Shown: positions 1 through 64,000 of the stretch, piece by piece | How positions within the stretch are numbered: the stretch's first letter is position 1 | How the letters are laid out: every line of letters begins with the position of its first letter | Assembly (NCBI GenBank): GCA_964435065.1 | Contig: CAYSXS010000001.1 | Span: 20,538 to 84,537 of the forward strand | From: an uncultured Gammaproteobacteria bacterium | GTDB taxonomy: Bacteria; Patescibacteriota; Patescibacteriia; UBA2196 | DNA: 64,000 bases | Reading direction: 5' to 3' | The notes under the pieces: model-generated | Database searches by the model: none | Told to the model about the DNA's origin: nothing | What the model saw: only the letters and a program-made list of their open reading frames with translations | Program-made: the position numbers and the translations under genes

Positions 1-2
1 AT

Positions 3-812
3 ACAGATGAAGATATAGCAGATTTAGATGAAAGTACTTTGCAAATATATTATTGGGATCCTGCAACTAGTGCATGGGTTTTAACTGGTGGTACAGTAGA
101 TGTGGCTAATAATAGTATTTCAGTTGATGTAGCTCACTTTACTGTTTTTGCCGTTTTTGGCCAAGAAACATCAATATCAGAAGAAGATGCTGGAAGTTTA
201 ATTAAACTTGAATGTCCTGCAGGTGCTGGTGTTAACCACTCATGTAAAAGTGTATATTATGCAAACGACGGTAAACGCTATGCCTTTCCTGATGAAAAAA
301 CGTACAATAGTTGGTATACAGATTTTTCAGGAGTAGAAGCTGTTTCTCAAGAGGCATTATCCTCTTATCAGCTTGGTGGCAATGTTACTATGAGGCCAGG
401 TACTAATCTAATTAAGATTATGTCTGATCCAAAAGTATATGCTGTTGAGCCAGGTGGTGTTTTACGCTGGGTAGATTCTGAAGCTGCAGCTATGAATTTG
501 TATGGTGCTAATTGGTCAAGCAAGGTGGTTGATGTTTTAACCACTGCTTTCCCAGATTATGATGCCGATACAGCTGTATCTAATCCTTTAACTGATTCTA
601 GTAAACATCCAATTGGATCTTTGATTCAATATGCTGGTTCTGGAGATATATATTATATAACTGCAGGCAATGCAAAACGAGCATTTAGTAATTGGTCTGC
701 TTTTACTAATAACGGGCTTAGATCAGAATTTATAATTCAAACCGATGTAGACTACGCTGATGGTATTAATATCACTGGTTTAGAAACTGTTTTAACGAAG
801 ACAGCTAGTTAA
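3..812 (+). CDS. 3' end of a larger surface/secreted protein with ~60-aa degenerate tandem repeats. The reading frame is open to the window edge, so this is 5'-partial.
   Basis: There is no stop in frame from position 3. The ORF track begins at an internal TTG at 39. Three related repeat segments are visible (KSVYYANDGKRYAF... / KVYAVEPGGVLRWV... / DIYYITAGNAKRAF...). GC is higher than in neighbouring genes. Confidence 0.5.
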   Translation, partial: TDEDIADLDESTLQIYYWDPATSAWVLTGGTVDVANNSISVDVAHFTVFAVFGQETSISEEDAGSLIKLECPAGAGVNHSCKSVYYANDGKRYAFPDEKTYNSWYTDFSGVEAVSQEALSSYQLGGNVTMRPGTNLIKIMSDPKVYAVEPGGVLRWVDSEAAAMNLYGANWSSKVVDVLTTAFPDYDADTAVSNPLTDSSKHPIGSLIQYAGSGDIYYITAGNAKRAFSNWSAFTNNGLRSEFIIQTDVDYADGINITGLETVLTKTAS

Positions 813-833
813 TAAAAGACAATAAAACAAATT

Positions 834-872
834 AAAAGAACGTTCTTATTTCAAGAACGTTCTTTGTTTTTT
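834..872. terminator. Bidirectional rho-independent terminator between convergent genes
   Basis: Palindrome AAAGAACGTTCTT-atttc-AAGAACGTTCTTT followed by GTTTTTT. It lies between the + gene ending at 812 and the - gene ending at 882. Confidence 0.7.
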
Positions 873-881
873 AAATATATG

Positions 882-2024
882 TTAAATATATATCTGTTCG
901 GTTTCTCTAAGAGTCTTATTTAAACTGAATTGTTTAACTTTTTCTAAGTTATTCTCTTTAAATACATTTTTTAAATTATCGTCTTCCAATATTTTTTCAA
1001 TTGCTTCAGCCAAATCTAGAGGTCTTTTTGATTTTACTAAAATTCCATTAACATTATCCTTAACAATTTCAGGATTACCACCTACATTAGTTGTAACAAT
1101 GGGTACACCAGCTGCTAAAGCTTCAATTAATGTATATGATAAACCCTCTTTAACTGATGGAAGGCAGAATATGTCAAAAGCAGGTAAATATTGTTGGGCA
1201 TTGTTTTTTTGTCCAATTAATTTAAAATTGTTTTCTAATCCTAATTTCTTAATTTCTTTTTCTAAACTCTCTTTTAAGGCTCCCTGACCAATTACAATAA
1301 ACTTCAAATCTTTGTATTTATCAACTAATATCTTAGCTGCACGGATTAGATATATTAAACCTTTAGTTTCATATAGGTTGGCAATAGTTCCGATTATTTG
1401 GTTTGTAATTTGTAATTTTTCTTTAGCTTCTTGTTTAGATAAAAAGTTTAAATTATCCAAATTAATACCATTATGTATGGTGATTAGTTTTTTAGGTTTA
1501 GCAATTTTGTTTTTTAAACAAGATTGTTTATCAAAATTTGATACGCATATTATCTTATCTTCACATTTGCCAGATATTTTTTCAGATGTTTTGTAATATG
1601 TCCTTTGCCAATAGGGTAGTGGTTCGTTTAGAACTAAACCATGCACAGTATATATTATCCTCATCTTTCTGTTTTTCAACTTTTTGTAAATCCACCCAAC
1701 AACTGCACCTGTTGCACCAATTTTACTTGAGTTTAAATGAATGACATCTGGTTTGATTTGTTTTAGTAAAGAATATATTTCAAAGCCAGATAAAAAATCA
1801 TTAATTGGTTTTAGGTTTCTTACAACATGTTTTAATCTGTGAACTTTGATATTTTGTTTTTCTAAGTCTATCATCCATTGTTCTTCTTTTCCTTCACCAA
1901 CACCAACCTCAACTTCAAATCGATCTTTGTTTAAACCTAAAGCTAAGTCATGAATATATTTTTGTGCTCCACCTGGATCAGTTTGAGTAACAAGGTAGAG
2001 TATTTTTGTTTTTTTATCATTCAT
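882..2024 (-). CDS. Glycosyltransferase family 4 (GT-B fold)
   Basis: C-terminal EX7E-type motif FCLPSVKEGLSYTLIEALAAGVPIVTTNVGGNPEIV. The N-terminal nucleotide-sugar binding domain is typical of GT4. Confidence 0.8.
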   Translation of the reverse strand: MNDKKTKILYLVTQTDPGGAQKYIHDLALGLNKDRFEVEVGVGEGKEEQWMIDLEKQNIKVHRLKHVVRNLKPINDFLSGFEIYSLLKQIKPDVIHLNSSKIGATGAVVGWIYKKLKNRKMRIIYTVHGLVLNEPLPYWQRTYYKTSEKISGKCEDKIICVSNFDKQSCLKNKIAKPKKLITIHNGINLDNLNFLSKQEAKEKLQITNQIIGTIANLYETKGLIYLIRAAKILVDKYKDLKFIVIGQGALKESLEKEIKKLGLENNFKLIGQKNNAQQYLPAFDIFCLPSVKEGLSYTLIEALAAGVPIVTTNVGGNPEIVKDNVNGILVKSKRPLDLAEAIEKILEDDNLKNVFKENNLEKVKQFSLNKTLRETEQIYI

Positions 2025-2074
2025 ATGTGTATGTTTTAAATATATACTAATTTAAGCTAAAAATCAAAAATTGT

Positions 2075-2103
2075 TTGCCAAAAGGGTGTTTAAATTGTAA
2101 AAT
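2075..2103 (+). promoter_or_regulatory. Putative sigma70-type promoter for the operon starting at 2129
   Basis: TTGCCA - 17 nt - TAAAAT, located about 25 nt upstream of the 2129 start. Confidence 0.4.
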
Positions 2104-2128
2104 GTAGGTGTGATAACTTACTGAAATT

Positions 2129-3265
2129 ATGTCTGAAAAGCAAAGAACTAAACCCAAAGTTCTAGTTTTAAGTTTAACGTATTTACCCTATATAGGCGGA
2201 GCTGAGGTCGCTATAAAAGAGATCTCAAGCCGTTTAGAGGGTTTTTTTACTTTTGATGTATTAACTGCTAGATTAGACAGGAAATTACCCAAATACGAGC
2301 AAATAGACGGTATTGGTGTATATAGGGTTGGGGTTGGGCATAAGACAATAGATAAGTATATATTTACGTTTTTTGGGTTTTTTAAAGCTCTAAGATTACA
2401 CTTAAAGAATAGGTATTCGATTGTTTGGTCAATCATGGCAGCCTATTCTAGTTTTTCTGCTTTGTTTAGAATATTCACAAAAGCAAAAGTGGTTTTAACT
2501 TTACAAGAAGGAGATCCAATAGAATATATTACTGGTTTGAAAAGATTTAAGATATTTTTACCAGCATACAAAATATATTTTAAATTAGTAAATAAAGTAA
2601 CAGTAATTAGTAGTTTTCTTGGTAACTGGGCAGAATATCTAGGTGTTAAAAAAGAAAAGATCGTTCTTGTACCTAATGGAGTTGATTTTAAAAAGTTTAG
2701 TGAGATTGATAAAAAGAAAGATGGGGGAAATAAAGTGATTTTTACAGCATCTAGATTAGTTGAAAAAAACGGAGTTGAAGATTTAATCAAAGCAGTTAGT
2801 CTTTTAAATGATCCACAGATTGTTTTAAGAATTGCTGGAGATGGCCCATTAAGAAAACAATTAGAAAAATTAGCTAAAGAATTAAATTTAGAGAGCAATA
2901 TTTTTTTAGGAAAGATAGAGCATGAAAAAACATTAAAATATTATGCTCAAGCTGATGTATTTTGTAGGCCGTCGCTTTCGGAAGGATTTGGCAATGTATT
3001 TCCAGAGGCAATGGCAGCAGGAATTCCTATAATAGCTACGCCAGTTGGTGGAATATTGGATTTTTTAAAAGACAAAGAAACAGGTTGGTTTTGTAAAGTT
3101 AAAAATCCTGAAAGTATTGCAGATAAGATAAGATATATTTTAGATGAGAATAATGTTAATGAAGTTAATATGGTGGTGAGTAATGCAAAAAAGATGGTAA
3201 AGGAAAAATATACATGGGATAAGATTAGCGAGCAAATGAATAAAGTATTTAAAGAATTATGTTAA
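2129..3265 (+). CDS. Glycosyltransferase family 4
   Basis: Motif FCRPSLSEGFGNVFPEAMAAGIPIIATPVGGILDFL (EX7E region). Confidence 0.8.
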   Translation: MSEKQRTKPKVLVLSLTYLPYIGGAEVAIKEISSRLEGFFTFDVLTARLDRKLPKYEQIDGIGVYRVGVGHKTIDKYIFTFFGFFKALRLHLKNRYSIVWSIMAAYSSFSALFRIFTKAKVVLTLQEGDPIEYITGLKRFKIFLPAYKIYFKLVNKVTVISSFLGNWAEYLGVKKEKIVLVPNGVDFKKFSEIDKKKDGGNKVIFTASRLVEKNGVEDLIKAVSLLNDPQIVLRIAGDGPLRKQLEKLAKELNLESNIFLGKIEHEKTLKYYAQADVFCRPSLSEGFGNVFPEAMAAGIPIIATPVGGILDFLKDKETGWFCKVKNPESIADKIRYILDENNVNEVNMVVSNAKKMVKEKYTWDKISEQMNKVFKELC

Positions 3266-3696
3266 AAAATGTTTTTAAATTAATTTGGCAAATTATTTGG
3301 CATCGAACTATTCTTCGATGGCAACAGTTTTTTAAATTTTGTGTGGTAGGAACAACAGGAGCTATTATTGATATTGGTGGGCTATATATCCTGGTTGAAT
3401 TTTTAGGTATACATTATCTTGTGGCTGCTACAATATCTTTTATAGTAGCTGTAATTAATAACTATTTTCTTAATAAATATTGGACATTTAAGAATAAGAG
3501 TAAAGAACATACAAAACAGTTTATTGGCTTTGTATTAGTCAGTATTGCTGGGCTATTGATCAGTTTAGGTGTTATGTATGCGTTAACTGAATGGATAGGC
3601 GTATGGTACTTGCTTTCTAAGGCAATAGCAGCTATTATTGTTTTATTCTGGAATTTTTTTATGAACAAATATGTAACTTTTAAAGAATATGAATAA
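3259..3696 (+). CDS. GtrA-family membrane protein, a polysaccharide-synthesis / lipid-linked sugar translocation accessory protein
   Basis: FFKFCVVGTTGAIIDIGGLYILVEFLGIHYLVAATISF... with 4 TM helices, which is a GtrA-like signature. It overlaps the upstream gene by 7 nt. Confidence 0.7.
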   Translation: MLKNVFKLIWQIIWHRTILRWQQFFKFCVVGTTGAIIDIGGLYILVEFLGIHYLVAATISFIVAVINNYFLNKYWTFKNKSKEHTKQFIGFVLVSIAGLLISLGVMYALTEWIGVWYLLSKAIAAIIVLFWNFFMNKYVTFKEYE

Positions 3697-4879
3697 AGAT
3701 AAAAAAATATTTATAGCAGCAGACATATTCCCTCCAACATCAGGTGGCCCAGCCACTTATTCTTTAAATTTAGCTAAAAGTTTACACAAAAAAGGATATA
3801 CAGTTAGGGTTTTAACTTATGGGCATTTACACCAAAGAAAACCAAAAGTAGATTTTAAAATAACTAAAGTTAGTTCGCGCTGGCCTTTGCTTTTGAGGTA
3901 TCTTTTCTACTTCATACATTTGTTTATTCGATCATATAACTATGATGTAATTTATGCTCAAGGACCAGTAGCATCTGGTTGGCCAAGCCTTTTCGTTTCT
4001 AGACTTACAGCAAAGAGGTTAATTGTTAAAGTTGTTGGTGATTATGCTTGGGAACAAGCTAGATTAACACACAAAACCGAACAAGGGATTGAAGAATGGC
4101 AAATAAAGCCAGAATATAAGGAAAAAATAATTGGAAAATCTAGATTACTTATTAAAGCAGAGAAAGCTGTTGTTAAAGCTGCTGATAAAGTTATTGTTCC
4201 TTCTCATTATTTAAAAAAGATAGTAACTGGTTGGGGAGCAAAAGAAGGACAGGTGGAGGTTATATATAACAGCATATCGTTACCAGAAGCTGTAGATATT
4301 TCTAAAGGTGAAGTAAAGAAAAAAATAGGAATTTCTGGGAATATTTTAGTTTCAGTTAGTCGTCTAGTCCCCTGGAAAGGTTTTGAGTTTTTAATCAAAC
4401 TCATGCCTGACTTGTTGAAAATAAATCCAGAATTTAAATTAATCATTGTTGGTGATGGACCAGAATTAAAAAAATATCAAACAATCGTTCAAGATTTAAA
4501 CTTAGTTGAAAAAGTTTTTTTACCTGGTCGTATGTCACAAGAAAAACTTTTATTGTATTTCAAGGCAGCAGATATGTTTTTACTAAATACTGAATATGAA
4601 GGTTTGTCACATTTAATACTAGAGGCTATGTTCTGCAATGTCCCAGTTATTGTTTCAAATAGAGGTGGTAATCCTGAAATTATTGATCATGAAATTAATG
4701 GTTTGCTGGTTGAATATAGCAACAAAGAAGGATGGTTAAAAGCTATTACTAGAATTTGGGAAGATGAGGATAATAAGCTAAGAAAAAGGCTTACAGAACA
4801 TCCAACACCAAAACTTCCATGTTTTAACTTTGATGAATTAGTTAAAAGAACTTTAGAGGTTCTTTTAGAAGAAGATTAA
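3689..4879 (+). CDS. Glycosyltransferase family 4
   Basis: Motif MFLLNTEYEGLSHLILEAMFCNVPVIVSNRGGNPEII. Confidence 0.8.
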   Translation: MNKDKKIFIAADIFPPTSGGPATYSLNLAKSLHKKGYTVRVLTYGHLHQRKPKVDFKITKVSSRWPLLLRYLFYFIHLFIRSYNYDVIYAQGPVASGWPSLFVSRLTAKRLIVKVVGDYAWEQARLTHKTEQGIEEWQIKPEYKEKIIGKSRLLIKAEKAVVKAADKVIVPSHYLKKIVTGWGAKEGQVEVIYNSISLPEAVDISKGEVKKKIGISGNILVSVSRLVPWKGFEFLIKLMPDLLKINPEFKLIIVGDGPELKKYQTIVQDLNLVEKVFLPGRMSQEKLLLYFKAADMFLLNTEYEGLSHLILEAMFCNVPVIVSNRGGNPEIIDHEINGLLVEYSNKEGWLKAITRIWEDEDNKLRKRLTEHPTPKLPCFNFDELVKRTLEVLLEED

Positions 4880-4884
4880 TATAT

Positions 4885-6015
4885 ATGAAAGTATTAATGT
4901 TTTCAATGGATAAGACTTTGCTTGGTGCTACCAAAAGTGGCGGTGATGCAGTTAGACGCCATAAGGTTTATAGTGAGTTTTGTGATGAATTAAATATTGT
5001 TGTTTTTTGTAAAAAAGGATTTAAAAAACAGCAGTTGTCTAAGAATGTTTTTGTCTGGCCAACCAATTCATTAACTCGATGGGGGTTCTTTTTCAGTGGA
5101 TATATGATTGGTAAAGGAATATACAAGAATTCACCTTTTAATTTAGTAATAGGGGATATATTTACTGCTCTACCTGCCTGGTTTCTAAAAGTAAGGTTTA
5201 AAGTAAAGTTTTTAATGCATTTTCATGGAGATTTTTGGGGAAACAAAGATGCTTTAGAAAAAAAATGGCACAATTATTTTCTTTTGATATTTAGTAAATT
5301 TTTATCTCGTAGAGCTAATGCTGTTAGAGTTGTTTCAAAAAGGATAAAAGAAAAATTAGTTAAAGAAGGTATTAAAAAAGATAAGGTTTATGTTATTTCA
5401 ACTCCTGCAGATTTAAGTAAGTTTTTAACTTTTGATCAAACACGTGTGTATGAGTTAAAACAGAAATATCCAAATAAAAATATATTGTTTGTTGGAAGAC
5501 TTGAAACTGTAAAGAACTTAGATTGGTTTTTAGAAGTATTTAAAGAAATTAAGAAAGGATATACAGATGTTAGGTTTTTAATTGCAGGTGAGGGAAGTGA
5601 AAAAATAAATTTAGAATTAAAAGTAAAAGAATTAAAATTAGAGGATAGTGTGAAATTTTTGGGTAAAGTAGATTATGATAACCTAACAAACTATTATCAA
5701 TTAGCCGATATATTTGTTTTACCATCATTATCTGAAAGTTTTGGTAGGGTTTTAGTAGAGGCAGGAGCTAGTGGTACACCTTGTGTTGCTAATGCAACTA
5801 CAGGAGCTAAAGACGTTATTAAAGACAAAGAAACAGGCTTCTTAGTGTCGATTAACAACCAAAAACAAACGATAGATAAAGTAATAACTCTATTAAAAGA
5901 TAGTAAATTAGGTGTAAAGATGGGGAACAAAGCACAAGAGTTTGTAAAAGAAAACTTTGATGGCGATATACAAACAAAGAAGATAATTAGATTGTGGCAA
6001 GATTTAATATTTTAA
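4885..6015 (+). CDS. Glycosyltransferase family 4
   Basis: Motif FVLPSLSESFGRVLVEAGASGTPCVANATTGAKDVI. Confidence 0.8.
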   Translation: MKVLMFSMDKTLLGATKSGGDAVRRHKVYSEFCDELNIVVFCKKGFKKQQLSKNVFVWPTNSLTRWGFFFSGYMIGKGIYKNSPFNLVIGDIFTALPAWFLKVRFKVKFLMHFHGDFWGNKDALEKKWHNYFLLIFSKFLSRRANAVRVVSKRIKEKLVKEGIKKDKVYVISTPADLSKFLTFDQTRVYELKQKYPNKNILFVGRLETVKNLDWFLEVFKEIKKGYTDVRFLIAGEGSEKINLELKVKELKLEDSVKFLGKVDYDNLTNYYQLADIFVLPSLSESFGRVLVEAGASGTPCVANATTGAKDVIKDKETGFLVSINNQKQTIDKVITLLKDSKLGVKMGNKAQEFVKENFDGDIQTKKIIRLWQDLIF

Positions 6016-6035
6016 ATTGTTAAAATTAAATATCT

Positions 6036-6066
6036 AAAAACCAGCTTAAATTAAAAGCTGGTTTTT
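6036..6066. terminator. Bidirectional terminator hairpin
   Basis: AAAAACCAGCTT-aaattaa-AAGCTGGTTTTT, between convergent genes ending at 6015 (+) and 6078 (-). Confidence 0.7.
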
Positions 6067-6077
6067 AAGTATATGTT

Positions 6078-6950
6078 TTATTGATTATTTTGCTTTCTTG
6101 ACGAGTTTTTTATTTGGTTTAGTTCTTCTATTCCTTCTGCACGTGTTTTTCTAATTTGGGCGCGTACTTCAACATTATCTTTGATAAGTTCTTTCTTTTT
6201 ATCTTGTATGTCTTGCCAAAGTTCTTTATTTTCTGTCTTTATTTCGTTTAGCTTGTTTTGTATTTCTTCTCCAACTTCTGGTGTAGCGTCTTGCAACTCT
6301 TCAACAAAATTGTATTGTATCGCTCTTCTTACTGCATTTGATGTTCTATTTTGTATAGTGTTTTTTAATCGTTCAGCAAACTGCTCTTTATTTTCTAATT
6401 TCATCATTGTTTGGCTAAACTGTTGTAAGTGTGTTTCGCGTTGGGTACGTATTTTTTCCATTGCCCGTTCAGGAACTTGAGTTTCAAGTTTTTGCATTAT
6501 TTCTTGATGTTTTAATAGATGATCTGAGTATTTATCTAAAAATTTATTTAACTTTTCTGCATCAGGGTTATTTTCTTTAGCCTGCATAACTCTACTATTA
6601 ACTTTTTCCATTAAATCATCATATTTATTGCTTACTTTTTCTAGTAGTTTTTCAGCTTTTTCATCATCTGGGTTTTCATCTAAATATTTTTGGATTTTTA
6701 ATAACTGAGAACTGGCTTGTTGTAATTGTAATTCAGATTTTTTAATTGGATTTTTTGTAACAAATATTTTTACATTTCTCCAAGCATTGTGAAACCAAGA
6801 AGTTCCTCCAATATCTAAATCTTCTTCAGTGACCTCTAGTGTGGTTTCTTCTGGTTCGTCTACAGTTTCTGTTGTTTCTGCGGATACAGTTGCAGAGAAA
6901 CAAAAAACCATAGCAAATATGGTTGTCATTAAAATTGTTTTTTTGAGCAT
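6078..6950 (-). CDS. Secreted alpha-helical / coiled-coil protein of unknown function
   Basis: N-terminal signal peptide MLKKTILMTTIFAMVFCFSATVSA, followed by a long charged, heptad-like sequence. Confidence 0.5.
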   Translation of the reverse strand: MLKKTILMTTIFAMVFCFSATVSAETTETVDEPEETTLEVTEEDLDIGGTSWFHNAWRNVKIFVTKNPIKKSELQLQQASSQLLKIQKYLDENPDDEKAEKLLEKVSNKYDDLMEKVNSRVMQAKENNPDAEKLNKFLDKYSDHLLKHQEIMQKLETQVPERAMEKIRTQRETHLQQFSQTMMKLENKEQFAERLKNTIQNRTSNAVRRAIQYNFVEELQDATPEVGEEIQNKLNEIKTENKELWQDIQDKKKELIKDNVEVRAQIRKTRAEGIEELNQIKNSSRKQNNQ

Positions 6951-7050
6951 AGATTTTGTTTAATTTATATATTTTTATTATATCATGTATTCAGTATATT
7001 TCCGATAATGTAACCGTATATATGGTGTTAGGTGACAGTTGGGCTATTTT

Positions 7051-7548
7051 TTAGTCCATAAACTGGAAAGAATCTACTAAGTATTGAAAAATATCATCAT
7101 CATTTTGAGATTGTATGCTATAGATATTATCATCTTTTTCAATATTAATTAGATATACATCATCATTTAACATGTTACTAAAATAAGATTGTTTTTCGGC
7201 AGAATAATTATCTACGGTCATGTTTTTAATATTTTTATATTCTATTGCTATGGCTTCTATTTTTTTATGGTACACATCTTTATTGGTAATACTTATAGAA
7301 AGTAATGGTGGTGGCATAATGCCTTTGTTTGTGAATATCGTTTTATTAATAAACCAAGTATCACTTCCCTCAATTTTCGTGACATTCCATTCTTTTGGAT
7401 AGTCAAATTTAAACCTATACGGATTATTTTGGTAAGTCTGCCAGTTTTTAGTTTGATTGTTCTGTGTAGTAACTGAAGATTGTTGCCACCACCAAAAACC
7501 ACCACCAATAATAACAATTACAATAATTAAAATGATTATTTTTCTCAT
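7051..7548 (-). CDS. Membrane-anchored hypothetical protein
   Basis: A single N-terminal TM helix (IIILIIVIVIIGGGFWWW) followed by an extracytoplasmic domain. Confidence 0.45.
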   Translation of the reverse strand: MRKIIILIIVIVIIGGGFWWWQQSSVTTQNNQTKNWQTYQNNPYRFKFDYPKEWNVTKIEGSDTWFINKTIFTNKGIMPPPLLSISITNKDVYHKKIEAIAIEYKNIKNMTVDNYSAEKQSYFSNMLNDDVYLINIEKDDNIYSIQSQNDDDIFQYLVDSFQFMD

Positions 7549-7589
7549 ATTGTTAAATTAGTAATAAAAATTAGCACAATTTTGCTAAT

Positions 7590-7794
7590 GTATGTGTGCA
7601 TCTGAAGTTTGGCACTAATTTTCCTATATTAAAAGTAGTAGCTCTCAATAAATGAAAAAGGATATATCTAACACCAAAACTCCACCCAAACCCCACAAAA
7701 ATTAGTGGGGGACTTGGGTGGAAGAGAATGGACACTCCTTAAGGATTTAATTAATGTCGATTCTCTGTAGCCAGATATACGGTGTTATACGACG
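7590..7794 (+). repeat. Copy A of a repeated non-coding element family. It has the 5' box GTATGTGTGCATCTGAAGTTT and the 3' box CCAGATATACGGTGTTATACGACG.
   Basis: Homologous copies lie at 45820-45932 and 46905-47022. Internally it carries a strong GC hairpin (7681-7720: CCACCCAAACCCCAC-aaaaatta-GTGGGGGACTTGGGTGG). Confidence 0.6.
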
Positions 7795-7835
7795 TAATCT
7801 AAAAGCCGATTCATTATAAATTTTGGTAATTTATT
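7781..7835. repeat. Left arm of a ~55-bp imperfect inverted repeat; its partner is at 8056-8116
   Basis: GGTGTTATACGACGTAATCTAAAAGCC...ATAAATTTTGGTAATTTATT compared with the reverse complement of 8056-8116, GGCGTTATACGACATAATAAAAAGCC...AATAATTTTGGTAATTTATT. The matching core AATTTTGGTAATTTATT is 17 bp. Confidence 0.6.
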
Positions 7836-7836
7836 T

Positions 7837-7995
7837 ATTTTGATCCCTTAGTATTTCCAACACTTTTTCTGGTGGATTGCCGTACCCTTCGCCAGTGTAT
7901 TTATCTGCAACAGCTTTTAGTTCCGGCTTGGAAGCGATAAGATCATTTATTGTATTTTGAGGCGATATTTCGCCTGCGTTTTCTTTCTCCATAAA
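7837..7995 (-). CDS. Possible small ORF (53 aa) between the inverted-repeat arms. This may be non-coding.
   Basis: MEKENAGEISPQNTINDLIASKPELKAVADKYTGEGYGNPPEKVLEILRDQNK. It is GC-richer than its surroundings and has no recognisable family. Confidence 0.2.
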
Positions 7996-8055
7996 ATTTT
8001 TGCGTTATTAATTAATGTTAAAATATATAGAATTATCTTTATACGTCGACCCGAC

Positions 8056-8116
8056 AATAAATTACCAAAATTATTAATAAAATATATAGAGGCTTTTTAT
8101 TATGTCGTATAACGCC
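8056..8116. repeat. Right arm of the ~55-bp imperfect inverted repeat. It overlaps the start of GC-rich element copy 1.
   Basis: See 7781-7835. Confidence 0.6.
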
Positions 8117-8366
8117 GACGGATAGGCGAAGCCTAACGAAGGACTTTCCGCAGGATGTAAGCCGAAGGCTTACAGACTAAGGAAAGGACTGAGTTAGGTT
8201 TGGGCCGAGCAGGGTGAGTGCAGGATCTGGGCGAGCCGCTTATCCGTTGTTGTCAGAAGAATCGTGAGCCTCTAGAAGGCCCAAGCCTATCCGTCGGCGT
8301 TGTCAAAAATTGAGGAGCAAGACTGGAACGAAGTGGAAGGCGAGCGAACGATATTTTTGACAACTC
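8104..8366 (+). repeat. GC-rich 261-bp structured element, copy 1. Candidate structured ncRNA or recombination site.
   Basis: Identical except for one mismatch (260/261 positions) to 47546-47808. It contains a nested perfect 16-bp inverted repeat, ACGCCGACGGATAGGC (8112-8127) pairing with GCCTATCCGTCGGCGT (8285-8300). Internal helices include GTAAGCC-gaa-GGCTTAC and TTGGGCC...GGCCCAA. A second 12-bp stem joins GTTGTCAAAAAT (8299-8310) with ATTTTTGACAAC (8353-8364). Confidence 0.85.
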
Positions 8367-8536
8367 GTTATTATCTGGCCTTTTTGAATATAATATACAA
8401 TATTTTGTATGTTATATGAATATTTGATATAAATCAGTTTTTGTTTATAATTTCATCTTAATTCTAGCTAAAATATGACCTTTATGCAAATAAAGTGCCA
8501 TTTACTAGAACGAAGAAATAGTATAAGATTAAGTAT

Positions 8537-9589
8537 ATGAAGTTACTGTTTTTTACTAGAAAAATAAATAGAAACGACCCAAAAGCAGGGTTTGTTTCGG
8601 ATTGGGTGGAGAAACTGGCTAATGAGGTTGGTTTTTTATATATTTTGGTTTGGCAAAAGTCTAAAGCAGAGAATTTGCCAAAAAATGTTAAATTGATCGA
8701 ATTGCCAAAGAATAAAATATTAAGACTGTGGATTTTAAAATTTAAGCTTTTTAAATATATTCCTAAGGTTGATGGTGTGTTTACACATATGATGCCTATT
8801 TATCCAATTTTAGCTGGTTTTTTTACAAAGATCTTTAGAAAAAAACTTGTTCATTGGTATATGCATAAGAGTGTAGATTGGAAATTAAAGTTATCTAACT
8901 GGTTTGTTGATGAATATGTTTCAGCTTCTAAAGAAAGTTTTAGGTTAAAAACTAAAAAACCAGTCAATATATTTGGTCACGGGATAAATATTAATAAGTT
9001 TAATTTTTTAAATAAACAAGTTGAGAATGAAAATTTTAATATTCTAAGTGTAGGAAGAATAAGTCCAACTAAGAATATTGATACTTTGATTAAAATTGCA
9101 GAGCAAATTCAATTGAATAACCCAGAGTTTAGAGATAAATATATTTTTCAAATAGTTGGTGGCCCAGGGTTAGTATCTCAACAGAAATATTATTTAGATC
9201 TAATAGAAGAAGTTAAAGAAAAAGATTTAAATAATGTTGTTGATTTTATCGGTCCTTTACCTCAAGAAGAAATTTTAGAGTATTACAAAAATTGTGATTT
9301 GTTTATTAATCTATCAGATACAGGTTCAATAGATAAGGTTGTTTTAGAAGCTATGGTGAGTAATAAATTGGTTTTAACTTCAAACGAGGCGTTTAAAAAG
9401 ATTCTTCCTTCAGAACTGTTTTGTGAATCTAAAGATGTAGAATATTTGATTGATAAGATAAAAGAAATGTATTCCATACCAGAAGAGAAGAAAAAAGAAT
9501 TACAACAGCGATTAAAATATGAAGTAATTACTAATCATAATTTAGATAACTTAGTAAAAAAAATAGTGAAACTATATGAAAAAAATTGA
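8537..9589 (+). CDS. GT-B fold glycosyltransferase (GT4-like)
   Basis: C-terminal FINLSDTGSIDKVVLEAMVSNKLVLTSNEAFKKIL. It is the first gene of a ~22-kb co-directional gene run. Confidence 0.6.
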   Translation: MKLLFFTRKINRNDPKAGFVSDWVEKLANEVGFLYILVWQKSKAENLPKNVKLIELPKNKILRLWILKFKLFKYIPKVDGVFTHMMPIYPILAGFFTKIFRKKLVHWYMHKSVDWKLKLSNWFVDEYVSASKESFRLKTKKPVNIFGHGININKFNFLNKQVENENFNILSVGRISPTKNIDTLIKIAEQIQLNNPEFRDKYIFQIVGGPGLVSQQKYYLDLIEEVKEKDLNNVVDFIGPLPQEEILEYYKNCDLFINLSDTGSIDKVVLEAMVSNKLVLTSNEAFKKILPSELFCESKDVEYLIDKIKEMYSIPEEKKKELQQRLKYEVITNHNLDNLVKKIVKLYEKN

Positions 9590-10118
9590 TTTAGGATGTG
9601 GTAATGCAAAACGTGATAAAGAAAGTATTGGGGTTGATGCGGTAAAACTACCTGGAGTTGATTTTGTTTGTGATATTGATAAGGAAAAATTACCATTTGA
9701 GGACAATGAAATTGATGAAGTTTATTCAAGACATCTTTTTGAACATCTTGAGAATTTTTTCTTTGTTATGAAAGAGGTTCATCGTGTTTTAAAGCCTGAA
9801 GGGCAATTAGTTCTAAAAGTGCCATATTTTGCAGCACCAACTTCATATTCAGATCCAACACATAAAAGATTTTTTGGTATTTACAGTTTTCAATGTTTTG
9901 ATCCAACAAGTGGAAAATATAGTTATCGTGAAGTAGAAAACACAAAGTTTGAATTAATCTCTGTAAGATATTCGTTTCACTATGGATTTTTATCTAAGTT
10001 TTTTGAGAAGCTTTTTAATAAGAGTAAGGGTGTTCAAGCTAAGTATGAAAGGTATTTGTGCTATTTCATTCCTGCTTACGATTTAAAATTTATTCTAAAA
10101 CCAATCAAAGATGTTTAA
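9576..10118 (+). CDS. Class I SAM-dependent methyltransferase
   Basis: Motif I DLGCGNAKRDKESIGVDAV, plus the acidic D/E loop. Confidence 0.75.
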   Translation: MKKIDLGCGNAKRDKESIGVDAVKLPGVDFVCDIDKEKLPFEDNEIDEVYSRHLFEHLENFFFVMKEVHRVLKPEGQLVLKVPYFAAPTSYSDPTHKRFFGIYSFQCFDPTSGKYSYREVENTKFELISVRYSFHYGFLSKFFEKLFNKSKGVQAKYERYLCYFIPAYDLKFILKPIKDV

Positions 10119-10989
10119 AAGAAAAGAACTAATCAAAAGAGAACTGTTTTACTTTCGTAAAAGTCTTTTAGAATACAAAAGATTTTGGGCATATGTTTAT
10201 TATAAATATATATTTTCTAAAAAAATTTTAAAACAAGATAAAGTTTTAGAAAAGCCTGTTAATAATCCAAATTTATCTGTTCATGTATTAACTTGTCATT
10301 GGGATTTCAAAATGTTTTTTTGGTCTTTATCCAGTTATTATAAATCATTTGAAACAATAGGACAGTTATTTATTCATAATGATGGCACACTAAGCGTAAA
10401 AGAAGTTGATTTAATAAAAAAGTTTTTCCCAAGTTCTAAAATAATAGATGCTAGGACTTTTGACAAAGAGTTTTCTTTTAAATTAGACCAATATCCAGTT
10501 TTTAGAGATATACGTGCAAAGAATTTTGATTTTTTCTCTTTTAAAAAGATCATAGATCCATTTTTGGCTTCAGATAAAGATATGTGCCTTATTTTTGATA
10601 CTGATATTTTGTGGTTTAAAAAACCAACTGAATTAGAAGAACAAATACAAAATGGCTGTGAAAAATCTTTCATGCAGAAAAACAATAGTTATAACGATGC
10701 AGAGATTGATAAAAAATTAACTAAGTTTAATGCCGGCATTATGCTTTATGCTAGAAAGAATTTTGATACACAAATATTAACAGATTTTTTTAAGGGTCTA
10801 GATCAGAGTAATAAGGATGATTTACATTTTGCTGATCAGACAGGACATGTAAAATGTTTAAAGAACCTAGAGGCGCTACCAGAAGATAGATATATAATTA
10901 GAGGTGATGTTAATGAAAATATAGTAGCAAAACACTATACTGCTCCCAGAAGACCTTTGTTTTATATAGATGGTATTAGGAAGTTATAA
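10111..10989 (+). CDS. Putative GT-A fold nucleotide-diphospho-sugar transferase (GT8-like)
   Basis: DxD motif CLIFDTDILWF together with a NAGIMLY motif reminiscent of GT8 NxGVMLxN. Confidence 0.4.
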   Translation: MFKRKELIKRELFYFRKSLLEYKRFWAYVYYKYIFSKKILKQDKVLEKPVNNPNLSVHVLTCHWDFKMFFWSLSSYYKSFETIGQLFIHNDGTLSVKEVDLIKKFFPSSKIIDARTFDKEFSFKLDQYPVFRDIRAKNFDFFSFKKIIDPFLASDKDMCLIFDTDILWFKKPTELEEQIQNGCEKSFMQKNNSYNDAEIDKKLTKFNAGIMLYARKNFDTQILTDFFKGLDQSNKDDLHFADQTGHVKCLKNLEALPEDRYIIRGDVNENIVAKHYTAPRRPLFYIDGIRKL

Positions 10990-12031
10990 AAATTATATGA
11001 AAATATGTTTTTTTGGTAATTACATTTCAGATTATTCCAGAGTAAAAGTTTTGCGTAAAGGTTTTCAGCAAAATGATGTTGAGATTTTTGAATGCCATAC
11101 TAGAAAAACAGGTTTAAAGAAATATTTAGATTTATATAACCAACACAAAAAGATTAGAAATAAGTATGATGTTATCTTAGTTATGATGGGAGGACAAACA
11201 TTGGTTTGGTTTGCAAAGCTATTAACAAAAAAGAAATTAATTTTTGATGCTTTTACTTCTTTATATTTAACAAACATTGAAGATAGGAAAACATGCACAC
11301 CTGAAAGTTTCAAGGCTAAATATTATGCTTGGTTAGATAAAGCTTCTTGTAAAAAGGCAGATAAGGTTTTGTTAGATACTGATGCACAGATACAATATTT
11401 TATTGATAAATATAAGTTAGATAAAGATAAATTTATACGAGTTTTTGTTAGTTCAGACAATGAATGTAATTTAGAAAAAGAAAAGAATAATAAGTTTATT
11501 ATTCATTGGCATGGATATATTGTCCCGCTTTATAGTTTAGAAACAGTTATTAAATCAGCAAAAATATTAGAGAAATATGAAGATATTGAATTTCAGATAG
11601 TGACTCGTTTTAATAGTAAGTATGAGAAAATAAAAGAACTAACAGAAAAGTTAGAATTAAAGAATATTAAATTCTACCCAGAAACAGATTACGAAGGAGT
11701 AGCTAAATTTGTTAATAAAGCAGATGTTTGTTTAGGAATATTTGGGAACAACAAGAAAGCACAAGTTGTAATTCCTAACAAGGTTTACGAAGCAATAATT
11801 TGTGCTAAACCAGTTATTACTGCAAATCACAAAGTTATAGATGAGGTATTTACTAATGAAGATAATATTTTAACAGTTTTGCCGGAAGACGAAAAAGATT
11901 TAGCAAATAAAATATTGAAATTGAAAGATAATAGTGATTTAAGGTATAGAATTGGTCAATCAGCCCATACTTTGCATATTAACAACCTTAAACCAAAACA
12001 AATTGTTAAGGAATTAATAACTAAAATTTAG
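10970..12031 (+). CDS. Hypothetical protein, possibly a GT-B-like glycosyltransferase C-terminal domain
   Basis: ...CLGIFGNNKKAQVVIPNKVYEAIICAKPVITANHKVIDEVF resembles a GT-B C-terminal Rossmann domain, but no EX7E motif is present. Confidence 0.3.
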   Translation: MVLGSYKNYMKICFFGNYISDYSRVKVLRKGFQQNDVEIFECHTRKTGLKKYLDLYNQHKKIRNKYDVILVMMGGQTLVWFAKLLTKKKLIFDAFTSLYLTNIEDRKTCTPESFKAKYYAWLDKASCKKADKVLLDTDAQIQYFIDKYKLDKDKFIRVFVSSDNECNLEKEKNNKFIIHWHGYIVPLYSLETVIKSAKILEKYEDIEFQIVTRFNSKYEKIKELTEKLELKNIKFYPETDYEGVAKFVNKADVCLGIFGNNKKAQVVIPNKVYEAIICAKPVITANHKVIDEVFTNEDNILTVLPEDEKDLANKILKLKDNSDLRYRIGQSAHTLHINNLKPKQIVKELITKI

Positions 12032-12034
12032 TTT

Positions 12035-12703
12035 ATGTTTTATTTCTCAGGAACACGAAAACCAGATTATAAGAACTTGAATAAAGATATATATAATAAT
12101 TATTGGAAGGATAGAGGATATATAATGCGTGATAAGTTAATGGAACGAGAGATTGTCTTTTTAGATTGGATTAAACCAAACAGCAAGGTATTAAGCGTAG
12201 GTTGTGGTAATTCTAGATTACTTTATGAGTTACAAAAACAAAAACAATGTGAAGTTTTTGGGATTGATATATCACCAGAAGTTGTAGATGGTTTAAAACA
12301 AAACAATATTCCATCTGAGGTTCAGGATATTACAAAAGAAGATTTTTCTTTATCTAATAATTATGACTATATTGTAATGAGTGAATTATTAGAACATTTG
12401 GTTATGCCAGAGAATTTATTAGAAAAAGTAAGACATAGTGCAAAACATTTAATTTTATCAGTTCCTAATTCTGCATTTTATCGTTATCGTCTAGGTTTAT
12501 TATTTAAAGGAAGGTTTTGTACTCAATGGGCAAAACATCCAGCAGAACACTTAAGATATTGGAGCCATAAAGATTTTTTAGATTGGTTAGAAGCATTAGA
12601 TTTTCAAATTAAAGAATCTAAACCTTCAAATGGATTTTTTTTAAAAGATATTTGGCCAAACATGTTTGGTCACCAAATTTGTTATTTAATAAATAAGAAA
12701 TAA
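12035..12703 (+). CDS. Class I SAM-dependent methyltransferase
   Basis: VLSVGCGNSRLLYEL (motif I) and YDYIVMSELLEHL (motif II/III). Confidence 0.7.
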   Translation: MFYFSGTRKPDYKNLNKDIYNNYWKDRGYIMRDKLMEREIVFLDWIKPNSKVLSVGCGNSRLLYELQKQKQCEVFGIDISPEVVDGLKQNNIPSEVQDITKEDFSLSNNYDYIVMSELLEHLVMPENLLEKVRHSAKHLILSVPNSAFYRYRLGLLFKGRFCTQWAKHPAEHLRYWSHKDFLDWLEALDFQIKESKPSNGFFLKDIWPNMFGHQICYLINKK

Positions 12704-13852
12704 ATGAAAATATTATATATCTCAAATTCAAGAATTCCAACAGAAAAAGCATATGGTATTCAAATAATGAAGACGTGTGAAGCTTTTGGTTTGCAAAATA
12801 AAAAGATAGAGTTGGTTTTACCAACTAGAAAAAATAAGAAGTTTAAGAATATAAGCCCTTTTGATTATTATTCTGTTAAAAATTGTTTTAGAATAAAAAA
12901 AATTAAAACTTGTGATCCTAATTTTTTAATGAAATTACCAAAAGGTATATATATAAAATTTCAAGGATTGTTTTTTATTTTAAGATTATTTTTTTATCTA
13001 TTATTTAAAAAAAATAAGTCTGAGTATATTTTTTATACTCGTGATGAATATTTGTTACCTTTATTGCATAAATTTTCAGATAAAGTTATTTGGGAAGCTC
13101 ACACCTTACCAAAGAACACAGATAGATATTTAAAAAGTTGGCAAAAGTGTTATAAAATAATTACTATTAGCAAAGCCTTAAAAAGCGAGTTGGAGTCTTT
13201 AAATATTAAACAGGAAAAGATGTTTGTTGCTCATGATGGAGTAGACCTAGAGGAGTTTGAGCTTTCTGCTTTTAATTTACAAAAATCAAGAAAAAAATTA
13301 GGTTTACCTTTAGATAAAAAGATTATAATGTACACGGGGCACTTATATGACTGGAAAGGCGTACAGGTTTTAGCTGATTCAACTAATTTTTTATTGGATA
13401 ATCAAATGATAGTTTTTGTTGGTGGAACTCACTCAGATATTAAGATTTTTCAAAAGAAAAACATGCAATTAATTAAAGATAATAAAATTTTACTTTTAGG
13501 GCACAAAAATCCAAAACTAATTCCTGAATATTTACAATCAGCAGACGTGCTTATTTTACCCAATTCAGCCAAAGATAATAAATCAAAATGGACCTCACCA
13601 ATGAAACTTTTTGAATATATGGCTTCTGGAGTACCTATTGTTGCTTCAGGACTGCCAAGCATAAAGGAGGTTTTAAATAAAGATAATTCAATTTTAGTTA
13701 GTCCGGATAGCCCCAGGGACATTTTTGATGGGATTAAAATAGTTTTGGATAATAAGGAATTATCAAATAAGATTAGTAAACAAGCCCTACAAGACGTACA
13801 AGACTATACGTGGAATAAAAGAGCAGAGAAAATCTTAGAATTTATACAGTAA
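12704..13852 (+). CDS. Glycosyltransferase family 4
   Basis: SPMKLFEYMASGVPIVASGLPSIKEVL. Confidence 0.75.
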   Translation: MKILYISNSRIPTEKAYGIQIMKTCEAFGLQNKKIELVLPTRKNKKFKNISPFDYYSVKNCFRIKKIKTCDPNFLMKLPKGIYIKFQGLFFILRLFFYLLFKKNKSEYIFYTRDEYLLPLLHKFSDKVIWEAHTLPKNTDRYLKSWQKCYKIITISKALKSELESLNIKQEKMFVAHDGVDLEEFELSAFNLQKSRKKLGLPLDKKIIMYTGHLYDWKGVQVLADSTNFLLDNQMIVFVGGTHSDIKIFQKKNMQLIKDNKILLLGHKNPKLIPEYLQSADVLILPNSAKDNKSKWTSPMKLFEYMASGVPIVASGLPSIKEVLNKDNSILVSPDSPRDIFDGIKIVLDNKELSNKISKQALQDVQDYTWNKRAEKILEFIQ

Positions 13853-13860
13853 AATAACTT

Positions 13861-15678
13861 ATGTTAAATTGGATTAATAAAAATTATAAACTCATTTTAA
13901 TCTTAATAGTTTTAATAACTCTCTTGCTTAAAATCTTGCCTTTTGAAGTTCGTTCCTGGACAATGGATGCAGACAGCCAGATTGTTAAAGAGGCTCTTCA
14001 AATAGGAGAGTCAGTAACAAGTGGGGATTGGGAATTTTTAAAAGAACCAGTCCTGTTTCCTTTTATTGGCCCATATATCTATTTGTTTTTTTATGGTTTA
14101 TTTTTTTTAATAGGAAAATTAATTGGATTGTTTTCAAGTAGTACAGAGTTTGTAGATTATATATATTTTCATATTCAGAGTCTCTATTGGTGGAGTAGGA
14201 TTTTAATTGCAGTTTTTGGAACATTATTGATTCCGTTAGTCTTTTCTATCACACGCAGAATAATTCAAAAGATTGATCAACAAAAAGCGATTGTGTTATC
14301 TCTTTTTGCATCTAGTTTGGTGGCGTTGAATTTAATTTTAAATATTTTCTCTCAACAACCACGTCCACATGTTCTTGTGGCTTTTTTTATTCTTTTAACT
14401 TTCTATTTTTATCTCAGATTTTTGGATTATAAAAAAATTATAGATTATTTTTTATTAAGCTTATCTTGTGGATTAGCTATTGGTGTTTTACAAAACGGTA
14501 TATTTGCAGTGATCTTTTTTGTTTTAGCAAGTTATTATTTATTTAAAGATACTTATCTAAAGACAAATAAGGTTTTTGCTAATTTTTCTTGGTTAAAGTT
14601 TTTATTAGCTGGATTAATTATTTTAATAATTTTTGTCATAAGTTATCCATATGCAATTTTGAATTTTTCTTCTGTGTTAGAAGCACAAGGAAAGTTTGAG
14701 TCTGTAAATGGGTTTGATTTTACTTTGAGTAGTGGATCTCAAACATTCTCTGGTATAAATGGAAAGGGGATTAATATTTTGATACGTGGTTTATTGTTTT
14801 ATCACCAAGTATTAAGTTTTATTTTTTTATTAACTTTTTTATTGTATATATTTTCGAAATTTAGAAAAAAACAGTTGTATAACAAGATTAAGAATGTTGT
14901 TTTTGATAGAAGTTTAGTTGGTTTATATTTATTCACCATACTATATATTTTAATTCTAATTATATATGATGGAGCACGTATTAGGTTTATGAGTCCATTA
15001 ACTCCTTTTTTGTGTGTTATTGGAGCAGTATTTTTATTAAAATACATTATGCAAGCCAAAACATCGGTGAAAAGAGTTATTTTAGGGTTGATAATGGTTT
15101 TGATGTTATTTGAGTTTGTCCAAGTATTGCGTTTTGTACATATTTTATCACAACCATATACACGCGATGAGTCTGTTGAATGGATCCAAAAAAATATTCC
15201 TAAGGATGAATTAATTTTAATTCAAAGCCGTGGACCAATTTTAATACCAAATCGAAAGAGTTTAGAATTACAAGAAAGTATTAATCCAGAATCTTTAACA
15301 ACTAAGGATAATTTTTTATTAGAATTACCTTTAGATAAATATCCGGCGGATAATAACTATATTCTACGTTTAGGATTGGTTGGTAGTGAATTCCAAACAG
15401 AAGAAGAGTTAGAATCCTTGTTACTAGAATTAAAACCTGATTATTTCGTCTTGTTTTACACCACCCCTAAACCAGAAGATTTTATTGATGATTTTAAAGA
15501 ATTTAGATTAGCTGAGAAGTATGGGGAAAGTATAAAAAAATTTACACCGTTTAAAAACGAAGATAAGAAACAAAGAATGATGTTTACTTGGGCTTTTGAA
15601 AATCCAATTGTTGATTTATGGAATTTTAAACAATTAGGTCCCATTATTGATGTTTATGAATTAAAATGGGACAATTAA
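13861..15678 (+). CDS. GT-C fold membrane glycosyltransferase (ArnT/PMT-like, GT39/GT83 type) with a C-terminal soluble domain
   Basis: About 12 TM helices. The first-loop motif MDADSQIVKEALQIGESVTSGDWEFLKEP matches the ArnT/PMT 'DE..GDW' signature. Confidence 0.55.
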   Translation: MLNWINKNYKLILILIVLITLLLKILPFEVRSWTMDADSQIVKEALQIGESVTSGDWEFLKEPVLFPFIGPYIYLFFYGLFFLIGKLIGLFSSSTEFVDYIYFHIQSLYWWSRILIAVFGTLLIPLVFSITRRIIQKIDQQKAIVLSLFASSLVALNLILNIFSQQPRPHVLVAFFILLTFYFYLRFLDYKKIIDYFLLSLSCGLAIGVLQNGIFAVIFFVLASYYLFKDTYLKTNKVFANFSWLKFLLAGLIILIIFVISYPYAILNFSSVLEAQGKFESVNGFDFTLSSGSQTFSGINGKGINILIRGLLFYHQVLSFIFLLTFLLYIFSKFRKKQLYNKIKNVVFDRSLVGLYLFTILYILILIIYDGARIRFMSPLTPFLCVIGAVFLLKYIMQAKTSVKRVILGLIMVLMLFEFVQVLRFVHILSQPYTRDESVEWIQKNIPKDELILIQSRGPILIPNRKSLELQESINPESLTTKDNFLLELPLDKYPADNNYILRLGLVGSEFQTEEELESLLLELKPDYFVLFYTTPKPEDFIDDFKEFRLAEKYGESIKKFTPFKNEDKKQRMMFTWAFENPIVDLWNFKQLGPIIDVYELKWDN

Positions 15679-15681
15679 AGT

Positions 15682-17028
15682 ATGAAAATTACGAATAAAC
15701 AATTTATTCTAATCTTAATGGTGCTGGCCTTAATAAGCGGATTTTTTTGGGCTTTTGTGTTTGGTAATGATCCTGGTGTTAGCGATGATGCTCGAGGTTA
15801 TGACGAAACAGCACAATCTATAGTTTCAGAAGGTATTTTTAATAATGATAGGATGGAAGATACTTTAGACCGTCCAGTTTATTCATTTTTTTTAGCTATT
15901 ATTTATAAGGTTTTTGGACACAGCTTTGTTATTGTTCGTATTATCCAAATTTTATTTTTTGTAATGATAGCTTTATTGGTTTATAAATTATGTAATTTAT
16001 TATTTACAGAAAAAGTTAGTCGTTTTGCAGGAGTTTTAACAGCCTTTTCATATTCATTAGCGGCACACGCTGGTATTTTGTATAGAGAAGTTTTGTTTGC
16101 ATTTCTAGTTTTATTTTTAGTTTGGTGTCTATATAAAGCTCAATTTACTTTTAAAGTTATTTGGTTTTTATTGGCTGGGGCAGTATTGGGTATTATGTTT
16201 TTAACTAATTCAGTTGTTCAATTTTTAATATTTTTAATTTTAATTAATTTCATTTTTGTTTTTTATAAAAAAAGAAAAATTAAAGATTTAATCCCTCGAT
16301 TAGTATTATTTGTTTTAGCCTTTTTGCTTGTTTTAACTCCTTGGTTTGTTTTTTACAAAAGTAATTTTGGTCAGATACCAACAGGTGGAGGGGGTTTATA
16401 TCTGGCTGAACGAGCAGAAACAATGCAAAATATTGATGATAAATATTTATCGCATTTAATTGGTAATGGAATAGGGGATTTTGTGGCTTTTCAATTGTTT
16501 TCGGATTATGATCCAAAACTTTCAAGGCACGGATGGGAGGCTTGGCGTAAACATGATGAATTGTTGGCTCAAGGACAAAATGTTAAAGAAGCAGATAAAG
16601 AATTTATTGAAGATTCACTTAGAACATTTGCAAAACATCCGATTATGTTTTTAAAAATGGAGTTTATTGATTTTTTAAAATTTAATCAGCCAATGACACC
16701 AAAAGTTTGGATGCAAGCAATGTTTGTTGGTACACATCCAGGAATAGCTGATTGGATGAAAATTCTTATTATCTTTGGTATTAGGTTTGTTTATTTAATT
16801 TTTTCTGGTTTAATTATTTATTCTATTCTAAAAACATTTAAGAAATGGTCAAATGTGAGTTGGTTGATTATTATAATCTTCTACTTTAACTTTGTTTATA
16901 GTACTTTACATGCTACTGCTCGTTATTCAATTCCAATTTATCCGTTGTATATAATATTTTTGACTCTGGGTGTAATGTTGTTAATTAATAAATTTAGACA
17001 TAAAGATGAAAATCTGCTTAATAACTAA
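15682..17028 (+). CDS. GT-C fold membrane glycosyltransferase (ArnT/PMT-like)
   Basis: GNDPGVSDDARGYDETAQSIVSEGIF in the first extracytoplasmic loop, and a multi-TM body. Confidence 0.6.
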   Translation: MKITNKQFILILMVLALISGFFWAFVFGNDPGVSDDARGYDETAQSIVSEGIFNNDRMEDTLDRPVYSFFLAIIYKVFGHSFVIVRIIQILFFVMIALLVYKLCNLLFTEKVSRFAGVLTAFSYSLAAHAGILYREVLFAFLVLFLVWCLYKAQFTFKVIWFLLAGAVLGIMFLTNSVVQFLIFLILINFIFVFYKKRKIKDLIPRLVLFVLAFLLVLTPWFVFYKSNFGQIPTGGGGLYLAERAETMQNIDDKYLSHLIGNGIGDFVAFQLFSDYDPKLSRHGWEAWRKHDELLAQGQNVKEADKEFIEDSLRTFAKHPIMFLKMEFIDFLKFNQPMTPKVWMQAMFVGTHPGIADWMKILIIFGIRFVYLIFSGLIIYSILKTFKKWSNVSWLIIIIFYFNFVYSTLHATARYSIPIYPLYIIFLTLGVMLLINKFRHKDENLLNN

Positions 17029-18118
17029 TAATTTAGAAATGAGAGATGGATGGGGAAGCTATTCACGTAGCTTGGCTTTAGGTTTATTAAAAAATAATAT
17101 AGAGGTAGAGGTTTTAGTTGCATATGATCAATCTGTATCTGATATTAATAATTTAAAAGTACATAATATTTTACCAAAACTTTTTGTACCTAGGTTTAAA
17201 AAAACATATTGGTTTTTTAAAAACTATTTTAAAATAAAAAAAGTTATTAATAATTGTGATTTAGTACATGTGGTTGTAGAGCCATATTCAGCTTTACTTT
17301 ATTCATTAATAAAAAAGAAACCATATTTCATAACAGCTCACGGTACTTATGCTGTTCATCCGTTAACAAAGAAATATTTATTTAAAATTTATGAGAAGGT
17401 ATATAATCGAGCAAAAAAGATTATTTGTATTAGCAAATTTACACAAAACAAACTTTTGGATAAAATAAAATTAGATAATACATGTGTAATACCTAATGGT
17501 GTTAATTTATCTAAATTTATTGTTAAATCTTTAGATATAAAAAAAGAATTCCAATTTTTTAGTGTTGGTGTAATAATTGCACGCAAAGGTTATCATTTAG
17601 TTATAGGTGCTCTTGGTAAACTTAAACAGTTACGTCCAGAATTTAAATTTAAATATGTTATTCTTGGTAGAGTATATAACAAAGAATATTATCAAGAATT
17701 ATTACAATTGATAAAAGAAAACAATTTAAAAAATGAAGTTATTTTTAAGAAAGACTTAGAAGAACAAGAATTAGCTGAATTATATCAATCTAGTGATCTA
17801 TTTATCCTTATCCCTGAACAAAAAGGAGAATCTAAGTTTGAAGGCTTTGGTTTGGTGTATTTAGAAGCAATGGCTACGGGTGTTCCTGTTGTTGCTGCAA
17901 CAGACAGTGCTGCTGAAGAGTTTATTAAAGATAAAGAAAATGGTTTTTTATCTGACCCAAATATTGAAAAATTAAGTAATAAAATAATAGAAATTTTGGA
18001 TACGCCAGAATTATTAAAAGAAATAGGCGATAATGGTCGAACAACAGCTAAAGAATTTGATTGGGATATTATTGTCCCAAGATATATTGAAGTTTATGAA
18101 TCAACAAAAATTAGTTAA
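17006..18118 (+). CDS. Glycosyltransferase family 4
   Basis: FEGFGLVYLEAMATGVPVVAATDSAAEEFI. Confidence 0.8.
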   Translation: MKICLITNNLEMRDGWGSYSRSLALGLLKNNIEVEVLVAYDQSVSDINNLKVHNILPKLFVPRFKKTYWFFKNYFKIKKVINNCDLVHVVVEPYSALLYSLIKKKPYFITAHGTYAVHPLTKKYLFKIYEKVYNRAKKIICISKFTQNKLLDKIKLDNTCVIPNGVNLSKFIVKSLDIKKEFQFFSVGVIIARKGYHLVIGALGKLKQLRPEFKFKYVILGRVYNKEYYQELLQLIKENNLKNEVIFKKDLEEQELAELYQSSDLFILIPEQKGESKFEGFGLVYLEAMATGVPVVAATDSAAEEFIKDKENGFLSDPNIEKLSNKIIEILDTPELLKEIGDNGRTTAKEFDWDIIVPRYIEVYESTKIS

Positions 18119-19028
18119 GAGAATTAATGAAATTTATCATGATTGGGAAGCAAAATATTATTTAGAACGGCATCCTGAGATTTTTAAACAAGAAAGAAAT
18201 AACTGGCAAAAGTTTGCTAGTAAGTTTTTTACAAGTGAAAGAGCTAAAAGAATTTTAGATGTGGGTTGTGGTACAGGATTTGTTCCTCAGGTTATTGGAA
18301 GATATCTAACAAAAGATGATGAATTTTTTTGTAGTGATATTTCTTCTGATATGCTTGAAACTGCTAAAGATAATTTATCTAAGAATGGTTATATAAATAA
18401 ATTTTATTTTTTAAAGGGTAGTATTGAAGAATTAAATTTTGAACCAGAAAGTTTAGATATTGTTATTATAAATTCAGTTCTACATCATTTACCAGATATA
18501 GAAATATTTTTTAAAGAATCAAATAGGATTTTAAAACCTGGTGGTAAGTTAATTATATTTCATGAACCTAATAAAAAGTTTTTTCAACATAGTTTTTTAA
18601 GAAATAACTTTTTATTATTACAATATATTAAAAACACAGTTTTTAAGTTTAGAAAAAACTTAAGAGGACGGGTTTCAGATAAAAAAGAAAAAGAAGATAT
18701 TTTTGACTACATAAATAAAATACTTAAACAAGAAGAGTTAATTAGTAAAGATCTAGATAAAACAGAAATAAAGCAATTTGTTGATTATGGATCACCTACA
18801 GCATCTGGTAAAATAGATAAAGATAGAGGATTTGATATAAATGAGATCCAACAGCAATATTTAACTAATTTTAGTATTTTAGAGTTTACAACATACAATT
18901 ATTTGTGTAAGATTAATCATCGTTCAAATTTAATATTAACCCTTTATAACTACTTATTAAGCAGGTTTTGGCCTAAATCAGGGAGTAGTTGGGGAGCTAT
19001 TTTAGAAAAAAATGATACAACAAACTAA
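18033..19028 (+). CDS. Class I SAM-dependent methyltransferase. The true start is probably the ATG at 18096.
   Basis: ILDVGCGTGFV (motif I), LDIVIINSVLHHL. The track start at 18033 overlaps the upstream gene by 85 nt, whereas the internal ATG at 18096 would overlap by only 23 nt. Confidence 0.7.
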   Translation: MVEQQLKNLIGILLSQDILKFMNQQKLVKRINEIYHDWEAKYYLERHPEIFKQERNNWQKFASKFFTSERAKRILDVGCGTGFVPQVIGRYLTKDDEFFCSDISSDMLETAKDNLSKNGYINKFYFLKGSIEELNFEPESLDIVIINSVLHHLPDIEIFFKESNRILKPGGKLIIFHEPNKKFFQHSFLRNNFLLLQYIKNTVFKFRKNLRGRVSDKKEKEDIFDYINKILKQEELISKDLDKTEIKQFVDYGSPTASGKIDKDRGFDINEIQQQYLTNFSILEFTTYNYLCKINHRSNLILTLYNYLLSRFWPKSGSSWGAILEKNDTTN

Positions 19029-20337
19029 AAATCTATTTAAAATCAACTTTGTTAAAGATGTAGCAACTCTTCAGGTTGGTAAAATTGTATCAATGATATT
19101 GAGTGTGGCTGCTTCAATAGTTTTTGCGCGTGTTTTAAAAATAGAAGGATATGGAATTTATGGGTTGATTTTTTCTTTTGCAGGTATCTTAGGTATTTTA
19201 ATGAGTTGGGGGTCCATACATGCCACAGTAACACTATTATCAAAAGCATATGCTCAAAAAGATAAAATTGAAGTAAAAAATGTTTTATCTTATTTCGTAG
19301 GTTTAAATTTGATTAAGATCTGTACTTTAGGGATAATTTTTTATATATTAGCGCCATGGCTTAGTCAATTATTTTATCATAATATTCAAGTAGGTTTGTT
19401 GGTTAGAGTTATATTACTTGCTAATTATATAGAGATAGTTTTTTCCATGTTCACTGTTGTTTTGCAGGTTAGTCGTCGTATTAAAAAATTAACTTTAATT
19501 GAGACTTTTAAAAAGTTTATGATAAGTATCTTGCCGGCAGGGTTTGTACTTATTGGTTTAGGTCTTTCGGGTTTAGTTCTGGGACATTTTTTAGTAGCAG
19601 TTATCTTTTTATTAATTTCTTTTGGGATTTATTCTATTTATGGTCCACGCGATGCCTTATTGCCAAGTTTTAGAGATATTTTTAAAAACATTTCATTAAA
19701 AATAATTGCTAAGTATTTTAGGTTTGGCTTTGCGGTAGCTATAAATAAAAATCTGGGTAGTTTAATAGCGCATTTACCAATATTTTTACTTGGTTTTTTT
19801 GCTAGCTTAACAGATATTGGTTATTACAAGGTGGCAATGGCATATATTGTTTTGCCGAATATGTTTTTAGGACCTGTAAGTAGATTACTGAATGTACAAT
19901 TACCAAAGTCAATTAATTATAGTAATTCTATTTTTAAACAACATCTTATAAAAACCTCTTTATATTCAGGGTTTACTATGTTGGTAACATCGATTCCGTT
20001 GGTTTTATTATCTTCTTTTTTGATTTCTTTTTTTTATGGAGCAGAATATATGGGAGCAAGTAAATTGGTTTATTATTTAATATCACTAACTATCACATCA
20101 GGGTTTGCTGTTGGGTTTAGTCCGTTTTTCAGAACTGTAAGAAAAATGAAAGTAGCAATAATAATGTCGTTTTGTCAGTTTGCTTTAATTTTATTATCTG
20201 CGATTTTGGCTATATATACATTTAATGTTGATCCATTGATGGCTATAGTAGTGGCTTTAACAGCGGTTAGTTTTTTATTTTTTATTATTAATTGGTTATA
20301 CATTTTAAAATATTTCAAAAAAATTAAATTTACATAA
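19012..20337 (+). CDS. Wzx-like oligosaccharide flippase (MOP/polysaccharide biosynthesis protein family)
   Basis: 441 aa with about 12 TM helices. The N-terminal VGKIVSMILSVAASIVFARVL pattern is typical of Wzx/RfbX. Confidence 0.6.
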   Translation: MIQQTKNLFKINFVKDVATLQVGKIVSMILSVAASIVFARVLKIEGYGIYGLIFSFAGILGILMSWGSIHATVTLLSKAYAQKDKIEVKNVLSYFVGLNLIKICTLGIIFYILAPWLSQLFYHNIQVGLLVRVILLANYIEIVFSMFTVVLQVSRRIKKLTLIETFKKFMISILPAGFVLIGLGLSGLVLGHFLVAVIFLLISFGIYSIYGPRDALLPSFRDIFKNISLKIIAKYFRFGFAVAINKNLGSLIAHLPIFLLGFFASLTDIGYYKVAMAYIVLPNMFLGPVSRLLNVQLPKSINYSNSIFKQHLIKTSLYSGFTMLVTSIPLVLLSSFLISFFYGAEYMGASKLVYYLISLTITSGFAVGFSPFFRTVRKMKVAIIMSFCQFALILLSAILAIYTFNVDPLMAIVVALTAVSFLFFIINWLYILKYFKKIKFT

Positions 20338-20378
20338 AAGTAATTATAGATTGTATATGCACTAAGTATTTATATAAT

Positions 20379-21497
20379 ATGAAAAAAATTAAAGTAGCAT
20401 TTATTTCTGCGGGTTTAGGTTATGTCAATAGAGGAGTAGAAATTAAATACACAGAAATAGTTAAAGAACTTTCACAAAAACCAGATATGGAAATTAGTTT
20501 ATTTGGGTTGGGAAAAGATTTAAAAATTAAAAATGTTGATTTTTTTAAAATTTTTGGGTTTAAAAGAAAGTTTTTTACAAATTTTCCAAAAATCAAAAGA
20601 TTATATTTAAAACGTAATCATGACTATGAATCTTGTTTGTTTTCTATTTTGGTAATTCCATTTTTATTGTTTAAATCTTTTGATATAATTGTCTTTAGTT
20701 CTTTTCCTTTTAATTTGTTAGCATTAAAAATATATAGAAAAATAAGAAATTCAAAGGTTAAATTTGTTTATTTGACAGATGGTGGATCAGCTTTTACTGT
20801 TTCACGTCATGCAGAGGCAGATAAAGTGGTGGCTATAAATCCAGATTATAAAGAACTTTTTGGTAAAAAATTTGATTCGGTTCTAATCCCAAACGGTTTT
20901 AACAAAGAAATATTTTATCCAAGAAAAGATGTTGTACACGAAGATCTTAATTTGCCAAAAGATAAATTTATAATTTTTTCTTCTAGTGCTTTAGATAAGG
21001 TAAAAAGAATTGATTTCTTAATCAAAACTGTTAGTAAAATTCCAGATTCCCATCTTGTTATTGCTGGAAACGGAACAGAAGAAAATAATTTGAAACAAAG
21101 GAGTAAAGAATTAATGAATGAGAGTGTTACTTTTTTAGGATCAATTGATCAAGAAAAATTAGCACAGTATTATTCAATCGCAGATATTTTTGTACTCCCT
21201 TCATTGGTAGAACCATTTGGTATGGTTATTATTGAAGCAATGGCTTGTAAAACACCAGTTATTACAAATGATTCAAATACACAAAAGTGGATTGTTGGAG
21301 ATGGTGGAAGTTGTATTGATATGTCTAGTGAGGATAGATTAATTGAAGAAATTGAAAAATATCAAAATAAAGATTTTAATAAAGATATGGGAGAAAAGGC
21401 ATTCAAAAACGTTCATAATAGGTTTTTATGGAAAACAATAGCAGCAGATTATTACAAAGTTTTTAAAGAATTTAAGCAATTAGATGATTTAACCTAA
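20379..21497 (+). CDS. Glycosyltransferase family 4
   Basis: IFVLPSLVEPFGMVIIEAMACKTPVITND. Confidence 0.75.
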   Translation: MKKIKVAFISAGLGYVNRGVEIKYTEIVKELSQKPDMEISLFGLGKDLKIKNVDFFKIFGFKRKFFTNFPKIKRLYLKRNHDYESCLFSILVIPFLLFKSFDIIVFSSFPFNLLALKIYRKIRNSKVKFVYLTDGGSAFTVSRHAEADKVVAINPDYKELFGKKFDSVLIPNGFNKEIFYPRKDVVHEDLNLPKDKFIIFSSSALDKVKRIDFLIKTVSKIPDSHLVIAGNGTEENNLKQRSKELMNESVTFLGSIDQEKLAQYYSIADIFVLPSLVEPFGMVIIEAMACKTPVITNDSNTQKWIVGDGGSCIDMSSEDRLIEEIEKYQNKDFNKDMGEKAFKNVHNRFLWKTIAADYYKVFKEFKQLDDLT

Positions 21498-21568
21498 TCT
21501 CAAAATAATTATGAGAGAAGATAAAGAAACAAACCTAAAGTATATTAATATTTTATGTTAAAAAAAGG

Positions 21569-21614
21569 AAAACAATCAAGATTTTGTACGGCAGATTTTG
21601 GTGGTGGATAACCA
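21569..21614 (+). promoter_or_regulatory. Conserved ~45-nt upstream element R1, a candidate cis-regulatory site for a methyltransferase gene
   Basis: AAAACAATCAAG...GTACGGCAGATTTTGGTGGTGGATAACCA. A near-identical copy lies at 22512-22556. It contains the inverted repeat TTTGGT-N9-ACCA. Confidence 0.45.
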
Positions 21615-21663
21615 TGGCAGATTTGCAGGCAGTTAAATAAAAACAGATTATAAATAGTGTTTT

Positions 21664-22473
21664 ATGAATAAAGAAAAAGAATTATTCAAATTCTATAATC
21701 AAAATAAAGAGTATTATTCCTTAATAGAAGATAGTCATAAGCAAGATAATACTTTCCCTATACATAAACAAATTATCAGAGGATGTAACAAAAAACAAGG
21801 TTTGATAGTGGATCTTGGTTGTGGGGTTGGTGTTGATATTTTTGGGATGTCAAGTAACGCAAATTTTTGTTTAGGAATGGATATTTCAAGTTTTGCAATC
21901 GCACAAGCGACACAAAACAAAGATCATAACAAAAATATTGAATTTAAGCAGGCGAATTTAGAAAAATTGCCATTAAAGGATAGTAGTGTTGACACCGTGA
22001 CATCTTTTTTTACATTTGAACATTTATTTAATCCAGAAAAAGTTTTGGATGAGGTTGATCGTGTATTGAAAAGTAAAGGTGAATTTTTTTTACTTTGTCC
22101 AAATTACGTTAGTCCGTTTCGGGGAGCACCTATTTTTGGTGGGGTTCATAAGCTAAAGGTCTTGTATAAGATGATGCTTTATTTGTGGCGCATGGTAAAT
22201 GTATCTCTGTTTAGAAAAAAAGATTTTAGAGTCAGGTTGATTGACTCAAATTTGATTGATCTGACAAAAATCGGTGAAGATTGGGACGCTGTCAATGAGC
22301 CTTCGGTCTTCGAATTTGTTCATTATTTTAGACGTAAAGGGTATTCTGTTGATTTTCAAACTTGGCTTTCTCCCGTAAAGAGTGGTGTTGAGAAGTTTTT
22401 TTCATATTTTAAGAAGATATTGGTTATAAAATATTGTGGACCAGTGTGTTATCTTCATGTAGTTAAGAAATAA
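21664..22473 (+). CDS. Class I SAM-dependent methyltransferase
   Basis: VDLGCGVGVDIFGMS (motif I), VDTVTSFFTFEHL. Confidence 0.7.
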   Translation: MNKEKELFKFYNQNKEYYSLIEDSHKQDNTFPIHKQIIRGCNKKQGLIVDLGCGVGVDIFGMSSNANFCLGMDISSFAIAQATQNKDHNKNIEFKQANLEKLPLKDSSVDTVTSFFTFEHLFNPEKVLDEVDRVLKSKGEFFLLCPNYVSPFRGAPIFGGVHKLKVLYKMMLYLWRMVNVSLFRKKDFRVRLIDSNLIDLTKIGEDWDAVNEPSVFEFVHYFRRKGYSVDFQTWLSPVKSGVEKFFSYFKKILVIKYCGPVCYLHVVKK

Positions 22474-22511
22474 TGGAGATTAGTTAATAAATTTTTTATA
22501 TCTAAAAAAAT

Positions 22512-22556
22512 AAACAACCAAGGGTGTATAAGGCAGATTTTGGTGGGGGATAACCA
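22512..22556 (+). promoter_or_regulatory. Conserved upstream element R2, paralogous to R1
   Basis: AAACAACCAAGGGTGTATAAGGCAGATTTTGGTGGGGGATAACCA. Confidence 0.45.
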
Positions 22557-22797
22557 AATAGGATTATTATAAGGTTTTTTAGGAAAAAGGTATAAGGATA
22601 ATGAGTATGCAAAAAACAATGGACAGCAAACAACCAGTAATGTTTTATTGGGAAGAAATAAGCAAAAAGTATTACCAGGTATTTAGAAGTTTTATTAATA
22701 GAAAAAAGAATAGTAATTTAAGGTAATTTAAAATTAATTTTATCAGAATCCGTTTTTAAAGTATTTTTCAAAATCTACAAGAAACTAAAAATTTTAT

Positions 22798-23598
22798 ATG
22801 AAAAAAAGGTTATTACAAACAATTAGAGAACAACTTGAATTAATTTTACCGGTTTTTGTTTTTGATTTAGTATTGAAAATATTTAGAAAACTCAAATTAA
22901 TTTTAAAATCGATTATCCCTGAATCTTTTTTTAAGATAGTTGGTAAAGTAAAACAAAGAATAATGTGTGAGTATGTTAATTTTAGATATAAAAACTATTC
23001 AAGTGATAAATTAGCAAAATTATATAATCAAGATTATCATAAAGTTTATATTAATAATTCTGATGAAATTGAACTTAAAAAATGGCAAGTAGTTGTTATT
23101 AAAAGAGCGATTCCAGAGTTAAAGAAAGTTTTAGTAGCTGGCTGTTCAGGTGGTGAATTAGTAAGAGCATTAAGAAATATAGGAATTGACGCGTATGGAT
23201 TTGATGTTTCACCTGATTTGGATAAAATAGCGATAAGTGAATTGCGAGCATACATTAAACAAGGAAATATTTTAAATATTCCTTTTTCTACAGATGATAA
23301 ATTCGATGCGTTTATAGCTGTTGATATATTTGAGCATATTCCAATGAATCAAGTGAACTATATGGTAAAAGAAATAGCGAGAATTAATGCGAAATATATG
23401 ATTACCATAATTAATCATTTTGACTATATGCATCTTGGTCATATAACTATGAAACCATTGCTATGGTGGCAAAGAAAATTTAGAAATTATTATGAAATAA
23501 ATGAAAATATAAATTTTTCAAGAGAAGAAGTGCCATTGCTTTATTCTATTAATAATGATTCGGAACATAAATTTCTTTTTTGGGAAAGGGTCCAATAA
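22798..23598 (+). CDS. Class I SAM-dependent methyltransferase
   Basis: VLVAGCSGGELVRALRNIGIDAYGFDVSPD (motif I and post-I). Confidence 0.65.
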   Translation: MKKRLLQTIREQLELILPVFVFDLVLKIFRKLKLILKSIIPESFFKIVGKVKQRIMCEYVNFRYKNYSSDKLAKLYNQDYHKVYINNSDEIELKKWQVVVIKRAIPELKKVLVAGCSGGELVRALRNIGIDAYGFDVSPDLDKIAISELRAYIKQGNILNIPFSTDDKFDAFIAVDIFEHIPMNQVNYMVKEIARINAKYMITIINHFDYMHLGHITMKPLLWWQRKFRNYYEINENINFSREEVPLLYSINNDSEHKFLFWERVQ

Positions 23599-23601
23599 TG
23601 C

Positions 23602-24837
23602 ATGTCTAAAGATAATAAACAATTAAAAATTTTGATGTTAACTCATCTTTACTCAAACACATTTCCTGGTGGTGAAACCAGGGCGGCTTGGGAATTTACT
23701 CAAGAGTTGGCTGAAGAGGGTTTAAAAATATATGTAGTAACTACAACAGCTAAAATAGAAAATGTTAAGTTGCATAAAAACATAAAGGTGTATAGGATAC
23801 CTTTTTCAACGCAGTCCAGAAATTTTAGTAAGTTAGATGCTTTTAAAACTTTTTTTTATTCTTTACCAATTATTTTGTTTAAAAGAATTGATATTATTCA
23901 TTTAATCAACACACAAAGCCCGCATCCGTTTGCTTACTTTAAAATAAGACCATATGTTTCTACAGTTGATTTACATTGGAAATATGAGGATAAGAGGTTT
24001 AATAATGATTTAATGTATGATCGTAAACTTAAAAAAGAAGAGTTTGGTTTAGATGAGCAAAAGATGAATTTATTTGATAGGGTTTTAAATAGATTAACTG
24101 TGTATTTTTTTAAATGGTTTAAAATGGGTGAACCTTTGCCTAAAACAGTTGATTTGTGTGCCTATAGACATACAAAATTATTAGAAGGCTTACAACAAAC
24201 AAATCCAGAATCAAGAAAAGTTCATATACCGGTTGGAGCACATACTAATAAGTTTAAACCACAAGACATGCAAGAAAGACATTCAAGCAAAGACACGGTT
24301 TTTTTCTTCGCAGGTACTATTGCAAAAAGAAAAGGTGTGGAGTTTTTGGTTGAAGCTTTTAATTTATTAAATGAAGAAAACGAAGACGTCAAACTATTAT
24401 TGGCTGGGCCAGGTGCACCACAAACAGTTGAATTTATTAAGAATTTGATTAAAAATAAAGACAATGTTAAGCTTTTGGGACAGCTTTCAGCAGATGAATT
24501 AATACATTATTATAACTTAGCAGATGTTTTTGTAGCACCTTCGATCGGAATTGACCTAGGAATTAATAGAGTTGTTATTGAAGCAATGTCTTGTGGAACA
24601 CCAGTTATTATTAATAAAGCTCATGATTCATTGCCTTTGGATGGTAAAACAGGATATTGTGTAGATGGTGGAGATGTTGTTGGTATTAAGGAAGCAATGG
24701 AAAAGTTTATTAAAGATAAAAACTTAATTAAAGAAATGGGTGATAATGCAAGAGAATTTGTTTTAGAGAATCATGGTTGGGGTATTTTAGCTAAAAGATT
24801 AAAAAAATCATATATAGACCTTTTAAAAAATCCATAG
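23602..24837 (+). CDS. Glycosyltransferase family 4
   Basis: VFVAPSIGIDLGINRVVIEAMSCGTPVIINKAHDSLPL. Confidence 0.75.
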   Translation: MSKDNKQLKILMLTHLYSNTFPGGETRAAWEFTQELAEEGLKIYVVTTTAKIENVKLHKNIKVYRIPFSTQSRNFSKLDAFKTFFYSLPIILFKRIDIIHLINTQSPHPFAYFKIRPYVSTVDLHWKYEDKRFNNDLMYDRKLKKEEFGLDEQKMNLFDRVLNRLTVYFFKWFKMGEPLPKTVDLCAYRHTKLLEGLQQTNPESRKVHIPVGAHTNKFKPQDMQERHSSKDTVFFFAGTIAKRKGVEFLVEAFNLLNEENEDVKLLLAGPGAPQTVEFIKNLIKNKDNVKLLGQLSADELIHYYNLADVFVAPSIGIDLGINRVVIEAMSCGTPVIINKAHDSLPLDGKTGYCVDGGDVVGIKEAMEKFIKDKNLIKEMGDNAREFVLENHGWGILAKRLKKSYIDLLKNP

Positions 24838-24852
24838 ACAGAGGAGGAAACA

Positions 24853-26064
24853 ATGTTGAAAGTATTGATTGTCAGTTTGAGGAGTCCTTTTTTGGATTCC
24901 GATAAGGTTTTTCCTCATTTGGCTATATTGTATTTAAAAGCAGTGCTGGATAAGGAAGGAATAGAAAATCAACTTGAGGATAGTTTTGATTTTAATAACC
25001 CTCAAAAATATTCTGGTTTTACTCATTTTGCAATATCTGCTTTATCTTCCCAAATGTTAGAGGCAGATAAAATTCTTGATTTTAAAGAAAAATATTTTCC
25101 AAATATTAAAATAATTTTAGGTGGCCCTGCCTCAACATTCTATTTGGATGAATGTCGAGGGAAATCCTATGATTATTTAGTGGTCGGAGATGGAGAAAAA
25201 GCTATTTTAGAAATTTTATATGATCAAACAGGAAGAATAGTTCAAGACCAAATGACAAGAGATGAAATGAATTTGATGCCAATACCTTTTAGATCAGCAG
25301 AGTTTTTAAATAAGTATGTGTATCATCTTGACAAAGTTCGTGTTACAACTGTGATGACGTCAAGGGGTTGTCCATTTGGATGCGATTTTTGTGAGCACGC
25401 TAGAACAAAAGTTAGGTTATGTACACTAGAGCATATTGAACAAGAGATTATTAATATTAAAGAAATTGGTTTTGGTGGGATTATGTTTTTTGACGATTTG
25501 TTTGCTATGACACTAAAAAGAGTAAAAGATATTGGTCCTATTATTAAAAAACATAACATGATTTTTAGGTGTTTTGGTCATTCTAACACTATGACAGAGG
25601 AAATAGCAGAAACTCTTGCAGACAATGGATGTAAAGAAATAGGTGTTGGGTTTGAAAGTGGTGCACAATCTATTTTGGATGCTGTAAAACACCCAAGAAC
25701 AACTATTGATAAAAATTTAGATTTTGTTAAACTTTGTCATAAGTTTGGTATACGTGTAAAATCTTTTTTTGTTCTAGGTTTGCCCGGCGAAACTGCTGAG
25801 ACAGCCTTGTTAACAGAAAAATTTATCGAAGATTCAGGTGTTGATGATTTTGATTTAGCTGTTTATTATCCTTATCGAGGAACCAGGATAAGAGATAAAA
25901 TGGAAGAATATGATTTAACTTTTGTTGGTAATGGTGAGGAGAATGCAGTTGGTTACTATAAAGGATATGGTGGACATGCAGAAGCCATTATTAACACCTC
26001 TGCTTTATCTGCAGGAGAGATTGTAGCAATAAAAGACAGGATTTTTGAGAAGTATAAGAAATAA
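24853..26064 (+). CDS. Cobalamin-binding (class B) radical SAM enzyme
   Basis: N-terminal B12-binding-like Rossmann domain (IKIILGGPASTF, DYLVVGDGE) followed by the radical SAM CxxxCxxC motif TSRGCPFGCDFCEH. An RBS GAGGAGG precedes the start. Confidence 0.85.
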   Translation: MLKVLIVSLRSPFLDSDKVFPHLAILYLKAVLDKEGIENQLEDSFDFNNPQKYSGFTHFAISALSSQMLEADKILDFKEKYFPNIKIILGGPASTFYLDECRGKSYDYLVVGDGEKAILEILYDQTGRIVQDQMTRDEMNLMPIPFRSAEFLNKYVYHLDKVRVTTVMTSRGCPFGCDFCEHARTKVRLCTLEHIEQEIINIKEIGFGGIMFFDDLFAMTLKRVKDIGPIIKKHNMIFRCFGHSNTMTEEIAETLADNGCKEIGVGFESGAQSILDAVKHPRTTIDKNLDFVKLCHKFGIRVKSFFVLGLPGETAETALLTEKFIEDSGVDDFDLAVYYPYRGTRIRDKMEEYDLTFVGNGEENAVGYYKGYGGHAEAIINTSALSAGEIVAIKDRIFEKYKK

Positions 26065-26076
26065 TAAGTTTATTTG

Positions 26077-26115
26077 TCCCACAATATTCAATTGTGGGGC
26101 ATATTTATTTTCTTG
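26077..26115 (+). terminator. Rho-independent-like terminator
   Basis: CCCACAAT-attca-ATTGTGGG followed by a T-rich tract. Confidence 0.55.
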
Positions 26116-26148
26116 ATTTTATAGTCAAAATCATGGTTTAATTAAGAT

Positions 26149-27237
26149 ATGATAAATATATTAAAAAACATTAAAAACCTATATAGAGCCTATGATAAAA
26201 TGTTAATAGTTCATTTTATTAAACATCTATTTAATAGGTCTTGGCCTCCATATGGTTTAATCCTCTATGTTACTAATAGATGCAACAGCCGTTGCATCAT
26301 GTGTTTTAATTGGAAAATTTTAAATAAAGATTTACAGAATGAATTAACTTTAGAAGAAATAGATAAATTTACAAAAAAAATTGGGAAATTAAAATCAGTT
26401 GGTTTGGGTGGCGGAGAGCCGTCTTTAAGATCTGATTTACCAGAAATTGTTAATTTATTTGTTAAAAACAACAAAGCATCGGTTGTTTTTATTGCTTTTA
26501 ATTCTTTATTACCTGACAGGACTGCAGAACAAGTAGAAGCAATTTTTAAAAAATCACCTGATGTTAGTTTAAAAATTGGTTTATCATTAGATGGGGTAGG
26601 TGATGTTCATGATAAAGTACGTGGTGTTGAAGGTAATTTTGAAAAGTTTTTACAGACATATAAAAAACTGGATGATTTAAAAAAGAAATACCCAAGGTTA
26701 AGAACTAGAATTTGTACTACAGTTTTAAACCAAAATCTTAGTAATATACCAGAATTAATTGAATATGCAAAAGAAAATCTTAAATCAAGTTTTCATGGTT
26801 TAGAATTAGTTAAGGGTAGTGTCCCACAAGCAGACACAAAAGGGTTGGATCTTGAGGAGTATGAGAAAGTAATTAAATCAATTGAAGAAAACGAAAAGGA
26901 TAGTAAAAATATTTATAGAAGGATAATTAATCCACTTTACCAGAAGATGTGTGTTTATGTTTTAAAGCATAAGAAACAGGTCGTACCTTGTAGGATGTCA
27001 AGCTTTATGCCAGTCATTGATGCCCAAGGTAATGTGTATCCTTGTGAGGGTAGAGGAAAAATTGGAAATTTACGTGAAGCAAATTATGATTTAAAAAATA
27101 TTTGGCAATCAGATGGTGCAAAAACTGAAAGAAAGAAAATTAAGCAAGAAAAGTGTTTTTGTACACATTCAGTTTATCAAATTCCAAATGTATATATGAG
27201 TCCTAAAATGTTGTTAAAAATAATTTTTAGTAAATAG
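26149..27237 (+). CDS. Radical SAM enzyme with a C-terminal SPASM/twitch-like Cys-rich domain
   Basis: YVTNRCNSRCIMCFNW (CxxxCxxC), and C-terminal cysteines CRMSSF...YPCEGRG...CFCTHS. Confidence 0.8.
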   Translation: MINILKNIKNLYRAYDKMLIVHFIKHLFNRSWPPYGLILYVTNRCNSRCIMCFNWKILNKDLQNELTLEEIDKFTKKIGKLKSVGLGGGEPSLRSDLPEIVNLFVKNNKASVVFIAFNSLLPDRTAEQVEAIFKKSPDVSLKIGLSLDGVGDVHDKVRGVEGNFEKFLQTYKKLDDLKKKYPRLRTRICTTVLNQNLSNIPELIEYAKENLKSSFHGLELVKGSVPQADTKGLDLEEYEKVIKSIEENEKDSKNIYRRIINPLYQKMCVYVLKHKKQVVPCRMSSFMPVIDAQGNVYPCEGRGKIGNLREANYDLKNIWQSDGAKTERKKIKQEKCFCTHSVYQIPNVYMSPKMLLKIIFSK

Positions 27238-27238
27238 T

Positions 27239-28171
27239 ATGTATTTAAGTGTTGTTATCCCAACTCATAATAGGAAAGATTGTTGTAAAGAAGTTTTGCT
27301 ATCTTTTAATAATCAAAACTTTAAAGATTTTGAAATAGTAGTTATTGATGATGGCTCAAAAGAGTGTATTGAGGACATGATAAATAATTTAGAAGTATCT
27401 TTTCCTATACGTTTTGTTCGTCAAGAAAATTTAGGACAAGGCTCAGCTAGGAATTTAGGCATTAAAAATTCTCAAGGGGAAATAATCTTTTTTATAGACG
27501 ATGATTGTATTCCAGTCGACCCAGATCTCTTAAGAATACACGCAGAAGCCCATAAAAATGCTAATAACAACAAGGCAGTATTTTTGGGCTTAACTATATT
27601 ACATCCATCTATAAAAATTACACCTTTTGTTAAATATATTGATGGTTATCATTTGGCATATGATAAAATAACAGACCCAAATAATGTGCCTCCAGGATGT
27701 TTCTATACAGACAATGTTTCTGTTAGTAAAGAGTTTTTAATTCAATCGGGCATGTTTGATGAAGGGTTTTTCCCTAATGCAGCATATGAGGATGGGGAAT
27801 TAGGTTATCGTTTGCATAAAAATGGTATGAAAATGTCTTTTATTCCTGAAGCAAAAGTATGGCACAATAACCATATAACATTTAAGTCATACCCACATGA
27901 TATGTGGAAAAGAGGTTATTGGTCTGTACGTTTAGCTGAAAAAGTTCCAGAGTTGAAATATAAGACAAATATAAATGAAACAAAGAATATTTTTAAATTA
28001 ATTTTAAAAAGAATCATTTTTAATAAAGTCATTATGAATTTCTGTGTTAAAGTAATAAGTTTTCTTGATAAAAACAATATAAAAATTCCAATAGTTGTTT
28101 ACAGGAAAGTGTTAGATTTTTATAAAATACGAGGAATTAAAGATTATAAAAAAGAAAAAGGATTAATATGA
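27239..28171 (+). CDS. Glycosyltransferase family 2
   Basis: LSVVIPTHNRKDCCKEVLLSF...FEIVVIDDGS... and a DxD region (FIDDDCIP). Confidence 0.8.
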   Translation: MYLSVVIPTHNRKDCCKEVLLSFNNQNFKDFEIVVIDDGSKECIEDMINNLEVSFPIRFVRQENLGQGSARNLGIKNSQGEIIFFIDDDCIPVDPDLLRIHAEAHKNANNNKAVFLGLTILHPSIKITPFVKYIDGYHLAYDKITDPNNVPPGCFYTDNVSVSKEFLIQSGMFDEGFFPNAAYEDGELGYRLHKNGMKMSFIPEAKVWHNNHITFKSYPHDMWKRGYWSVRLAEKVPELKYKTNINETKNIFKLILKRIIFNKVIMNFCVKVISFLDKNNIKIPIVVYRKVLDFYKIRGIKDYKKEKGLI

Positions 28172-29094
28172 ACGATCAGCCTAAAATTTCTATTATCATA
28201 GCAAACTATAATGGGCAAGAGTTTTTGGCTGATTGTTTAGAATCAATTTTAAAATCTGATTATTCAGATTTTGAAGTTATCTTGGTTGATAATAACTCTA
28301 CCGACGATTCAGTAGAAATAATTAGAAATCAATTTCCTCAGGCAAAACTCATTATTAATAAAAAGAACTTAGGTTTTTCTAGAGCTAATAATATTGGTAT
28401 AGAACAGGCAAGCGGGGATGCTTATTTATTAATAAACAATGATACAATAATAAAACCTGATTTAGTTAAAGTTTTAAGCAATGAATTGTTTAGTTCAGAA
28501 AAAATAGGGATTGTTGGCCCAAAGATTTATTTCTTAGAAAAAGGGAAAGATTTAGAAAACCAAAAAACTATTTGGTTTGCTGGTGGTAAAATTGATTGGC
28601 AAAAAGCCAAAAGTTGGCATATTAGTAGAAATAAAGATGATTACAAAGATGAAAAAAAAGAAGTAGATTTTATTACAGGATGTACTTTAATGATAAAAAA
28701 AGAAGTTGTTGAAAAAATTGGGCTACTTGAAAAAAAGTTTTTTGCCTACTATGAAGATGCTGATTGGTGTCAACGAGCAAAAAAAGCAGGTTACAAGGTA
28801 TTATATATACCTTTTGGTGGTGTATGGCATTTAAAGTCAGCTACAGCTAGTCGTCACATTTTTAATAAAAATAGTAGTAAGATAAAGATTGTCTTGGAAT
28901 ATCTTAGTAATCTTAACCGTTTAAAATATAATCAATGGCGTAATCGTTTTATTTTTTATATACGTTGGCAGCCTAGAAAATATTTATTTAGATTTTTAAT
29001 AGATTTTATAATTTTAAAAACACCAATTTTTATTTATTCGATTTTGGTTCTAAGTCCAATTTCTTTAATTAAAATAGTTAAAAATCATTTATGA
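28168..29094 (+). CDS. Glycosyltransferase family 2 with a C-terminal membrane segment
   Basis: ISIIIANYNGQEFLADCLESI...FEVILVDNNSTDDS, and the DxD motif LINNDTII. Confidence 0.8.
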   Translation: MNDQPKISIIIANYNGQEFLADCLESILKSDYSDFEVILVDNNSTDDSVEIIRNQFPQAKLIINKKNLGFSRANNIGIEQASGDAYLLINNDTIIKPDLVKVLSNELFSSEKIGIVGPKIYFLEKGKDLENQKTIWFAGGKIDWQKAKSWHISRNKDDYKDEKKEVDFITGCTLMIKKEVVEKIGLLEKKFFAYYEDADWCQRAKKAGYKVLYIPFGGVWHLKSATASRHIFNKNSSKIKIVLEYLSNLNRLKYNQWRNRFIFYIRWQPRKYLFRFLIDFIILKTPIFIYSILVLSPISLIKIVKNHL

Positions 29095-30659
29095 ATAAAA
29101 AAATTAAAATTTTACTTATTGTTTTAGTTTTATTTGTAGTATCGATGGCTGTTCATTATTATCCTGTTTACAAAAAAGATTACAGTTTTGGGTTTAATGG
29201 TGGAAATTTAATTTTAGCTCGCAATTTTGCTGAAACAGGTCAGTTTAATTTAGAAAGTCCAGAAAATGTTATTTTAAACAGTCAGTTATCGGCTGAGGAG
29301 GGAATGTATTATAATCCAGGAAATGAATTGACTTATATAATATATGGTAATATTTTTAAATATTTTGGCTTTCAGAAAAATTTAGCTTTGTATTTATCAA
29401 TTTTACTATGGGCATTGAGTGGAACGATTTTATTTTTCTTAGTTAAGAAGTTATTTAATTTAAAAACAGCAATAATCTTTGGTGTAGTTACTATTTTTCT
29501 GCCATTTATTTTACAGGGGGTATTAATAAGTGGTTTTTATGAATGGGCGATTTTGTTTTTTTCTATTGCTTTGTTTTTGTTTTTTAATATAAAGGAAAAG
29601 TTTTTTTGGCTTAATCTCATATTAGCCGGTATATTTTTTAGTTTAGCGGTTTTATGTAGAAATGTTTTTGTTGTTTCAGTTATACCGTTTGTTATATATG
29701 AATTTTATCGTCATAGATCAATTAAGAAACTACTTTATTTATTATTACCAATTATATTGATTTTAGGTATTTTTTTTGGTAGTACAATAGTAAGTGGGCA
29801 AAAGAGTGACTATTTATCCAAAGAGGATTCAAATTTCTCTAATTATAGTCATCTTTATCCGGATCCATATACTTTTCATTTTGAAAAAGAAGAGTACCTT
29901 GAAACAATACAAGGTACTTCAAATTCAATGTTTTCTGAATATTTACTTAAGTATGACCAAAAGGTTAGTTTAAAGAATCAAATTATTATGTATTTTGCTT
30001 CAATTAAATTTTACCCTAAGGAATTTATTAAATTAATAATATCAGGTGGACCATTAATTATATTATTAATGTTTTTGGGCATATATTATTTATTTAAAAA
30101 AGACAAGAGATTGTTTAAATTGTTTATGTTGTGGTTTGTTGTTTGGTATGTTTTATTAGTTATTTTAAAAACAAATAACTGGGATCATTTTCTTGAGTTA
30201 AGTTGGCCTATAGGATTATTAATTGCATTAGGGATATATTATTTATTTGATTTTATTTGTAAATTAGAGATAAAAAAGAATTTTAAGTATCTAGCACTTG
30301 TTTTAATAAGTTTATGTATAATCTTACATTTTATGCAGGCTAATAAATGGATGTTGCATGAAGAATATAATACTTCAAATATAGACACTGTTATGGCACT
30401 TGTACCGTTTATTGATAATGCAGATATTGGGAACAAGGATGTTGTTGTTACTAGCCATCACCCAGGAACACCATTGATACTTAATTATTATACTAATAAG
30501 AATTTTATATATTTTCATACTGAGACAATAAAAAAACTGCTAGCCGAAGAAAGCTTACAGTCTGCTTTTCAAAAGTTTGGGGTAACTCACATTGTTGGAT
30601 TTGATAATGATTTAAGTAATCAAATATATACTCAAACTTCTGTAAATATAATTAAATAG
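29091..30659 (+). CDS. GT-C fold membrane glycosyltransferase (ArnT/PMT-like)
   Basis: Multi-TM protein. The first-loop region FNGGNLILARNFAETGQF resembles the ArnT 'YAEIAREMLETGDW' motif. Confidence 0.5.
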   Translation: MNKKIKILLIVLVLFVVSMAVHYYPVYKKDYSFGFNGGNLILARNFAETGQFNLESPENVILNSQLSAEEGMYYNPGNELTYIIYGNIFKYFGFQKNLALYLSILLWALSGTILFFLVKKLFNLKTAIIFGVVTIFLPFILQGVLISGFYEWAILFFSIALFLFFNIKEKFFWLNLILAGIFFSLAVLCRNVFVVSVIPFVIYEFYRHRSIKKLLYLLLPIILILGIFFGSTIVSGQKSDYLSKEDSNFSNYSHLYPDPYTFHFEKEEYLETIQGTSNSMFSEYLLKYDQKVSLKNQIIMYFASIKFYPKEFIKLIISGGPLIILLMFLGIYYLFKKDKRLFKLFMLWFVVWYVLLVILKTNNWDHFLELSWPIGLLIALGIYYLFDFICKLEIKKNFKYLALVLISLCIILHFMQANKWMLHEEYNTSNIDTVMALVPFIDNADIGNKDVVVTSHHPGTPLILNYYTNKNFIYFHTETIKKLLAEESLQSAFQKFGVTHIVGFDNDLSNQIYTQTSVNIIK

Positions 30660-30667
30660 TTATATCC

Positions 30668-31612
30668 TTATTCCTTATTTATTAAGACGTCAGGTTTTTT
30701 ATCCACGTCTTTTATTGTTGATAAACTTTTTATAAAAAATAAACCCAATACAGCAATAATCCAATAACCAAAGATAGAATATAGTATTCCTAAACTCAAA
30801 TTTATGTTTGCTGGAGCTACACCTGCGAATAAATATACAATAGCTGAGTCTCTAGTACCCATACCTGCCAGTGTCACTGGCAATATCCCAATAAACAAGG
30901 CTATTGGAAGTGTTAAACAAATAAAAATAAAGGAAACTTGTATACCTAATGCAAGATATAAGAAATATACTTGTAAAAAGGTTCCTAACCAGTTTAATAA
31001 AGTTATTAAAGCAATTTGTATGAATTGTTTTGGTTTTTTGATTAATATCTTTGAGCAATAGAAAACATTATTAATTTTTTCTCTATATTTATCTTTTATC
31101 GGTAATTTCATTTCATTTATATATTTTGCCAAGATAAAAAAAATAACAATAGCTATAAGGCCAGCTATCATTATTAATACAATTATTGTGTTTTTGTAAA
31201 TTATCCCGCCAATGAGAGCTAAAATTAGTAGAAGTAATATATCAAAAACTCTTTCTATTAAAATACTTCCAGCTGTCTTGCTTACGGGTACAGAATTCTT
31301 AATAGGGTTAGCTCGGATTAAATCACCTGCTTTTGAAGGAGTAACACTTGATAGAGACCATGCTCCCATTACGATTTTAAATGCTTTCCAAAAACTTAAG
31401 CTAAAACCCATTGAATTTAAAATGATGCGCCATCTAAGTGCACCAAAAACTGGATAGGTTAGTATTACTGAAAAAGTTGCTAACAGCCACCAAAGATTAG
31501 CATTTAATATAATATTCCAAACAGAATTAAGATCGATTTGTCTGAAAAGCAAATAAAAAACAACAAAAGTTGTAATTAAAATAATAAAGAATTTTAAATA
31601 TTTTTTTATCAT
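30668..31612 (-). CDS. Flippase-like domain membrane protein (UPF0104 / LPG-synthase TM-region family)
   Basis: 8 TM helices with the pattern ...YPVFGALRWRIILNSMGFSLSFWKAFKIVMGAWSLSSVTPSKAGDLIR... Confidence 0.55.
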   Translation of the reverse strand: MIKKYLKFFIILITTFVVFYLLFRQIDLNSVWNIILNANLWWLLATFSVILTYPVFGALRWRIILNSMGFSLSFWKAFKIVMGAWSLSSVTPSKAGDLIRANPIKNSVPVSKTAGSILIERVFDILLLLILALIGGIIYKNTIIVLIMIAGLIAIVIFFILAKYINEMKLPIKDKYREKINNVFYCSKILIKKPKQFIQIALITLLNWLGTFLQVYFLYLALGIQVSFIFICLTLPIALFIGILPVTLAGMGTRDSAIVYLFAGVAPANINLSLGILYSIFGYWIIAVLGLFFIKSLSTIKDVDKKPDVLINKE

Positions 31613-33063
31613 GTTGTTTTTTTGTCTTTTGGGAATGTGTTTTTGATAATAACAGACAAAAGTTTAGAACCAGCCTTAAAGTTATTTTTTAAAGCATCCC
31701 AACTACGTAACTCTTTTAGTCTTCTAAATATATATTTAGGATTTAAATAATATTGGCCATATGCATCAATTAATATCTTATACAATTGTTCACGTGTAAA
31801 TATTTCTTCCCAAGCAGGTGCTTTAAAGTCTGGTTGTGGATTTTTAGAAAACTTTTGCCAATAGTCTTCTTTGATAATATTTTCATTTAACCCTTTAAGG
31901 TATAGGTCGGTTGCGGGGAAAGGTGTTAGCACAGTGAAGTGAACAAAGTCTGGGAACATCTTTTTTGCTAACTTAATAGTTTCTTTAATGTCAGACATTG
32001 TTTCTGTTGGTGATCCAATCATAAAATATCCAGCAGTTTCTATGCCTGCTTCTTTTGTTAGTTTAAAAGCTGTTTCAACTTGTTCTAAAGTAATTCCTTT
32101 ACGTAAGACAGTTAGTATTTTTTTTGTTCCAGCTTCAACTCCATAATGGATACGTGTACAACCAGCAGACTTCATTAACAAAAGTAATTCTTTATCAACT
32201 GTATTAACTCTTGCGCGAATATCCCATTTAAGTTTTATTTTTTTATCTAGAATTAAATTACAAATATTTACTACACGTTGTCTATCAATGGTAAAAGTGT
32301 CGTCGTAAATAAAGACTTCATTAATTCCCATTTCTTGAATTTTCTCCATTTCTTTTACAACATCTTCAGCAGATCTAGCTCTGAATATTTTACCTAAATG
32401 GGGGCGATCACAAAACAAACATTTGTATGGGCAACCACGAGAAGTAAACATAGTAGTGGTTGGGTTTTTGTGAGCCATGATTGAATAATACTTTTTATAT
32501 GGTGTTAATTCGCGTGCAGGCATTGGTAGTTGGTCTAAATCCATTATTAACTCTCTTTTACCTGTATTAACAATTTTTTTGTTTGTATCTCTGAATACTA
32601 GGCCTCGTATATCTTTTAGCTTGTCTAAATCGTGAATATTATTCAATAAATCAATAAATGGCTGTTCTCCTTCACCTAAAACCAAGAAATCAACTTCTAA
32701 GTTATCCATTGTTTCTTCTGGATAGATGTTTACGTGTGGTCCACCTAAAACTATTTTTATCTCTGGATTAACTTCTTTAATTAATTTAGCTGTTTTAATA
32801 ACATCAATTAAAGTAAAAGTCATAGCAGTAATCCCAACTACGTCTGGTTTTTCTTCTTTAATCTTTTCTTGTATATTGGTGTAGTTTACCTTTTCTATTT
32901 CACAGTCTAATATTTTAACATCAAAATTTGTTTTTTCTTTAACATATGCAGCAATATACATTAATCCTAAAGGAGGTAAAAAATCCATGCCAGATTCTAA
33001 TTCTTTTGGCATGTCGCTCTCAATAATATTTTTAATGGGTGGATTAATTAGTAGAATCTTCAT
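31609..33063 (-). CDS. Cobalamin-binding (class B) radical SAM enzyme
   Basis: N-terminal B12-binding domain (KIVLGGPHVN, DFLVLGEGE) followed by the radical SAM motif FTSRGCPYKCLFCDRP. Confidence 0.85.
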   Translation of the reverse strand: MKILLINPPIKNIIESDMPKELESGMDFLPPLGLMYIAAYVKEKTNFDVKILDCEIEKVNYTNIQEKIKEEKPDVVGITAMTFTLIDVIKTAKLIKEVNPEIKIVLGGPHVNIYPEETMDNLEVDFLVLGEGEQPFIDLLNNIHDLDKLKDIRGLVFRDTNKKIVNTGKRELIMDLDQLPMPARELTPYKKYYSIMAHKNPTTTMFTSRGCPYKCLFCDRPHLGKIFRARSAEDVVKEMEKIQEMGINEVFIYDDTFTIDRQRVVNICNLILDKKIKLKWDIRARVNTVDKELLLLMKSAGCTRIHYGVEAGTKKILTVLRKGITLEQVETAFKLTKEAGIETAGYFMIGSPTETMSDIKETIKLAKKMFPDFVHFTVLTPFPATDLYLKGLNENIIKEDYWQKFSKNPQPDFKAPAWEEIFTREQLYKILIDAYGQYYLNPKYIFRRLKELRSWDALKNNFKAGSKLLSVIIKNTFPKDKKTT

Positions 33064-33799
33064 AAAGATATTTTTCTATGGAAACACAATCAAATCTTTT
33101 AACAATATATTGTAACTTTTTCCAAGTATTTTTAGTGTTATAGTATTTAAGGAATTTTTTAATAAATGTCATTTTAATATTTGGTACCTCAGTTGCAAAA
33201 TCAAATGGATGAAAATATAAACAAGTAGATTTTTTAATCGTTTTGTTTTTCAATAAGGTTTTAAATAAAAACCAGGGGATAGCTCTGATATAAAAACCAC
33301 CACTAAAAACTTTTATTTCTTTAAAATTATCTATATTAAATAAATTAGGTTTTATACTTAAAGGCAATATTGAAGAGTCATATTTTAAATTATTTTCTTT
33401 TAATACTTTTATTGACCACTCTGTAGATTTATTTAATGAAAAATTAACTGCTCGATGTCCAATTGGTTTTTTGTCGATTAAACTTTCAATCTGACTGATT
33501 AATTGTTTAATTTCTTCATTAAACATTTCTGGATTTTTATCCCACAATGGTTTATGGTCTGAAGAATGAACAGCAATTTCGTGACCAGCATTAGAAATTT
33601 GTTTTACTACATTTGGTTCTTTGTCTAAAACTTTTTTAGTAACAAAGAAGGTAGCAGTTGAATTTGTTTGTTTTAATAAGTTTAATAGGTTATTAATAAA
33701 GGTTGCCACTTCGTCCTTTTCATTACCAAGTAAATATTTTTGTATAGAGAGTGATTCAAACCAATACTCTAAATCAAATGTAAGTAAAATCTTTTTCAT
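33044..33799 (-). CDS. Polysaccharide deacetylase (NodB homology, CE4), ArnD/NaxD-like
   Basis: LTFDLEYWFE...ATFFVTKKVL...AGHEIAVHSSDHKPLW, which covers the NodB motifs TFD(D) and H-S-x-x-H. Confidence 0.75.
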   Translation of the reverse strand: MKKILLTFDLEYWFESLSIQKYLLGNEKDEVATFINNLLNLLKQTNSTATFFVTKKVLDKEPNVVKQISNAGHEIAVHSSDHKPLWDKNPEMFNEEIKQLISQIESLIDKKPIGHRAVNFSLNKSTEWSIKVLKENNLKYDSSILPLSIKPNLFNIDNFKEIKVFSGGFYIRAIPWFLFKTLLKNKTIKKSTCLYFHPFDFATEVPNIKMTFIKKFLKYYNTKNTWKKLQYIVKRFDCVSIEKYLYEDSTN

Positions 33800-33800
33800 G

Positions 33801-34703
33801 TTATTTTCTATTTAACTCTCTACGGATAGCAGCAAGTTGATCAGCTATTAAACCAAAGAAAAAGATTAAAACCGAAGTTATGAATAATAGGACGGTACTA
33901 TCAGTGATGTTGTTAAATTCAGAAATTAAAATATCATTTATGAATAGGCCTAAGAATCCTAAGAAAAATAAACCACTGATTGGTAAAAAGATTCGTAAAG
34001 GTGAGAAAAGCATAATTAAGCGGATTATCAACATAAAATAGGTGAGTGCATCTTTTGGGTTAACTAGACTTTTTCCACTATCACGTTTATTTATTTCAAG
34101 AGGGACAAATTTAATATTTAACTTTTCTTTAAGAAAAGCAAAGACACTTGTAGTTGAACAAGAAAAACCATCTGGATATAAATGTTCGAATCGTAAAAAT
34201 TCGTCACGTTTTATTAATCTTAATCCACAATTAAAGTCATTTACTTTATGACCCAATAAATATCTAGCTAACCAATGGATAACCTTTTTGCCTGGTTGGC
34301 GAATCCATGGACCTTGGTAACCTTGTCTTTCTCCAGCTATTAGATCATATTCATCTGTGTATTTTAGCATTTCTTCAATATACTTTGGGTTATGTTGACC
34401 ATCTGCATCAAAAGTTAAAACCCAATCATGTTTAGCATTCTTAGCTCCAGTTTTTAGTCCAGCACCGTATCCCTTATTGTATGAATGATTAATGGTTTTA
34501 ATATTTTCAATACTTTCAAGAACACTTTTTGTATTATCTGTAGAAGCATCGTTGATTACTATAATTTCAAAATTTTCTAAATTTAAATTATTTAGTGTAT
34601 TTTTTAAATTATCTAATACAGATTTAATACTGTCAGCTTCGTTGTATGCTGGTATAATAACTGAAATGTTTTTAGTTTGAGGGTTATTCATATTATTTAT
34701 CAT
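33801..34703 (-). CDS. GT2 polyprenyl-phosphate sugar synthase (GtrB/ArnC/DPM1-like) with C-terminal TM helices
   Basis: ISVIIPAYNEADSIKSVLDNL...FEIIVINDASTDNT...FDADGQH, and two C-terminal TM segments. Confidence 0.75.
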   Translation of the reverse strand: MINNMNNPQTKNISVIIPAYNEADSIKSVLDNLKNTLNNLNLENFEIIVINDASTDNTKSVLESIENIKTINHSYNKGYGAGLKTGAKNAKHDWVLTFDADGQHNPKYIEEMLKYTDEYDLIAGERQGYQGPWIRQPGKKVIHWLARYLLGHKVNDFNCGLRLIKRDEFLRFEHLYPDGFSCSTTSVFAFLKEKLNIKFVPLEINKRDSGKSLVNPKDALTYFMLIIRLIMLFSPLRIFLPISGLFFLGFLGLFINDILISEFNNITDSTVLLFITSVLIFFFGLIADQLAAIRRELNRK

Positions 34704-35646
34704 AATAATCTAGGTACCAATTAACAAAATTCTTAATACCAGATTTTATTGTTGTTTGTGGTGAGAAATTTAACATTTTTTGTGCTTTTGATAAATCTGC
34801 TTGAGTTTCTAACACTTCACCTGTTTGTATTGGGATATATTCTCGTATAGCTTTTTTATCTAAATATTTTTCTATTAATTCAACAAATTTTATTAATTCA
34901 ATTGATTCATTGCTACCAAGATTAAAAATTTCATAATCAAACGGGTTTTCTAAGGCCAAGGCTGTTCCATTAACAATATCGTCAACATACGACCAATTTC
35001 TTTTCATTTTTCCATTGTTATGTATATTTATTGGTTTATTTTCTAAAATGTTTTTTGTAAAAAGGAAAAGTGCCATATCTGGACGTCCCCACGGGCCATA
35101 AACCGTGAAGTATCTTAATCCAGTTGATTTTATGTTATGCACTTTATAATAACTATATGCAATCATCTCTGTGGCGATTTTAGAAGTAGCATAAAAAGAA
35201 AGTGGGGTTTGTGTTCTGTCGTTTTCTGAAAAAGGAAGCTTCTTGTTATCCCCATAGACACTAGAAGAAGAAGCATAAACAATTTGTTTAATATTAAATT
35301 CTTTTGCTAATTCAAAAATATTTAAGGTGCCTAGAATATTTGTTTGTTCGTATGCAAAAGGGTTTTCTACAGAATAACGTACACCAGCTTGAGCAGCTAA
35401 GTGAACAATTTTATCTATTTTATTCTCTTTAAAAACTTCCCTTAGTTTTTGTATATCAGAAATGTCAATTCTGTATAACTTAAAATTAAAACCTTTTAAT
35501 AAGATTTTAATTCGATCTTCTTTTAATTGGGGGTCATAATAATCATTGAAATTATCAACAATAATTATATTATGATTTTGTTGGATTAACTTTTTAGCTA
35601 CCTGTGATCCAATAAAACCAGCTCCACCTGTTATTAAAATATTCAT
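34693..35646 (-). CDS. NAD-dependent sugar-nucleotide epimerase/dehydratase (SDR; GalE/WbpP-like 4-epimerase candidate)
   Basis: MNILITGGAGFIGSQVAKKL (GxxGxxG), and the catalytic YxxxK motif (YATSK). Confidence 0.75.
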   Translation of the reverse strand: MNILITGGAGFIGSQVAKKLIQQNHNIIIVDNFNDYYDPQLKEDRIKILLKGFNFKLYRIDISDIQKLREVFKENKIDKIVHLAAQAGVRYSVENPFAYEQTNILGTLNIFELAKEFNIKQIVYASSSSVYGDNKKLPFSENDRTQTPLSFYATSKIATEMIAYSYYKVHNIKSTGLRYFTVYGPWGRPDMALFLFTKNILENKPINIHNNGKMKRNWSYVDDIVNGTALALENPFDYEIFNLGSNESIELIKFVELIEKYLDKKAIREYIPIQTGEVLETQADLSKAQKMLNFSPQTTIKSGIKNFVNWYLDYYDK

Positions 35647-35672
35647 ATATACTTTATATCATTTTTTGTTAT

Positions 35673-37091
35673 CTATTGTCCACCACCACTAAGAACTGTC
35701 TTAATCGTTTTAAGTAATATAGATAAATCTAAAAAGAATGATCTGTTTTTTATATAGTAAAGATCATATTGTAATTTTTCTAAAGCATCCTGTTCTGAAG
35801 CACCGTAAGGAAAATTAATTTGTGCCCAACCAGATAATCCTGGTTTGATTAAATGGCGTTGGTTATAGAAAGGAATCTTTTCAGCTAACTGAGTTACAAA
35901 TTCAGGTCTTTCTGGTCTAGGACCAATAAAGCTCATTTCACCTTTAAGAATATTAAATAATTGAGGAATTTCATCAATTCTTGTTTTACGCATAATTCTA
36001 CCACTACGTGTAATTCTAGGATCATTTTTTTGGGCCCATTGAGGACCATTAGTTTCAGCCCTTCTATTCATACTACGTATTTTAACAGCTAAAAATGATT
36101 TATTATTCTTTCCAGTTCTTTTTTGTTTAAACAAGAATGGCCCAGGACTGTTAAGCCTAACTATCATATATATGAAAGGAATGAATACTAAGGTTAGAAC
36201 CAAAAATACAGAAGCTATAAATATGTCCATAACTCTTTTAGATATTTGATAAATAGATTTTGATTCCTCGTTTAGGTTTTCTAAAAACCAAATTTGTCCA
36301 ATGGAGTTTACAGGAATTTTACCTGTAAATTTTTCTAAAAACGTAGGTAAATCAAATATTGTAATTTTTTCAGACAAACAATCATAAAGATCAGCAATTA
36401 ATTTTTGATCTTGTCGTATATCTGTACCAGCAATAATGGTTGATATTTTTTCTTCAATAATTAATTTCTTTAAGCTACTGGGTGCATCAATTAAATTAAT
36501 ACTTTCTGGTAAATCAGTTTCTAAAGGAAGTTGACCATCACGAGTTATTGCTACAACCTTGAAGCCAAGTTGTGGTTTGTTGTTAATTTCACTGGCCAAG
36601 TCAATAATTGAAGGTGAGTGTCCTAAAATTAAAACATTACTTTGTAAAGCAGTAGCACCAGCCAGCTTATTAAACAACTGTCTCCAGAGGATTAATAGTA
36701 AGGTAAATATTAAAAGCTGTATGAACAAGTTTGTCTTTGGAGCAATACCAGCATCAAATAAATAGAAGAAAGTAATTGCTAAACCAACACACCAAGAGAT
36801 GCTTTTAAAGAAATTGGCGAAAAACATAGTATTGTTTTTTGCCAAACTTAAATCATAGAAACTGGTGATGTAAAAGACAATTATCCATAGAACAAAGATT
36901 AATGTAAATGGAATAAAGTGTTGAGCCCATCTTTCTGTTGTTACGGCCTGATTGTACCTAATTAGTAAAGTTAGCCATAACGAAAAATAGAGAATAAAGA
37001 CATCTCCGATAAACAATGATATTTTTTTAATTCTTGTGGCTGTATTAATCATAACTAGTGGTATTGTACAATATTTCTTAAAAAGATGCAA
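35673..37091 (-). CDS. Polyprenyl-phosphate glycosyl-1-phosphate transferase, the initiating 'sugar transferase' (WbaP/CpsE family)
   Basis: C-terminal bacterial sugar-transferase domain KRVMDIFIASVFLVLTLVFIPF...GPFLFKQKRTGKNNKSFLAVKIRSM...DEIPQLFNILKGEMSFIGPRPERPEF. Confidence 0.85.
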   Translation of the reverse strand: MHLFKKYCTIPLVMINTATRIKKISLFIGDVFILYFSLWLTLLIRYNQAVTTERWAQHFIPFTLIFVLWIIVFYITSFYDLSLAKNNTMFFANFFKSISWCVGLAITFFYLFDAGIAPKTNLFIQLLIFTLLLILWRQLFNKLAGATALQSNVLILGHSPSIIDLASEINNKPQLGFKVVAITRDGQLPLETDLPESINLIDAPSSLKKLIIEEKISTIIAGTDIRQDQKLIADLYDCLSEKITIFDLPTFLEKFTGKIPVNSIGQIWFLENLNEESKSIYQISKRVMDIFIASVFLVLTLVFIPFIYMIVRLNSPGPFLFKQKRTGKNNKSFLAVKIRSMNRRAETNGPQWAQKNDPRITRSGRIMRKTRIDEIPQLFNILKGEMSFIGPRPERPEFVTQLAEKIPFYNQRHLIKPGLSGWAQINFPYGASEQDALEKLQYDLYYIKNRSFFLDLSILLKTIKTVLSGGGQ

Positions 37092-37156
37092 GTTTATATT
37101 TTTATTTATCCTAACTGTGGTATAATTGTATCAACTTTGGGTGTGATAGATTTTGG

Positions 37157-37185
37157 TTGACATTTTACTTAACTAAGTATATGAT
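37157..37185 (+). promoter_or_regulatory. Putative sigma70 promoter for brnT
   Basis: TTGACA - 17 nt - TATGAT, about 25 nt upstream of the 37211 start. Confidence 0.45.
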
Positions 37186-37210
37186 GAACATATACATAAT
37201 GATATAATTT

Positions 37211-37516
37211 ATGTTAGATTTATCAAAATTAAATGGATTTGAGTGGAATAATGCGAATGTGGATAAAAATTGGAATAAACACAAGGTTTATTGGAGAGAG
37301 TGTGAAGAAGTTTTTGTGGATTTACCTTTGTTGATTTCTTTAGATAAAAATCATTCACAAATAGAAATGAGATTTCATGCTTTAGGAAAGACGAGTGATA
37401 ATAGAAAATTATTTATAGTTTTTACTATTAGAAATAAGAAAATAAGAATAATTTCGGCTCGGAATCAGAACCGAAAAGAAAAAGAAATATATGACAAAGC
37501 AAAAAAAACAATTTAA
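37211..37516 (+). CDS. brnT: BrnT-family toxin (DUF497 ribonuclease toxin)
   Basis: FEWNNANVDKNWNKHKV...ECEEVF...RFHALGKTSDNRKLFIVFTIRNKKIRIISAR matches the BrnT fold signature. It overlaps the downstream antitoxin. Confidence 0.7.
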   Translation: MLDLSKLNGFEWNNANVDKNWNKHKVYWRECEEVFVDLPLLISLDKNHSQIEMRFHALGKTSDNRKLFIVFTIRNKKIRIISARNQNRKEKEIYDKAKKTI

Positions 37517-37775
37517 AAAAATACCTTTATTTAAAAACGAAAATGAAGAAATAGAATTTTGGGCAAACAACGACTCGACAGATTATATTAATTGGTCCGA
37601 ATCAGTTGTAAATCCAGAACTTCCTAATCTTAAGCTTTCTACAAAAAGTATATCTTTACGTTTACCTGTTCTTCTTTTGGATCGTTTAAAATCTTTAGCT
37701 AATCGTCGTGATGTTCCGTATCAATCCTATATCAAAATAATTTTAGATGAAAAAGTAAAGAATGAATTAAAATAA
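37491..37775 (+). CDS. brnA: BrnA-family antitoxin
   Basis: FKNENEEIEFWANNDSTDYINWSES...PNLKLSTKSISLRLPVLLLDRLKSLANRRDVPYQSYIKIIL matches the BrnA consensus (FWxxHDSTDYxDWS...ISLRLP...A..RDVPYQSLIK). Confidence 0.7.
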   Translation: MTKQKKQFKKIPLFKNENEEIEFWANNDSTDYINWSESVVNPELPNLKLSTKSISLRLPVLLLDRLKSLANRRDVPYQSYIKIILDEKVKNELK

Positions 37776-37777
37776 AT

Positions 37778-40048
37778 ATGGATAAAATTTCTAAGTACGT
37801 AAAATGGATCTTGGTAGGTATTTTATATCTAATTTTACTAACACCAATTTTAATAACTTCAAAATATGTTTTTCCTTTTATTACGGGAAAAACAATGTTT
37901 TTTAGGATTTTAGTTGAGGTTGCTCTTCTGGTTTATATTATTCTGGCTATTTTGAATAAGAAATATAGGCCAAAGATGAATAAGTTGATATGGGCTGTTG
38001 TGATCTTTGGAGTTATAGTTGGTTTAACGGGATTTCTAGGTGTAGATGCGTATAAAAGTTTTTGGGGCACTATTGAAAGAGGAGAAGGTTTTTTAACTAT
38101 CTCTCATCTGGTTATTTTCTTTTTAATACTCAGTTGGACCTTAAAAACTAAGGGTGAGTGGTTAAGTTATTTAACCGGATTGGTTGTTGTAGGTTTATTG
38201 GTGGATTTATACGCCATATTACAAAGAGCAGAAATAGAAAAGTTTTTCTTGTTTGGAAATATTATTCATTCTGGAGAAGGTAGGCTGTCATCTACGTTAG
38301 GTAATGCAGCATTTTTAGGTGCTTTTACTTTGGCTCAATTTTTTATTAGCTTTTTGTTATTTTTAAAAAGAAAACATGTACTTTGGAAGATATTTTTTGC
38401 TTTAGCCAGTTTGATGAACCTATATATCCTATATCAAACCCAAACCCGTGGTGCAGCTATTGGTTTGGTTGTTGTATTCATTTTACTTTCCATATTATAC
38501 ATAGCTAAAAGTCCTGAACGGATTAAAAGGATAATAGCTAGCGTCTTGTTGTTATCAGTTATAGTTTTTGGTTTACTTGTTTGGTTTAACAAAGATGCTG
38601 AGTGGGTTAAAAAAGCTCCAATGTTAGAACGTTTAACAAGTATTTCTCGAGGTGATATTACAACTGAGTCTCGTTTAATGGCTTGGGATACTTCGTGGAA
38701 AGGGCTGAAAGATAGACTTTTGCTTGGTTATGGTTGGGAAAATTATAATGTTGCGTTTAATAAATATTTTCATCCAGAGATATTTATAGATAACGGATCT
38801 CAACTTTGGTTTGATAGAGCTCATAATACAATATTTGATATTGCTATAGCTACTGGCTTTATTGGTTTAGTATCATATTTTTTAATATTTTTTATAGCTC
38901 TATGTTATCTATTTAAAAATCTTAAAAAAGATTTTGATTTTTCAGCTATATTAATAGGTTTGTTAATTGCTCATTTTGTTCAGAATATTTTTGTGTTTGA
39001 TGTCTTGTCTACTTTTGTTATTTTGTTTAGCGTATTTGGCATAGTTGGTTATCTTGATAATCCAAAATATGAAGAAAAAGAAAAACCAGAAGATTTTACA
39101 GATAATTTTATATTAAAAATTACAATAATCATTATTGCTCTAGCCCTAGTACTTTCAAGTATTCAATATTTTAATCTTAAACCCCTTAAAGCTAATGAAA
39201 TAGCTATTCAGGGTTTAATGTATGGTTCATCAGATAGGTTACAAGAATCAATTAAATATTTTGATGAATCAATTTCAATGGACACCTACCAGAAACAAGA
39301 AATTAGAAGAAAAGCAGTAGATATAGTTATTCAGAATAACAAGATACCTGAAGATGGAGATAAAGTAAAAGAAGCACAAGCTAGAGAATATTTTAAGTTT
39401 GCTAAAGATCAAATAGAAGACAATATTAAAGAACACCCAGCAGACGTACAAGATTTGATGTACCTTATGATGCTTTTGAATCGTAATGCTCGTTTGGATG
39501 TAAATAACTTTGCTGAAACTGTTAGAATTGGGAAAAAAGCTTTAGAATTATCGCCTACACGTGCTCATATATATTTTGAAATGGGTCAAGCAGAGCTTAA
39601 TCAAGGACATGTTGATGAAGGTATAGGATATTTTGAAAAAGCTGTTGAGTTAAACCCAAGAACAATGGAGTCTCAATTTAATTTAATGACAGCATATTCT
39701 TTGATCAAAAGACAAGATAAAGTAGATGAGGTTGTAAATAACATGGAAGAATTAGGTTATACGTTTGTGGATATATCTCAATTAGAGAGGATATATACCA
39801 TATATGCTAGAGCTAATAGATATGATAAGATGTCTTGGGTATTAGAAAAGGTAATTGAACAAGATCAATCAGTTAAATGGTATACAATGTTAGCCAGTGT
39901 ATATAGAGATATGGGAGATTATGAAAAATCCATTGAGACAGCAAGAAAAGCTGCTGAAATTGATCCAAAGATGAAGAAAGATGTAGATAAGTTTATTAAT
40001 TCCCTCTACCCACCAACGCCTGTTGTGGAGGAGGAAACAGAGGAATAA
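37778..40048 (+). CDS. O-antigen ligase/polymerase-domain membrane protein (Wzy_C-like) with a C-terminal TPR-repeat domain
   Basis: About 12 TM helices. The periplasmic-loop region ...RAHNTIFDIAIATGFIGL... is typical of O-antigen ligase family proteins. The C-terminal ~250 aa carry TPR-like repeats (e.g. AHIYFEMGQAELNQGHVDEGIGYFEKAVELNP). Confidence 0.65.
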   Translation: MDKISKYVKWILVGILYLILLTPILITSKYVFPFITGKTMFFRILVEVALLVYIILAILNKKYRPKMNKLIWAVVIFGVIVGLTGFLGVDAYKSFWGTIERGEGFLTISHLVIFFLILSWTLKTKGEWLSYLTGLVVVGLLVDLYAILQRAEIEKFFLFGNIIHSGEGRLSSTLGNAAFLGAFTLAQFFISFLLFLKRKHVLWKIFFALASLMNLYILYQTQTRGAAIGLVVVFILLSILYIAKSPERIKRIIASVLLLSVIVFGLLVWFNKDAEWVKKAPMLERLTSISRGDITTESRLMAWDTSWKGLKDRLLLGYGWENYNVAFNKYFHPEIFIDNGSQLWFDRAHNTIFDIAIATGFIGLVSYFLIFFIALCYLFKNLKKDFDFSAILIGLLIAHFVQNIFVFDVLSTFVILFSVFGIVGYLDNPKYEEKEKPEDFTDNFILKITIIIIALALVLSSIQYFNLKPLKANEIAIQGLMYGSSDRLQESIKYFDESISMDTYQKQEIRRKAVDIVIQNNKIPEDGDKVKEAQAREYFKFAKDQIEDNIKEHPADVQDLMYLMMLLNRNARLDVNNFAETVRIGKKALELSPTRAHIYFEMGQAELNQGHVDEGIGYFEKAVELNPRTMESQFNLMTAYSLIKRQDKVDEVVNNMEELGYTFVDISQLERIYTIYARANRYDKMSWVLEKVIEQDQSVKWYTMLASVYRDMGDYEKSIETARKAAEIDPKMKKDVDKFINSLYPPTPVVEEETEE

Positions 40049-40049
40049 T

Positions 40050-40460
40050 ATGTCGCAAGTACACTGTGCAATTAAGGCATTAATTAAAAAAGAAGATAAG
40101 TTTTTGATTGTTAATATAAATGTACAGGGAGAAGAATTTTGGGATTTACCTGGTGGTAAAGTTGATTTTGGAGAATCTCCATACGAGACTTTGCACAGAG
40201 AAATAAAGGAAGAGATTGATTTAAAAGCAAAGATTATTAAACCATTAGGTATGTGGTGGTTTTTTAGAAAAGTAGACGGGGATCAAGTTGTTTGTAATAC
40301 TTTTCTTTGTGAACCAGAAGGATATGACGTAGATATATCAAAAAATCCTGATACAGAAAAAATAACAAAATTTAAATGGATAACAAAAGAAGAATTTTTA
40401 TCTGATGAATGTAAAGTAGCCCATAAAAGTTTTAAGGAGTTTATTTCAAAAGTAATTTAA
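40050..40460 (+). CDS. NUDIX hydrolase. The likely start is the ATG at 40050; the track lists a TTG at 40023.
   Basis: Nudix box GGKVDFGESPYETLHREIKEEIDL. A GAGG RBS sits 8 nt upstream of 40050. Confidence 0.75.
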   Translation: MSQVHCAIKALIKKEDKFLIVNINVQGEEFWDLPGGKVDFGESPYETLHREIKEEIDLKAKIIKPLGMWWFFRKVDGDQVVCNTFLCEPEGYDVDISKNPDTEKITKFKWITKEEFLSDECKVAHKSFKEFISKVI

Positions 40461-40465
40461 TACAT

Positions 40466-42682
40466 ATGTTTAATATACAAAACAAATTAATATATTCCAT
40501 AATAATTTTCTTGTTAGTGTTTTTGCCTTTAGGAATAAAGACTGAGGCAAAAGAACAAGAACTTCCTGCTCATCAAGCAGGAGAGCTTCTAGTTAAATTA
40601 AAAACTAGTGAAAAGATTTTTAAATTTAAATTTAGTTCAGATATTGAATTACAAGAATTAATGGATATATATAATTCTCAAGACAGTGTTGAGTATGCAG
40701 AACCAAACTATATCTATCGCGCTAGTTTAGAACCAAAAGATACTTTTTACACTCAACAATTGTATTTATCAAAAATTAAAGCAAATCGTGCTTGGGACAT
40801 TACAACTGGTTCCAGAAGGGTTACAATAGCAATTGTAGATTCTGGTGTTGATTTAGATCATCCAGATTTAAGACAAAATATTTGGTTTAACAATAAAGAA
40901 ACAGTTAATAATAATATAGATGATGATAGGAATGGATATATAGATGATATATATGGTTGGGATTTTGTTGGAGATGATAATGACCCAAATCCTGATACAA
41001 GTGTAGAATACAATAAGACAGGAATAAATCATGGTACAGTAATTTCAGGAATTGCTGCTGCTCAAGGGGGAAACAAAGAAGGAATAGCTGGTATAAGTTG
41101 GTCTAGTAAAATTATGGCACTAAGGGTTTTAGATAGCGAGGGTTATGGAACAACAGACAAGGTTGCTAAAGCTATTGATTATGCAGTTAATAATAAAGCT
41201 GATGTTATAAACCTAAGCTTCGTTGGTACTGGTAAAAGTTTAACTTTAGAAAGAGCAATTAAACGAGCGTATGATGCAGGAGTAATAGTAGTAGCAGCTG
41301 CCGGTAATGAAGTCGCTTCTGGTGTAGATATGGGCAAAGAAGAGAATAAACAATATCCTGTTTGTCATGATGGGCCAAATAGTGAGAATTGGGTGATTGG
41401 AGTAGCTTCAATAGATAATGATGATCATTTAGCTAGCTTTTCAAATTATGGTTCAAGTTGTATTGATTTAGTTACCCCTGGTGTACGTTTGTTTAGTACT
41501 GTGTATCACGATGAATCTAATAGTGATTTCAAAGACTATTATCAACACGGTTGGACAGGTACTTCTGTTTCTGCACCACAAGTAGCAGGAGCGTTTGCTT
41601 TAGTAAAATCATACAAGCCATCTTTTTCTGCTCAACAGATTAAAGATTTGTTTTTAAATAATGCGATAGATATAGATAGCAAGAATCCAACATATAGGAA
41701 TAAGTTAGGTAGTGGTTTAATGAATGTTTATGCAACCATTTCTAAAGCTTTAGGTGAACAACCAGAAGAAGCAGTTAAAAAAGAATTAGTTATCACAGCT
41801 GCTGGACAAGGTGGTGGGCCACATGTAAAAGCTTTTAGAAAAAACTATCTAGAAAATGAATTTTTTGCTTTTGATGCATACTATAGAGGAGGGCTTTCTG
41901 TTGCTTCAGGAGATTTAGATAGAGATGGGGATATAGAGGTTGTGGTTGGTTTGGGAGCAGGAACACATCCATGGTTTAAGATTTTTTCTGAAGAAGGTGA
42001 ATTACAAAGTCAATTCATGGCTTACGGAGAAGGTTTTCGTGGTGGAGTAGAAGTTGCCATAGGTGATGTTGATGGAGATGGTATAAAAGAGATAATTACA
42101 GGGGCTGGTCCTGGAGGAGGTCCACACATTAGAATTTTTTCACATAATGGAGCGTTAAAAAATCATTTCTTTGCTTTTGATAGAAATTTTACAGGTGGAG
42201 TAGAATTAGCAAGCGGAGATGTTAATGGGGATGGTAAAGATGAAATTATTGTAGTTCCAAAATCAAATCGTGAATCAAAGGTTAAAGTATTTAATTTAAA
42301 AGGGGAGTTAATTAGTGAATTTTTAGCTTTTGATTTAGGGGTTAAGAATGGAATACATGTTGCAGCAGGAGATTTAGATAATGACGGAAAAGATGAAATA
42401 ATTATTGGAGCAGGTTATGGCAATAGTCCACAGATAAAAACTTTTGATTTAAATGGTAATAATATAACTGAATTCACATCTTATCACCCTAATTTCCGTG
42501 GTGGTGTGTATGTTGCATCTGGAGATACTGATTCGGATGGGTTTGATGAGATAATAGCAGGTGCTGGTAAAACAGGAGGTCCTCATGTAAGGGTATTTAA
42601 CAAAAATGGGGGATTAGAATTTCATTTCTTTGCGTATAACGAGAACTTTAGAGGTGGAGTTCGTGTGTCTTCAAGTAACTAA
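40466..42682 (+). CDS. Secreted subtilisin-like serine protease (S8) fused to a C-terminal FG-GAP-type repeat beta-propeller
   Basis: Signal peptide present. Catalytic triad motifs AIVDSGVD (Asp), HGTVISGIAAA (His) and GTSVSAPQVAGAFAL (Ser). These are followed by ~7 repeats of ...GGGPHVKAF...FFAFD..FRGGV.VA.GD.DGDG.DEII... Confidence 0.8.
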   Translation: MFNIQNKLIYSIIIFLLVFLPLGIKTEAKEQELPAHQAGELLVKLKTSEKIFKFKFSSDIELQELMDIYNSQDSVEYAEPNYIYRASLEPKDTFYTQQLYLSKIKANRAWDITTGSRRVTIAIVDSGVDLDHPDLRQNIWFNNKETVNNNIDDDRNGYIDDIYGWDFVGDDNDPNPDTSVEYNKTGINHGTVISGIAAAQGGNKEGIAGISWSSKIMALRVLDSEGYGTTDKVAKAIDYAVNNKADVINLSFVGTGKSLTLERAIKRAYDAGVIVVAAAGNEVASGVDMGKEENKQYPVCHDGPNSENWVIGVASIDNDDHLASFSNYGSSCIDLVTPGVRLFSTVYHDESNSDFKDYYQHGWTGTSVSAPQVAGAFALVKSYKPSFSAQQIKDLFLNNAIDIDSKNPTYRNKLGSGLMNVYATISKALGEQPEEAVKKELVITAAGQGGGPHVKAFRKNYLENEFFAFDAYYRGGLSVASGDLDRDGDIEVVVGLGAGTHPWFKIFSEEGELQSQFMAYGEGFRGGVEVAIGDVDGDGIKEIITGAGPGGGPHIRIFSHNGALKNHFFAFDRNFTGGVELASGDVNGDGKDEIIVVPKSNRESKVKVFNLKGELISEFLAFDLGVKNGIHVAAGDLDNDGKDEIIIGAGYGNSPQIKTFDLNGNNITEFTSYHPNFRGGVYVASGDTDSDGFDEIIAGAGKTGGPHVRVFNKNGGLEFHFFAYNENFRGGVRVSSSN

Positions 42683-42713
42683 AAAATATATATAATTAAA
42701 TAAAAATAAAATT

Positions 42714-43715
42714 ATGAATTATCCTTCAGGCAAAAAAAATATTTTAATTACTGGTGGGGCCGGTTTTATTGGCTCTCATTTATGTGATATCTTAGCTAAA
42801 GACAATCATGTAATTTGTATAGACAATTTTATCACTGGTAGTGAAAAACACATTGACCACTTACTTAAGAATCCTAACTTTGAGTTTATTAAACACGATG
42901 TCTCAGAACCTTTTAAGTTTGAAGATTTTCCTGAGTTAAAACAGTTTAAAGCAGAACTTCAAGGTGTTCAAGAAATTTATCATTTAGCTTGTCCAACTTC
43001 ACCTAAAGAATATAACAGGTTTCCAATTGAAACTTTAATTACAAACTCTCATGGTACGTTAAATACATTGCAGATAGCTAAGAAGTTTGGATCAAAGTTT
43101 TTGCTTCTTTCAACATCAGCAATATATGGAGATCAAGAAGGACATGTAAAAGAAGATAACTGGGGGAGTATTAATCCAATTGGCCCACGTTCTTGCTATA
43201 ACGAAGGTAAAAGGTTTACTGAAAGTTTAACTAGAAGTTTTCACACAAAAGAAGAAGTTGATACTAAAATAGCTAGAGTATTTAATACTTATGGCCCAAG
43301 AATGAAATTAGATGATGGTCGTATGATCCCAGACTTTATTGTGAACTCTCTGAAGAGTGAACCAGTTACTGTTTTTGGTTCAGAAGAAGAACAAGGAAGC
43401 TATTGCTATGTTCAAGATATGGTGGAAGGAATTATTCAATTAATGGCTGCAGATATTAATACACCTGTTAATTTAGGCAGTGATCACGCAGTTAAATTAG
43501 TTGATGTTGCTAAAAAAGTAATTAAAATGACAACCAGTGAATCAAAGATTGAATTTAAAGAATATCCTCCATATACAGCTAAACAAATTATCCCAGATAT
43601 TTCTTTAGCAAAAGAAACCTTTGATTGGTTCCCAATGGTTGGCTTAGATGATGGTTTAGAAAAAACTATTGAAAATATGCGTGTAAACTTAGGGGAATAC
43701 AAGGCAGAGCTTTAA
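42714..43715 (+). CDS. NAD-dependent epimerase/dehydratase, UDP-glucuronate decarboxylase-like (UXS/ArnA C-domain type)
   Basis: ILITGGAGFIGSHLCDIL, followed by a catalytic YNEGKR (YxxxK) motif. The overall pattern matches UXS1-type enzymes. Confidence 0.65.
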   Translation: MNYPSGKKNILITGGAGFIGSHLCDILAKDNHVICIDNFITGSEKHIDHLLKNPNFEFIKHDVSEPFKFEDFPELKQFKAELQGVQEIYHLACPTSPKEYNRFPIETLITNSHGTLNTLQIAKKFGSKFLLLSTSAIYGDQEGHVKEDNWGSINPIGPRSCYNEGKRFTESLTRSFHTKEEVDTKIARVFNTYGPRMKLDDGRMIPDFIVNSLKSEPVTVFGSEEEQGSYCYVQDMVEGIIQLMAADINTPVNLGSDHAVKLVDVAKKVIKMTTSESKIEFKEYPPYTAKQIIPDISLAKETFDWFPMVGLDDGLEKTIENMRVNLGEYKAEL

Positions 43716-43718
43716 ATT

Positions 43719-44378
43719 ATGAATATATACATAATCATACCGGTTTTTAATGAGGAGAATAACATCCAAACAACTTTGGGAGATTTAAAACAGTATGGTT
43801 ATACAATAATAGTAGTTGATGATGGTTCAAAAGATAAGACAGTAGAGATAGTAGAATCAATGAATGTAAAGGTGTTGAAACATAAAGTTAATCGTGGACA
43901 AGGAGCAGCTCTTCAAACAGGTACAACTTATGCAGTTCAAAAAGGAGCAGATATTATTGTACACTTTGATGGTGATGGTCAATTTTTAGCACAAGAGATT
44001 AAAGATTTAATTGAACCAATTAAATTTGAAAATTTAGATATTACTCTTGGATCAAGATTTTTAAAAGAAAATAAAGGAATGCCATGGCTAAAGAAATATA
44101 TTATCCATCCTGTTTCTAGAGTTATTAATACAATTTTTACAAGAATAAAGTTAACAGATGTGCATTGTGGTTTTCGGGCTTTATCAAAACAAGCAGCTGA
44201 GAAAATATATATTACACAAGATGGAATGTCTCATGGAACAGAGATTATTTCCCAAATCAAGAAATATGGGTTAAAATATCGAGAAGTTCCTGTAACGGTT
44301 ATATATAAAGAGTTTGGGCAAGGAATTAAAGGAGGATTTAATATATTAAAAGAATTATTATTAGGTAAATTTGTATAA
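43719..44378 (+). CDS. GT2 glycosyltransferase, soluble catalytic domain of the DPM1/Ppm1 type
   Basis: IIIPVFNEENNIQTTLGDL...IIVVDDGSKDKT...FDGDGQF. It has no TM helix, and the next gene is a small membrane protein. Confidence 0.7.
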   Translation: MNIYIIIPVFNEENNIQTTLGDLKQYGYTIIVVDDGSKDKTVEIVESMNVKVLKHKVNRGQGAALQTGTTYAVQKGADIIVHFDGDGQFLAQEIKDLIEPIKFENLDITLGSRFLKENKGMPWLKKYIIHPVSRVINTIFTRIKLTDVHCGFRALSKQAAEKIYITQDGMSHGTEIISQIKKYGLKYREVPVTVIYKEFGQGIKGGFNILKELLLGKFV

Positions 44379-44700
44379 ACATATGTTAATTCAAATCCTT
44401 TTATCAATATTTATACTTTTTGCAATTATTAGATTAATTGTGAAATTTAAAAAAACTGATGCTAAAGCATCAGGTTCATTATGGTTATTGTTTTGGATAA
44501 TAACTGTTGTAGCTGTTTGGGTACCAGATTTTTTAACTCAAGTAGCTAATCTGGTTGGTATTGGTCGTGGTGCAGATTTAGTTTTGTATGTTAGTGTTGT
44601 CGTTGTTTTTTATTTAATTTTCAAAATATATGTTAGATTAGAAAAGATAGAAAGGAATATTACTAAAGTAGTAAGAAAAGATAGTCTTAAAGAAGATTAG
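44371..44700 (+). CDS. Small membrane protein (DUF2304-like), a probable membrane partner of the upstream GT2
   Basis: 109 aa with 3 TM helices. It overlaps the upstream GT2 by 8 nt. Confidence 0.45.
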   Translation: MYKHMLIQILLSIFILFAIIRLIVKFKKTDAKASGSLWLLFWIITVVAVWVPDFLTQVANLVGIGRGADLVLYVSVVVVFYLIFKIYVRLEKIERNITKVVRKDSLKED

Positions 44701-44703
44701 GAT

Positions 44704-45735
44704 ATGGTATACATTGTAATTTTAACTTGGAATGGAATCAAATATTTACCCAAATTGTTTACAAGTTTGGGTAATTTAGTTTTTGATGAAAATAAGTTGA
44801 AAATAGTTGTTATTGATTCAGGATCAACAGATGGGAGTAGAGAATATTTGGAGGATTTAGATAATATACATTTAATAAAATTAGATAAGAATATCGGGTT
44901 TGTTAAGGGTAATAATTTGGGAATGCAATATGCTTTGGATAATAAAGCAGAATATGTTGTGTTATTAAACCAAGACATAGAAGTTAAAGAAGATTTTTTA
45001 GATTATTTAGTAAATACAGCAGAAAGCGATAAAAAGATTGGTATAGTACAGCCCTTAATGATGTATTATGAAAATAGAGAAGAAATTAATTCTAAGGGTA
45101 ATCTTTTACACTATCTAGGATATGGATATTGTGAAGGTAACCATGAAAAAGTTACAAATAACAAACAAACAAAAGAAATTGAATATGCTTCTGCTGCCGC
45201 AGTGATATATAAGGCAAAGATGTTAAAAGAAATAGGGTTATTTGATGAAAATATTTTTGCTTATCATGAAGATAGTGAAATTTGTTTAAGGGCTAAATTA
45301 AGAGGATACAAAATATATTTAGAACCTAAATCTATTGTTTATCATGATTATTCTTTCCCAACAGGAAAGAATAAAGAAAGATACTTTTGGATGGAAAAGA
45401 ATAGACTATACATAATCCTTAAATTCTATAAACTAAAAACAATCTTTTTGATTTTGCCGATGATATGGTTTATGGATTTAGGACAGATATATTTTGCAAT
45501 TACTAAAAGATATTTTTATCAATGGTTAAGATCAAGGTTTTGGTTTGTTTTTAATTTAAACAGTTTTTTAAAAGCTAGAAGAGACATACAAAAGAATAGA
45601 CAAATTTCTGATAAAGAATTAACTAAGAATTTCACTAGTGAAATTCTTTATCAAGAAGTTTCTAATCCTTTATTAGATAAAATTGCTAATCCAATAATGA
45701 AGGTCTATTGGAAAGTAGTTAAAAAATTTGTTTGA
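44704..45735 (+). CDS. Glycosyltransferase family 2
   Basis: VYIVILTWNGIKYLPKLFTSL...IVVIDSGSTDGS, plus the DxD-type motif LNQDIEV. Confidence 0.75.
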   Translation: MVYIVILTWNGIKYLPKLFTSLGNLVFDENKLKIVVIDSGSTDGSREYLEDLDNIHLIKLDKNIGFVKGNNLGMQYALDNKAEYVVLLNQDIEVKEDFLDYLVNTAESDKKIGIVQPLMMYYENREEINSKGNLLHYLGYGYCEGNHEKVTNNKQTKEIEYASAAAVIYKAKMLKEIGLFDENIFAYHEDSEICLRAKLRGYKIYLEPKSIVYHDYSFPTGKNKERYFWMEKNRLYIILKFYKLKTIFLILPMIWFMDLGQIYFAITKRYFYQWLRSRFWFVFNLNSFLKARRDIQKNRQISDKELTKNFTSEILYQEVSNPLLDKIANPIMKVYWKVVKKFV

Positions 45736-45780
45736 AATAAAAAATAGCCGTTGGTCGCAGCTATTTTTTATTTCAAACAA
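45729..45780 (+). terminator. Rho-independent terminator (long A/U-rich stem) at the end of the + operon
   Basis: GTTTGAAATAAAAAATAGC-cgttggtcgca-GCTATTTTTTATTTCAAAC. It overlaps the stop codon of the GT2 gene. Confidence 0.65.
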
Positions 45781-45819
45781 GGTGATATTTAATCAGTTTT
45801 AAAATATTTTTTGAATAAC

Positions 45820-45932
45820 GTATGTCTGTATCTGAAGTTTTTTGCTTTCTTCATTACTATCGAAAGCAAAATTAGTAATTTAAGCGAAGGGCGAGCCGAG
45901 CCCTTAAGCCAGATACACGCCGTTAAGCGACC
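45820..45932 (+). repeat. Copy B of the repeated non-coding element family (5' box GTATGTCTGTATCTGAAGTTT; 3' box CCAGATACACGCCGTTAAGCGACC)
   Basis: Homologous to 7590-7794 and 46905-47022. Internal hairpins are TTTTGCTTTC...GAAAGCAAAA and AAGGGC-gagccga-GCCCTT. Confidence 0.6.
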
Positions 45933-46091
45933 CCAACGGAATGAAATGGAGTGAGAGCACAGCGTGGCCCGAGTTCAAAAAATATTTTTCGTCTTTATTC
46001 ATCAGATAGTCTTTCGTATATTTCTTATAAATTTGATTTTTTCGTTTTGAAAAATGAAAGAGGGGTTAGCGGTGAATTTCATTTTTTAGAA

Positions 46092-46655
46092 TTAATAATA
46101 TTTCTCTATTCCTCCAAAACCTATTAGTTTGTTTTCTCTTGTTTTGTTGATGAAGTTTTTTAGCCTTTTTTTGAATTCTTCTGGATGCTTTTGTACTCTA
46201 TGAATATAGGCAATACGAATTCTTTTGTATGTATCAGAAAATGTATTGTAATTTTTCCATGCGATTTTATCCTCCTTTACAGCATCAATGATGTCTTTTG
46301 GAAAAACAAACTTTTCTGAGGCAATTTTCTTTGCTTTGTCCAATATTAGGGGATGAATCATGTCATGTTTTAAAAGCCATTTTATTCTTTCTTTGTTTTG
46401 CTGAGAATAAGTGCTTTTGGGATTTCTTGGAGAAAAACGTTGAACACTACTCTCTTCATCAAAAGATTTAATCGTGCTATCGATCCAACCAAAACATAAT
46501 GACTCCTCTACGGCATCGTTGTATACAATTCTTATTTTACCTGAAGATTTTTTCGGATACATCAACCAGACATCTTTTTCTTTATCAAAATTCTTTTCCA
46601 GCCATTTACGCCAGTCTTTCCTATTTGTCACATAGAGTGTTTTTTCTATATTCAT
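46092..46655 (-). CDS. YdeI/OmpD-associated family protein (bacteriocin-protection-like, DUF1801-related)
   Basis: ...DVWLMYPKKSSGKIRIVYNDAVEESLCFGWIDSTIKSFDEESSVQRFSPRNPKSTYSQQNKERIKWL... Confidence 0.6.
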   Translation of the reverse strand: MNIEKTLYVTNRKDWRKWLEKNFDKEKDVWLMYPKKSSGKIRIVYNDAVEESLCFGWIDSTIKSFDEESSVQRFSPRNPKSTYSQQNKERIKWLLKHDMIHPLILDKAKKIASEKFVFPKDIIDAVKEDKIAWKNYNTFSDTYKRIRIAYIHRVQKHPEEFKKRLKNFINKTRENKLIGFGGIEKYY

Positions 46656-46699
46656 TTTATTTATTATAAATTAATGAATGATAATTTTAAATATTTTCA

Positions 46700-46924
46700 T
46701 GATCCATTTATTTGAGTCGCAAAATTATTTAAAATCTGTGCTAACTCAACAGGTTTACCAAGCATGGGAAAATGCCTAGAATCGATATCATTTTTTTTGA
46801 CTTGAAGATTCTTAATCATATTATCCTGAATTTTCTCACTAAATGCCTTATTTTTTTTCAGGCGAATATATAGGGAATTAACAGGGATGTCTTTTGTGTT
46901 TAATGTATGCGTACATCTGAAGTT
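46700..46924 (-). pseudogene. C-terminal fragment of an alpha/beta-hydrolase fold gene whose 5' part is missing
   Basis: The minus-strand translation ...DIPVNSLYIRLKKNKAFSEKIQDNMIKNLQVKKNDIDSRHFPMLGKPVELAQILNNFATQINGS* carries the catalytic-His 'HFPML' C-terminal signature of alpha/beta hydrolases. The frame is open to ~46924 and then terminates exactly inside repeat copy C. No start or N-terminal domain is present. Confidence 0.5.
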
Positions 46925-47022
46925 TCAGCTCCTTCTTTGTAGCTTATCAATATATTAACAGATAAAAAAGATACAAAGAAGGAGCTGAAATTTGGATGAA
47001 CATTTGGCGTAGTTGTACGAAG
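46905..47022 (+). repeat. Copy C of the repeated non-coding element family (5' box GTATGCGTACATCTGAAGTTT; 3' box CATTTGGCGTAGTTGTACGAAG)
   Basis: Perfect 17-bp hairpin TCAGCTCCTTCTTTGTA...TACAAAGAAGGAGCTGA. It abuts the truncated hydrolase gene. Confidence 0.6.
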
Positions 47023-47195
47023 TTCTGTTTTTTAGCTACGACTGCAAGGAGTAGCTATTTGGGCGATAAGCCCAAATAAAGAAATATTTTTTGTTATTTT
47101 TAGCTTATTGACTTATATTTTTACCTATGCTTATATTATGTAATAAAGACTAAACCAATAATTAAAATTTTACAAATAAGGTAGGAGAAATAGTT

Positions 47196-47441
47196 ATGAA
47201 AGATTTAATTAACTTTGGAGACAAGCTTCCTAGGGTCGGTCAGATTATCAATTTGTTTCGTCCTCCCGGAGCTTCCATAGTTTCATGTGAAGATACGAAG
47301 GGTTGTAGCAGTGAAAAGAGATGGGAAGTTGACAATCTTGTTGCGGATGGAGATTTTTGGTTTCGTTGCACAAAATGTAACAGATTAATCTCTCTTCATG
47401 CTAACGTGAAAGAAAAATATAATTGGAAATCGTGTGATTAA
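47196..47441 (+). CDS. Small (81 aa) Cys-rich, zinc-ribbon-like protein of unknown function
   Basis: Strong RBS AGGAGA 8 nt upstream. It has a C-x5-C ... C-x2-C arrangement (SCEDTKGC / CTKC) and is GC-richer than the surrounding genes. Confidence 0.5.
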   Translation: MKDLINFGDKLPRVGQIINLFRPPGASIVSCEDTKGCSSEKRWEVDNLVADGDFWFRCTKCNRLISLHANVKEKYNWKSCD

Positions 47442-47545
47442 GCGACACGAAGAAATAAACTTGTATCATGGCCCAGCAAGTATAAAATATGGGTCTTTTT
47501 CATTTGCCAGAAAAATAACAAAAAATATTTCTTAAAAAATGGAAT

Positions 47546-47808
47546 TTCGTACAACGCCGACGGATAGGCGAAGCCTAACGAAGGACTTTCCGCAGGATGT
47601 AAGCCGAAGGCTTACAGACTAAGGAAAGGACTGAGTTAGGTTTGGGCCGAGCAGGGTGAGTGCAGGATCTGGGCGAGCCGCTTATCCGTTGTTGTCAGAA
47701 GAATCGTGAGCCTCTAGAAGGCCCAAGCCTATCCGTCGGCGTTGTCAAAAATTGAGGAGCAAGACTGGAACGAAGTGGAAGGCGAGCGAACGATATTTTT
47801 GACAACTG
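47546..47808 (+). repeat. GC-rich 261-bp structured element, copy 2
   Basis: 260/261 nt identical to 8104-8366, with the same orientation and the same nested inverted repeats. It ends 108 bp upstream of the tyrosine recombinase gene. Confidence 0.85.
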
Positions 47809-47915
47809 GTTTATATATGAAAACAATTCGTATAATGACCTTTATTTGTACTGTATACGAATGTATCGTATAATTAATCTATATATAATTTTATTATAAT
47901 CTTTTTTTAAAAAAT

Positions 47916-48749
47916 ATGCAATTTGATTTTGAAAAATATTTAAATAAAACCAAAGACGAGTTAAGGTTAAGAAATTATAGTCAAAAGACCATAAAAAGCT
48001 ATTCAGGTTGTTTGAAAGATTATTTTAATTTTTTAAATACTAATAAGGGTATTGTTGACTTAAAATCAGTTGAAAAAGTAAAAAAATTTTTATTGAATAA
48101 ACAGAACAAGGGCAATTCAGGACAAACTATAAATTTATATTTAAATGCTATTAAATTTTTTTATAGAGATATTCTGAAGAATAATGAAAAAATAGATTTG
48201 AAGTTTTCTAAAACAAGTAAAAAATTGCCGGTGGTTTTATCACATAGTGAAATTGAAAAAATATTAAGTCATATTAGGAATGGTAAGCATAAATTAATGA
48301 TTTCTTTGGTTTATGGTGCTGGCTTAAGGATAAGTGAGGTAATTAATTTAAAAGTCCAAGATGTTGATCTAAATGAATTAACAATTCATTTAAAACAAGC
48401 AAAAGGCAAAAAAGATAGAATAACAATTCTATCTCCTAAAATTAAAGAAGAGCTGAATAACTTTTTGATGAACAAGCAGATGAAAGATTTGGTTTTTGAA
48501 AGTGAACGAGGTGGTAAGTTATCTGAAAGAACAGCTCAAAAAGTTTTTGAAAATGGATTAAAATCAGCTAAAATAAATAAACCAGCAACTTTTCATTCTT
48601 TGCGTCATTCATTTGCAACACATTTATTGGAAAATGGGGTAGATGTACGTTATGTGCAAGAACTATTAGGACATGCAAATATTCGTACAACACAGATATA
48701 CACTAAAGTAACTAATCCAAGCTTAAAAAATATTAAAAGTCCATTATGA
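47916..48749 (+). CDS. Tyrosine site-specific recombinase (phage-integrase / XerCD-like family)
   Basis: N-terminal SAM-like core-binding domain. Catalytic motifs are GLRISEVINLKVQDVD (Arg I), HSLRHSFATHLL (HxxR) and GHANIRTTQIYTKV (the Tyr nucleophile). 277 aa. Confidence 0.85.
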   Translation: MQFDFEKYLNKTKDELRLRNYSQKTIKSYSGCLKDYFNFLNTNKGIVDLKSVEKVKKFLLNKQNKGNSGQTINLYLNAIKFFYRDILKNNEKIDLKFSKTSKKLPVVLSHSEIEKILSHIRNGKHKLMISLVYGAGLRISEVINLKVQDVDLNELTIHLKQAKGKKDRITILSPKIKEELNNFLMNKQMKDLVFESERGGKLSERTAQKVFENGLKSAKINKPATFHSLRHSFATHLLENGVDVRYVQELLGHANIRTTQIYTKVTNPSLKNIKSPL

Positions 48750-49852
48750 AAATAGCTCATGTTGTTTGTAGATTTCCACCATATAAAGGTGGAATGGGAA
48801 ATGTAGCATATGAGCAAGCTAAAGAGCTTGCTAAATTAGGGTATGAAGTTACAGTGTTTACACCAAATTATTCTCATAAAGAACAGGATTTTAATTTTAA
48901 TGTAATATATTTAAAATCTTTAATTAAATTTGGTAATGCTGCTTTTTTACCTCAGTTGATATATAGGTTGAGGAAATTTGATGTTGTACAATTACACCAT
49001 CCTTTTTTTGGTGCTACAGAAATTGTTTGGGTAGCAAAAAAGTTAGGATTAATAAAAAAGTTGGTAGTTTTTTGTCATATGGAATTTATTCCTAAAAATT
49101 TGTTTTTTAAACTTTTTATGACACCAGATAAAATTATTTTAAAATCTTTATTAAACTCATCAAGTAAAATAGTTGTTAGTAGCTTAGATTATGTTCGTCA
49201 ATTATCAATTAAGAAGTACTTTGAAAAGAATAAAGAAAAATTTATTGAGATTCCTTTTGGTTCACAATTTAATTTACCTGAGTTGAAAGAAAAAACAAGA
49301 GATAAGAATATTCTTTTTGTTGGTGCTTTAGATAAAGCACATAATTTTAAAGGTGTAGATATATTATTAAAATCCTTTAAAGAGGTTTTGTCTAAAGTAA
49401 ATGATATCAAATTAAATATTGTTGGGGGTGGAGATATGATGGAAGAATATATTAAACAAGCCAAAGGTTTAGGGATTATTGATAATGTTAATTTTCCTGG
49501 GCGTGTGTCAGATGAAAAATTGAAAGAATATTATGCAAATTGTGATTTTTTTGTATTACCTTCCGTGGATTCTGGTGAAGCTTTTGGGTTAGTTCTTGTC
49601 GAAGCGATGAGTTTTGCAAAATCAGTTATTGCTTCTAACTTGCCAGGCGTACGTACAGTTTGTAGAGACAATCAGAATGGGTTTTTAATTGAACCAGGAA
49701 ATATGCAAGATTTAACTGAAAAAATGTTAAAATTAATACAGGATAATGATTTATCTAAAGAAATGGGTAAAAAGAGTAGACAAATAGTAGAAAATGAATA
49801 TACTTGGCCTGTTCATGTAAAGAAATTAGAAGAAGTTTATGAGAGTATATAG
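48746..49852 (+). CDS. Glycosyltransferase family 4
   Basis: FVLPSVDSGEAFGLVLVEAMSFAKSVIASNLPGVRTV. It overlaps the recombinase stop by 4 nt (ATGA). Confidence 0.8.
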   Translation: MKIAHVVCRFPPYKGGMGNVAYEQAKELAKLGYEVTVFTPNYSHKEQDFNFNVIYLKSLIKFGNAAFLPQLIYRLRKFDVVQLHHPFFGATEIVWVAKKLGLIKKLVVFCHMEFIPKNLFFKLFMTPDKIILKSLLNSSSKIVVSSLDYVRQLSIKKYFEKNKEKFIEIPFGSQFNLPELKEKTRDKNILFVGALDKAHNFKGVDILLKSFKEVLSKVNDIKLNIVGGGDMMEEYIKQAKGLGIIDNVNFPGRVSDEKLKEYYANCDFFVLPSVDSGEAFGLVLVEAMSFAKSVIASNLPGVRTVCRDNQNGFLIEPGNMQDLTEKMLKLIQDNDLSKEMGKKSRQIVENEYTWPVHVKKLEEVYESI

Positions 49853-51026
49853 GATAGTATTAATATTTTTAATATTTGTATTACTGCCAGTAAGTTTGGC
49901 TAGTGCTTTTGTTAATGAAGAAAGTAATTTAGATGAATATGTAAAACCTTTCTATAACCGGTATTCAAAACATTTTGATCAATATGGATTAAAATATATG
50001 AGTCCTAGTTATGGAATAGAAGATTTTAAAGAACCTGTTACAGCAAGAGAATGGATGTCTTTAGCTTCTTACTATAAATACACTAATAACCAGGACATTA
50101 TTCATGATTCAATAATTAAAGCATATAGGGAAATTAGTAGAAGACCTTCGTATACTCAATCTTTTAATGATGCAGAAGCTTTTTTATTAATTATTAGATT
50201 GATGGAGAATAATAAAGAAGTATTAACATATATTGAAAAAGAAAGAGTTCTTGATTTAATGTCAGCATATTTAGAACAAGGCATAAAAGCTAAAGATACA
50301 GAAAATAGGGCAATTATTGCATCAGCTCATTGGCAATACATTACAAATTATCTTTATTCTAATAACAGAATTATAAATAAAATATATTATGATGGTTTAA
50401 TAAAAGAAAAAATAGATAAAGCTATACAGGAAAGTATAAATAAAGATGGTTGGTACTTTGAAAATAATATGAAATCGTTTACACCTCATTACCACACTAT
50501 TTCTGCTTTCATGTTATTAATCTATGGAGATTTAACTCAACAGAATGAATATCTTGATTTATCTAAAAAAATGTATTTTAACATTAAGAAAATTACTTTT
50601 AAAAATGGGATGGTTGAAGCAAAGCTAGGGCATAGACCTTTAGGTTTAGGAGCTCAGTTCTATTTAACTCAATCGTTATTAGGTCAATATTTTAATGATG
50701 ATGACTACAAGGTATATTTATTCTATGCAAGTGGGAATAGATTTTTTTCAGATAAACAGTATTCTAATAGATTAGAATTTCATTCAACTATTGAAAATAC
50801 AGAACCAATCTATCATGATGATTATGCATTTAGTGATATAGCTGAGTTGGGTCTTGTTATTACTAAATTAAAAGATATTAATTTAGAACATAAATACTAT
50901 TTAACCAATCCAGTTCAAAATTTAAGAGATAATACTTTTAGGATATATAACTATGGAAAATTAATATTTTTTAATGGAAAAAGAAATATTTTAGGTAGTT
51001 ATGGTAACTGGTCACATATTTTATGA
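49839..51026 (+). CDS. Secreted hypothetical protein, largely alpha-helical, possibly glycan-binding or glycan-processing
   Basis: Signal peptide MRVYRIVLIFLIFVLLPVSLASAF. No confident family assignment. Confidence 0.4.
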   Translation: MRVYRIVLIFLIFVLLPVSLASAFVNEESNLDEYVKPFYNRYSKHFDQYGLKYMSPSYGIEDFKEPVTAREWMSLASYYKYTNNQDIIHDSIIKAYREISRRPSYTQSFNDAEAFLLIIRLMENNKEVLTYIEKERVLDLMSAYLEQGIKAKDTENRAIIASAHWQYITNYLYSNNRIINKIYYDGLIKEKIDKAIQESINKDGWYFENNMKSFTPHYHTISAFMLLIYGDLTQQNEYLDLSKKMYFNIKKITFKNGMVEAKLGHRPLGLGAQFYLTQSLLGQYFNDDDYKVYLFYASGNRFFSDKQYSNRLEFHSTIENTEPIYHDDYAFSDIAELGLVITKLKDINLEHKYYLTNPVQNLRDNTFRIYNYGKLIFFNGKRNILGSYGNWSHIL

Positions 51027-51724
51027 AAACATATATAGTCATCCCAACATATAATGAGAAAGAGAATATTGAAGAATTAGTTAAAGAAATAGACAATCTT
51101 AAGATTGAAGATTTAAATATTTTAATTGTTGATGATAATTCACCTGATGGAACAGGTGAAATTGCTGATAGATTGAAAAATAGTTATCCAGTAGAAGTTT
51201 TACATAGACAAGATAAGCAAGGATTAGGATCAGCGTATAGAGCAGGGTTTAAATATTGTTTAGAACATAATGCAGAATATATATTTGAAATGGATGCAGA
51301 TTTTTCTCATAAACCAAAAGATGTTCCTCGTATGTTACAAGCAGCACAAGTAGGTGCAGATTTAGTTATTGGTTCAAGAAAGATTAAAGGAGGTAAAATC
51401 ATTGGCTGGAATGCTTGGCGTCATTTTTGTTCAGATGGAGCGATGTTTGCTTCTAGAATAATGTTAGGTTTAAAAACTAAAGATGTGACAGCTGGTTTTC
51501 GTTGTTTTAAAGCAGAAACGCTGAAAACTATTAAATATTCAGAAATTAAAAGTAATGGATATGCTTTTCAGGAAGAAATGATATATAGAATAGAAAAAGC
51601 TGGTTTAAAGGTAGTTGAAGTTCCAGTAGTATTTCTTGATCGTGAAAAAGGCAAGTCTAAGCTTAATAAAAAGGACATTATTGATTTTTTTGTTACTATT
51701 ATTAGATTAAAGTTTAAAAAATGA
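51023..51724 (+). CDS. Polyprenol-monophosphate mannose/hexose synthase (DPM1/Ppm1-like GT2)
   Basis: YIVIPTYNEKENIEELVKEI...ILIVDDNSPDGTGEIADRL...EMDADFSHKPKD is a close match to DPM1-type signatures. Confidence 0.75.
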   Translation: MKTYIVIPTYNEKENIEELVKEIDNLKIEDLNILIVDDNSPDGTGEIADRLKNSYPVEVLHRQDKQGLGSAYRAGFKYCLEHNAEYIFEMDADFSHKPKDVPRMLQAAQVGADLVIGSRKIKGGKIIGWNAWRHFCSDGAMFASRIMLGLKTKDVTAGFRCFKAETLKTIKYSEIKSNGYAFQEEMIYRIEKAGLKVVEVPVVFLDREKGKSKLNKKDIIDFFVTIIRLKFKK

Positions 51725-52317
51725 AATATTTTAAATACATATTAATATTTTTTCTTTTTCTGGGTTGTTTTAATTTTGTTTATGCTCAAAATGAGATTGA
51801 ACAAACGTCAGCATATGTTTTGTATGTGATTGATGGAGATACTGTAAGAGTAAGTATTGATGGTAAGGAACATAGAGTTAGATTACTTGGAATTGACGCA
51901 CCAGAGATTGTTAATGTAGAAGAAAACAAAGAAGGTGAGTGTTTTTCAGATGAAGCTACAAAAAAGTTAAAAGAATTGATTTTAAACAAAGAAATTGTGC
52001 TGGTTAATGATTCTTTAAGTGATGATAAGGATAAATATAATAGGTTGTTAAGATATATATATTTAGATGACTTAGATGTTAATGCAGAACTACTAAAAGA
52101 TGGGTACGCTAAGTCTTTTTTGTTTTTTCCTTTTGATAAAGCGCAAGAATATGGAATTTTAGATAATTTCGCTAAATTACAAAATTCAGGGTTATATGAT
52201 CCAGATGCCTGTTCTAAAGTTGTTGATGATACAGAAACAGATACGCCATATCTTTTATTTGGAATAGCAGGACTAGCTATTCTCTTAATTATTATTTTTT
52301 TAAAGAAAAATGATTAA
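51721..52317 (+). CDS. Thermonuclease (SNase/micrococcal-nuclease-like) with an N-terminal signal and a C-terminal TM anchor
   Basis: YVLYVIDGDTVRVSIDGKEHRVRLLGIDAPEI is the SNase signature. The C-terminal hydrophobic segment is LLFGIAGLAILLIIIFL. Confidence 0.75.
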   Translation: MKYFKYILIFFLFLGCFNFVYAQNEIEQTSAYVLYVIDGDTVRVSIDGKEHRVRLLGIDAPEIVNVEENKEGECFSDEATKKLKELILNKEIVLVNDSLSDDKDKYNRLLRYIYLDDLDVNAELLKDGYAKSFLFFPFDKAQEYGILDNFAKLQNSGLYDPDACSKVVDDTETDTPYLLFGIAGLAILLIIIFLKKND

Positions 52318-53653
52318 AAAAAACTTATACAAAATTGTTTTATTTCTCTTCTTCATATTTTTAATCTTTTTCCGCTTACACAATGCGGATGTTTTTAATT
52401 CATATTGGGGTTATGATGGAGGAGGACATTTAGAATATATACAGGAAATATATGAACAAGGAAGTTTGCCTAACATGGAAGAAAACTATTTAGCTTGGCA
52501 TGAGCCAGCTTTTTATTTCTCCTATTCTGTAATTGGTAAAATATTTAATTTAATTTATCCAAGTGATTTTACTGTTGTTATTAAGTTTTTACAGATATTT
52601 TCTGCAATGCTTGGTGTTTTAATGATTTGGTTAATTTACAAAATTGCGCAGCAATTTAGTAAGAATAAGAATGTTTGGTTAGCAGCAGTATTTTCTTCAG
52701 GATTTTTATCAGTAATTATAGAAACAACTAACTATTTAACTAATGAATTGTTATTAGCTTTTTTAATTATTCTCCTTTTTTACTATTTCATTAGGTTTTC
52801 AAAAAAAGGTTGGAATTTAAAAAGGGTTTTAGGTATTTCTGTTTTGTGTGGAATAGCTTTATTAGTTAAACTATCAGCTTTAATTTTTATCTTTTCCATA
52901 TTAATTTGGTTTTTATATAGATGTATATATACAGGTAAGATTAAATGGTTAGGATATCTCGTGGCTTTTGTTGTTGTTGCTTCTTTAATTTATTCTCCTT
53001 GGGCGATATATAAGCAAAAGAACATTGGTAGTTTATGGTCAATTAATATATATGAAGATAATTTATCTGAAAGCGGGGAACTTAACTCAGATTTCTTCTA
53101 TAGACTAAATCCTCAGATATTTAATAATCCATTTTGGATGACAAGTAGTAATTCTTTCTGCGCAGTAATTTTTGCAGATACATTTTCAGACTATTACTCA
53201 ATATCTAATAACCTTGATAAAAATTTATCATTGCCAGATAATCAAAAAATATGGGTAGATAGTGGTAATTTTGTAACTCATTTGAAGTATAGGTTGTCTA
53301 TTCTTCTACTTTATTCCTCTGTATTCTTCATTCTAATCTTCTTAGGAGGAGTAATTGGCTTATGTTGGCAATTAATTAAGAAAAAACTAAAACCAGGTAT
53401 TAACCTATTTATCTTAATATTCATAATTGGTTCTTTTCTAGCATTGATGTATAATGTTTTTAGTTTTCCATTCTTGGAACGGGGGACATTAAAGGCCAGT
53501 TTTGTATTAAGTGTCTGGCCAATCCTTATGATTATCTCATGGTCGTGGTTAGGACAAGTTTTAAAGAAGTTTAAATTATCTTTTTTATGGATCCCTATTT
53601 GGTTTTTAATTTTAATTTGGTGTAGTTTATCTGTAGCCATAAATTGGATTTAA
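52310..53653 (+). CDS. GT-C fold membrane glycosyltransferase (PMT/ArnT-like)
   Basis: Multi-TM protein. The first loop YWGYDGGGHLEYIQEIYEQGSLPN resembles the PMT/ArnT acidic-loop motif. Confidence 0.5.
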   Translation: MIKKNLYKIVLFLFFIFLIFFRLHNADVFNSYWGYDGGGHLEYIQEIYEQGSLPNMEENYLAWHEPAFYFSYSVIGKIFNLIYPSDFTVVIKFLQIFSAMLGVLMIWLIYKIAQQFSKNKNVWLAAVFSSGFLSVIIETTNYLTNELLLAFLIILLFYYFIRFSKKGWNLKRVLGISVLCGIALLVKLSALIFIFSILIWFLYRCIYTGKIKWLGYLVAFVVVASLIYSPWAIYKQKNIGSLWSINIYEDNLSESGELNSDFFYRLNPQIFNNPFWMTSSNSFCAVIFADTFSDYYSISNNLDKNLSLPDNQKIWVDSGNFVTHLKYRLSILLLYSSVFFILIFLGGVIGLCWQLIKKKLKPGINLFILIFIIGSFLALMYNVFSFPFLERGTLKASFVLSVWPILMIISWSWLGQVLKKFKLSFLWIPIWFLILIWCSLSVAINWI

Positions 53654-53660
53654 AATATAT

Positions 53661-54806
53661 ATGAAGATTTGTTTAATAAACAATTTATACAAACCTTTTA
53701 ATAAAGGTGGAGCAGAAGCAGTTGTAGAAGATACTGCTAAATGTTTAGTTTCTTTAAAACACGAAGTAATTTTAATTACTTTAGGTGAAGAGGATAAAAT
53801 AGAAGAATTGGATGGAGTTAAGGTATACAGAATTAAACCTTGGAATATATTTTCTTTTTTAGATATGGATAATAAGAATGGGGTGGTTAGATTTATCTGG
53901 TGGTTTTTTAATGTTTTTAATCTATCTTCAAGAAAGAAAATTAAGAATATTTTAAAAAAAGAAAAACCAGATCTTGTGCATATACACAATATGGTTGGTA
54001 TGAGTTTTTTAATTTCACGATTGATTAGTAGATTAAAGATAAAATCAGTATTAACTATTCATGACATTCAATTAGTTTATCCTTCAGGGCAATTAATTTA
54101 TGGGCAAGAGAATACATTTATTAACACCTTCTTTTTAAGAAAATGGTATGAAAAACTTGTTAAGTTTTTAATTTCATCTCCTGATGTAGTTATTTCCCCA
54201 TCAAAATGGTTATTGGATTTTTATGCAAAAAAAGGATTCTTTAAGGATTCATATAAAAAAGTTTTACCAAATTCAGTTCCTCAAATATCTAGTCAAAGAG
54301 TCGAAAGTGAAAAATTAAGATTTTTGTATGTCGGACAAGTAGGAGAATACAAAGGAATATTTACTTTGTTAAATGTATTTAAAGATTTAGATTATGAATT
54401 GCATGTTGTTGGTGATGGTAAAGATTTAGAAAAAGCTAAAAAGTTTGAAAGTAATAATATATTATTCCATGGAAGATTAGATAAAAAAGAATTAGAAAAT
54501 ATATATTCTAATTCAGATATTTTAATCTTTCCAAGTTTAACTTATGAAAATTGTCCAATGGCTATTATGTTGGCTTTTGGTTTTGGTATTCCAGTAATTG
54601 GCTCACGTATTGGTGGTGTACCTGAATTAATCGAAGAAAACATAACAGGTTGGTTGTTTGAACCAGGTAATGAGCAAGAATTAGGTAAATTAGTTAGTAT
54701 ATGCAAAGATAAGGTTAAAGGAATGAGAGATAACTGTTTAAATAGAGCAAAAGAGCATACTATTGAAAAATATTTAAAAAAATTAGAAGAAATATATATA
54801 ACTTGA
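53661..54806 (+). CDS. Glycosyltransferase family 4
   Basis: NKGGAEAVVEDTAKCL at the N-terminus, and LIFPSLTYENCPMAIMLAFGFGIPVIGSRIGGVPELI at the C-terminus. Confidence 0.75.
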   Translation: MKICLINNLYKPFNKGGAEAVVEDTAKCLVSLKHEVILITLGEEDKIEELDGVKVYRIKPWNIFSFLDMDNKNGVVRFIWWFFNVFNLSSRKKIKNILKKEKPDLVHIHNMVGMSFLISRLISRLKIKSVLTIHDIQLVYPSGQLIYGQENTFINTFFLRKWYEKLVKFLISSPDVVISPSKWLLDFYAKKGFFKDSYKKVLPNSVPQISSQRVESEKLRFLYVGQVGEYKGIFTLLNVFKDLDYELHVVGDGKDLEKAKKFESNNILFHGRLDKKELENIYSNSDILIFPSLTYENCPMAIMLAFGFGIPVIGSRIGGVPELIEENITGWLFEPGNEQELGKLVSICKDKVKGMRDNCLNRAKEHTIEKYLKKLEEIYIT

Positions 54807-54839
54807 TTTTATTAACCTTTTATGTAAAAATACATTACT

Positions 54840-55541
54840 ATGACTGATACAAAACAACAAAACAACCCACAACAAAATGAAGAGCAAGCAAAGCTTGCTA
54901 AAGAATTTCAAGAACAAATGAATAAATCTTTGGACGAAATGTCTAAAATAGATGATTTTAAGGAATATTTTAAAGTTCAAAGAGAAATTATTCAGAAATA
55001 TATTAATACTTGGAAATATATTGAAACGAATCTAGAAAGAGATTCTGTTGAAGATTATACCATGTTACTTAAGAGTTTTGGACAAATGGCAGAATTAGAT
55101 AAGGAAAAAGGTAAGATACCCAAAGAAAAATCAGAAACTATAGATAAGTTTAATAAACAGGTTTTAGAAACCTTAGAAAAAGGTGATTATCAAAAGACTT
55201 CAGAACAGTTATTCTATGTCTTATTAGGAAATGTCTTAGAACATGTTAACAAAGCGGATATAGACATGAAAGAGTTTAATATTCAGAAAGACTTATACCC
55301 ACATCTACAAATGCCTTTAGGTTTATCTTTCTTTCTGTTCCAAAATTTAATCTTTGGAAAAATGGCTCAGAAAGTTAATGAACTTAGTAAAGAATATTTA
55401 AAAAAATATTGTGCTTTACTTCTTGGTTTGTGGCGTATGATTTTTGAGTTAATGCAGTATGAGAAGCAAATGGAAGCCATGAAAAAGAAACAAGCTGAAG
55501 AAGGAAAGGAAGGTGAAGAAAGTAAAGAAGAAAATAAATAG
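54840..55541 (+). CDS. Acidic coiled-coil hypothetical protein
   Basis: Q/E/K-rich, no signal peptide, no recognised domain. Confidence 0.4.
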   Translation: MTDTKQQNNPQQNEEQAKLAKEFQEQMNKSLDEMSKIDDFKEYFKVQREIIQKYINTWKYIETNLERDSVEDYTMLLKSFGQMAELDKEKGKIPKEKSETIDKFNKQVLETLEKGDYQKTSEQLFYVLLGNVLEHVNKADIDMKEFNIQKDLYPHLQMPLGLSFFLFQNLIFGKMAQKVNELSKEYLKKYCALLLGLWRMIFELMQYEKQMEAMKKKQAEEGKEGEESKEENK

Positions 55542-55576
55542 TTTAAATATTTTCAAAATTTAACACTGGAGGGCAA

Positions 55577-55891
55577 ATGTATAAGATAATAATTGTTGTT
55601 TTGTCTTTTTTATTTCTACAATTAAATTCTTTTGCGCAGAATTCTGTGCAAGTTTTTTCTGTTGAATCCATTAACATCTCGGAAAAGACAAAAAACTTTG
55701 GTAACGGTTTTTTGTCCGAAGTTGATGATTTAAAAAATATTTTGAAAGGAAAGTTGGATGTTTTAAAACAAATTTATGTTTTTAGTTGGAAAAACTATCG
55801 TTTTGAAGTGAAATCAAATATTGATGATTTTGTTATGAACGGTAGGAGTAAGAGAAACAAATTTATAATTACAATTTTTATATCACATTAA
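55577..55891 (+). CDS. Small secreted hypothetical protein
   Basis: Signal peptide MYKIIIVVLSFLFLQLNSFAQ, with the RBS GGAGGG upstream. Confidence 0.45.
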   Translation: MYKIIIVVLSFLFLQLNSFAQNSVQVFSVESINISEKTKNFGNGFLSEVDDLKNILKGKLDVLKQIYVFSWKNYRFEVKSNIDDFVMNGRSKRNKFIITIFISH

Positions 55892-55927
55892 ATTCACAAA
55901 TAGTTCATTTAAAAATGAGGTGAAGAA

Positions 55928-56740
55928 ATGAAAAAAAATACAGGAAGATTATTAGCTTTTGGTTTATTGTTTTCTATAGTCGTAATTTGTTTAATTTTAG
56001 TAATGTTTATTATCATAGATGTGGAACATAAAGTTAATTTTAAAGTTTGGTTTGAATATCCGATTCTTTTTTTTTATGCCACCCTTATTTTATTTCTACC
56101 ATTTATTATGTGGCTTGAGAGTGGTTCGCAGAAAAAAATTAGGTGTTATGGAACATGGAAAGAGACATTAGAGACAAGCGCTATTGTTTGCACACTTATT
56201 ATAATGTTTTTTCTCTATTACAAAATGTGGGCAATCGTCAATGTGGAGTTAGTTAGATTTATTTGGATATTTTATGTGGCAATTGCATATCTTGTTATAT
56301 ACTACTTTTTTTTGCGTCCTATCTATCCAGTTTCTTCAATGTATATATCCAAAAACAATATATTATACAAACCAGGTAAAATAATCTTTATTTCTCAGTT
56401 TAAAAGATATTTTATTAAAACCTGGGATAAAACAATTTCGTTTTTAAGAGAGCAAGAAGTCATTTTTAAAGACGGTAAACTTATGATGCAAGTAGGTTTT
56501 TCTGTAAGTATAACAATTTTAGGAGAAGATTTTCAGAACGCTGCTTATTTTAAGGATCAGAATGATTTAGAAGACTTAATATGGATTAATTGTTTTCAAG
56601 ACATTATTACTCTTAAATTTGGATATATGACGTATCTGGAAATAAAACAAACAGAAAAATTGTTTTCTGAATACCAAGAAAGACTAGCAAATTATTTTAT
56701 GGTTAAATGGGATGGAAAAATAACAATGGAGGAAGTATAA
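55928..56740 (+). CDS. Integral membrane hypothetical protein (about 5 TM)
   Basis: An RBS GAGG precedes the start, and there are hydrophobic helices throughout the N-terminal half. Confidence 0.45.
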   Translation: MKKNTGRLLAFGLLFSIVVICLILVMFIIIDVEHKVNFKVWFEYPILFFYATLILFLPFIMWLESGSQKKIRCYGTWKETLETSAIVCTLIIMFFLYYKMWAIVNVELVRFIWIFYVAIAYLVIYYFFLRPIYPVSSMYISKNNILYKPGKIIFISQFKRYFIKTWDKTISFLREQEVIFKDGKLMMQVGFSVSITILGEDFQNAAYFKDQNDLEDLIWINCFQDIITLKFGYMTYLEIKQTEKLFSEYQERLANYFMVKWDGKITMEEV

Positions 56741-56764
56741 ACATTTGTTGTTCATATAATTTTG

Positions 56765-56803
56765 TCCCCAGTGTCTGTTTTAGATACTGGGGATATTTTT
56801 TTT
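56765..56803 (+). terminator. Rho-independent terminator
   Basis: TCCCCAGT-gtctgttttagat-ACTGGGGA followed by TATTTTTTTT. Confidence 0.7.
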
Positions 56804-56830
56804 GACAAATTCTGTGTTTTGTAGTAATAT
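56802..56830 (+). promoter_or_regulatory. Near-consensus sigma70 promoter driving rnpB
   Basis: TTGACA - 17 nt - TAATAT, ending about 7 nt before the predicted RNase P RNA 5' end. Confidence 0.6.
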
Positions 56831-56837
56831 ACTAATT

Positions 56838-57216
56838 GTCCGGGTAGGTGAGTGATTACCTGTATTTCTTAGGAAATATGGGAGGAAAGTCCGAACACCA
56901 ACCTATTCAATTAGGAATAATAGTTCTGAAATAGAACCAGGTATAAGACTTACGAGAAAAGTAGTTCACGATCGTGTTACTTTTAGTGGACAAAGTCAAA
57001 ACCTCGAGCTAGTGCCACAGAGACTATACTAACCCTTATGGGTGAAATGTGAAAAGTGAACTGATGTTTTTTTAAAGCTACAGTTCTCATCCCTTGGTGA
57101 CAAGGAGATGTGGTAAACCTTATTTTGGTGCAAGTCATAATTGACGCGTAGATAGATGATCACAATTACTGCTTTGCAGTAATACAGAATTCGGCTTATG
57201 ACCCTGCCTGGACAAC
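56838..57216 (+). ncRNA. rnpB: RNase P RNA (bacterial type, ~379 nt)
   Basis: Conserved P4 strands GGAGGAAAGTCCGAACACC (5') and ACAGAATTCGGCTTATG (3', corresponding to ACAGAACCCGGCUUA). P1 closes through GTCCGGGTAGG pairing with CCTGCCTGGAC. The region is GC-richer than its flanks and contains no ORF. Confidence 0.8.
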
Positions 57217-57240
57217 AATTAAATTTATATTACTTAATAT

Positions 57241-58632
57241 ATGAAAAAGAATGATTTGATCTTTTCTGCAGTCTTGGTTCCTATAGATTATATTATGATT
57301 ATATTAGCCGGCGTTGCCGCCTATTTTTTACGTTATGAAAGATGGGTGCAAGAAATACGTCCGGTTATTTTTAATTTAGATTTTAAGTCATACCTTTCAT
57401 ATATCTGGTGGGTTGCTCTGGTTTGGTTAGTTATTTTTGTAATTGCTGGGTTGTATCAAACAAAAGGTGCACGAAAGGTTTTTGATGAAATTGGTAAGGT
57501 ATTTTTAGCTTGTTCAACAGGTATGCTGGTTGTTATTGTTGCAGCTTTTTTCTCACGTGAACTATTTGATTCTCGTTTTATCCTATTGGCTGGTTGGATT
57601 TTAGCTTTTCTTTTTGTTTCTGTCGGTAGATTGGTTGTAAATGGTGTTCAACGCTTGTTATATATCAAGAAAATTGGTGTACATAAAGTAGTTTTGATTG
57701 GAGCAGATAATTCAACTGAAGATATTGCTAAGGAGATATATAAGAGTAGAACATTGGGTTATACAATTATTGGTCGTTTCCAAAATTTACAAAATGGTAA
57801 TTTGGATAAATTAACAGAATTACATAAATCTAAATTTATTGATGAGATTATTCAAGGGGATACTAATCTAAGTAGACAAGAAAATTTAGCTTTACTCGAT
57901 TTTGCTGATGAACACCATATTATTTTTAAATACGCAGCTGACTTTTTTGATACACAAAGTAAAAATGTTGACTTATACACAATGGCTGGGATACCGGTTG
58001 TAGAAGTTAGAAGAACAAAACTAGATGGTTGGGGAAAGATATTGAAAAGATTTTTTGATATTATCATATCTTCCTTGCTTTTAATCATATTTTCACCGTT
58101 TTTCTTAATATTAGCTTTAATTGTTAAGGTAGACTCTAGAGGGCCTGTTTTTTACGGTTCTAAGCGTGTAGGAGCTAAAGGAAAGAAGATCAGGATATAT
58201 AAGTTTAGATCTATGATTAGGAACGCAGAACGTCTTAAAAAGAAGCTTTTATCTAAAAATGAACGTCTTGACGGCCCTTTATTTAAGATGGAAGATGATC
58301 CTCGTGTAACAAGAGTAGGTAAGTTTATGCGTAAATGGAGTATTGATGAATTACCCCAATTCTGGAATGTTCTAAAAGGAGATATGAGTTTAGTTGGTCC
58401 TCGTCCTCATGAACCAAATGAAGTTGCTAAATATGAAAAACACCATAAAAAGTTATTAAATATTAAACCTGGTGTAACAGGTATGGCTCAAGTTTCTGGT
58501 AGATCAGATTTAGAATTTGAAGAAGAAGTTAAGTTAGATACTTTCTATATCGAGAACTGGACTCCATGGCTTGATTTAATAATTTTAATAAAAACACCTT
58601 TTATTGTTTTATTGAAAAAAGGTGCGAAGTAA
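57241..58632 (+). CDS. Polyprenyl-phosphate glycosyl-1-phosphate transferase (WbaP/WcaJ/CpsE-like), second copy
   Basis: [57 protein letters not shown]...[24 protein letters not shown]. Confidence 0.85.
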
Positions 58633-58766
58633 GATTAGGCAGTAGTCATCCTGAATGAGTCTTGGTGCTTTGGGAGGAGCCGAAGGATTCTGTACAGTTT
58701 TAATTTTGTTAGTTTTGTTTTTTCATGTTACAATGAAAATACTAAAATAATTTTATCCACAATTTT

Positions 58767-59207
58767 ATGAAAAATATAAATTCAAACAATTTAGTGGGCG
58801 CAGAGAAATTAAGAGAGCTTGTAAGGGAAGAATTAAAAAATACTGCAACCAAAGATGATTTAAAGGGTTTTGCAACCAAAGATGATTTAAAGGGTTTTGC
58901 AACCAAAGATGATTTAAAAAACTTTGCTACTAAAGATGATTTTAATAATTTAGCAGATAAAGTTTTAGGATTAGACACAAAAATTGATAATGTTAAGGAA
59001 GATCTACAGGATCAAATGAATGAAAAATTTGATAAAGTTTTAGAAAGCAATGATAAACTTGGAAAAAAGATGGATATCATAATTGCAGAGTCAGCAGCAC
59101 ATTCTAAGTCATATAAAGATAATGAAGAAGAAATAGAAAAACATGAGGAAGTTTTGGATAATCACGAAAATAGAATTAAGGTTTTGGAAATACAACCTGC
59201 AATATAA
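58767..59207 (+). CDS. Coiled-coil protein with 4 tandem 9-aa repeats (ATKDDLKGF)
   Basis: ...NTATKDDLKGFATKDDLKGFATKDDLKNFATKDDFNNLADKVLGL... followed by a charged helical region. A TTGTTA-17-TACAAT promoter-like sequence lies upstream. Confidence 0.5.
   Translation: MKNINSNNLVGAEKLRELVREELKNTATKDDLKGFATKDDLKGFATKDDLKNFATKDDFNNLADKVLGLDTKIDNVKEDLQDQMNEKFDKVLESNDKLGKKMDIIIAESAAHSKSYKDNEEEIEKHEEVLDNHENRIKVLEIQPAI
58845..58952 (+). repeat. 4 tandem copies of a 27-bp repeat (GCAACCAAAGATGATTTAAAGGGTTTT) within the CDS
   Basis: Copies 1-2 are identical, and copies 3-4 are progressively diverged. This also explains the spurious antisense ORF at 58742-58978. Confidence 0.85.
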
Positions 59208-59227
59208 TTTTTAGTTTTTAGTTATTT

Positions 59228-59253
59228 CCAGCTAACTTTAGCTGGATTTTTTT
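59228..59253 (+). terminator. Rho-independent terminator
   Basis: CCAGCTA-actt-TAGCTGG followed by ATTTTTTT. Confidence 0.7.
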
Positions 59254-59330
59254 ATTGTTTGACATTATTATCATAATATGTTATGCTATAGGTACATAAA
59301 AACAATTTATTAATTTTTAAAAATCAATTT

Positions 59331-60071
59331 TTGGAGGATAAGATGAGAAATATATATTTTTTGTTTTTAACAATTTTATTTTTTTTCTCAAATCTACATG
59401 GGCAAGATGAGATATTCCAATTCTCATTAGACAAAACTTCTCTTTTGACTTTTGGCTGGGTAATAACATCAGACCAATTAAAGAGAAATCCAGCTGAATT
59501 TGAAGGTCTGCCAACTAATTTTTGGGGACATCACCTGCATTTGGGATATGGACTTCATTTATCAGGAGCAATTATAAAGAATAAATTTCCCGAATTTTAT
59601 CAAGGTTTACCAAATGGATTAAAGGTTTTATTTAATTTAGGCTCTGTAATAGAGATAGATGATATTTATCAACATCTTTATTTACAGAGAAATGATGAAT
59701 TTGGACCAGGATTCAAAGGAGGACATCCGGCATCAAGTCCAATTCATAAGTTTTATTGCTGGACATTAAGACAAGAGAGAGAGAGAGTTAATTGGAAAAA
59801 CATGCTAGAATTATTTCGGTATAAACGATTAAATATCTCAGCAGGGTTTTACAAAGGCCCAGCATTTGAAATGACATTAAAATTGGCAGAATGGAAAAAG
59901 ATTTATGTTTCTGCTAATTATATTCAAAAATTTGAATATAATTCAAAAACAGAACTTAAAATTGAAACAGGAATTTTAGGCGGAATGATTGGAGTAAAGA
60001 TATTGGATTGGTTAAAATTTGAATGTGGAATTGGAATCGGAGGGAATATTTTTTATGGGTTTAAAATTTAA
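59331..60071 (+). CDS. Secreted hypothetical protein
   Basis: Signal peptide MRNIYFLFLTILFFFSNLHG, RBS GGAGGA upstream, and a Gly/aromatic-rich C-terminus. Confidence 0.45.
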   Translation: MEDKMRNIYFLFLTILFFFSNLHGQDEIFQFSLDKTSLLTFGWVITSDQLKRNPAEFEGLPTNFWGHHLHLGYGLHLSGAIIKNKFPEFYQGLPNGLKVLFNLGSVIEIDDIYQHLYLQRNDEFGPGFKGGHPASSPIHKFYCWTLRQERERVNWKNMLELFRYKRLNISAGFYKGPAFEMTLKLAEWKKIYVSANYIQKFEYNSKTELKIETGILGGMIGVKILDWLKFECGIGIGGNIFYGFKI

Positions 60072-60154
60072 AAACTAAACTCGTTAGTAGCAGAAATGCG
60101 AACGCGGGTTTTTTTATTTTTGCCAATTTTAGATTAAATTGTTAAGATGATGGT

Positions 60155-61243
60155 ATGAAAATTGCTTTAATCCATGACATGTTAGTACAAGAAGGTGGGC
60201 AGGAAAGAGTTTTGCGTGCTTTGCAAGAGCTTTTTTCAGATGCTCCTACTTTTGTTTTGATTTATGATAGGGATAATAAGGAGAAGTATTATAAAGAAAA
60301 GGATATTAGAGCTACTTTTTTACAAAAAATGCCTGGAATTGAAAAGAAGTTTCAATGGTATTTACCTTTAATGTCTTCTGCTATTGAATCTCATGATTTA
60401 CGTGGTTTTGATTTAATATTATCTTCTAGCTCTTCTTTTGCTAAAGGAGTAATTACACAACCAGGTACACAACATGTTTGCTATTGTCATACACCTACTC
60501 GTTATCTTTGGTCAGATTCACAAGGATATGTAGAAGATTTACCTTATCCTAATATTGTTAAAAAAGTTTTACCTCTATATCTATCTCATCTACGTAATTG
60601 GGATTGGGCTGCTTCACAAAGAATAGATGGTTTTTTAGCTAATTCCAAAACAGTTAAAGATAGAATTAAGAGATATTATAATAAAGAGGCTCAGGTTATA
60701 TATCCACCAGTTGATACAGATAAATTCTATATATCTAACTATTTAGGTAACTATTATCTAATAGGTGGTAGATTGGTGCCATATAAGAGGTATGATTTGG
60801 CTATTAAAGCTTTTAATAAACTTGATATGCCTTTAAAGGTTTTTGGTATAGGCCCAGAGTTAGAAAGATTAAAAAGCATAGCTAGACCAAATATTGAATT
60901 TTTAGGTGAAGTCAATGAACAACAAAAAGCAGAATTATATTCTAAATCCTTAGCTTTTATACATCCTCAAGAAGAAGATTTTGGTATTACAGCTGTAGAA
61001 GCAATGGCTTCTGGCCGTCCTGTAGTTGCTTACAAAGCAGGGGGTGCTTTAGAAACAATTGTTGAAGATCATACAGGGCAGTTTATTAAAGATCAGACAT
61101 GGGAAGATTTAGCCAATACAATTATTCATTTTAAACCAGAGAAATATAAATCAGATGAAATTAAAAATCATGCTAGGAAATTTTCCAAAGCACGATTTAT
61201 GGAAGAAGTTAGGGGTTTTGTAAATAGTATAAAAGAAAATTAA
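60155..61243 (+). CDS. Glycosyltransferase family 4
   Basis: MKIALIHDMLVQEGGQERV... at the N-terminus, and FIHPQEEDFGITAVEAMASGRPVVAYKAGGALETI at the C-terminus. Confidence 0.8.
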   Translation: MKIALIHDMLVQEGGQERVLRALQELFSDAPTFVLIYDRDNKEKYYKEKDIRATFLQKMPGIEKKFQWYLPLMSSAIESHDLRGFDLILSSSSSFAKGVITQPGTQHVCYCHTPTRYLWSDSQGYVEDLPYPNIVKKVLPLYLSHLRNWDWAASQRIDGFLANSKTVKDRIKRYYNKEAQVIYPPVDTDKFYISNYLGNYYLIGGRLVPYKRYDLAIKAFNKLDMPLKVFGIGPELERLKSIARPNIEFLGEVNEQQKAELYSKSLAFIHPQEEDFGITAVEAMASGRPVVAYKAGGALETIVEDHTGQFIKDQTWEDLANTIIHFKPEKYKSDEIKNHARKFSKARFMEEVRGFVNSIKEN

Positions 61244-63288
61244 TATTCAAAAATCCATATTTTATTATTTCCAATTTCAAAACTTTTTATTGCATTAGCT
61301 TGTGCCTCTGGCACAAGCTTTTTAAAATTTGTCCAATAATCATTAATAACTAAATATACTTTATCTGTGTTAGTTAAATCTTTAACTTGTTGGATATATT
61401 CATCTTTTATTCCTGTATATGATATATTTAAATATATTTTATACAATTCAGACGATGTGGGTATTGGGTAATAGAAAAGTTGTTGTTCATTATTTGTAAA
61501 ATATTTTTTAAAACCAAATTCTTGTAAAGCAGCTGCGGAAGTAGATTGATTTGTTAGAACAACAAAATTATCTGTATCAGACATTTCTTGAATTTTTTGT
61601 ACAGCTAATATATCTGCTTGTGAAACAGAGTATCCTTTATTTTTTTCAATCACATCATATGTTGGGTAGGCTAGATATACACAACTAGTTAAAACAAAAG
61701 CAGTGATAATGATTAAAAGCTTTTTGTTTTTAATTGATATTTTAAGTATGTGGTAAATAGCGTAGATAACAAAAGGTAATACAAAGAAATATGAAAAATG
61801 AATTAAACGTTCAGGAAATATATTTTGCTCATAATATATTACGGCATTGAATTTTAATAAAGATAGTAAGTATGAGTTGATTATTAATATTAAAGAAACA
61901 AGCAAAAATATCCAAGTTTCCTTGTATTTTTTAAACATCATCCAAAATCCTGTTCCAGTTAGGATTAATATTAAGATAGGGAATAGAGACTTTAGGAAAT
62001 ATATAGAGTGTAAGAAAGAATGAAAAGGTAGATAAGTAAAGTCAAAAGTGGATATTAATCTTTGTTTTAAATTAGATAAGTCTAAAGAAATATCAAAACC
62101 TGGTAATATGTAAGATAAAGCATAGAATGCAATAGGAATACAAACAAGGAATATTAGGACAGAAAGTATTGTTAGAGTTCTTTTTTTACGTACAGAAAGT
62201 AACCAAACCAACATTAATGCAGGTAATCCAGCTAAAGGGTGGATACAAGTAATAGCTATGGCTAAAAGCCATAGATGGTTTAACTTTAATATGTTACTTC
62301 TAAAATATATTAAAGTTAAGAATATATATATGATTAAAAAGATATTGGCTAAATGTTGAGGAACAGTAAAGAAGGTTGTAAAAATAATTAAGAAAGGAAG
62401 AACAAAAGAAACAATTTGAGAAAGTCTTCTTTCTAGATTTAGTTTTAATAAAGTAAAATATGTTAGTGTAGGAATAATTAAAGAAGATAAAACAGGAACT
62501 AAAAGTTTATCTATTAAACTAACACTAACTTGAAAAATTTTACTTAATATTACAACCAAAGAATATTGTCCTATGTAGTATGGATTTTTAGGAAGAATAT
62601 ATCCATTTTCTAAAATTATCTTTTCAGTAGCACGATGGATAAAAGGATCAAAACCATATCCTATAGAGTAAATTATTAATGCAATGGCAGAGGTTAAAAA
62701 AGTATGGATTGTAATTAAAAATATATTTAACTTTTCTGAAAAAGTGAATATCTTATACAACAATAAACATGTTGAGATAAAATATATGATAAAGAAATAT
62801 GAAGGCACAACCTGCCAAGGAGAAACAATAGCTTCGGTTGTATTGTGAGAAAACAAGATGTACACCAAGGAAATTATTAAACCTAAATATATACCATCTA
62901 AAAACCATATATATTTCTTTTTATATTCTTTAACTTCAATTTCTAATTTAGATGTATCTAAATTAGAAATATTTTTTCTATACAACAAAAAGATGGAAAG
63001 TAATGGGATTAATAATATTAAAGAAATAGTCCAGCTAAATAACCCAATTGTGTAATATATTATTGTTCCACAGATAGTAACTAGTATTAATAGAAAGATA
63101 AATCCTAAAATCCAAGAAAAACTTTTATCTTTTTCTTTAAATAGGTTTTTACCTAAAAAGTATGAAAATGTAGATAAGTATAATATTCCGAAAATAACAC
63201 CCAAAACAACACTTTTTATTAAAAAGATGTTTAGAATGGTTATTAAGAATATAATACCTAAAATTGGTAAAAACTTGATTTTTTGCAT
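61240..63288 (-). CDS. Large GT-C fold membrane glycosyltransferase-like protein (ArnT/PMT/YfhO-like) with a C-terminal extracytoplasmic domain
   Basis: 682 aa with more than 14 TM helices. The loop motif FDPFIHRATEKIILENGYILPKNPYYIGQ matches the ArnT-type 'DE..R..E......G' acidic loop. Confidence 0.45.
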   Translation of the reverse strand: MQKIKFLPILGIIFLITILNIFLIKSVVLGVIFGILYLSTFSYFLGKNLFKEKDKSFSWILGFIFLLILVTICGTIIYYTIGLFSWTISLILLIPLLSIFLLYRKNISNLDTSKLEIEVKEYKKKYIWFLDGIYLGLIISLVYILFSHNTTEAIVSPWQVVPSYFFIIYFISTCLLLYKIFTFSEKLNIFLITIHTFLTSAIALIIYSIGYGFDPFIHRATEKIILENGYILPKNPYYIGQYSLVVILSKIFQVSVSLIDKLLVPVLSSLIIPTLTYFTLLKLNLERRLSQIVSFVLPFLIIFTTFFTVPQHLANIFLIIYIFLTLIYFRSNILKLNHLWLLAIAITCIHPLAGLPALMLVWLLSVRKKRTLTILSVLIFLVCIPIAFYALSYILPGFDISLDLSNLKQRLISTFDFTYLPFHSFLHSIYFLKSLFPILILILTGTGFWMMFKKYKETWIFLLVSLILIINSYLLSLLKFNAVIYYEQNIFPERLIHFSYFFVLPFVIYAIYHILKISIKNKKLLIIITAFVLTSCVYLAYPTYDVIEKNKGYSVSQADILAVQKIQEMSDTDNFVVLTNQSTSAAALQEFGFKKYFTNNEQQLFYYPIPTSSELYKIYLNISYTGIKDEYIQQVKDLTNTDKVYLVINDYWTNFKKLVPEAQANAIKSFEIGNNKIWIFEY

Positions 63289-63353
63289 ATATTCGTATAG
63301 GGTTATATTAACAGATATTAATCAGTAGGTAAATTGATTTCAATAAATCTTTT

Positions 63354-63653
63354 TTGGAGGAGGTTAACATGGCAATACAGTATCGTACATTAATAACAGT
63401 TGATTTTTCTCATGGTATTGAAGGTGGAAATACTGTTATAAACATCGAGGGTTTGGGGATTAAAGAATCAAACATATTTCTCAAAGGCAAACATAACAAA
63501 GAGACTGTTGAGAAATTTTTGAAGGAAGTTGCTAATGGGGGCGAATTTCCTTTAATCAGGGAAAGATTACTGGTAAAATTTGGGAATTCGGATAGTGAAC
63601 AGGAAACTTTGTCTATTTTTGAAGAGGATGATATTGACGGAATGGTTCCTTAA
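63354..63653 (+). CDS. Small hypothetical cytoplasmic protein
   Basis: Strong RBS GGAGGAGG upstream and a terminator downstream. No family recognised. Confidence 0.4.
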   Translation: MEEVNMAIQYRTLITVDFSHGIEGGNTVINIEGLGIKESNIFLKGKHNKETVEKFLKEVANGGEFPLIRERLLVKFGNSDSEQETLSIFEEDDIDGMVP

Positions 63654-63682
63654 AGATAGACGTTATTGCCTTCGAATTATAA

Positions 63683-63717
63683 AACCCCACATCTTCTTGG
63701 TGTGGGGGTTGTTTTTT
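63683..63717 (+). terminator. Rho-independent terminator
   Basis: CCCCACA-tcttcttgg-TGTGGGG followed by GTTGTTTTTTG. Confidence 0.75.
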
Positions 63718-63755
63718 GCCCAAACACAATATATATGGGTATAATATAGATATAT

Positions 63756-64000
63756 GAAATGTTTACAGAAAAACAAGATAAAAGTCATATTAGGCACATT
63801 GTGTATAGTTTTTTTTGTAATATATTCATATTTACCTTTATCCCAGATCATACAGAGTGATATTCCAATGAATGAGATAGGAATGCGTTTTAATACACCA
63901 GATGAAGTAATGAATTTTCATTTTACAAATATATTTGTAGATGAGAATAAGATGTACTATGTAGAGCCATACAATATAGTTGCTAATGGAGTTGTATTTC
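63756..64000 (+). CDS. 5' part of a membrane-anchored protein that runs off the window (3'-partial)
   Basis: ATG at 63756 with no stop before the window end. MKCLQKNKIKVILGTLCIVFFVIYSYLPL... contains an N-terminal TM helix. Confidence 0.4.

Follow-up and report, generated by a model that had tools for sequence, protein, structure and literature searches.

The closest characterised systems, GacI/J/K/L, PpgS/Rv3632/Rv3779 and ArnC/D/T, decorate glycopolymers or lipids. GacI, GacJ, GacK and GacL of Streptococcus pyogenes add GlcNAc side chains to the Group A carbohydrate, and inactivation of GacL leads to accumulation of polyprenyl-P-HexNAc. The Gac proteins work in the way proposed here, with a polyprenyl-P-sugar being made, flipped and transferred by a GT-C (bioRxiv 10.1101/180810). 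PpgS (Rv3631), Rv3632 and Rv3779 of Mycobacterium tuberculosis, which place GalN on arabinogalactan, are likewise a characterised precedent (PMC3485146), and GacJ and Rv3632 are activators of the adjacent GT2 (bioRxiv 10.1101/180810). Further points of comparison are ArnC/ArnD/ArnE-F/ArnT, which modify lipid A with aminoarabinose, GtrA/GtrB/GtrC, and the Ppm1/Pmt system of actinobacterial protein O-mannosylation with its eukaryotic counterpart DPM1/PMT.

Contents of the surface-glycan island

The window considered here is a 64-kb stretch of the chromosome of an uncultured member of the Patescibacteria (CPR), and it is occupied by a large surface-glycan island. It contains five very divergent membrane GT-C proteins and a sixth, together with three GT2 enzymes of the type that attaches sugars to polyprenyl phosphate. 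As a surface-decoration system the island is of a known kind, and among its GT-Cs is one widespread family without any database model. A first-pass annotation had read into it a heavy investment in extracytoplasmic polyprenyl-phosphate-linked glycosylation, and this is supported by the GT-C folds, the GT2 matches, the accessory genes and the recurrent pairing of GT-C with GT2: GT-C genes next to polyprenyl-P-type GT2 genes recur in more than 100 related loci. All nine genes named there are open reading frames lying exactly where they had been placed. The reported mixing with a Wzx/Wzy-type pathway was also found, in the form of a Wzx, a Wzy_C protein and two phosphoglycosyl transferases (PGTs), as was the GtrA-like protein:

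3259..3696, + strand: GtrA-family small membrane protein, candidate polyprenyl-P-sugar flippase (PF04138, 111.7 bits; cut-off 26.1)
19012..20337, + strand: Wzx-type flippase (PF01943, 64.5 bits; PF13440, 49.8 bits)
35673..37091, - strand: initiating polyprenyl glycosylphosphotransferase (PF02397, 218.5 bits; TIGR03013 and TIGR03025 over cut-offs)
37778..40048, + strand: Wzy_C/O-antigen-ligase-like membrane protein fused to TPR repeats (PF04932, 73 bits; TPR families)
57241..58632, + strand: second initiating polyprenyl glycosylphosphotransferase (PF02397, 232.2 bits; TIGR03025, 414 bits, over cut-off)

A GacJ-like gene (44371-44700) and the sixth GT-C (from 63754, at the window edge) had been omitted from the first-pass annotation.

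The membrane proteins of the GT-C superfamily

Genes are referred to below by their first coordinate. The five membrane proteins originally picked out do belong to the GT-C superfamily, on unequal evidence: two pass the gathering threshold of the Pfam family PMT_2 (PF13231, 26.1 bits), as does the sixth gene, one scores below it and two are placed by fold.

13861..15678, + strand: membrane glycosyltransferase with a GT-C fold, from a divergent and very rare family, 605 aa
15682..17028, + strand: GT-C (PMT_2; ArnT/PMT-like), 4 bp 3' of 13861 (PF13231, 55.5 bits; cut-off 26.1)
29091..30659, + strand: divergent GT-C (PMT_2-related), last in an operon with methyltransferase, GT4, radical-SAM and GT2 genes (PMT_2, 23.5 bits, below cut-off)
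52310..53653, + strand: GT-C (PMT_2 and PMT), in an operon shared with 51023 (PF13231, 39.4 bits; PF02366, 28.6 bits; both over cut-offs)
61240..63288, - strand: GT-C fold protein of a Patescibacteria-wide family without a database model, 682 aa
63754..64000, + strand: sixth GT-C (PMT_2, 553 aa), the first 82 codons in the window and the rest beyond its edge (PF13231, 39.5 bits)

For the sixth gene, the identity of the translations was confirmed against the longer sequence of the same contig. The Pfam search gave no PMT_2 match for 13861 or 61240, and these were assigned to GT-C at the level of fold from AF2 models; that of 13861, built from a seven-sequence alignment, is of moderate confidence (pLDDT 68), and its best predicted fold matches are the Pmt4 and Pmt2 structures. 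Hydropathy indicated about 10–14 hydrophobic helices in each of the five proteins, and a non-hydrophobic C-terminal domain in 13861, 29091 and 61240; DSSP of the two AF2 models was consistent with this helix picture. PMT_2 was matched by 20 of 53 members of the 29091 family (best 1.5e-12), and hhalign against other GT-Cs gave probabilities of 89.7% and 88.6%. None of the five was listed by the YfhO Pfam or ArnT NCBIfam models (Pfam at E<=0.01, and at E<=10 for two; NCBIfam at E<=0.01), PF02366 (PMT) had no match in the four other than 52310, and phmmer retrieved no solved PMT for 15682, 52310 or 29091.

To call these proteins five paralogues was too strong, as sequence comparison links one pair alone, 15682 and 52310; the five are not recent paralogues. 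Of the N-terminal acidic motif they were said to share, the individual strings are present (MDADSQ..GDW in 13861, SDDARGYDE in 15682, GFDPFIHRATE in 61240). They do not form a common alignable motif. That of 61240 lies at residue 214, behind about seven predicted TM helices, and the 29091 family has a Gly right after TM1 in at least 90% of members, with no conserved acid there. Acidic residues do occur in the first-loop region of 15682 and 52310, the DDARGYDE string of 15682 coming immediately after TM1. Among family members, D38 of 13861 is invariant in five sequences and lies in a predicted outside loop; in the 29091 family the invariant acid is found elsewhere, at D258, with H366 also strictly conserved, both in predicted outside loops. 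In the 61240 family D214 and H218 are each found in 40 of 40 members and E222 in 39 of 40, and the positive-inside rule predicts this loop to be extracytoplasmic. The two fold-assigned families differ in abundance: that of 13861 is extremely rare (6 known proteins), while that of 61240 has hundreds of Patescibacteria members, annotated as hypothetical throughout.

Polyprenyl-phosphate sugar synthases and their candidate modules

Three GT2 genes had been described as carrying DPM1/Ppm1 signatures, and all three do belong to the clade of polyprenyl-phosphate sugar synthases (DPMS, PpgS/GacI, ArnC/GtrB). The best solved or curated relatives of 51023, 43719 and 33801 are polyprenyl-P sugar synthases only, and the three score 68–76 bits against one another, versus 8–38 bits against the three other GT2s of the window. 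No GT2 reaches an NCBIfam cut-off, all being far below the equivalog-level identity that would give sugar specificity. Each may serve a module of its own.

A first module would consist of the epimerase 42714, the PpgS/GacI-like 43719 and the GacJ-like 44371, supplying the GT-C 61240. In a sample of 80 GTDB species genomes, genes of the 61240 family lie in convergent orientation with a cassette that comprises an epimerase, a PpgS-like GT2, DUF2304, a GT2 and two GT4s, represented here by:

42714..43715, + strand: SDR nucleotide-sugar epimerase/dehydratase, cassette gene 1 (PF01370, 143.7 bits; 27/80 loci of the 61240 family)
43719..44378, + strand: PpgS/GacI-like polyprenyl-phosphate HexNAc-type synthase, a soluble GT2 (best match NCBIfam PpgS, 167.8 bits; cut-off 370)
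44371..44700, + strand: DUF2304 small three-TM protein, GacJ/Rv3632 homologue (PF10066, 87.6 bits; cut-off 25.5)
44704..45735, + strand: GT2 of the rhamnosyltransferase-like group (PF00535, 72.7 bits; TIGR01556, 87.8 bits, below cut-off; 21/80 loci)
48746..49852, + strand: GT4 glycosyltransferase (PF00534, 147.8 bits; 42/80 loci)
53661..54806, + strand: GT4 glycosyltransferase (PF00534, 95.6 bits; 51/80 loci)

The PpgS-like GT2 was present in 28 of the 80 loci, and DUF2304 in 30, against 2 of 80 control loci. In this window 43719 and 61240 are 17 kb apart, with inserted genes between them, and their pairing is proposed from synteny in relatives: 60 loci have enough flank, and 26 of these, less than half, carry a homologue of 43719 at a distance of 2.7–5.3 kb from the 61240-type GT-C. 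Among structures, 43719 matched DPMS (5mlz, 3.9e-14) and GtrB (4.6e-9). The last 8 nt of 43719, its stop included, also belong to 44371; the product of 44371 is about 110 aa, with three TM helices and a PF10066 match, and is encoded directly downstream of a GT2, as are GacJ and Rv3632.

This candidate module resembles the Gac system in having a GT2 that would make HexNAc-P-undecaprenol, an adjacent DUF2304 three-TM partner (44371-44700), a Wzx-type flippase and a GT-C beyond the reach of ordinary HMMs that would act outside the cell, and in being set within a polysaccharide locus with rhamnosyltransferase-like GTs; 61240 is likened to GacL by description rather than by sequence. Unlike the Gac system, it belongs to a CPR host and includes an additional SDR epimerase/dehydratase and two GT4s. 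The mycobacterial system is similar in that PpgS is the best curated match of 43719, although far under the equivalog cut-off, that the Rv3632/GacJ-family membrane partner is encoded immediately downstream, and that the GT-C uses polyprenyl-P-HexNAc, as proposed for 61240. It differs in its acceptor, arabinogalactan not being expected in a Patescibacteria host, and in that a conserved GYGFDPFIHRATEK loop is particular to the 61240 family. The module would be a HexNAc-P-polyprenol side-chain system, either GacI/J/L- or PpgS/Rv3632/Rv3779-like.

In a second module, the DPMS-like 51023 would supply the PMT-like GT-C 52310; the two share one operon, in which neighbouring genes overlap.

51023..51724, + strand: DPM1/Ppm1-type polyprenyl-phosphate mannose-synthase-like GT2, soluble (PDB 5mlz, Pyrococcus DPMS, 7.9e-43 over residues 1-229)

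The best NCBIfam matches of 51023, which contains the string MDADFSH, are AglJ, PpgS and Dol-P-hexose transferase. Membrane anchoring would be provided for 33801 by C-terminal TM helices and for 43719 by the adjacent DUF2304/GacJ-like partner; 51023 has neither TM helices of its own nor a small membrane partner within the window.

The third module would link the ArnC/GtrB-like 33801, the deacetylase 33044, the B12-radical-SAM enzyme 31609 and the flippase-like 30668 to the GT-C 29091:

30668..31612, - strand: MprF-flippase-like membrane protein, LPG_synthase_TM (PF03706, 155.3 bits; TIGR00374, 103.4 bits, cut-off 43.2)
31609..33063, - strand: B12-binding radical SAM enzyme (PF02310, PF04055; best NCBIfam HpnJ, 231 bits, below cut-off 577)
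33044..33799, - strand: polysaccharide deacetylase family protein (PF01522, 67.1 bits, and DUF3473; TIGR03006, 131.8 bits, below cut-off)
33801..34703, - strand: ArnC/GtrB-type polyprenyl-phosphate glycosyltransferase, GT2, with C-terminal hydrophobic TM helices (PF00535, 115.7 bits)

Against the PDB, 33801 matched ArnC (9hwj, 1e-20), GtrB (5ekp, 7e-15) and DPMS (2.9e-14); its best NCBIfam matches are PgfS, AglJ and ArnC (ArnC 76, cut-off 529). Across 80 metagenome loci of the 29091 family, spanning 23–78% identity and several gene orders, a B12-radical-SAM gene was found in 63, flippase-like genes and ArnC-like GT2s in 32 each, and a polyprenyl-P-type GT2 lay within 8 kb of the GT-C in 34 of the 52 loci with enough flank. 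As in ArnC and GtrB, the GT2 has C-terminal TM helices; after it, in the place that ArnD has next to ArnC, comes a gene of the polysaccharide deacetylase family, and a flippase-like membrane protein, a GT-C and a GtrA homologue (3259) complete the likeness to Arn and Gtr. Unlike the lipid A system, the locus has no ArnA or ArnB genes, its host, a monoderm, lacks lipid A, the flippase-like protein is of the MprF/LPG_synthase_TM family rather than ArnE/F, and B12-radical-SAM genes come as an extra component that is strongly conserved.

No dedicated synthase for 13861, 15682 or 63754 lies within the window, and their donors would presumably be shared with the other modules; homologues of the 13861 family also adjoin polyprenyl-P-type GT2s.

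Proposed pathway and alternatives

Gene identities, folds and conserved gene neighbourhoods are observations, and it is quite likely that they reflect several independent modules of the Gac/Gtr/Arn type, each producing and flipping a polyprenyl-P-sugar from which a single sugar is passed on outside the cell. A cytoplasmic GT2 would use a nucleotide sugar to charge polyprenyl monophosphate with one sugar; the lipid-linked sugar would be flipped, with GtrA, Wzx and the MprF-flippase-like protein as candidates; and a GT-C would then, on the outer side of the membrane, attach the sugar to a glycan, a lipid or a protein. An acceptor glycan would be assembled by the many GT4 and GT2 enzymes on polyprenyl-PP primers from the two PGTs. 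The donor sugar and acceptor of each module, and the flippase that serves it, are what we infer.

The first-pass annotation had pointed to protein O-mannosylation of the Ppm1/Pmt type, in which 51023 would make polyprenyl-P-mannose and 52310, perhaps with other GT-Cs, would O-mannosylate secreted proteins, an S-layer or pilins. The match of 51023 to DPMS across its whole catalytic domain, its operon with 52310 and the PMT and PMT_2 scores of the latter are all in keeping with this. However, 52310 has no PMT_4TMC (PF16192) match at E<=0.01 and carries YDGGGH in loop 1 in place of the DE motif, solved PMTs were not retrieved by phmmer as described above, and those bacterial systems with GacJ-like or ArnC-like partners that have been characterised act on polysaccharides or lipids; on balance such O-mannosylation is unlikely. 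A Ppm1 D1-like partner gene is absent as well, a further difference from the Ppm1/Pmt system. A distinctly less probable alternative concerns 61240, which might resemble an oligosaccharyltransferase or ligase and transfer a whole polyprenyl-PP oligosaccharide, made by the neighbouring PGT and GT4s, to a protein or polymer, instead of one sugar taken from polyprenyl-P. GT4 genes accompany its family more constantly than any other neighbour, and in this window the 61240 gene ends about 2.6 kb away from the PGT 57241; in related loci a homologous PGT was found in just 3 of 80. Against this reading, the WWD(x)G motif is in none of the 40 family members, the STT3 Pfam model does not match 61240 even at E<=10, and family synteny is with a GacI/GacJ-type synthase pair for monophosphate-linked sugars.

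It is more doubtful still that the fold is all that some of these proteins share with the sugar transferases, and that they serve as non-catalytic scaffolds or polymerases or are inactive duplicates. The missing conserved acid after TM1 in the 29091 family and the rarity of the 13861 family would fit such a role, but charged residues are conserved in predicted outside loops (D38 in 13861, D214/H218/E222 in 61240, D258 and H366 in 29091), and donor-making GT2s repeatedly adjoin these genes.

Composition of the island and its membrane glycosyltransferases

The window, with a G+C content of about 29% and nearly all of its genes on the plus strand, is a dense glycan island. Its family content, obtained by scanning every ORF of at least 150 aa against Pfam and NCBIfam, comprises 13 GT4, six GT2 and five candidate GT-C genes, together with two polyprenyl glycosylphosphotransferases (PGTs), one Wzx, GtrA (3259, plus strand; genes are named by their start coordinates), an MprF-flippase-like protein (30668), and TPR repeats fused to a Wzy_C/O-antigen-ligase-like protein. 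The island also encodes five SAM methyltransferases, three radical SAM enzymes, including two of the B12-binding type, a polysaccharide deacetylase (33044) and two SDR epimerase/dehydratases. Homologues of the window proteins are found almost exclusively in metagenome-assembled genomes of Patescibacteria/CPR (Falkowbacteria, Buchananbacteria, Magasanikbacteria, Uhrbacteria, Parcubacteria).

Individual features of the island
24853-26064: radical SAM gene
26149-27237: radical SAM gene
31609-33063: radical SAM gene, B12-binding
44371-44700, plus strand: DUF2304 protein of 109 aa with three TM helices, 87.6 bits, overlapping the stop codon of 43719
63754-64000, plus strand: window part of a sixth GT-C gene of 553 aa, PMT_2 39.5 bits, which continues past the edge (L085:900-2561, minus strand, on the same contig)

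The first-pass annotation had named five GT-C membrane glycosyltransferases (13861, 15682, 29091 and 52310 on the plus strand, 61240 on the minus strand); each gene it named is an ORF at exactly the position assigned, and all of the peptide strings quoted occur in the translations. Membership of GT-C was borne out by Pfam for 15682 (PMT_2, 55.5 bits, above cut-off) and 52310 (PMT_2 at 39.4 bits and PMT at 28.6 bits, both passed), but 29091 remained below the PMT_2 cut-off (23.5 against 26.1 bits), and 13861 and 61240 had no Pfam or NCBIfam match even at E<=10. Assignment to transporter families by HMM search, named at the outset as the refuting outcome, was obtained for none of the five. When 1.84 billion representative proteins were searched exhaustively, 211 relatives of 29091 came to light, and PMT_2 was matched by 20 of 53 aligned members of this family (best 1.5e-12). 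Across roughly the first seven helices, the 29091-family profile could be aligned both to the 13861 family and to 15682 (about 89% probability by hhalign), in a comparison in which probabilities between families ranged overall from 10 to 90%, weak to moderate support. Solved structures were searched with three family profiles (61240, 13861 and 29091) and three single sequences (15682, 52310 and 29091), in neither case with a meaningful match, so that sequence alone cannot place these proteins beside any solved GT-C. Since 13861 and 61240 had neither a Pfam or NCBIfam match nor a solved-structure match by family profile, both were structure-modelled. The 13861 family is extremely rare, with six proteins among 5.8 billion plus two distant PMT_2 relatives by profile search, and because that search deepened the alignment by only these two proteins, the 13861 model did not rise above pLDDT 68.

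The five proteins had been described as paralogues sharing an N-terminal acidic-loop motif, and neither description survived closer comparison. They do not qualify as recent paralogues, as only 15682 and 52310 detected each other in an all-against-all phmmer search (23 bits). Acidic residues do stand shortly after TM1 in four of the five, but there is no common alignable motif: the GYGFDPFIHRATEK motif of 61240 begins only at residue 210, past about seven predicted helices, and the 29091 family has a glycine after TM1 in at least 90% of its members, its invariant charged residues being D258 and H366. D38 is invariant in the 13861 family. In the 61240 family, no member departs from D214 or H218, and 39 of 40 carry E222; the first four or five helices of 61240 form a variable extension missing from many homologues; by the positive-inside rule, the GYGFDPFIHRATEK loop would lie outside the cell. 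An oligosaccharyltransferase (OST) was rejected as the main reading of 61240, given the absence of the WWD motif.

The sixth GT-C gene, missed by the first-pass annotation, starts 466 bp beyond the 61240 start codon and is divergent from it; a 94-aa ORF without matches (63369-63653) lies between the two. Elsewhere, 13861 ends 4 bp upstream of the ordinary PMT_2 GT-C 15682, and one may speculate that this tandem pair acts jointly, by analogy with Pmt1-Pmt2.

Probable donor synthases and conserved neighborhoods

Three GT2 genes (33801 on the minus strand, 43719 and 51023 on the plus strand) had been read as DPM1/Ppm1-type, and their best solved or curated relatives are indeed all polyprenyl-phosphate sugar synthases. 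The protein 51023 matched Pyrococcus DPMS over the whole catalytic domain (7.9e-43); 43719 matched NCBIfam PpgS, a polyprenyl-P-GalNAc synthase, at 167.8 bits, as well as DPMS and GtrB in PDB; and 33801 matched ArnC (1e-20), GtrB and DPMS, and carries C-terminal TM helices as typical of ArnC and GtrB. The three form a subgroup (68-76 bits mutually) set apart from the window's remaining three GT2s. None reached an equivalog cut-off, the level at which a sugar could be assigned. The DUF2304 ORF at 44371, overlooked at first pass, adds a candidate partner of 43719: GacJ (DUF2304) binds and stimulates the GlcNAc-P-undecaprenol synthase GacI (bioRxiv 10.1101/180810), and M. tuberculosis Rv3632, of the DUF2304 family, stimulates PpgS (bioRxiv 10.1101/180810; PMC3485146).

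The 61240 family comprises more than 257 cluster representatives, each annotated as hypothetical; GTDB species genomes contain 542 confirmed loci, and the neighborhoods of 80 of these were examined. Convergent to the 61240-type gene lies a cassette of (S8 peptidase/FG-GAP), SDR epimerase, PpgS/GacI-like GT2, DUF2304, (rhamnosyltransferase-like GT2), GT4 and GT4. The two GT4s were present in 51/80 and 42/80 loci, DUF2304 in 30/80, the PpgS-like GT2 in 28/80 and the epimerase in 27/80; where the flank extended to 5.5 kb or more, the PpgS-like GT2 was 2.7-5.3 kb away in 26/60 loci. As a control, DUF2304 was found in only 2/80 loci of the 29091 family. In many relatives (within loci L009-L082), the series epimerase, GacI-like, GacJ-like, GT2, GT4, GT4 and the convergent GT-C fit into about 8-10 kb.

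A different set of neighbors accompanies the 29091 family, for which 80 metagenome loci (L087-L166; 23-78% identity) were collected, the metagenome scan using a 13-sequence alignment. B12-binding radical SAM genes (63/80), often in two to four copies per locus, MprF-flippase-like genes (32/80) and ArnC/GtrB-like GT2s (32/80) recurred in several orders and orientations; in contrast, B12-radical-SAM genes were seen in only 2/80 loci of the 61240 family. Where at least 4 kb of flank was available (52 loci), a B12-radical-SAM gene was within 4 kb in 43 and a polyprenyl-P-type GT2 within 8 kb in 34. The flippase-like (LPG_synthase_TM) genes directly adjoined a B12-radical-SAM gene in 28 of 32 cases. 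Homologues of the 13861 family also adjoin polyprenyl-P-type GT2s, and in one case a 29091-type GT-C with the same B12-radical-SAM, flippase-like and GT2 set.

Proposed modules and their characterized relatives

The picture that fits best the gene identities, folds and neighborhoods observed here is one of several Gac/Gtr/Arn-type modules, whose donors, acceptors and flippases we infer. In each, a GT2 would charge polyprenyl phosphate with a single sugar, a flippase would carry the lipid-linked sugar across the membrane, and a GT-C would pass it to a surface acceptor; the underlying glycan or glycans would be built on polyprenyl-PP by Wzx/Wzy-type machinery and the many GT4 and GT2 enzymes. 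Proximity and synteny suggest that 43719 with 44371 serves 61240, that 51023 serves 52310, and that 33801, with 33044, 31609 and 30668, serves 29091.

The original observation of these gene families is confirmed, and its interpretation as Ppm1/Pmt- or Gtr-like extracytoplasmic glycosylation is supported in part. The Ppm1/Pmt analogy suits 51023 and 52310, but only loosely, because 52310 has neither a PMT_4TMC domain nor the loop-1 DE motif. In the closest characterized systems that share the accessory genes seen in the window, the decorated acceptor is a polysaccharide or a lipid. Proteins, an S-layer or pili, the targets suggested at first pass, count as candidate acceptors.

The tight link of the 29091 family to B12-radical-SAM and flippase-like genes hints at tailoring of a lipid-linked sugar. 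In such a module, an ArnC-like GT2 would make a polyprenyl-P-linked (amino)sugar, a B12-dependent radical SAM enzyme, sometimes with a deacetylase, would remodel the sugar while still lipid-linked, an MprF-like flippase would move it across the membrane, and the GT-C would transfer it outside. HpnL is a UPF0104/LPG_synthase_TM protein. The module resembles the hopanoid genes as a gene set, with the GT2 corresponding to HpnI, the deacetylase to HpnK, the B12-radical-SAM to HpnJ and the UPF0104-type membrane protein as a further part. In that pathway, hpnI, hpnK and hpnJ convert bacteriohopanetetrol (BHT) to its cyclitol ether (PMC5462960). Hopanoid-like tailoring is a low-probability lead, since the B12-radical-SAM, whose best match is HpnJ, scored 231 bits, far under the cut-off of 577. 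It is rather unlikely that both halves of a joint reading hold, namely that 61240 founds a phylum-wide GT-C family with a GYGFDPFIHRATEK signature, acting as transferase of a GacI/GacJ-type HexNAc-P-polyprenol cassette, and that the 29091 module performs radical-SAM tailoring. If true, radical SAM enzymes would tailor monosaccharide donors that are still lipid-linked, a chemistry that, to our knowledge, nobody has described so far.

Patescibacteria are tiny, mostly uncultured and live attached to other cells; their surface probably mediates attachment, and its chemistry is almost unknown. At this locus, a large share of coding capacity appears to be spent on Gac/Gtr/Arn-style decoration from lipid-linked sugars. 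The type of system is already well known; what is new is the membership, that is, an unannotated phylum-wide GT-C family (61240) with a conserved GacI/GacJ-type cassette, and the tight association of the 29091 family with B12-radical-SAM and flippase-like genes. Literature searches turned up no paper on patescibacterial GT-C enzymes, and the several 'dolichol-phosphate mannosyltransferase' copies of CPR genomes have been remarked on only in passing (PMC4736985, PMC6031116). Two gene sets could now be annotated across thousands of metagenome-assembled genomes: the widespread 'hypothetical' GT-C family with candidate catalytic residues D214, H218 and E222 and its donor-synthase cassette, and the recurrent module of GT-C, ArnC-like GT2, flippase-like and B12-radical-SAM genes. 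Parts of both lend themselves to biochemical tests in E. coli membranes, for which no culture of the organism is needed.

Insertions into the cassette and other features of the island

In the window, the 61240 cassette extends over about 20 kb (42714-63288), broken up by three blocks of extra genes. The inserted material includes OmdA, a tyrosine recombinase, a block of 49839, 51023, SNase and 52310, several unknowns, RNase P RNA, a PGT and a GT4. One block starts with the tyrosine recombinase (47916-48749), after a 1.26-kb mostly non-coding gap and an opposite-strand OmdA-like gene. Between 45.7 and 47.9 kb, beside the integrase, no Rfam family was found, only chance hairpin matches. A G+C-rich 27-nt inverted repeat (47543-47569/47727-47753; 89% complementary, arms 157 nt apart), also without an Rfam match, lies in the AT-rich non-coding gap that precedes the recombinase gene. 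Directly 5' of the cassette is a subtilase (Peptidase_S8) fused to FG-GAP repeats (40466-42682, plus strand), in the same place in 12/80 related loci. The gene that separates the DPMS-like GT2 from GT-C 52310 (51721-52317, plus strand) overlaps both at its start and stop codons and encodes a homologue of staphylococcal nuclease, equipped with a signal peptide and, at the C terminus, a TM anchor; a surface nuclease is not what one would expect in a glycosylation operon.

Seven ORFs had no significant family match (39-812, 10111-10989, 49839-51026, 54840-55541, 55577-55891, 55928-56740 and 59331-60071), and all except 55577-55891 were considered as more GT-Cs and rejected, the ORFs not being polytopic GT-C-like. 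A signal or anchor helix is present in ORF 49839, whose neighbors are a GT4 and the DPMS-like GT2, ORF 55928 has four TM helices, and a homologue of ORF 54840 was detected in L005 and L007, the two closest relatives examined. No tRNAs were found in the window, and shuffled sequence contained promoter-like sites at least as often. The GC skew, strongly positive (+0.2 to +0.3) everywhere else, falls to near 0 across the minus-strand block 30668-37091, a drop that tracks gene orientation. A bacterial RNase P RNA (class A; 56841-57214, plus strand; 107 bits against a gathering score of 100) lies inside the island, just after a strong terminator-like hairpin (56763-56795) and just before the PGT at 57241.

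Follow-up and report, generated by a model that had tools for sequence, protein, structure and literature searches.

The radical SAM and glycosyltransferase (GT) genes described here probably (about two chances in three) belong to a gene island of some 60 kb that directs the assembly of cell-surface glycans in a bacterium of the Patescibacteria (CPR), and in which each radical SAM enzyme would act as the tailoring partner of a glycosyltransferase. The window, that is, the whole stretch of 64 kb that we have analysed, contains around 17 GT4 and seven GT2 glycosyltransferases, four PMT_2-type proteins, two phosphoglycosyl transferases, Wzx and Wzy_C, and its designation as a glycan island over the entire length is supported. 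Among these genes are the Wzx-type flippase (19012 to 20337, plus strand; Pfam Polysacc_synt) and an initiating phosphoglycosyl transferase (35673 to 37091, minus strand; Bac_transf, E 6e-65), accompanied on the minus strand by a NAD-dependent nucleotide-sugar epimerase/dehydratase (34693 to 35646; Pfam Epimerase, E 2e-59). The five SAM methyltransferases of the original prediction were all recovered by Pfam as class I enzymes of the island (starts at 9576, 12035, 18033, 21664 and 22798); the one at 21664 to 22473 (plus strand) matched Methyltransf_11 and related models.

On the plus strand, a GT4 glycosyltransferase (23602 to 24837; Pfam Glycos_transf_1, E 2e-29) is followed after 15 nt by the first radical SAM gene (rSAM1, 403 aa, 24853 to 26064) and then by the second (rSAM2, 362 aa, 26149 to 27237), a soluble GT2 with no predicted TM segment (GT2a, 27239 to 28171; Pfam GT2, E 1.7e-24), a second GT2, which carries a single TM segment at its C terminus (GT2b, 28168 to 29094; Pfam GT2, E 7e-30), and a GT-C-like polytopic membrane protein, 522 aa long (29091 to 30659). 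The predicted tandem of two radical SAM genes ahead of two GT2 genes is therefore present. From rSAM2 to the GT-C-like gene consecutive stops and starts touch or overlap, GT2a beginning 1 nt past the end of rSAM2. The five-gene module was found again in seven related Patescibacteria loci (L001, L002, L007, L012, L013, L014 and L042), and in the same seven the GT-C-like gene is conserved after GT2a. The best NCBIfam match of GT2a was EpsD (178 bits, under the cutoff of 370), and GT2b keeps the GT-A motifs. The protein at 29091 had been called a GT-C; it is indeed a polytopic membrane protein (about 11 predicted hydrophobic TM segments), but its PMT_2 match is sub-threshold (23.5 bits versus 26.1), so that membership of the GT-C family is likely rather than proven. 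It gave no match in NCBIfam and none to the sequence of any solved structure.

As read from its sequence, rSAM1 is a two-domain enzyme with a B12-binding-like Rossmann domain at the N terminus, a radical SAM core (Pfam Radical_SAM, E 1.2e-19) and a putative use of cobalamin. Its cluster motif, C173-x3-C177-x2-C180, can be read straight off the sequence, as predicted, and the cysteines are invariant among the homologues; the predicted B12-binding domain clears the Pfam gathering score only by a narrow margin (32.5 bits versus 32.1). This N-terminal domain can be aligned to that of the third radical SAM enzyme of the window (rSAM3, see below), a genuine B12-domain enzyme. Neither a cobalamin riboswitch nor an uptake gene was found in the window, which carries no weight on cobalamin use by rSAM1. 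The AF2 cores match radical SAM structures, and the closest solved relative of rSAM1, top match by both structure and PDB sequence, is AprD4 (PDB 6fd2), the radical SAM 1,2-diol dehydratase of apramycin biosynthesis. Because AprD4 is a cobalamin-independent sugar diol dehydratase, methylation by rSAM1 is not a given, and the step from class B to C-methylation is not supported: none of the curated methylase families of NCBIfam (PhpK, HpnP/HpnR, GenK-like, TsrM and others) was reached, the best being PhpK with 116 bits versus 600 and every other match likewise falling far short of its cutoff. The AprD4-type diol dehydratase model itself was not reached either (NF033070, 77.9 bits versus a cutoff of 500), and Pfam revealed no adjacent SDR gene in the window as partner reductase for an AprD4-type enzyme. 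rSAM1 may perform either cobalamin-dependent C-methylation of a sugar carbon (GenK-like) or diol dehydration (AprD4-like).

Glycosyltransferase genes flank rSAM1 both within and beyond CPR. An orthologous GT4 precedes it in L001, L002 and L013, and some GT does so in five further loci, L003, L015, L124 and, from the viral collection, L126 and L133; the gene order in viral-collection contigs is GT2, rSAM1-like gene and GDP-mannose dehydratase-like gene. Other relatives are found in glycan clusters of an Actinobacteria MAG and of one other contig. The tandem with rSAM2, although real here, is no general feature, since only 6 of the 37 loci have rSAM1 and an rSAM2 homologue no more than 5 kb apart; it is a lineage-specific arrangement. 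The two genes are 84 nt apart, and the gap holds a hairpin with an 11-pair stem plus a T-run (26075 to 26101, plus strand), the strongest terminator-like one in the 19-38 kb region. In the closest relative (L007) a different hairpin sequence plus T-run occupies the equivalent place. A terminator-like structure at this place suggests that the co-transcription of rSAM1 with rSAM2 is not strict in this window.

In rSAM2 (Pfam Radical_SAM, E 6e-19) the radical SAM motif C45-x3-C49-x2-C52 is invariant in the homologues, and four C-terminal cysteines (C281, C299, C336 and C338) are invariant across 115 of them. The original prediction of a SPASM-type enzyme holds as regards the CxxxCxxC motif, the C-terminal cysteines and the Pfam SPASM match (29.3 bits versus a cutoff of 21.5), but not as regards a full SPASM domain. 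The seven-cysteine motif (CX9-15GX4C ... CX2CX5CX3C ... C), the ligand set for two auxiliary clusters, is absent, the spacing being C281-x12-G-x4-C299 and C336-x-C338 only, and the four invariant cysteines leave room for one auxiliary cluster. We therefore classify rSAM2 as a Twitch-type enzyme, with a shortened SPASM-like domain and the ligands for one predicted auxiliary [4Fe-4S] cluster. Position 342 is Cys in 82% of the homologues and Val here. The NCBIfam model N_Twi_rSAM was not reached (63.8 bits versus 170). The fold matches BtrN, SkfB, MoaA and SpeY, and the sugar-acting BlsE, DesII, BtrN and SpeY are among the top matches; DesII has no auxiliary cluster.

Clustering at 50% identity divides the rSAM2 family into about 2,000 clusters, and the family is encoded straight after a GT2 gene or in one polypeptide with a GT2. 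A gene of the GT2b type, the conserved partner, lies directly upstream of the rSAM2 homologue, separated from it by -17 to +41 nt, in 17 of the 37 loci; among the 21 closest loci the count is 16. The taxa concerned include Patescibacteria, DPANN archaea (Woesearchaeota), Nitrospirae, Thermodesulfobacteriota and Sabulitectum; for the most distant third of the loci, a limited local search detected no GT beside the homologue. Fusions of GT2 and radical SAM make up around 50 clusters (600-711 aa) from several phyla, and all eight long representatives tested have the GT2 at the N terminus and the radical SAM at the C terminus. In one such fusion (L036, 682 aa, 35% identical to rSAM2) the three cysteines of the radical SAM motif and the four that are invariant in the C-terminal part align with those of rSAM2; its GT2 half is 24% identical to GT2b. 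Other members combine the radical SAM with GT26 (P0072), with LPG_synthase_TM (P0292) or with a pyruvyl transferase (P0312). Taken together, the glycan island, the recurrence of the module, the adjacency to GT2 genes across phyla and archaea and the GT fusions support the role in glycan biosynthesis originally proposed. No characterised member was found among the clusters of the rSAM2 family or in that of rSAM1, and neither protein reached a curated NCBIfam cutoff, so that their substrates and chemistry can only be inferred.

The coupling and fusion to transferases show these enzymes to work together with the transferase, without thereby fixing the order relative to glycosyl transfer. We favour a scheme in which the partner GT2 would act at the membrane and join a sugar onto an intermediate carried by a lipid (polyprenyl phosphate), whereupon rSAM2 would cleave SAM and take a hydrogen atom from the attached sugar. 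The auxiliary cluster, as electron acceptor, would help to resolve the substrate radical, and the product might be a keto, decarboxylated or deoxy residue, by chemistry of the BtrN or BlsE type. Epimerisation with a cysteine as donor appears less likely because rSAM2 has no spare conserved cysteine. The original prediction placed the modification before transfer, a claim on which gene order and fusion are silent as far as action upon a nucleotide sugar is concerned. Modification of soluble nucleotide sugars, giving a C-methylated, epimerised or deoxygenated NDP-sugar for use by the neighbouring GTs, would fit the NDP-sugar dehydratase, epimerase and aminotransferase genes that adjoin rSAM1 relatives, and a GT fusion could channel a labile donor. 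We nevertheless consider it unlikely, given the consistent order of GT first and radical SAM second, the fusion partners that are membrane-bound or use lipid-linked acceptors (GT26, LPG_synthase_TM) and the preference of most characterised sugar-acting radical SAM enzymes for glycosides over NDP-sugars (AprD4, GenK, BtrN, BlsE, HpnJ and Cds; established knowledge and PMC13459092).

A third unit is found on the opposite strand, made up of a GT2 that resembles polyprenyl-phosphate sugar synthases and has two TM segments at its C terminus (GT2c, 33801 to 34703; Pfam and TM prediction), a polysaccharide deacetylase with DUF3473 (33044 to 33799; Pfam), rSAM3 (31609 to 33063) and a flippase-like membrane protein (30668 to 31612; LPG_synthase_TM, E 3e-45; NCBIfam TIGR00374 flippase-like domain). 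The predicted third radical SAM enzyme is confirmed by strong matches to B12-binding (101.9 bits) and Radical_SAM (100 bits). By Pfam and NCBIfam it resembles HpnJ and BchE but is an orthologue of neither (TIGR03471, 231 bits versus a cutoff of 577.6, with no hopanoid genes in the window; BchE, 218.6 versus 481). GT2c has the GtrB/ArnC architecture and PgfS, AglJ, ArnC and PpgS as best NCBIfam matches, and the deacetylase best matches the polysaccharide deacetylase of the XrtA system (131.8 bits, short of the cutoff). rSAM3 might modify a deacetylated polyprenyl-phosphate amino sugar, in parallel to HpnI-HpnK-HpnJ and ArnC-ArnD; once the product had been flipped, the GT-C-like protein would transfer it outside the cell.

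Lipids rather than sugars could be the substrates, the polyprenol carrier or membrane lipids being, for instance, methylated, cross-linked or joined through ethers as in Tes, Grs or ladderane chemistry. rSAM2 weakly matches the tetraether synthase Tes (51.9 bits) and PDB 7tol, rSAM1 and rSAM3 match a "lipid biosynthesis B12-binding/radical SAM protein" model, and one rSAM2 relative is fused to LPG_synthase_TM. All these matches are, however, far under the family cutoffs, the invariant partner, fusions included, is a glycosyltransferase, and lipid-synthesis genes are absent from the window, making this explanation improbable. Maturation of a RiPP or surface protein, which rSAM2 would cross-link or oxidise much as SkfB, anSME or a sactisynthase does before the GT2s glycosylate the product, is the most improbable of all: SkfB is the best PDB sequence match of rSAM2, and GT2a and GT2b weakly match MftF and SunS, but with only 44 residues ahead of the CxxxCxxC motif rSAM2 has no room for an N-terminal recognition domain, the sole small ORF in the gap between rSAM1 and rSAM2 (23 aa, 26045 to 26116, overlapping the hairpin) has no counterpart in the closest relative, no conserved precursor ORF and no peptidase, exporter, sulfatase or Mft genes were found nearby, and the cross-phylum synteny partners are GTs and not peptides.

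Returning to radical SAM enzymes as partners of glycosyltransferases, we would tentatively go further, accepting that the odds are somewhat against us, and propose that the GT2-coupled and GT2-fused Twitch enzymes are an unrecognised bifunctional class, in which transfer is followed by radical editing of the sugar to produce unusual residues in the envelope glycans of anaerobes such as CPR bacteria and DPANN archaea. The module of the window would then be a split version with two additional B12-type radical SAM tailoring steps, and keto, deoxy, C-branched, carbocyclic or cross-linked sugars would be the candidate residues. A family as large and unstudied as that of rSAM2, nearly always adjacent or fused to GTs, suggests that surface glycans undergo radical chemistry so far unexplored.

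Among known systems, the cobalamin-dependent class B methyltransferases, both the sugar-acting GenK, GenD1 and Fms7 and the solved MgmA, CysS and TsrM, differ from rSAM1, which has a marginal B12 match, reaches no methylase model and lacks the extra C-terminal domains found in most methylases. AprD4 is 22% identical to rSAM1, but the N-domains cannot be aligned at the sequence level, and no AprD3-type reductase is next to rSAM1. Moreover, AprD4 is no cobalamin-binding protein (PMC12931638); the N-domain of rSAM1, by contrast, can be aligned to that of rSAM3, whose B12 domain is genuine. The carbohydrate-acting Twitch/SPASM enzymes BtrN, BlsE and SpeY are 12-20% identical to rSAM2, and the peptide-acting SkfB, SuiB and anSME score about equally against it; rSAM2 is found in a primary cell-envelope glycan locus and in a GT2-coupled or GT2-fused family, and not in an antibiotic pathway. 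In the hopanoid head-group system HpnI-HpnK-HpnJ the N-acetyl-hexosamine that a GT2 has added to the lipid loses its acetyl group to a deacetylase and is then remodelled by a radical SAM enzyme (PMC13459092). The minus-strand unit follows the same logic as this system and the calditol synthase Cds, its GT2, deacetylase and HpnJ-like B12 radical SAM enzyme being followed by a membrane protein, but the deacetylase is of another family (Polysacc_deac_1) and GT2c resembles a polyprenyl-phosphate sugar synthase and not HpnI. With GtrA/GtrB/GtrC, ArnC-ArnD-ArnE/F-ArnT and PpgS/Rv3779 the window has four kinds of part in common: a GT2 with two C-terminal TM segments, a putative modifying enzyme for the lipid-linked sugar, a protein resembling flippases and, as transferase, one of GT-C-like character. 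It differs from them in that no protein reaches an equivalog cutoff, the GT-C match is sub-threshold and the modifying step would be carried out by a radical SAM enzyme.

The radical SAM and glycosyltransferase genes lie where the original prediction had placed them, as confirmed by Pfam domains, CxxxCxxC motifs and gene coordinates. The first enzyme (rSAM1, 24853-26064, plus strand, 403 aa) matches Radical_SAM at E 1.2e-19 and carries the motif C173-x3-C177-x2-C180, and the second (rSAM2, 26149-27237, 362 aa) does so at E 6e-19 with C45-x3-C49-x2-C52. The first GT2 gene (GT2a, 27239-28171) starts 1 nt past the end of rSAM2 and overlaps by 4 nt with the second (GT2b, 28168-29094), which in turn overlaps by 4 nt with the gene of a 522-aa membrane protein (29091-30659). 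From this 1-nt gap and the two overlaps it follows that the four genes are translationally coupled. The last protein had been described as a GT-C. It is a membrane protein, with about 11 hydrophobic segments, but its family match is sub-threshold (PMT_2, 23.5 bits, below the 26.1 cutoff), and a GT-C is its likely identity from sequence. An NCBIfam scan assigned no family to the three radical SAM proteins of the window, the GT2s or the GT-C.

How much of this arrangement is conserved can be seen in the homologous loci. The nearest relative (L007) has the five genes in the same order, and three other close Patescibacteria relatives (L001, L002, L013) have the order rSAM1, GT2b, rSAM2, GT2a, GT-C-like. 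Of the 37 non-redundant loci, 17 have a GT2b-type gene immediately 5' to the rSAM2 homologue and in the same orientation (gap -17 to +41 nt), including loci of Woesearchaeota, Nitrospirae, Thermodesulfobacteriota and Sabulitectum; for the closest rSAM2 homologues the proportion is 16 of 21. A rSAM1 gene lies within 5 kb of the rSAM2 homologue in only 6 of the 37, and the tandem radical SAM pair is therefore a local rearrangement. The predicted tandem upstream of two GT2 genes is thus real in the window but local, and the true partner of rSAM2 is of the GT2b type. Judging from gene order, what is conserved is the pairing of a GT2 with rSAM2. GT2b is probably an active transferase, since the usual GT-A motifs are kept.

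The association extends to gene fusion. In the homologous locus L036 a single 682-aa ORF has a GT2 domain at the N terminus and a rSAM2-like domain at the C terminus, the latter 35% identical to rSAM2 and with the three radical SAM and four invariant C-terminal cysteines aligned. A search with this ORF retrieved roughly 50 clusters (90% identity) of 600-711 aa with both PF00535 and PF04055, whose named sources include Patescibacteria, Omnitrophica, Poribacteria and Altiarchaeota, and another rSAM2 relative (P0072) is fused to GT26/WecG. With E <= 1e-30 as the limit, an exhaustive profile search retrieved 2,026 cluster representatives (clustering at 50% identity). Among the best 150 family representatives, 13 are 608-719 aa long, and the eight long representatives tested all have the GT2 domain N-terminal and the radical SAM domain C-terminal. 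The genome-collection scan was based on the closer alignment A4; the broad alignment A1 had no sufficiently conserved stretch. These fusions confirm the GT2-rSAM2 coupling. Family members carry no annotation beyond "radical SAM protein" or "glycosyltransferase", and what the locus adds is a large GT2-coupled and GT2-fused family, in which the natural fusions are ready constructs for finding substrate and reaction. Extra fusion architectures near rSAM2 in sequence space were listed for three proteins, P0292 (radical SAM/SPASM plus LPG_synthase_TM, 494 aa), P0312 (polysaccharide pyruvyl transferase plus radical SAM, such fusions being about 845 aa) and P0318.

We propose that each radical SAM enzyme would edit the sugar handled by its own partner transferase, with a lipid-linked intermediate, located at the membrane, as the most likely substrate. 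The third enzyme (rSAM3, 31609-33063) belongs to a minus-strand unit with the order phosphoglycosyl transferase, epimerase, GT2c (33801-34703), polysaccharide deacetylase (33044-33799), rSAM3 and a flippase-like LPG_synthase_TM protein (30668-31612). GT2c carries a pair of TM segments at its C terminus and scores best against the polyprenyl-phosphate sugar synthases PgfS, AglJ, ArnC and PpgS; for rSAM3 the closest families are HpnJ (231 bits) and BchE (218.6 bits), neither of which reaches its cutoff. Another homologous locus (L016) has an uninterrupted same-strand run of four genes: GT-C-like, rSAM3, flippase-like and GT2c. That the radical SAM enzymes act on nucleotide sugars ahead of transfer is, in our view, the less probable alternative.

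With regard to chemistry, rSAM2 had been predicted to be SPASM-type. The Pfam SPASM match does pass (29.3 bits vs a threshold of 21.5), but not the full seven-cysteine domain, which holds two auxiliary clusters: in an alignment of 115 homologues only C281, C299, C336 and C338 are invariant outside the radical SAM triad, spaced C-x12-G-x4-C ... C-x-C, and position 342 is Cys in 82% of these homologues and Val in the rSAM2 of the window. Four invariant cysteines suffice for one auxiliary cluster, not two, and by this pattern rSAM2 is Twitch-like; a Pfam SPASM match alone does not make a two-cluster enzyme. We favor for rSAM2 a hydrogen-atom abstraction followed by oxidation via the auxiliary cluster, which by analogy with BtrN and BlsE would result in dehydrogenation or oxidative decarboxylation. 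Epimerisation with a cysteine as donor is less likely because there is no spare conserved cysteine.

As to the class B assignment of rSAM1, its B12-binding match is marginal (32.5 vs 32.1 bits, barely over the Pfam threshold), and cobalamin use is no more than a possibility. Its N-terminal domain aligns in sequence with that of rSAM3 (26% identity over 358 residues), where the B12-binding match is strong, and gave no sequence alignment with the N-domain of AprD4, the cobalamin-independent sugar diol dehydratase that is its closest solved relative. Even with cobalamin bound, however, rSAM1 could not safely be assigned as a methylase, as B12 radical SAM enzymes also perform ring contraction and cyclisation (HpnJ, BchE, OxsB), and "B12-binding plus radical SAM" should not be equated with methylase. 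Cobalamin-dependent C-methylation and AprD4-like dehydration appear about equally plausible.

The contexts of rSAM1 elsewhere also involve glycan genes. A GT4 gene precedes it in CPR loci (the window, L001, L002, L003, L013, L015), in an Actinobacteria MAG a relative sits between two GT genes with GT2 and PMT_2 proteins near, and on another contig one is placed between Wzx and UDP-glucose dehydrogenase. Full-length relatives (37-43% identity) are common in putatively viral IMG/VR contigs (L126, L133 and about 80 others, L126-L205). The order in L126 and L133 is methyltransferase, GT2, rSAM1-like, unknown protein, GDP-mannose-dehydratase-like, two SDR and a second B12 radical SAM, and the rSAM1-like gene begins before the GT2 gene ends. 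A metagenome scan with the rSAM1 alignment, using search patterns that were too generic, retrieved nothing closer than remote, generic B12 radical SAM genes (<=34% identity). In two cases, a Magnetococcales MAG (L005, 648-3344) and the phage-like contig of P0159, a Band_7 (SPFH) gene is directly downstream of the rSAM1 relative, followed in L005 by a NfeD gene; in these contexts GT genes are either lacking or located a few genes away. Five Patescibacteria glycan loci (L014, L017, L018, L013, L042) each encode 4-6 paralogous B12-binding radical SAM enzymes in a stretch of 20 kb, a striking investment given that Patescibacteria are thought incapable of making cobalamin.

The glycan reading of the radical SAM genes, supported by GT synteny and GT fusions, is also supported by the island in which they lie. 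Pfam scans of almost every ORF found glycan-assembly genes throughout the full 64 kb: about 17 GT4 and 7 GT2 genes, 4 PMT_2-type membrane proteins, two initiating phosphoglycosyl transferases (35673-37091, minus strand, and 57241-58632), a Wzx flippase (19012-20337), a Wzy_C/TPR protein (37778-40048), nucleotide-sugar epimerases or dehydratases, 5 class I SAM methyltransferases and the 3 radical SAM enzymes. The closest relatives of the window proteins are all from Patescibacteria (CPR) metagenome-assembled genomes, G+C is about 28-30%, no tRNA genes were found in the 64 kb, and a bacterial class A RNase P RNA (56841-57214, 107 bits) confirms an origin from a bacterial chromosome. A BrnT toxin and CopG-type antitoxin pair (37211-37775) is located mid-island between divergent operons, and a tyrosine recombinase gene of the phage-integrase family (47916-48749) lies inside the island, with more GT4, GT2 and PMT genes and the second phosphoglycosyl transferase beyond it. 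The island may be a mosaic, or acquired in part. Two proteins had no Pfam match, one of 682 aa (61240-63288, minus strand) and one of 605 aa (13861-15678) with about 12-14 hydrophobic segments, encoded directly upstream of a PMT_2 gene, that could be a further polytopic enzyme of glycan assembly. On either side of a methyltransferase gene (21664-22473) lie the two intergenic copies (21543-21614 and 22485-22556) of a direct repeat of 72 nt with 74% identity; its 25-nt 3' end, GGCAGATTTTGGTGG(T/G)GGATAACCA, is almost the same in both copies, none such is expected by chance, and it had no Rfam match.

A RiPP system would require a precursor, and a complete list of ORFs of 20 aa or longer between 21.4 and 31.7 kb gave a sole candidate, a 23-aa ORF overlapping the rSAM1-rSAM2 gap that is missing from L007. 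Only 44 residues precede the rSAM2 cluster motif, leaving no room for a peptide-recognition domain, and no peptidase or exporter genes were found near rSAM1 or rSAM2. With no conserved precursor, recognition domain, peptidase or exporter, a RiPP role was excluded. The gap itself (84 nt, 26065-26148) contains the strongest terminator-like hairpin of the 19-38 kb region (26075-26101). In L007 the matching gap is 53 nt (1257-1309) and the hairpin sequence differs, with stem and T-run kept, while the last 45 nt or so ahead of the rSAM2 start codon are almost unchanged, which points to conservation of a terminator or attenuator together with a promoter or leader. Weak matches to MftF and SunS raised the idea of a mycofactocin or glycocin pathway, which was rejected, the scores being far under the cutoffs and Mft and precursor genes absent from the locus.

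Sugar editing by enzymes coupled to transferases is the reading we retain; relative to the first interpretation it changes the enzyme class, the sequence of steps and the choice of partner genes. As assigned from sequence, the locus represents an uncharacterised variation on established radical SAM tailoring of sugars. We found in the literature no characterised radical SAM enzyme in polysaccharide or O-antigen loci, CPR bacteria or GT fusions, the nearest case being a radical SAM gene, itself unstudied, from a capsule gene cluster of Campylobacter. The minus-strand sequence of GT2c, deacetylase and rSAM3 mirrors HpnI-HpnK-HpnJ, in which a glucosamine head group undergoes ring contraction (PMC13459092). 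The same unit mirrors the Arn logic, with a lipid-linked sugar edited, then flipped, then transferred by a GT-C. CPR and DPANN surfaces mediate a host-attached lifestyle, and their glycans are, to our knowledge, chemically unknown. As far as we know, sugar radical SAM chemistry has been described almost solely from antibiotic pathways and two lipid head-group cases (HpnJ, Cds); here a predicted radical SAM step recurs in primary cell-surface glycan assembly of CPR and DPANN, physically coupled to the transferase.

Follow-up and report, generated by a model that had tools for sequence, protein, structure and literature searches.

The window, meaning the whole 64,000-nucleotide stretch analysed, is occupied by a 37-kb glycan locus. 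Besides two additional radical SAM genes, five methyltransferases and many glycosyltransferases, the locus contains a minus-strand operon that meets a convergent GT-C gene (Table 1). The seven open reading frames had been called in a first-pass annotation; its coordinates proved exact and its domain families were matched by profile search. In the ORF listing, the six minus-strand genes either overlap (UPF0104/rSAM by 4 nt, rSAM/deacetylase by 20 nt, GT2/SDR by 11 nt) or nearly abut (gaps of 1 nt for deacetylase/GT2 and 26 nt for SDR/PGT), which fits the operon proposed there, and the convergent GT-C and UPF0104 genes have their stop codons only 8 nt apart. The true start of the PGT is probably the ATG at 37052, which would yield 459 aa, as in homologues. 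The operon promoter probably lies in the intergenic region upstream of this gene: promoter-like hexamer pairs, which are consensus matches only, occur on both strands at 37157-37226 and reach slightly inside the brnT ORF, while promoter-like hexamers showed no enrichment over shuffles in the 37092-37210 region as a whole.

Table 1. Genes and features of the module, with coordinates in the window
Feature	Coordinates	Strand	Length	Remarks
GT-C fold glycosyltransferase, PMT_2-like	29091-30659	+	522 aa	convergent with UPF0104
UPF0104 / MprF-flippase-like polytopic membrane protein	30668-31612	-	314 aa	putative flippase
B12-binding radical SAM (rSAM) enzyme	31609-33063	-	484 aa	class B architecture
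NodB/CE4-type de-N-acetylase	33044-33799	-	251 aa	DUF3473 C-terminal domain
GT2 polyprenyl-phosphate sugar synthase	33801-34703	-	300 aa	ArnC/GtrB/DPMS architecture
SDR 4-epimerase-like	34693-35646	-	317 aa	Epimerase domain
Initiating phosphoglycosyltransferase (PGT)	35673-37091	-	472 aa	TTG start; first gene of the minus-strand operon
Divergent intergenic region, PGT versus BrnT/BrnA toxin-antitoxin pair	37092-37210	.		probable operon promoter

The GT2 matches Glycos_transf_2 in Pfam (116 bits); its best NCBIfam matches, PgfS, AglJ, ArnC and PpgS, all fall under their cut-offs, and its best solved relatives in the PDB are ArnC (9hwj, 77 bits), GtrB and DPMS. Together with these relatives, a D-A-D motif and, at the C terminus, two to three hydrophobic helices place it, as had been proposed, among polyprenyl-phosphate sugar synthases, in the ArnC/GtrB/DPMS class, and not among processive synthases. 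The deacetylase (Polysacc_deac_1, 67 bits, and DUF3473, 53 bits, in Pfam; best NCBIfam match TIGR03006, 132 bits against a cut-off of 276) carries the conserved motifs D-L-E, H-x3-H, R-A-x-N-F and YDSS; no transmembrane or signal segment was found in it, and it is classed as a cytoplasmic, soluble NodB/CE4-type de-N-acetylase. The UPF0104 protein (LPG_synthase_TM/UPF0104, 155 bits; TIGR00374, 103 bits) belongs to the family of PplT and the C-terminal domain of AglD; as a putative flippase it would act on the modified lipid-linked sugar. The product of the convergent gene, which has a small C-terminal soluble domain and is encoded last in a plus-strand glycan operon, reaches only 23.5 bits with PMT_2, under the Pfam gathering score of 26.1, and PF13231 is present in some of its homologues. 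Its GT-C fold is confirmed in the AlphaFold model (pLDDT 91.9), for which Foldseek returned STT3/PglB/AglB (E = 5e-8 to 2e-5) and ArnT (6e-5), as well as ALG12 and Pmt4. We regard it as the enzyme that would transfer the modified sugar outside the cytoplasm; since its top matches are oligosaccharyltransferases, a diphosphate-linked oligosaccharide donor is also possible.

The likeness to the Arn and Flm pathways drawn in the first-pass annotation holds for the general logic, in that the GT2 class, the GT-C fold and the synteny described below uphold a series of synthase, cytoplasmic tailoring, flippase-like protein and GT-C with an embedded rSAM. Orthology was rejected: with cut-offs of 529 and 382, the ArnC and ArnD models score only 76 and 17.7, respectively, the flippase-like protein here is of the UPF0104 family whereas the Arn pathway uses ArnE/F, and neither ArnA nor ArnB was seen among the window ORFs from 8537 to 48749 scanned against Pfam and NCBIfam. 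By these comparisons the module is neither an Arn nor a Flm orthologue.

Two genes that had been counted as module members fit less well. The PGT, with five hydrophobic segments, is identified by profile (Bac_transf, 218 bits; TIGR03025, 386.8 over a cut-off of 295.6; TIGR03013, 401.8 over 393.4) as an initiating polyprenyl-phosphate phosphoglycosyltransferase of the large WbaP/EpsB type, and it lies upstream of the GT2-rSAM pair in 17 of the 80 species loci compared, mostly in Patescibacteria. The SDR (Epimerase, 201 bits in Pfam) has 5u4q as its best solved relative (333 bits), followed by 6zl6, WbgU/WbpP and MoeE5; it probably supplies a UDP-sugar, which may be a uronic or N-acetyl-uronic acid epimer. 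Its orthologue sits at the same place in the closest relative, and an SDR-GT2-rSAM order occurs in a Methanosarcinales contig (L035), which makes it a recurrent rather than a constant partner. Both genes more probably belong functionally to the large Wzx-type glycan locus that surrounds the module; neither is a constant companion of the rSAM.

Neighbourhoods were counted over these 80 species loci, 70 of them evaluable for an upstream GT2. In 57 of the 70, across about ten phyla, a GT2 is found among the three genes preceding the rSAM orthologue, and in 40 it is the immediate upstream neighbour; 59 of 61 such rSAM-associated GT2s have C-terminal transmembrane helices. The GT2 is thus classed as the constant partner of the rSAM, and the two as the core conserved across phyla. 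Co-conservation of the block, as first envisaged, holds for the nearest relatives, which keep PGT-(SDR)-GT2-deacetylase-rSAM-UPF0104, the SDR not always included, with a convergent GT-C, and the block recurs in many Patescibacteria, which are tiny-celled bacteria; across phyla the core remains, often accompanied by a class-I methyltransferase and a GT-C. The recurrence of the arrangement in other genomes indicates more than chance. Only 13 of 80 loci have the deacetylase, placed between GT2 and rSAM, so aminosugar de-N-acetylation is an accessory step of a Patescibacteria subset. UPF0104 comes after the rSAM in 19 of 80 loci, and deacetylase, UPF0104 and PGT are all accessories mostly confined to Patescibacteria.

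GT-C partners recur in unrelated lineages. The GT-C here joins the cluster-5 GT-Cs (HMM score 595 bits), which adjoin the module in 20 loci (19 species loci plus L001-L003). Elsewhere the GT-C-type neighbours are PMT_2 + PA14 proteins in Brocadia, PMT_2 proteins in a Chloroflexia locus (L054) and in L041, a YfhO/PTPS_related protein in the Methanosarcinales locus L035, and a TMEM260-like + TPR protein in L051, where a compact version of the module, GT2-deacetylase-rSAM-MT-GT-C, forms a same-strand, overlapping operon. In 46 of 80 loci, large polytopic proteins are encoded no more than 8 kb away. Because the window also encodes a second, PpgS-like polyprenyl-phosphate-sugar synthase (43719-44378) and at least one further GT-C (15682-17028), only conserved synteny ties the GT2 of the module to its GT-C.

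The rSAM matches B12-binding (102 bits) and Radical_SAM (100 bits) in Pfam and has an intact, invariant C211-x3-C215-x2-C218 motif (CX3CX2C). Orthologues that are at least 49% identical were seen in 337 species genomes of Patescibacteria, Brocadia, Nitrospirota, Chloroflexota, Omnitrophota and DPANN/Methanosarcinales archaea, and a score gap separates them (at least 470 bits) from paralogues (at most 320), so that, judged by sequence, they form a sharply conserved orthologous group without a name. More distant relatives (30-32% identity) on Desulfovibrionaceae plasmids lie in glycan loci with adjoining PpgS-like GT2 and DUF2304 genes and many methyltransferases. Against NCBIfam, no model passed its cut-off (HpnJ 231 of 577, BchE 219 of 481). 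The structure model (pLDDT 80.7) is nearest to AprD4, TsrM, MgmA, OxsB, CysS and TokK, and AprD4 is the top match both by sequence in the PDB (99 bits) and by structure (TM 0.70-0.75).

These matches do not imply the methylation that had been offered, next to other modifications, from the enzyme class, the nearest characterised relatives AprD4, HpnJ and BchE all being non-methylases, although none is close. It is therefore possible, if doubtful, that within the same architecture the rSAM performs an AprD4-like 1,2-diol dehydration (deoxygenation), an epimerisation, an oxidation or an HpnJ/Cds-like ring rearrangement. AprD4 is a radical SAM diol dehydratase acting on the glucosamine ring of paromamine, neither HpnJ nor BchE is a methylase (PMC9204698), and HpnI-HpnK-HpnJ follow the same logic of glycosyltransferase, deacetylase and rSAM on lipid-bound GlcNAc (PMC13459092, PMC12583986). 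A class-I methyltransferase adjoins in 48 of 80 loci and may cover methyl transfer, and a nitroreductase-family protein inserted in 16 loci could be a redox partner. The family scores nevertheless lie far under cut-off, true HpnJ is only 25% identical, and the AprD4 profile aligns with no more than the radical SAM half (residues 169-400), while the B12-binding domain at the N terminus is canonical. A ring-contracted carbocyclic product would, from the chemistry of glycosyl transfer, be an implausible donor for the co-conserved GT-Cs. MoeK5, GenK and Fms7 are B12-dependent radical SAM sugar C-methylases. In a sequence-similarity network HpnJ itself groups with MoeK5 and Fom3, and characterised B12-dependent radical SAM enzymes acting on sugars are mostly C-methylases (PMC9204698). 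C-methylation of undecaprenyl-phosphate-hexosamine by the rSAM is weakly favoured.

Domain fusions bear on where the rSAM would act. Some orthologues are fused to UPF0104 (P0023, P0024), and UPF0104 is fused to a class-I methyltransferase in nearest relatives (P0158, P0160), which would tether cytoplasmic tailoring enzymes to the flippase-like protein and argues for a membrane-embedded substrate modified just before translocation. It is very improbable that the rSAM acts before the GT2 on a nucleotide sugar, or on a non-sugar such as a polyprenyl chain or a peptide, with mosaicism of the glycan locus explaining the adjacency. The wealth of radical SAM, methyltransferase and glycosyltransferase genes around it would suit such a reading, as would the mosaic loci (in L013, near-identical GT-C, GT2 and SPASM genes accompany an rSAM only 60% identical) and a 195-bit match to the RiPP methylase profile ApyD. 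Yet the pair persists outside any large glycan locus, as in Brocadia pituitae, where CRISPR and unrelated genes flank it; the conserved neighbours include neither a precursor-peptide gene nor RiPP machinery; and the order GT2, deacetylase, rSAM, UPF0104 would be collinear with action on a lipid-linked sugar.

The fusions of rSAM to UPF0104 would also suit a modified membrane glycolipid as the end product, resembling those of GpgSDF/HexSDF or a hopanoid cyclitol ether, with UPF0104 flipping it to the outer leaflet and the GT-C unrelated; we consider this unlikely. GpgSDF and HexSDF are synthase-deacetylase-flippase glycolipid operons, both with a deacetylase, whose UPF0104/MprF-type members are predicted flippases of GlcN-phosphatidylglycerol (GpgF) and a C. 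difficile aminoglycolipid (HexF), and the experimentally supported substrates of such flippases are glycerolipids and not polyprenyl-phosphate sugars (PMC12713373, PMC10128005), which counts against our preferred pathway. The gene order here also mirrors HpnI, HpnK, HpnJ (PMC13459092). However, GpgS and HexS are GT-B enzymes (GT4, MGDG-synthase-like), whereas the GT2 is consistently of the ArnC/GtrB/DPMS type with two transmembrane helices; in distant phyla GT-Cs of several families adjoin the pair, some of them in same-strand operons (L051, L054, L041); and most non-Patescibacteria loci have GT2 and rSAM without UPF0104. The latter is, moreover, a predicted glycosylation flippase and the C-terminal domain of AglD, an archaeal GT2 N-glycosylation protein (PMC5898192).

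From the protein families, folds, motifs, operon packing, cross-phylum synteny and domain fusions observed, we infer the substrates, step order, flipping, acceptor and radical chemistry of a pathway on a polyprenyl-phosphate sugar. On the cytoplasmic side, the membrane-anchored GT2 would use a UDP-sugar to attach a hexose-type sugar to undecaprenyl phosphate. For this genome an N-acetyl-hexosamine is the most likely sugar, and it may be a 4-epimer supplied by the adjacent SDR. The soluble NodB-type enzyme would then remove the N-acetyl group, and the rSAM would alter an unactivated carbon of the lipid-linked sugar, preferably by C-methylation as in GenK and MoeK5, with AprD4-type deoxygenation or another radical rearrangement nearly as likely. 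The UPF0104 protein would flip the product, and the convergent GT-C would transfer the sugar outside the cell to a Wzx-pathway glycan, or a protein, of the surrounding locus, initiated by the PGT of the operon. The absence of deacetylase and UPF0104 from most non-Patescibacteria loci counts against this pathway; Patescibacteria are not known to make cobalamin, which counts against it too.

The skeleton of GT2, UPF0104 and GT-C was predicted in 2015; predicted archaeal neighbourhoods combine an AglD-like GT2, UPF0104 and a PMT/STT3-like GT-C, or a deacetylase, a glycosyltransferase and UPF0104 (PMC5898192). These and the GpgSDF and HexSDF operons are closer precedents than the first-pass annotation had recognised when it called the combination undescribed; in the searchable literature we found no description of a radical SAM insertion in such a lipid-linked sugar module, and this insertion, with the skeleton already known, appears to be the undescribed part. 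We put at about even the probability that the module represents, in a four-step form, the three-component polyprenyl-phosphate-sugar decoration of surface glycans or proteins, a form that would include tailoring by the rSAM.

Every gene coordinate that the first-pass annotation had given for what it read as an Arn/Flm-like aminosugar module with an added radical SAM step was reproduced by an open reading frame (ORF) listing of the window, and the family assignments made there were confirmed by Pfam and NCBIfam profiles. The window has a G+C content of ~29%, and the proteins most similar to its own come from metagenome bins of Patescibacteria. The six minus-strand genes show operon-like packing, with overlaps of 4 nt between the genes for the UPF0104 protein and the B12-binding radical SAM enzyme (rSAM), 20 nt between rSAM and deacetylase and 11 nt between GT2 and SDR, and with gaps of 1 nt between deacetylase and GT2 and 26 nt between SDR and the initiating phosphoglycosyltransferase (PGT). 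On the plus strand, 4 nt are shared by the module GT-C gene and the GT2 gene before it; 8 nt separate the GT-C stop codon from that of the UPF0104 gene, which converges on it. For the PGT, the listed ORF begins at TTG; starting from the ATG 13 codons downstream, at 37052, gives a protein of 459-460 aa, the length of its homologues. The 119 nt that separate the PGT gene from the BrnT/BrnA pair contain promoter-like hexamers on both strands, and these serve as a weak positional hint, the promoter and terminator scan of the window having found no enrichment over shuffles. In relatives, the PGT and Wzy_C + TPR genes are direct divergent neighbours with no BrnT/BrnA between them.

Features of the module and of the glycan locus around it
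Feature	Coordinates	Strand	Remarks
Plus-strand glycan operon	8537-30659	+	Seven GT4, five class-I methyltransferases, a Wzx-type flippase, two GT2; module GT-C is the last gene
605-aa protein	13861-15678	+	11 TM segments; no Pfam match
PMT_2 GT-C, 448 aa	15682-17028	+	PMT_2 55 bits
Second, short B12-binding rSAM, 403 aa	24853-26064	+	Best profiles PhpK and HpnJ, far under cut-offs
SPASM-domain rSAM	26149-27237	+	In the plus-strand glycan operon
Module GT-C	29091-30659	+	Convergent with the UPF0104 gene
UPF0104 protein	30668-31612	-	314 aa
rSAM	31609-33063	-	
Deacetylase	33044-33799	-	
GT2	33801-34703	-	
SDR	34693-35646	-	
PGT	35673-37091	-	
BrnT/BrnA (CopG-type) toxin-antitoxin pair	37211-37775	+	Separates PGT from the Wzy_C + TPR gene
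Wzy_C + TPR protein, NUDIX protein, S8 peptidase with FG-GAP repeats			Beyond the toxin-antitoxin pair
Second polyprenyl-P-sugar unit	42714-45735	+	SDR, 219-aa PpgS-like GT2, DUF2304, another GT2
PpgS-like GT2 + DUF2304 pair	43719-44700	+	Separate from the module
RNase P RNA, bacterial class A	56841-57214	+	107 bits; gathering score 100

The glycan locus around the module spans ~37 kb. Its gene content suggests that the PGT, and perhaps the SDR, belong to the pathway of the main Wzx-type glycan; the GT2, deacetylase, rSAM and UPF0104 protein together with the GT-C form a side branch of the locus. The two genes at 13861-17028 are candidates for a further extracytoplasmic transferase or polymerase. 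The 219-aa GT2 of the second unit is closest to mycobacterial PpgS (168 bits, under the cut-off); the four genes of this unit also adjoin the module in three of the related loci that we fetched (L003, L007 and L037), and on a Lawsonia intracellularis plasmid (L085) a GT2 + DUF2304 set adjoins a related rSAM. Radical enzymes are unusually abundant in these glycan loci. An Rfam scan of the window returned RNase P RNA alone and no cobalamin riboswitch, and no tRNA genes were found in the window.

The proteins of the side branch resemble the parts of a lipid-linked glycosylation system. By its sequence, the module GT2 is predicted to belong to the ArnC/GtrB/DPMS/PpgS class of polyprenyl-phosphate GT2 enzymes: its best NCBIfam matches are all polyprenyl-phosphate sugar synthases (PgfS, AglJ, ArnC and PpgS), its best solved relatives are ArnC (77 bits, the best PDB match), GtrB and DPMS, and its GT-A domain with a D-A-D motif is followed by 2-3 C-terminal hydrophobic segments. 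The Pfam PMT_2 match of the module GT-C fell under the cut-off and a sequence-profile search against the PDB gave no match, so we modelled the protein from 30 homologues (pLDDT 91.9), and Foldseek put this model firmly among GT-C enzymes, with matches to STT3, PglB, AglB, ArnT, ALG12 and Pmt4 at a probability of 1.0. The protein has about ten TM helices and a C-terminal soluble domain of only ~70 residues, and lacks the large domain of true oligosaccharyltransferases. The UPF0104 protein scores 155 bits against PF03706 (LPG_synthase_TM; cut-off 33.4) and 103 bits against TIGR00374 (cut-off 43.2), which places this polytopic putative flippase in the UPF0104/MprF flippase domain family (PF03706, COG0392, PplT); a phmmer search of the PDB gave no match, and the membership comes from Pfam. 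Flippase activity in this family has been experimentally shown only for MprF (PMC5898192, PMC12713373). The idea that HpnL is a UPF0104 protein was considered and set aside, as no match to an HpnL model was returned; hpnL itself has no established function (PMC12583986).

As for the other minus-strand genes, the PGT is a Bac_transf protein over the cut-offs of both TIGR03025 and TIGR03013. The SDR is an epimerase/dehydratase that, judging from its best solved relatives, namely 5u4q (333 bits), 6zl6 (presumably a UDP-GlcA 4-epimerase), WbgU/WbpP and MoeE5, resembles 4-epimerases of UDP-uronic or N-acetylhexosamine sugars. The deacetylase combines a soluble NodB domain (PF01522, 67 bits) with DUF3473, has TIGR03006 as its nearest profile (under the cut-off) and conserves D9, H78-x3-H82, R-A-x-N-F and YDSS, its first motif reading D-L-E as against the canonical D-D of NodB/CE4.

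Homologues of the rSAM number more than 3,400 at E < 1e-20, the best 120 being 58-100% identical and mostly from Patescibacteria, with some from DPANN, and a one-genome-per-species scan yielded a confirmed relative in 337 genomes. Because a search of 1.84 billion representatives gave a continuum of 35-46% identical relatives with no clean family boundary, orthology was defined by synteny and by the score gap in the fetched loci, where, within the best 80 loci of the 337 genomes (49-75% identical to the query rSAM), orthologues score at least 470 bits and paralogues at most 320 bits. These 80 loci, on which all neighbourhood counts are based, come from bacteria (Patescibacteria, Brocadia and other Planctomycetota, Nitrospirota, Chloroflexota, Deltaproteobacteria, Omnitrophota, Acidobacteriota, Verrucomicrobiota and Eisenbacteria) and archaea (Nanohaloarchaea, Aenigmatarchaeota and Methanosarcinales). 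After ORFs had been called in all loci and clustered, a membrane-anchored GT2 was found no more than three genes upstream of the rSAM orthologue on the same strand in 57 of the 70 evaluable loci, and immediately upstream in 40 of these 70; C-terminal TM helices were present in 59 of 61 upstream GT2 proteins. A class-I methyltransferase lies beside the rSAM orthologue in 48 of 80 loci, a GT-C of clusters 5, 19 or 22 in 27, UPF0104 in 19, a PGT in 17 and a deacetylase in 13; a second B12-rSAM paralogue occurs in 23 of 80, and a nitroreductase-family protein and a SPASM rSAM in 16 each. The window GT-C belongs to the cluster-5 family (HMM score 595 bits), which is convergent to the module in 20 loci. 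Among unclustered neighbours, a Pfam check revealed PMT_2 proteins in L054 (Chloroflexia) and in L041, in Brocadia proteins that join PA14 to PMT_2, a TMEM260-like + TPR protein in L051 and a YfhO/PTPS_related protein in a Methanosarcinales locus (L035); a polytopic protein of at least 400 aa with at least 8 TM segments lies within 8 kb in 46 of 80 loci, many of the others being short contigs.

The six-gene block was kept in the closest relatives. An 89%-identical contig carries PGT, a 173-aa ORF, SDR, GT2, deacetylase, rSAM, a UPF0104-methyltransferase fusion and a convergent GT-C, and an 82%-identical contig carries PGT, a small rSAM, GT2, deacetylase, rSAM, UPF0104 and a convergent GT-C. 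The six-gene set is therefore conserved as a block only locally, and the sub-block of the GT2-rSAM pair with a methyltransferase and a GT-C spans domains of life. No close orthologue of the module-type methyltransferase was found among the five methyltransferases of the plus-strand operon (pairwise scores of at most 50 bits against the locus methyltransferases).

Several variants of this neighbourhood were noted. In 16 loci, including L004, L005, L008-L010 (e.g. L008 2364-3020), L015, L016, L049, L056, L059, L072 and L080, GT2 and rSAM are separated by a nitroreductase-family protein of 218 aa (PF00881, 91 bits), often accompanied by a methyltransferase. The window lacks this protein, which may act as a redox partner or add another tailoring step. 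The gene after the main rSAM is often that of the second B12-rSAM paralogue, which scores 250-320 bits against the query (L003, L007, L010, L018, L020-L022, L036, L059, L078 and L080), and since in several of these loci it directly precedes UPF0104, its position implies two consecutive radical steps in some Patescibacteria. Five giant proteins of the representative library, P0238 (2096 aa), P0269 (2331), P0288 (2279), P0310 (2633) and P0352 (1879), contain up to six B12-rSAM-like stretches and are apparently tandem multi-rSAM polypeptides. In L013, the GT-C, two GT2, SPASM and short-B12-rSAM genes are near-identical to those at 24853-30659 of the window (846, 558, 606, 736 and 709 bits) whereas the module rSAM is only 60% identical, which suggests recombination between the two convergent operons and mosaic evolution. 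At the anammox locus of the complete Candidatus Brocadia pituitae genome (L040 9138-17857), the GT2-rSAM pair is present; in anammox bacteria, the genes after the pair encode either a GT2-methyltransferase fusion or a methyltransferase, and also GT-C proteins with PA14 carbohydrate-binding domains. The S-layer O-glycan of Kuenenia, a genus absent from the retrieved rSAM loci, contains a methylated HexNAc of undetermined linkage (PMC5088730).

Gene fusions place the tailoring enzymes at the flippase-like membrane protein. Two cluster representatives (P0023 and P0024, ~797 aa) have the rSAM fused N-terminally to UPF0104, as does the protein encoded at 10001-12394 of L003, and in P0158 and P0160 UPF0104 is fused N-terminally to a class-I methyltransferase. 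As both partner enzymes need cytoplasmic SAM, both UPF0104 termini must be cytoplasmic, so that the tailoring enzymes are tethered to the putative translocator. These fusions are the strongest indirect evidence for a membrane-embedded substrate that would be modified before flipping. The window UPF0104 lacks the methyltransferase domain that its 84%-identical relative carries. Both kinds of fusion also give a separate line of approach to the question of whether polyprenyl-linked sugars, besides phospholipids, are flipped by UPF0104 proteins.

The rSAM itself contains PF02310 (102 bits) and PF04055 (100 bits), and the cysteines of its CX3CX2C motif (C211, C215 and C218) are invariant in 18 orthologues. 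Its model, with a Rossmann domain, a partial TIM barrel and C-terminal helices, together with these domains shows class B (cobalamin-dependent) radical SAM architecture with predicted use of cobalamin; AprD4 has a similar N-terminal domain yet is not known to bind cobalamin. AprD4 is the closest solved protein (99 bits by sequence, TM 0.70-0.75 by structure), and the next structural matches are TsrM, MgmA (9ccb; PMC11796369), OxsB, CysS and TokK, identity to solved structures being ~20%. No NCBIfam model reaches its cut-off on the rSAM; the order by score is HpnJ (231 bits), BchE (219), ApyD (195), PhpK (181), then the ladderane enzyme, BzaD, MgmA and HpnR.

The leading HpnJ profile (TIGR03471, cut-off 577.6) prompted HpnJ-type ring contraction as a main reading. 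In the HpnI-HpnK-HpnJ route to bacteriohopanetetrol cyclitol ether, GlcNAc is put on the lipid, the amine is freed and a B12-type rSAM remodels the sugar (PMC13459092, PMC12583986), the same order of glycosyltransferase, deacetylase and rSAM as in the module. We rejected it as the main reading and kept it only within a rival explanation, as a plasmid-borne true HpnJ is only 25% identical to the rSAM (BchE 28-30%), neither an HpnH orthologue nor any other hopanoid-type match was present among the ORFs scanned (best HpnH score 44, cut-off 225), and the carbocyclic product misfits the co-conserved GT-C. The module also differs from that route in its GT2, which is of the polyprenyl-phosphate type.

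HpnJ, BchE and OxsB are non-methylases, stringent-threshold clustering grouped HpnJ with the methylases Fom3 and MoeK5, and MoeK5, GenK, GenD1 and Fms7 are B12-rSAM C-methylases of sugars (PMC9204698). For the rSAM, homology favours neither methylation nor another radical reaction. We favour a reaction that leaves the anomeric centre intact, for instance one giving a C-methyl or deoxy sugar, since the co-conserved GT-C must use the product as glycosyl donor and since C-methylation is the commonest class-B reaction on carbohydrates. Given the proposed architecture, we put methylation at nearly an even chance, and non-methylating chemistry is nearly as likely because a separate class-I methyltransferase is usual and a nitroreductase-like protein is sometimes present. 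Whether or not a deacetylase gene adjoins them, all orthologues compared are ~60% identical to the window enzyme, so the reaction is probably independent of a free amine.

Bacterial three-component polyprenyl-phosphate-sugar systems include GtrA/B/V, CsbB/GtcA/YfhO and GacI/K/L. Like them, the module combines a GT2 of the ArnC/GtrB/DPMS class with a putative membrane translocator and a GT-C transferase; it differs in having no GtrA-family flippase and in the B12-binding rSAM that sits between the synthase and the flippase candidate, often alongside a class-I methyltransferase and sometimes a nitroreductase-like protein. The GT2 + UPF0104 + GT-C skeleton has precedents: in the work of Makarova et al., UPF0104 (arCOG00899) is a homologue of the MprF flippase, constitutes the C-terminal domain of AglD, a GT2 N-glycosylation protein, and was already predicted to be the flippase of such glycosylation systems, and conserved archaeal neighbourhoods combine a PMT/STT3-like GT-C with an AglD-like GT2, or a polysaccharide deacetylase with a glycosyltransferase and UPF0104 (PMC5898192). 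For the GT2-rSAM association, the full-text literature searched, including that on CPR and anammox bacteria, held no description of such a pathway, in line with the first-pass view that the combination is undescribed; reviews of B12-rSAM and lipid-modifying rSAM enzymes to 2026 include none acting on polyprenyl-phosphate sugars (PMC12931638, PMC13459092).

The parallel drawn at first pass with Arn and Flm stands as pathway logic, which extends to mycobacterial PpgS/Rv3779, and fails as orthology, the module being orthologous to none of them. In Arn, Francisella FlmF2/NaxD/FlmK and mycobacterial PpgS/Rv3632/Rv3779 (GalN on arabinogalactan), a GT2 builds an aminosugar on undecaprenyl or decaprenyl phosphate, the sugar is de-N-acylated while lipid-linked, and a GT-C transfers it. 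The ArnC model NF007986 scores 76 bits on the module GT2 against a cut-off of 529, a likeness at the level of architecture only; similarity of the module deacetylase to ArnD is marginal (17.7 bits, cut-off 382), and no ArnA/ArnB-like ORFs were found among those scanned (8537 to 48749). UPF0104 stands in place of ArnE/F, the deacetylase is optional across the module family, and the NaxD family is YdjC, unlike the module deacetylase.

The GpgSDF operon for GlcN-phosphatidylglycerol in P. aeruginosa (PMC12713373) and the HexSDF operon for an aminoglycolipid in C. difficile (PMC10128005) likewise combine a synthase, a cytoplasmic de-N-acetylase and a UPF0104/MprF-like flippase on lipid-bound HexNAc. 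Their synthases are GT-B enzymes acting on glycerolipids (GpgS GT4, HexS MGDG-synthase-like) whereas that of the module is a GT2 (GT-A), and they have neither rSAM nor GT-C, their product being a membrane lipid and not a glycosyl donor. MoeK5 acts on a sugar already joined to lipid phosphoglycerate. Published work links it to a carbon methylation step in the making of moenomycin A (PMC9204698). The C-methylases MoeK5, GenK/GenD1 and Fms7 and the diol dehydratase AprD4 have class-B architecture in common with the module rSAM and belong to actinomycete secondary-metabolite pathways, whereas the module family would be a cell-envelope enzyme across CPR, DPANN, anammox and other mostly uncultured lineages.

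Overall, the first-pass observation was confirmed and its interpretation in part supported. We give even chances to an architecture in which a three-component lipid-linked glycosylation system is extended by an rSAM tailoring step, with accessories that would be specific to each genome: a deacetylase in that of the window, a methyltransferase or nitroreductase elsewhere. Held more tentatively, at somewhat short of even chances, is the broader proposal that the GT2 + B12-rSAM pair is an unrecognised, phylum-spanning fourth component, in which the rSAM would rewrite an undecaprenyl- or dolichyl-phosphate sugar by C-methylation, deoxygenation or rearrangement, and the GT-C would deliver an unusual branched or deoxy (amino)sugar to the cell surface in Patescibacteria, DPANN archaea, anammox bacteria and others. 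If this is true, it would be the first case of a polyprenyl-phosphate sugar donor altered by radical SAM chemistry. To our knowledge, the tailoring known at the polyprenyl-phosphate-sugar stage is de-N-acylation. The orthologous group is widespread and sharply defined, and the compact five-gene operon of L051 is tractable for heterologous reconstitution. The family is concentrated in CPR/DPANN episymbionts, anammox bacteria, Omnitrophota and subsurface Chloroflexota and Nitrospirota, groups with essentially uncharacterised envelopes and a lifestyle reliant on cell-cell contact. Polyprenyl-phosphate sugars being universal donors for extracytoplasmic glycosylation, a conserved rSAM step would bring carbon-centred chemistry to the lipid-linked stage and predicts a new class of surface sugars.
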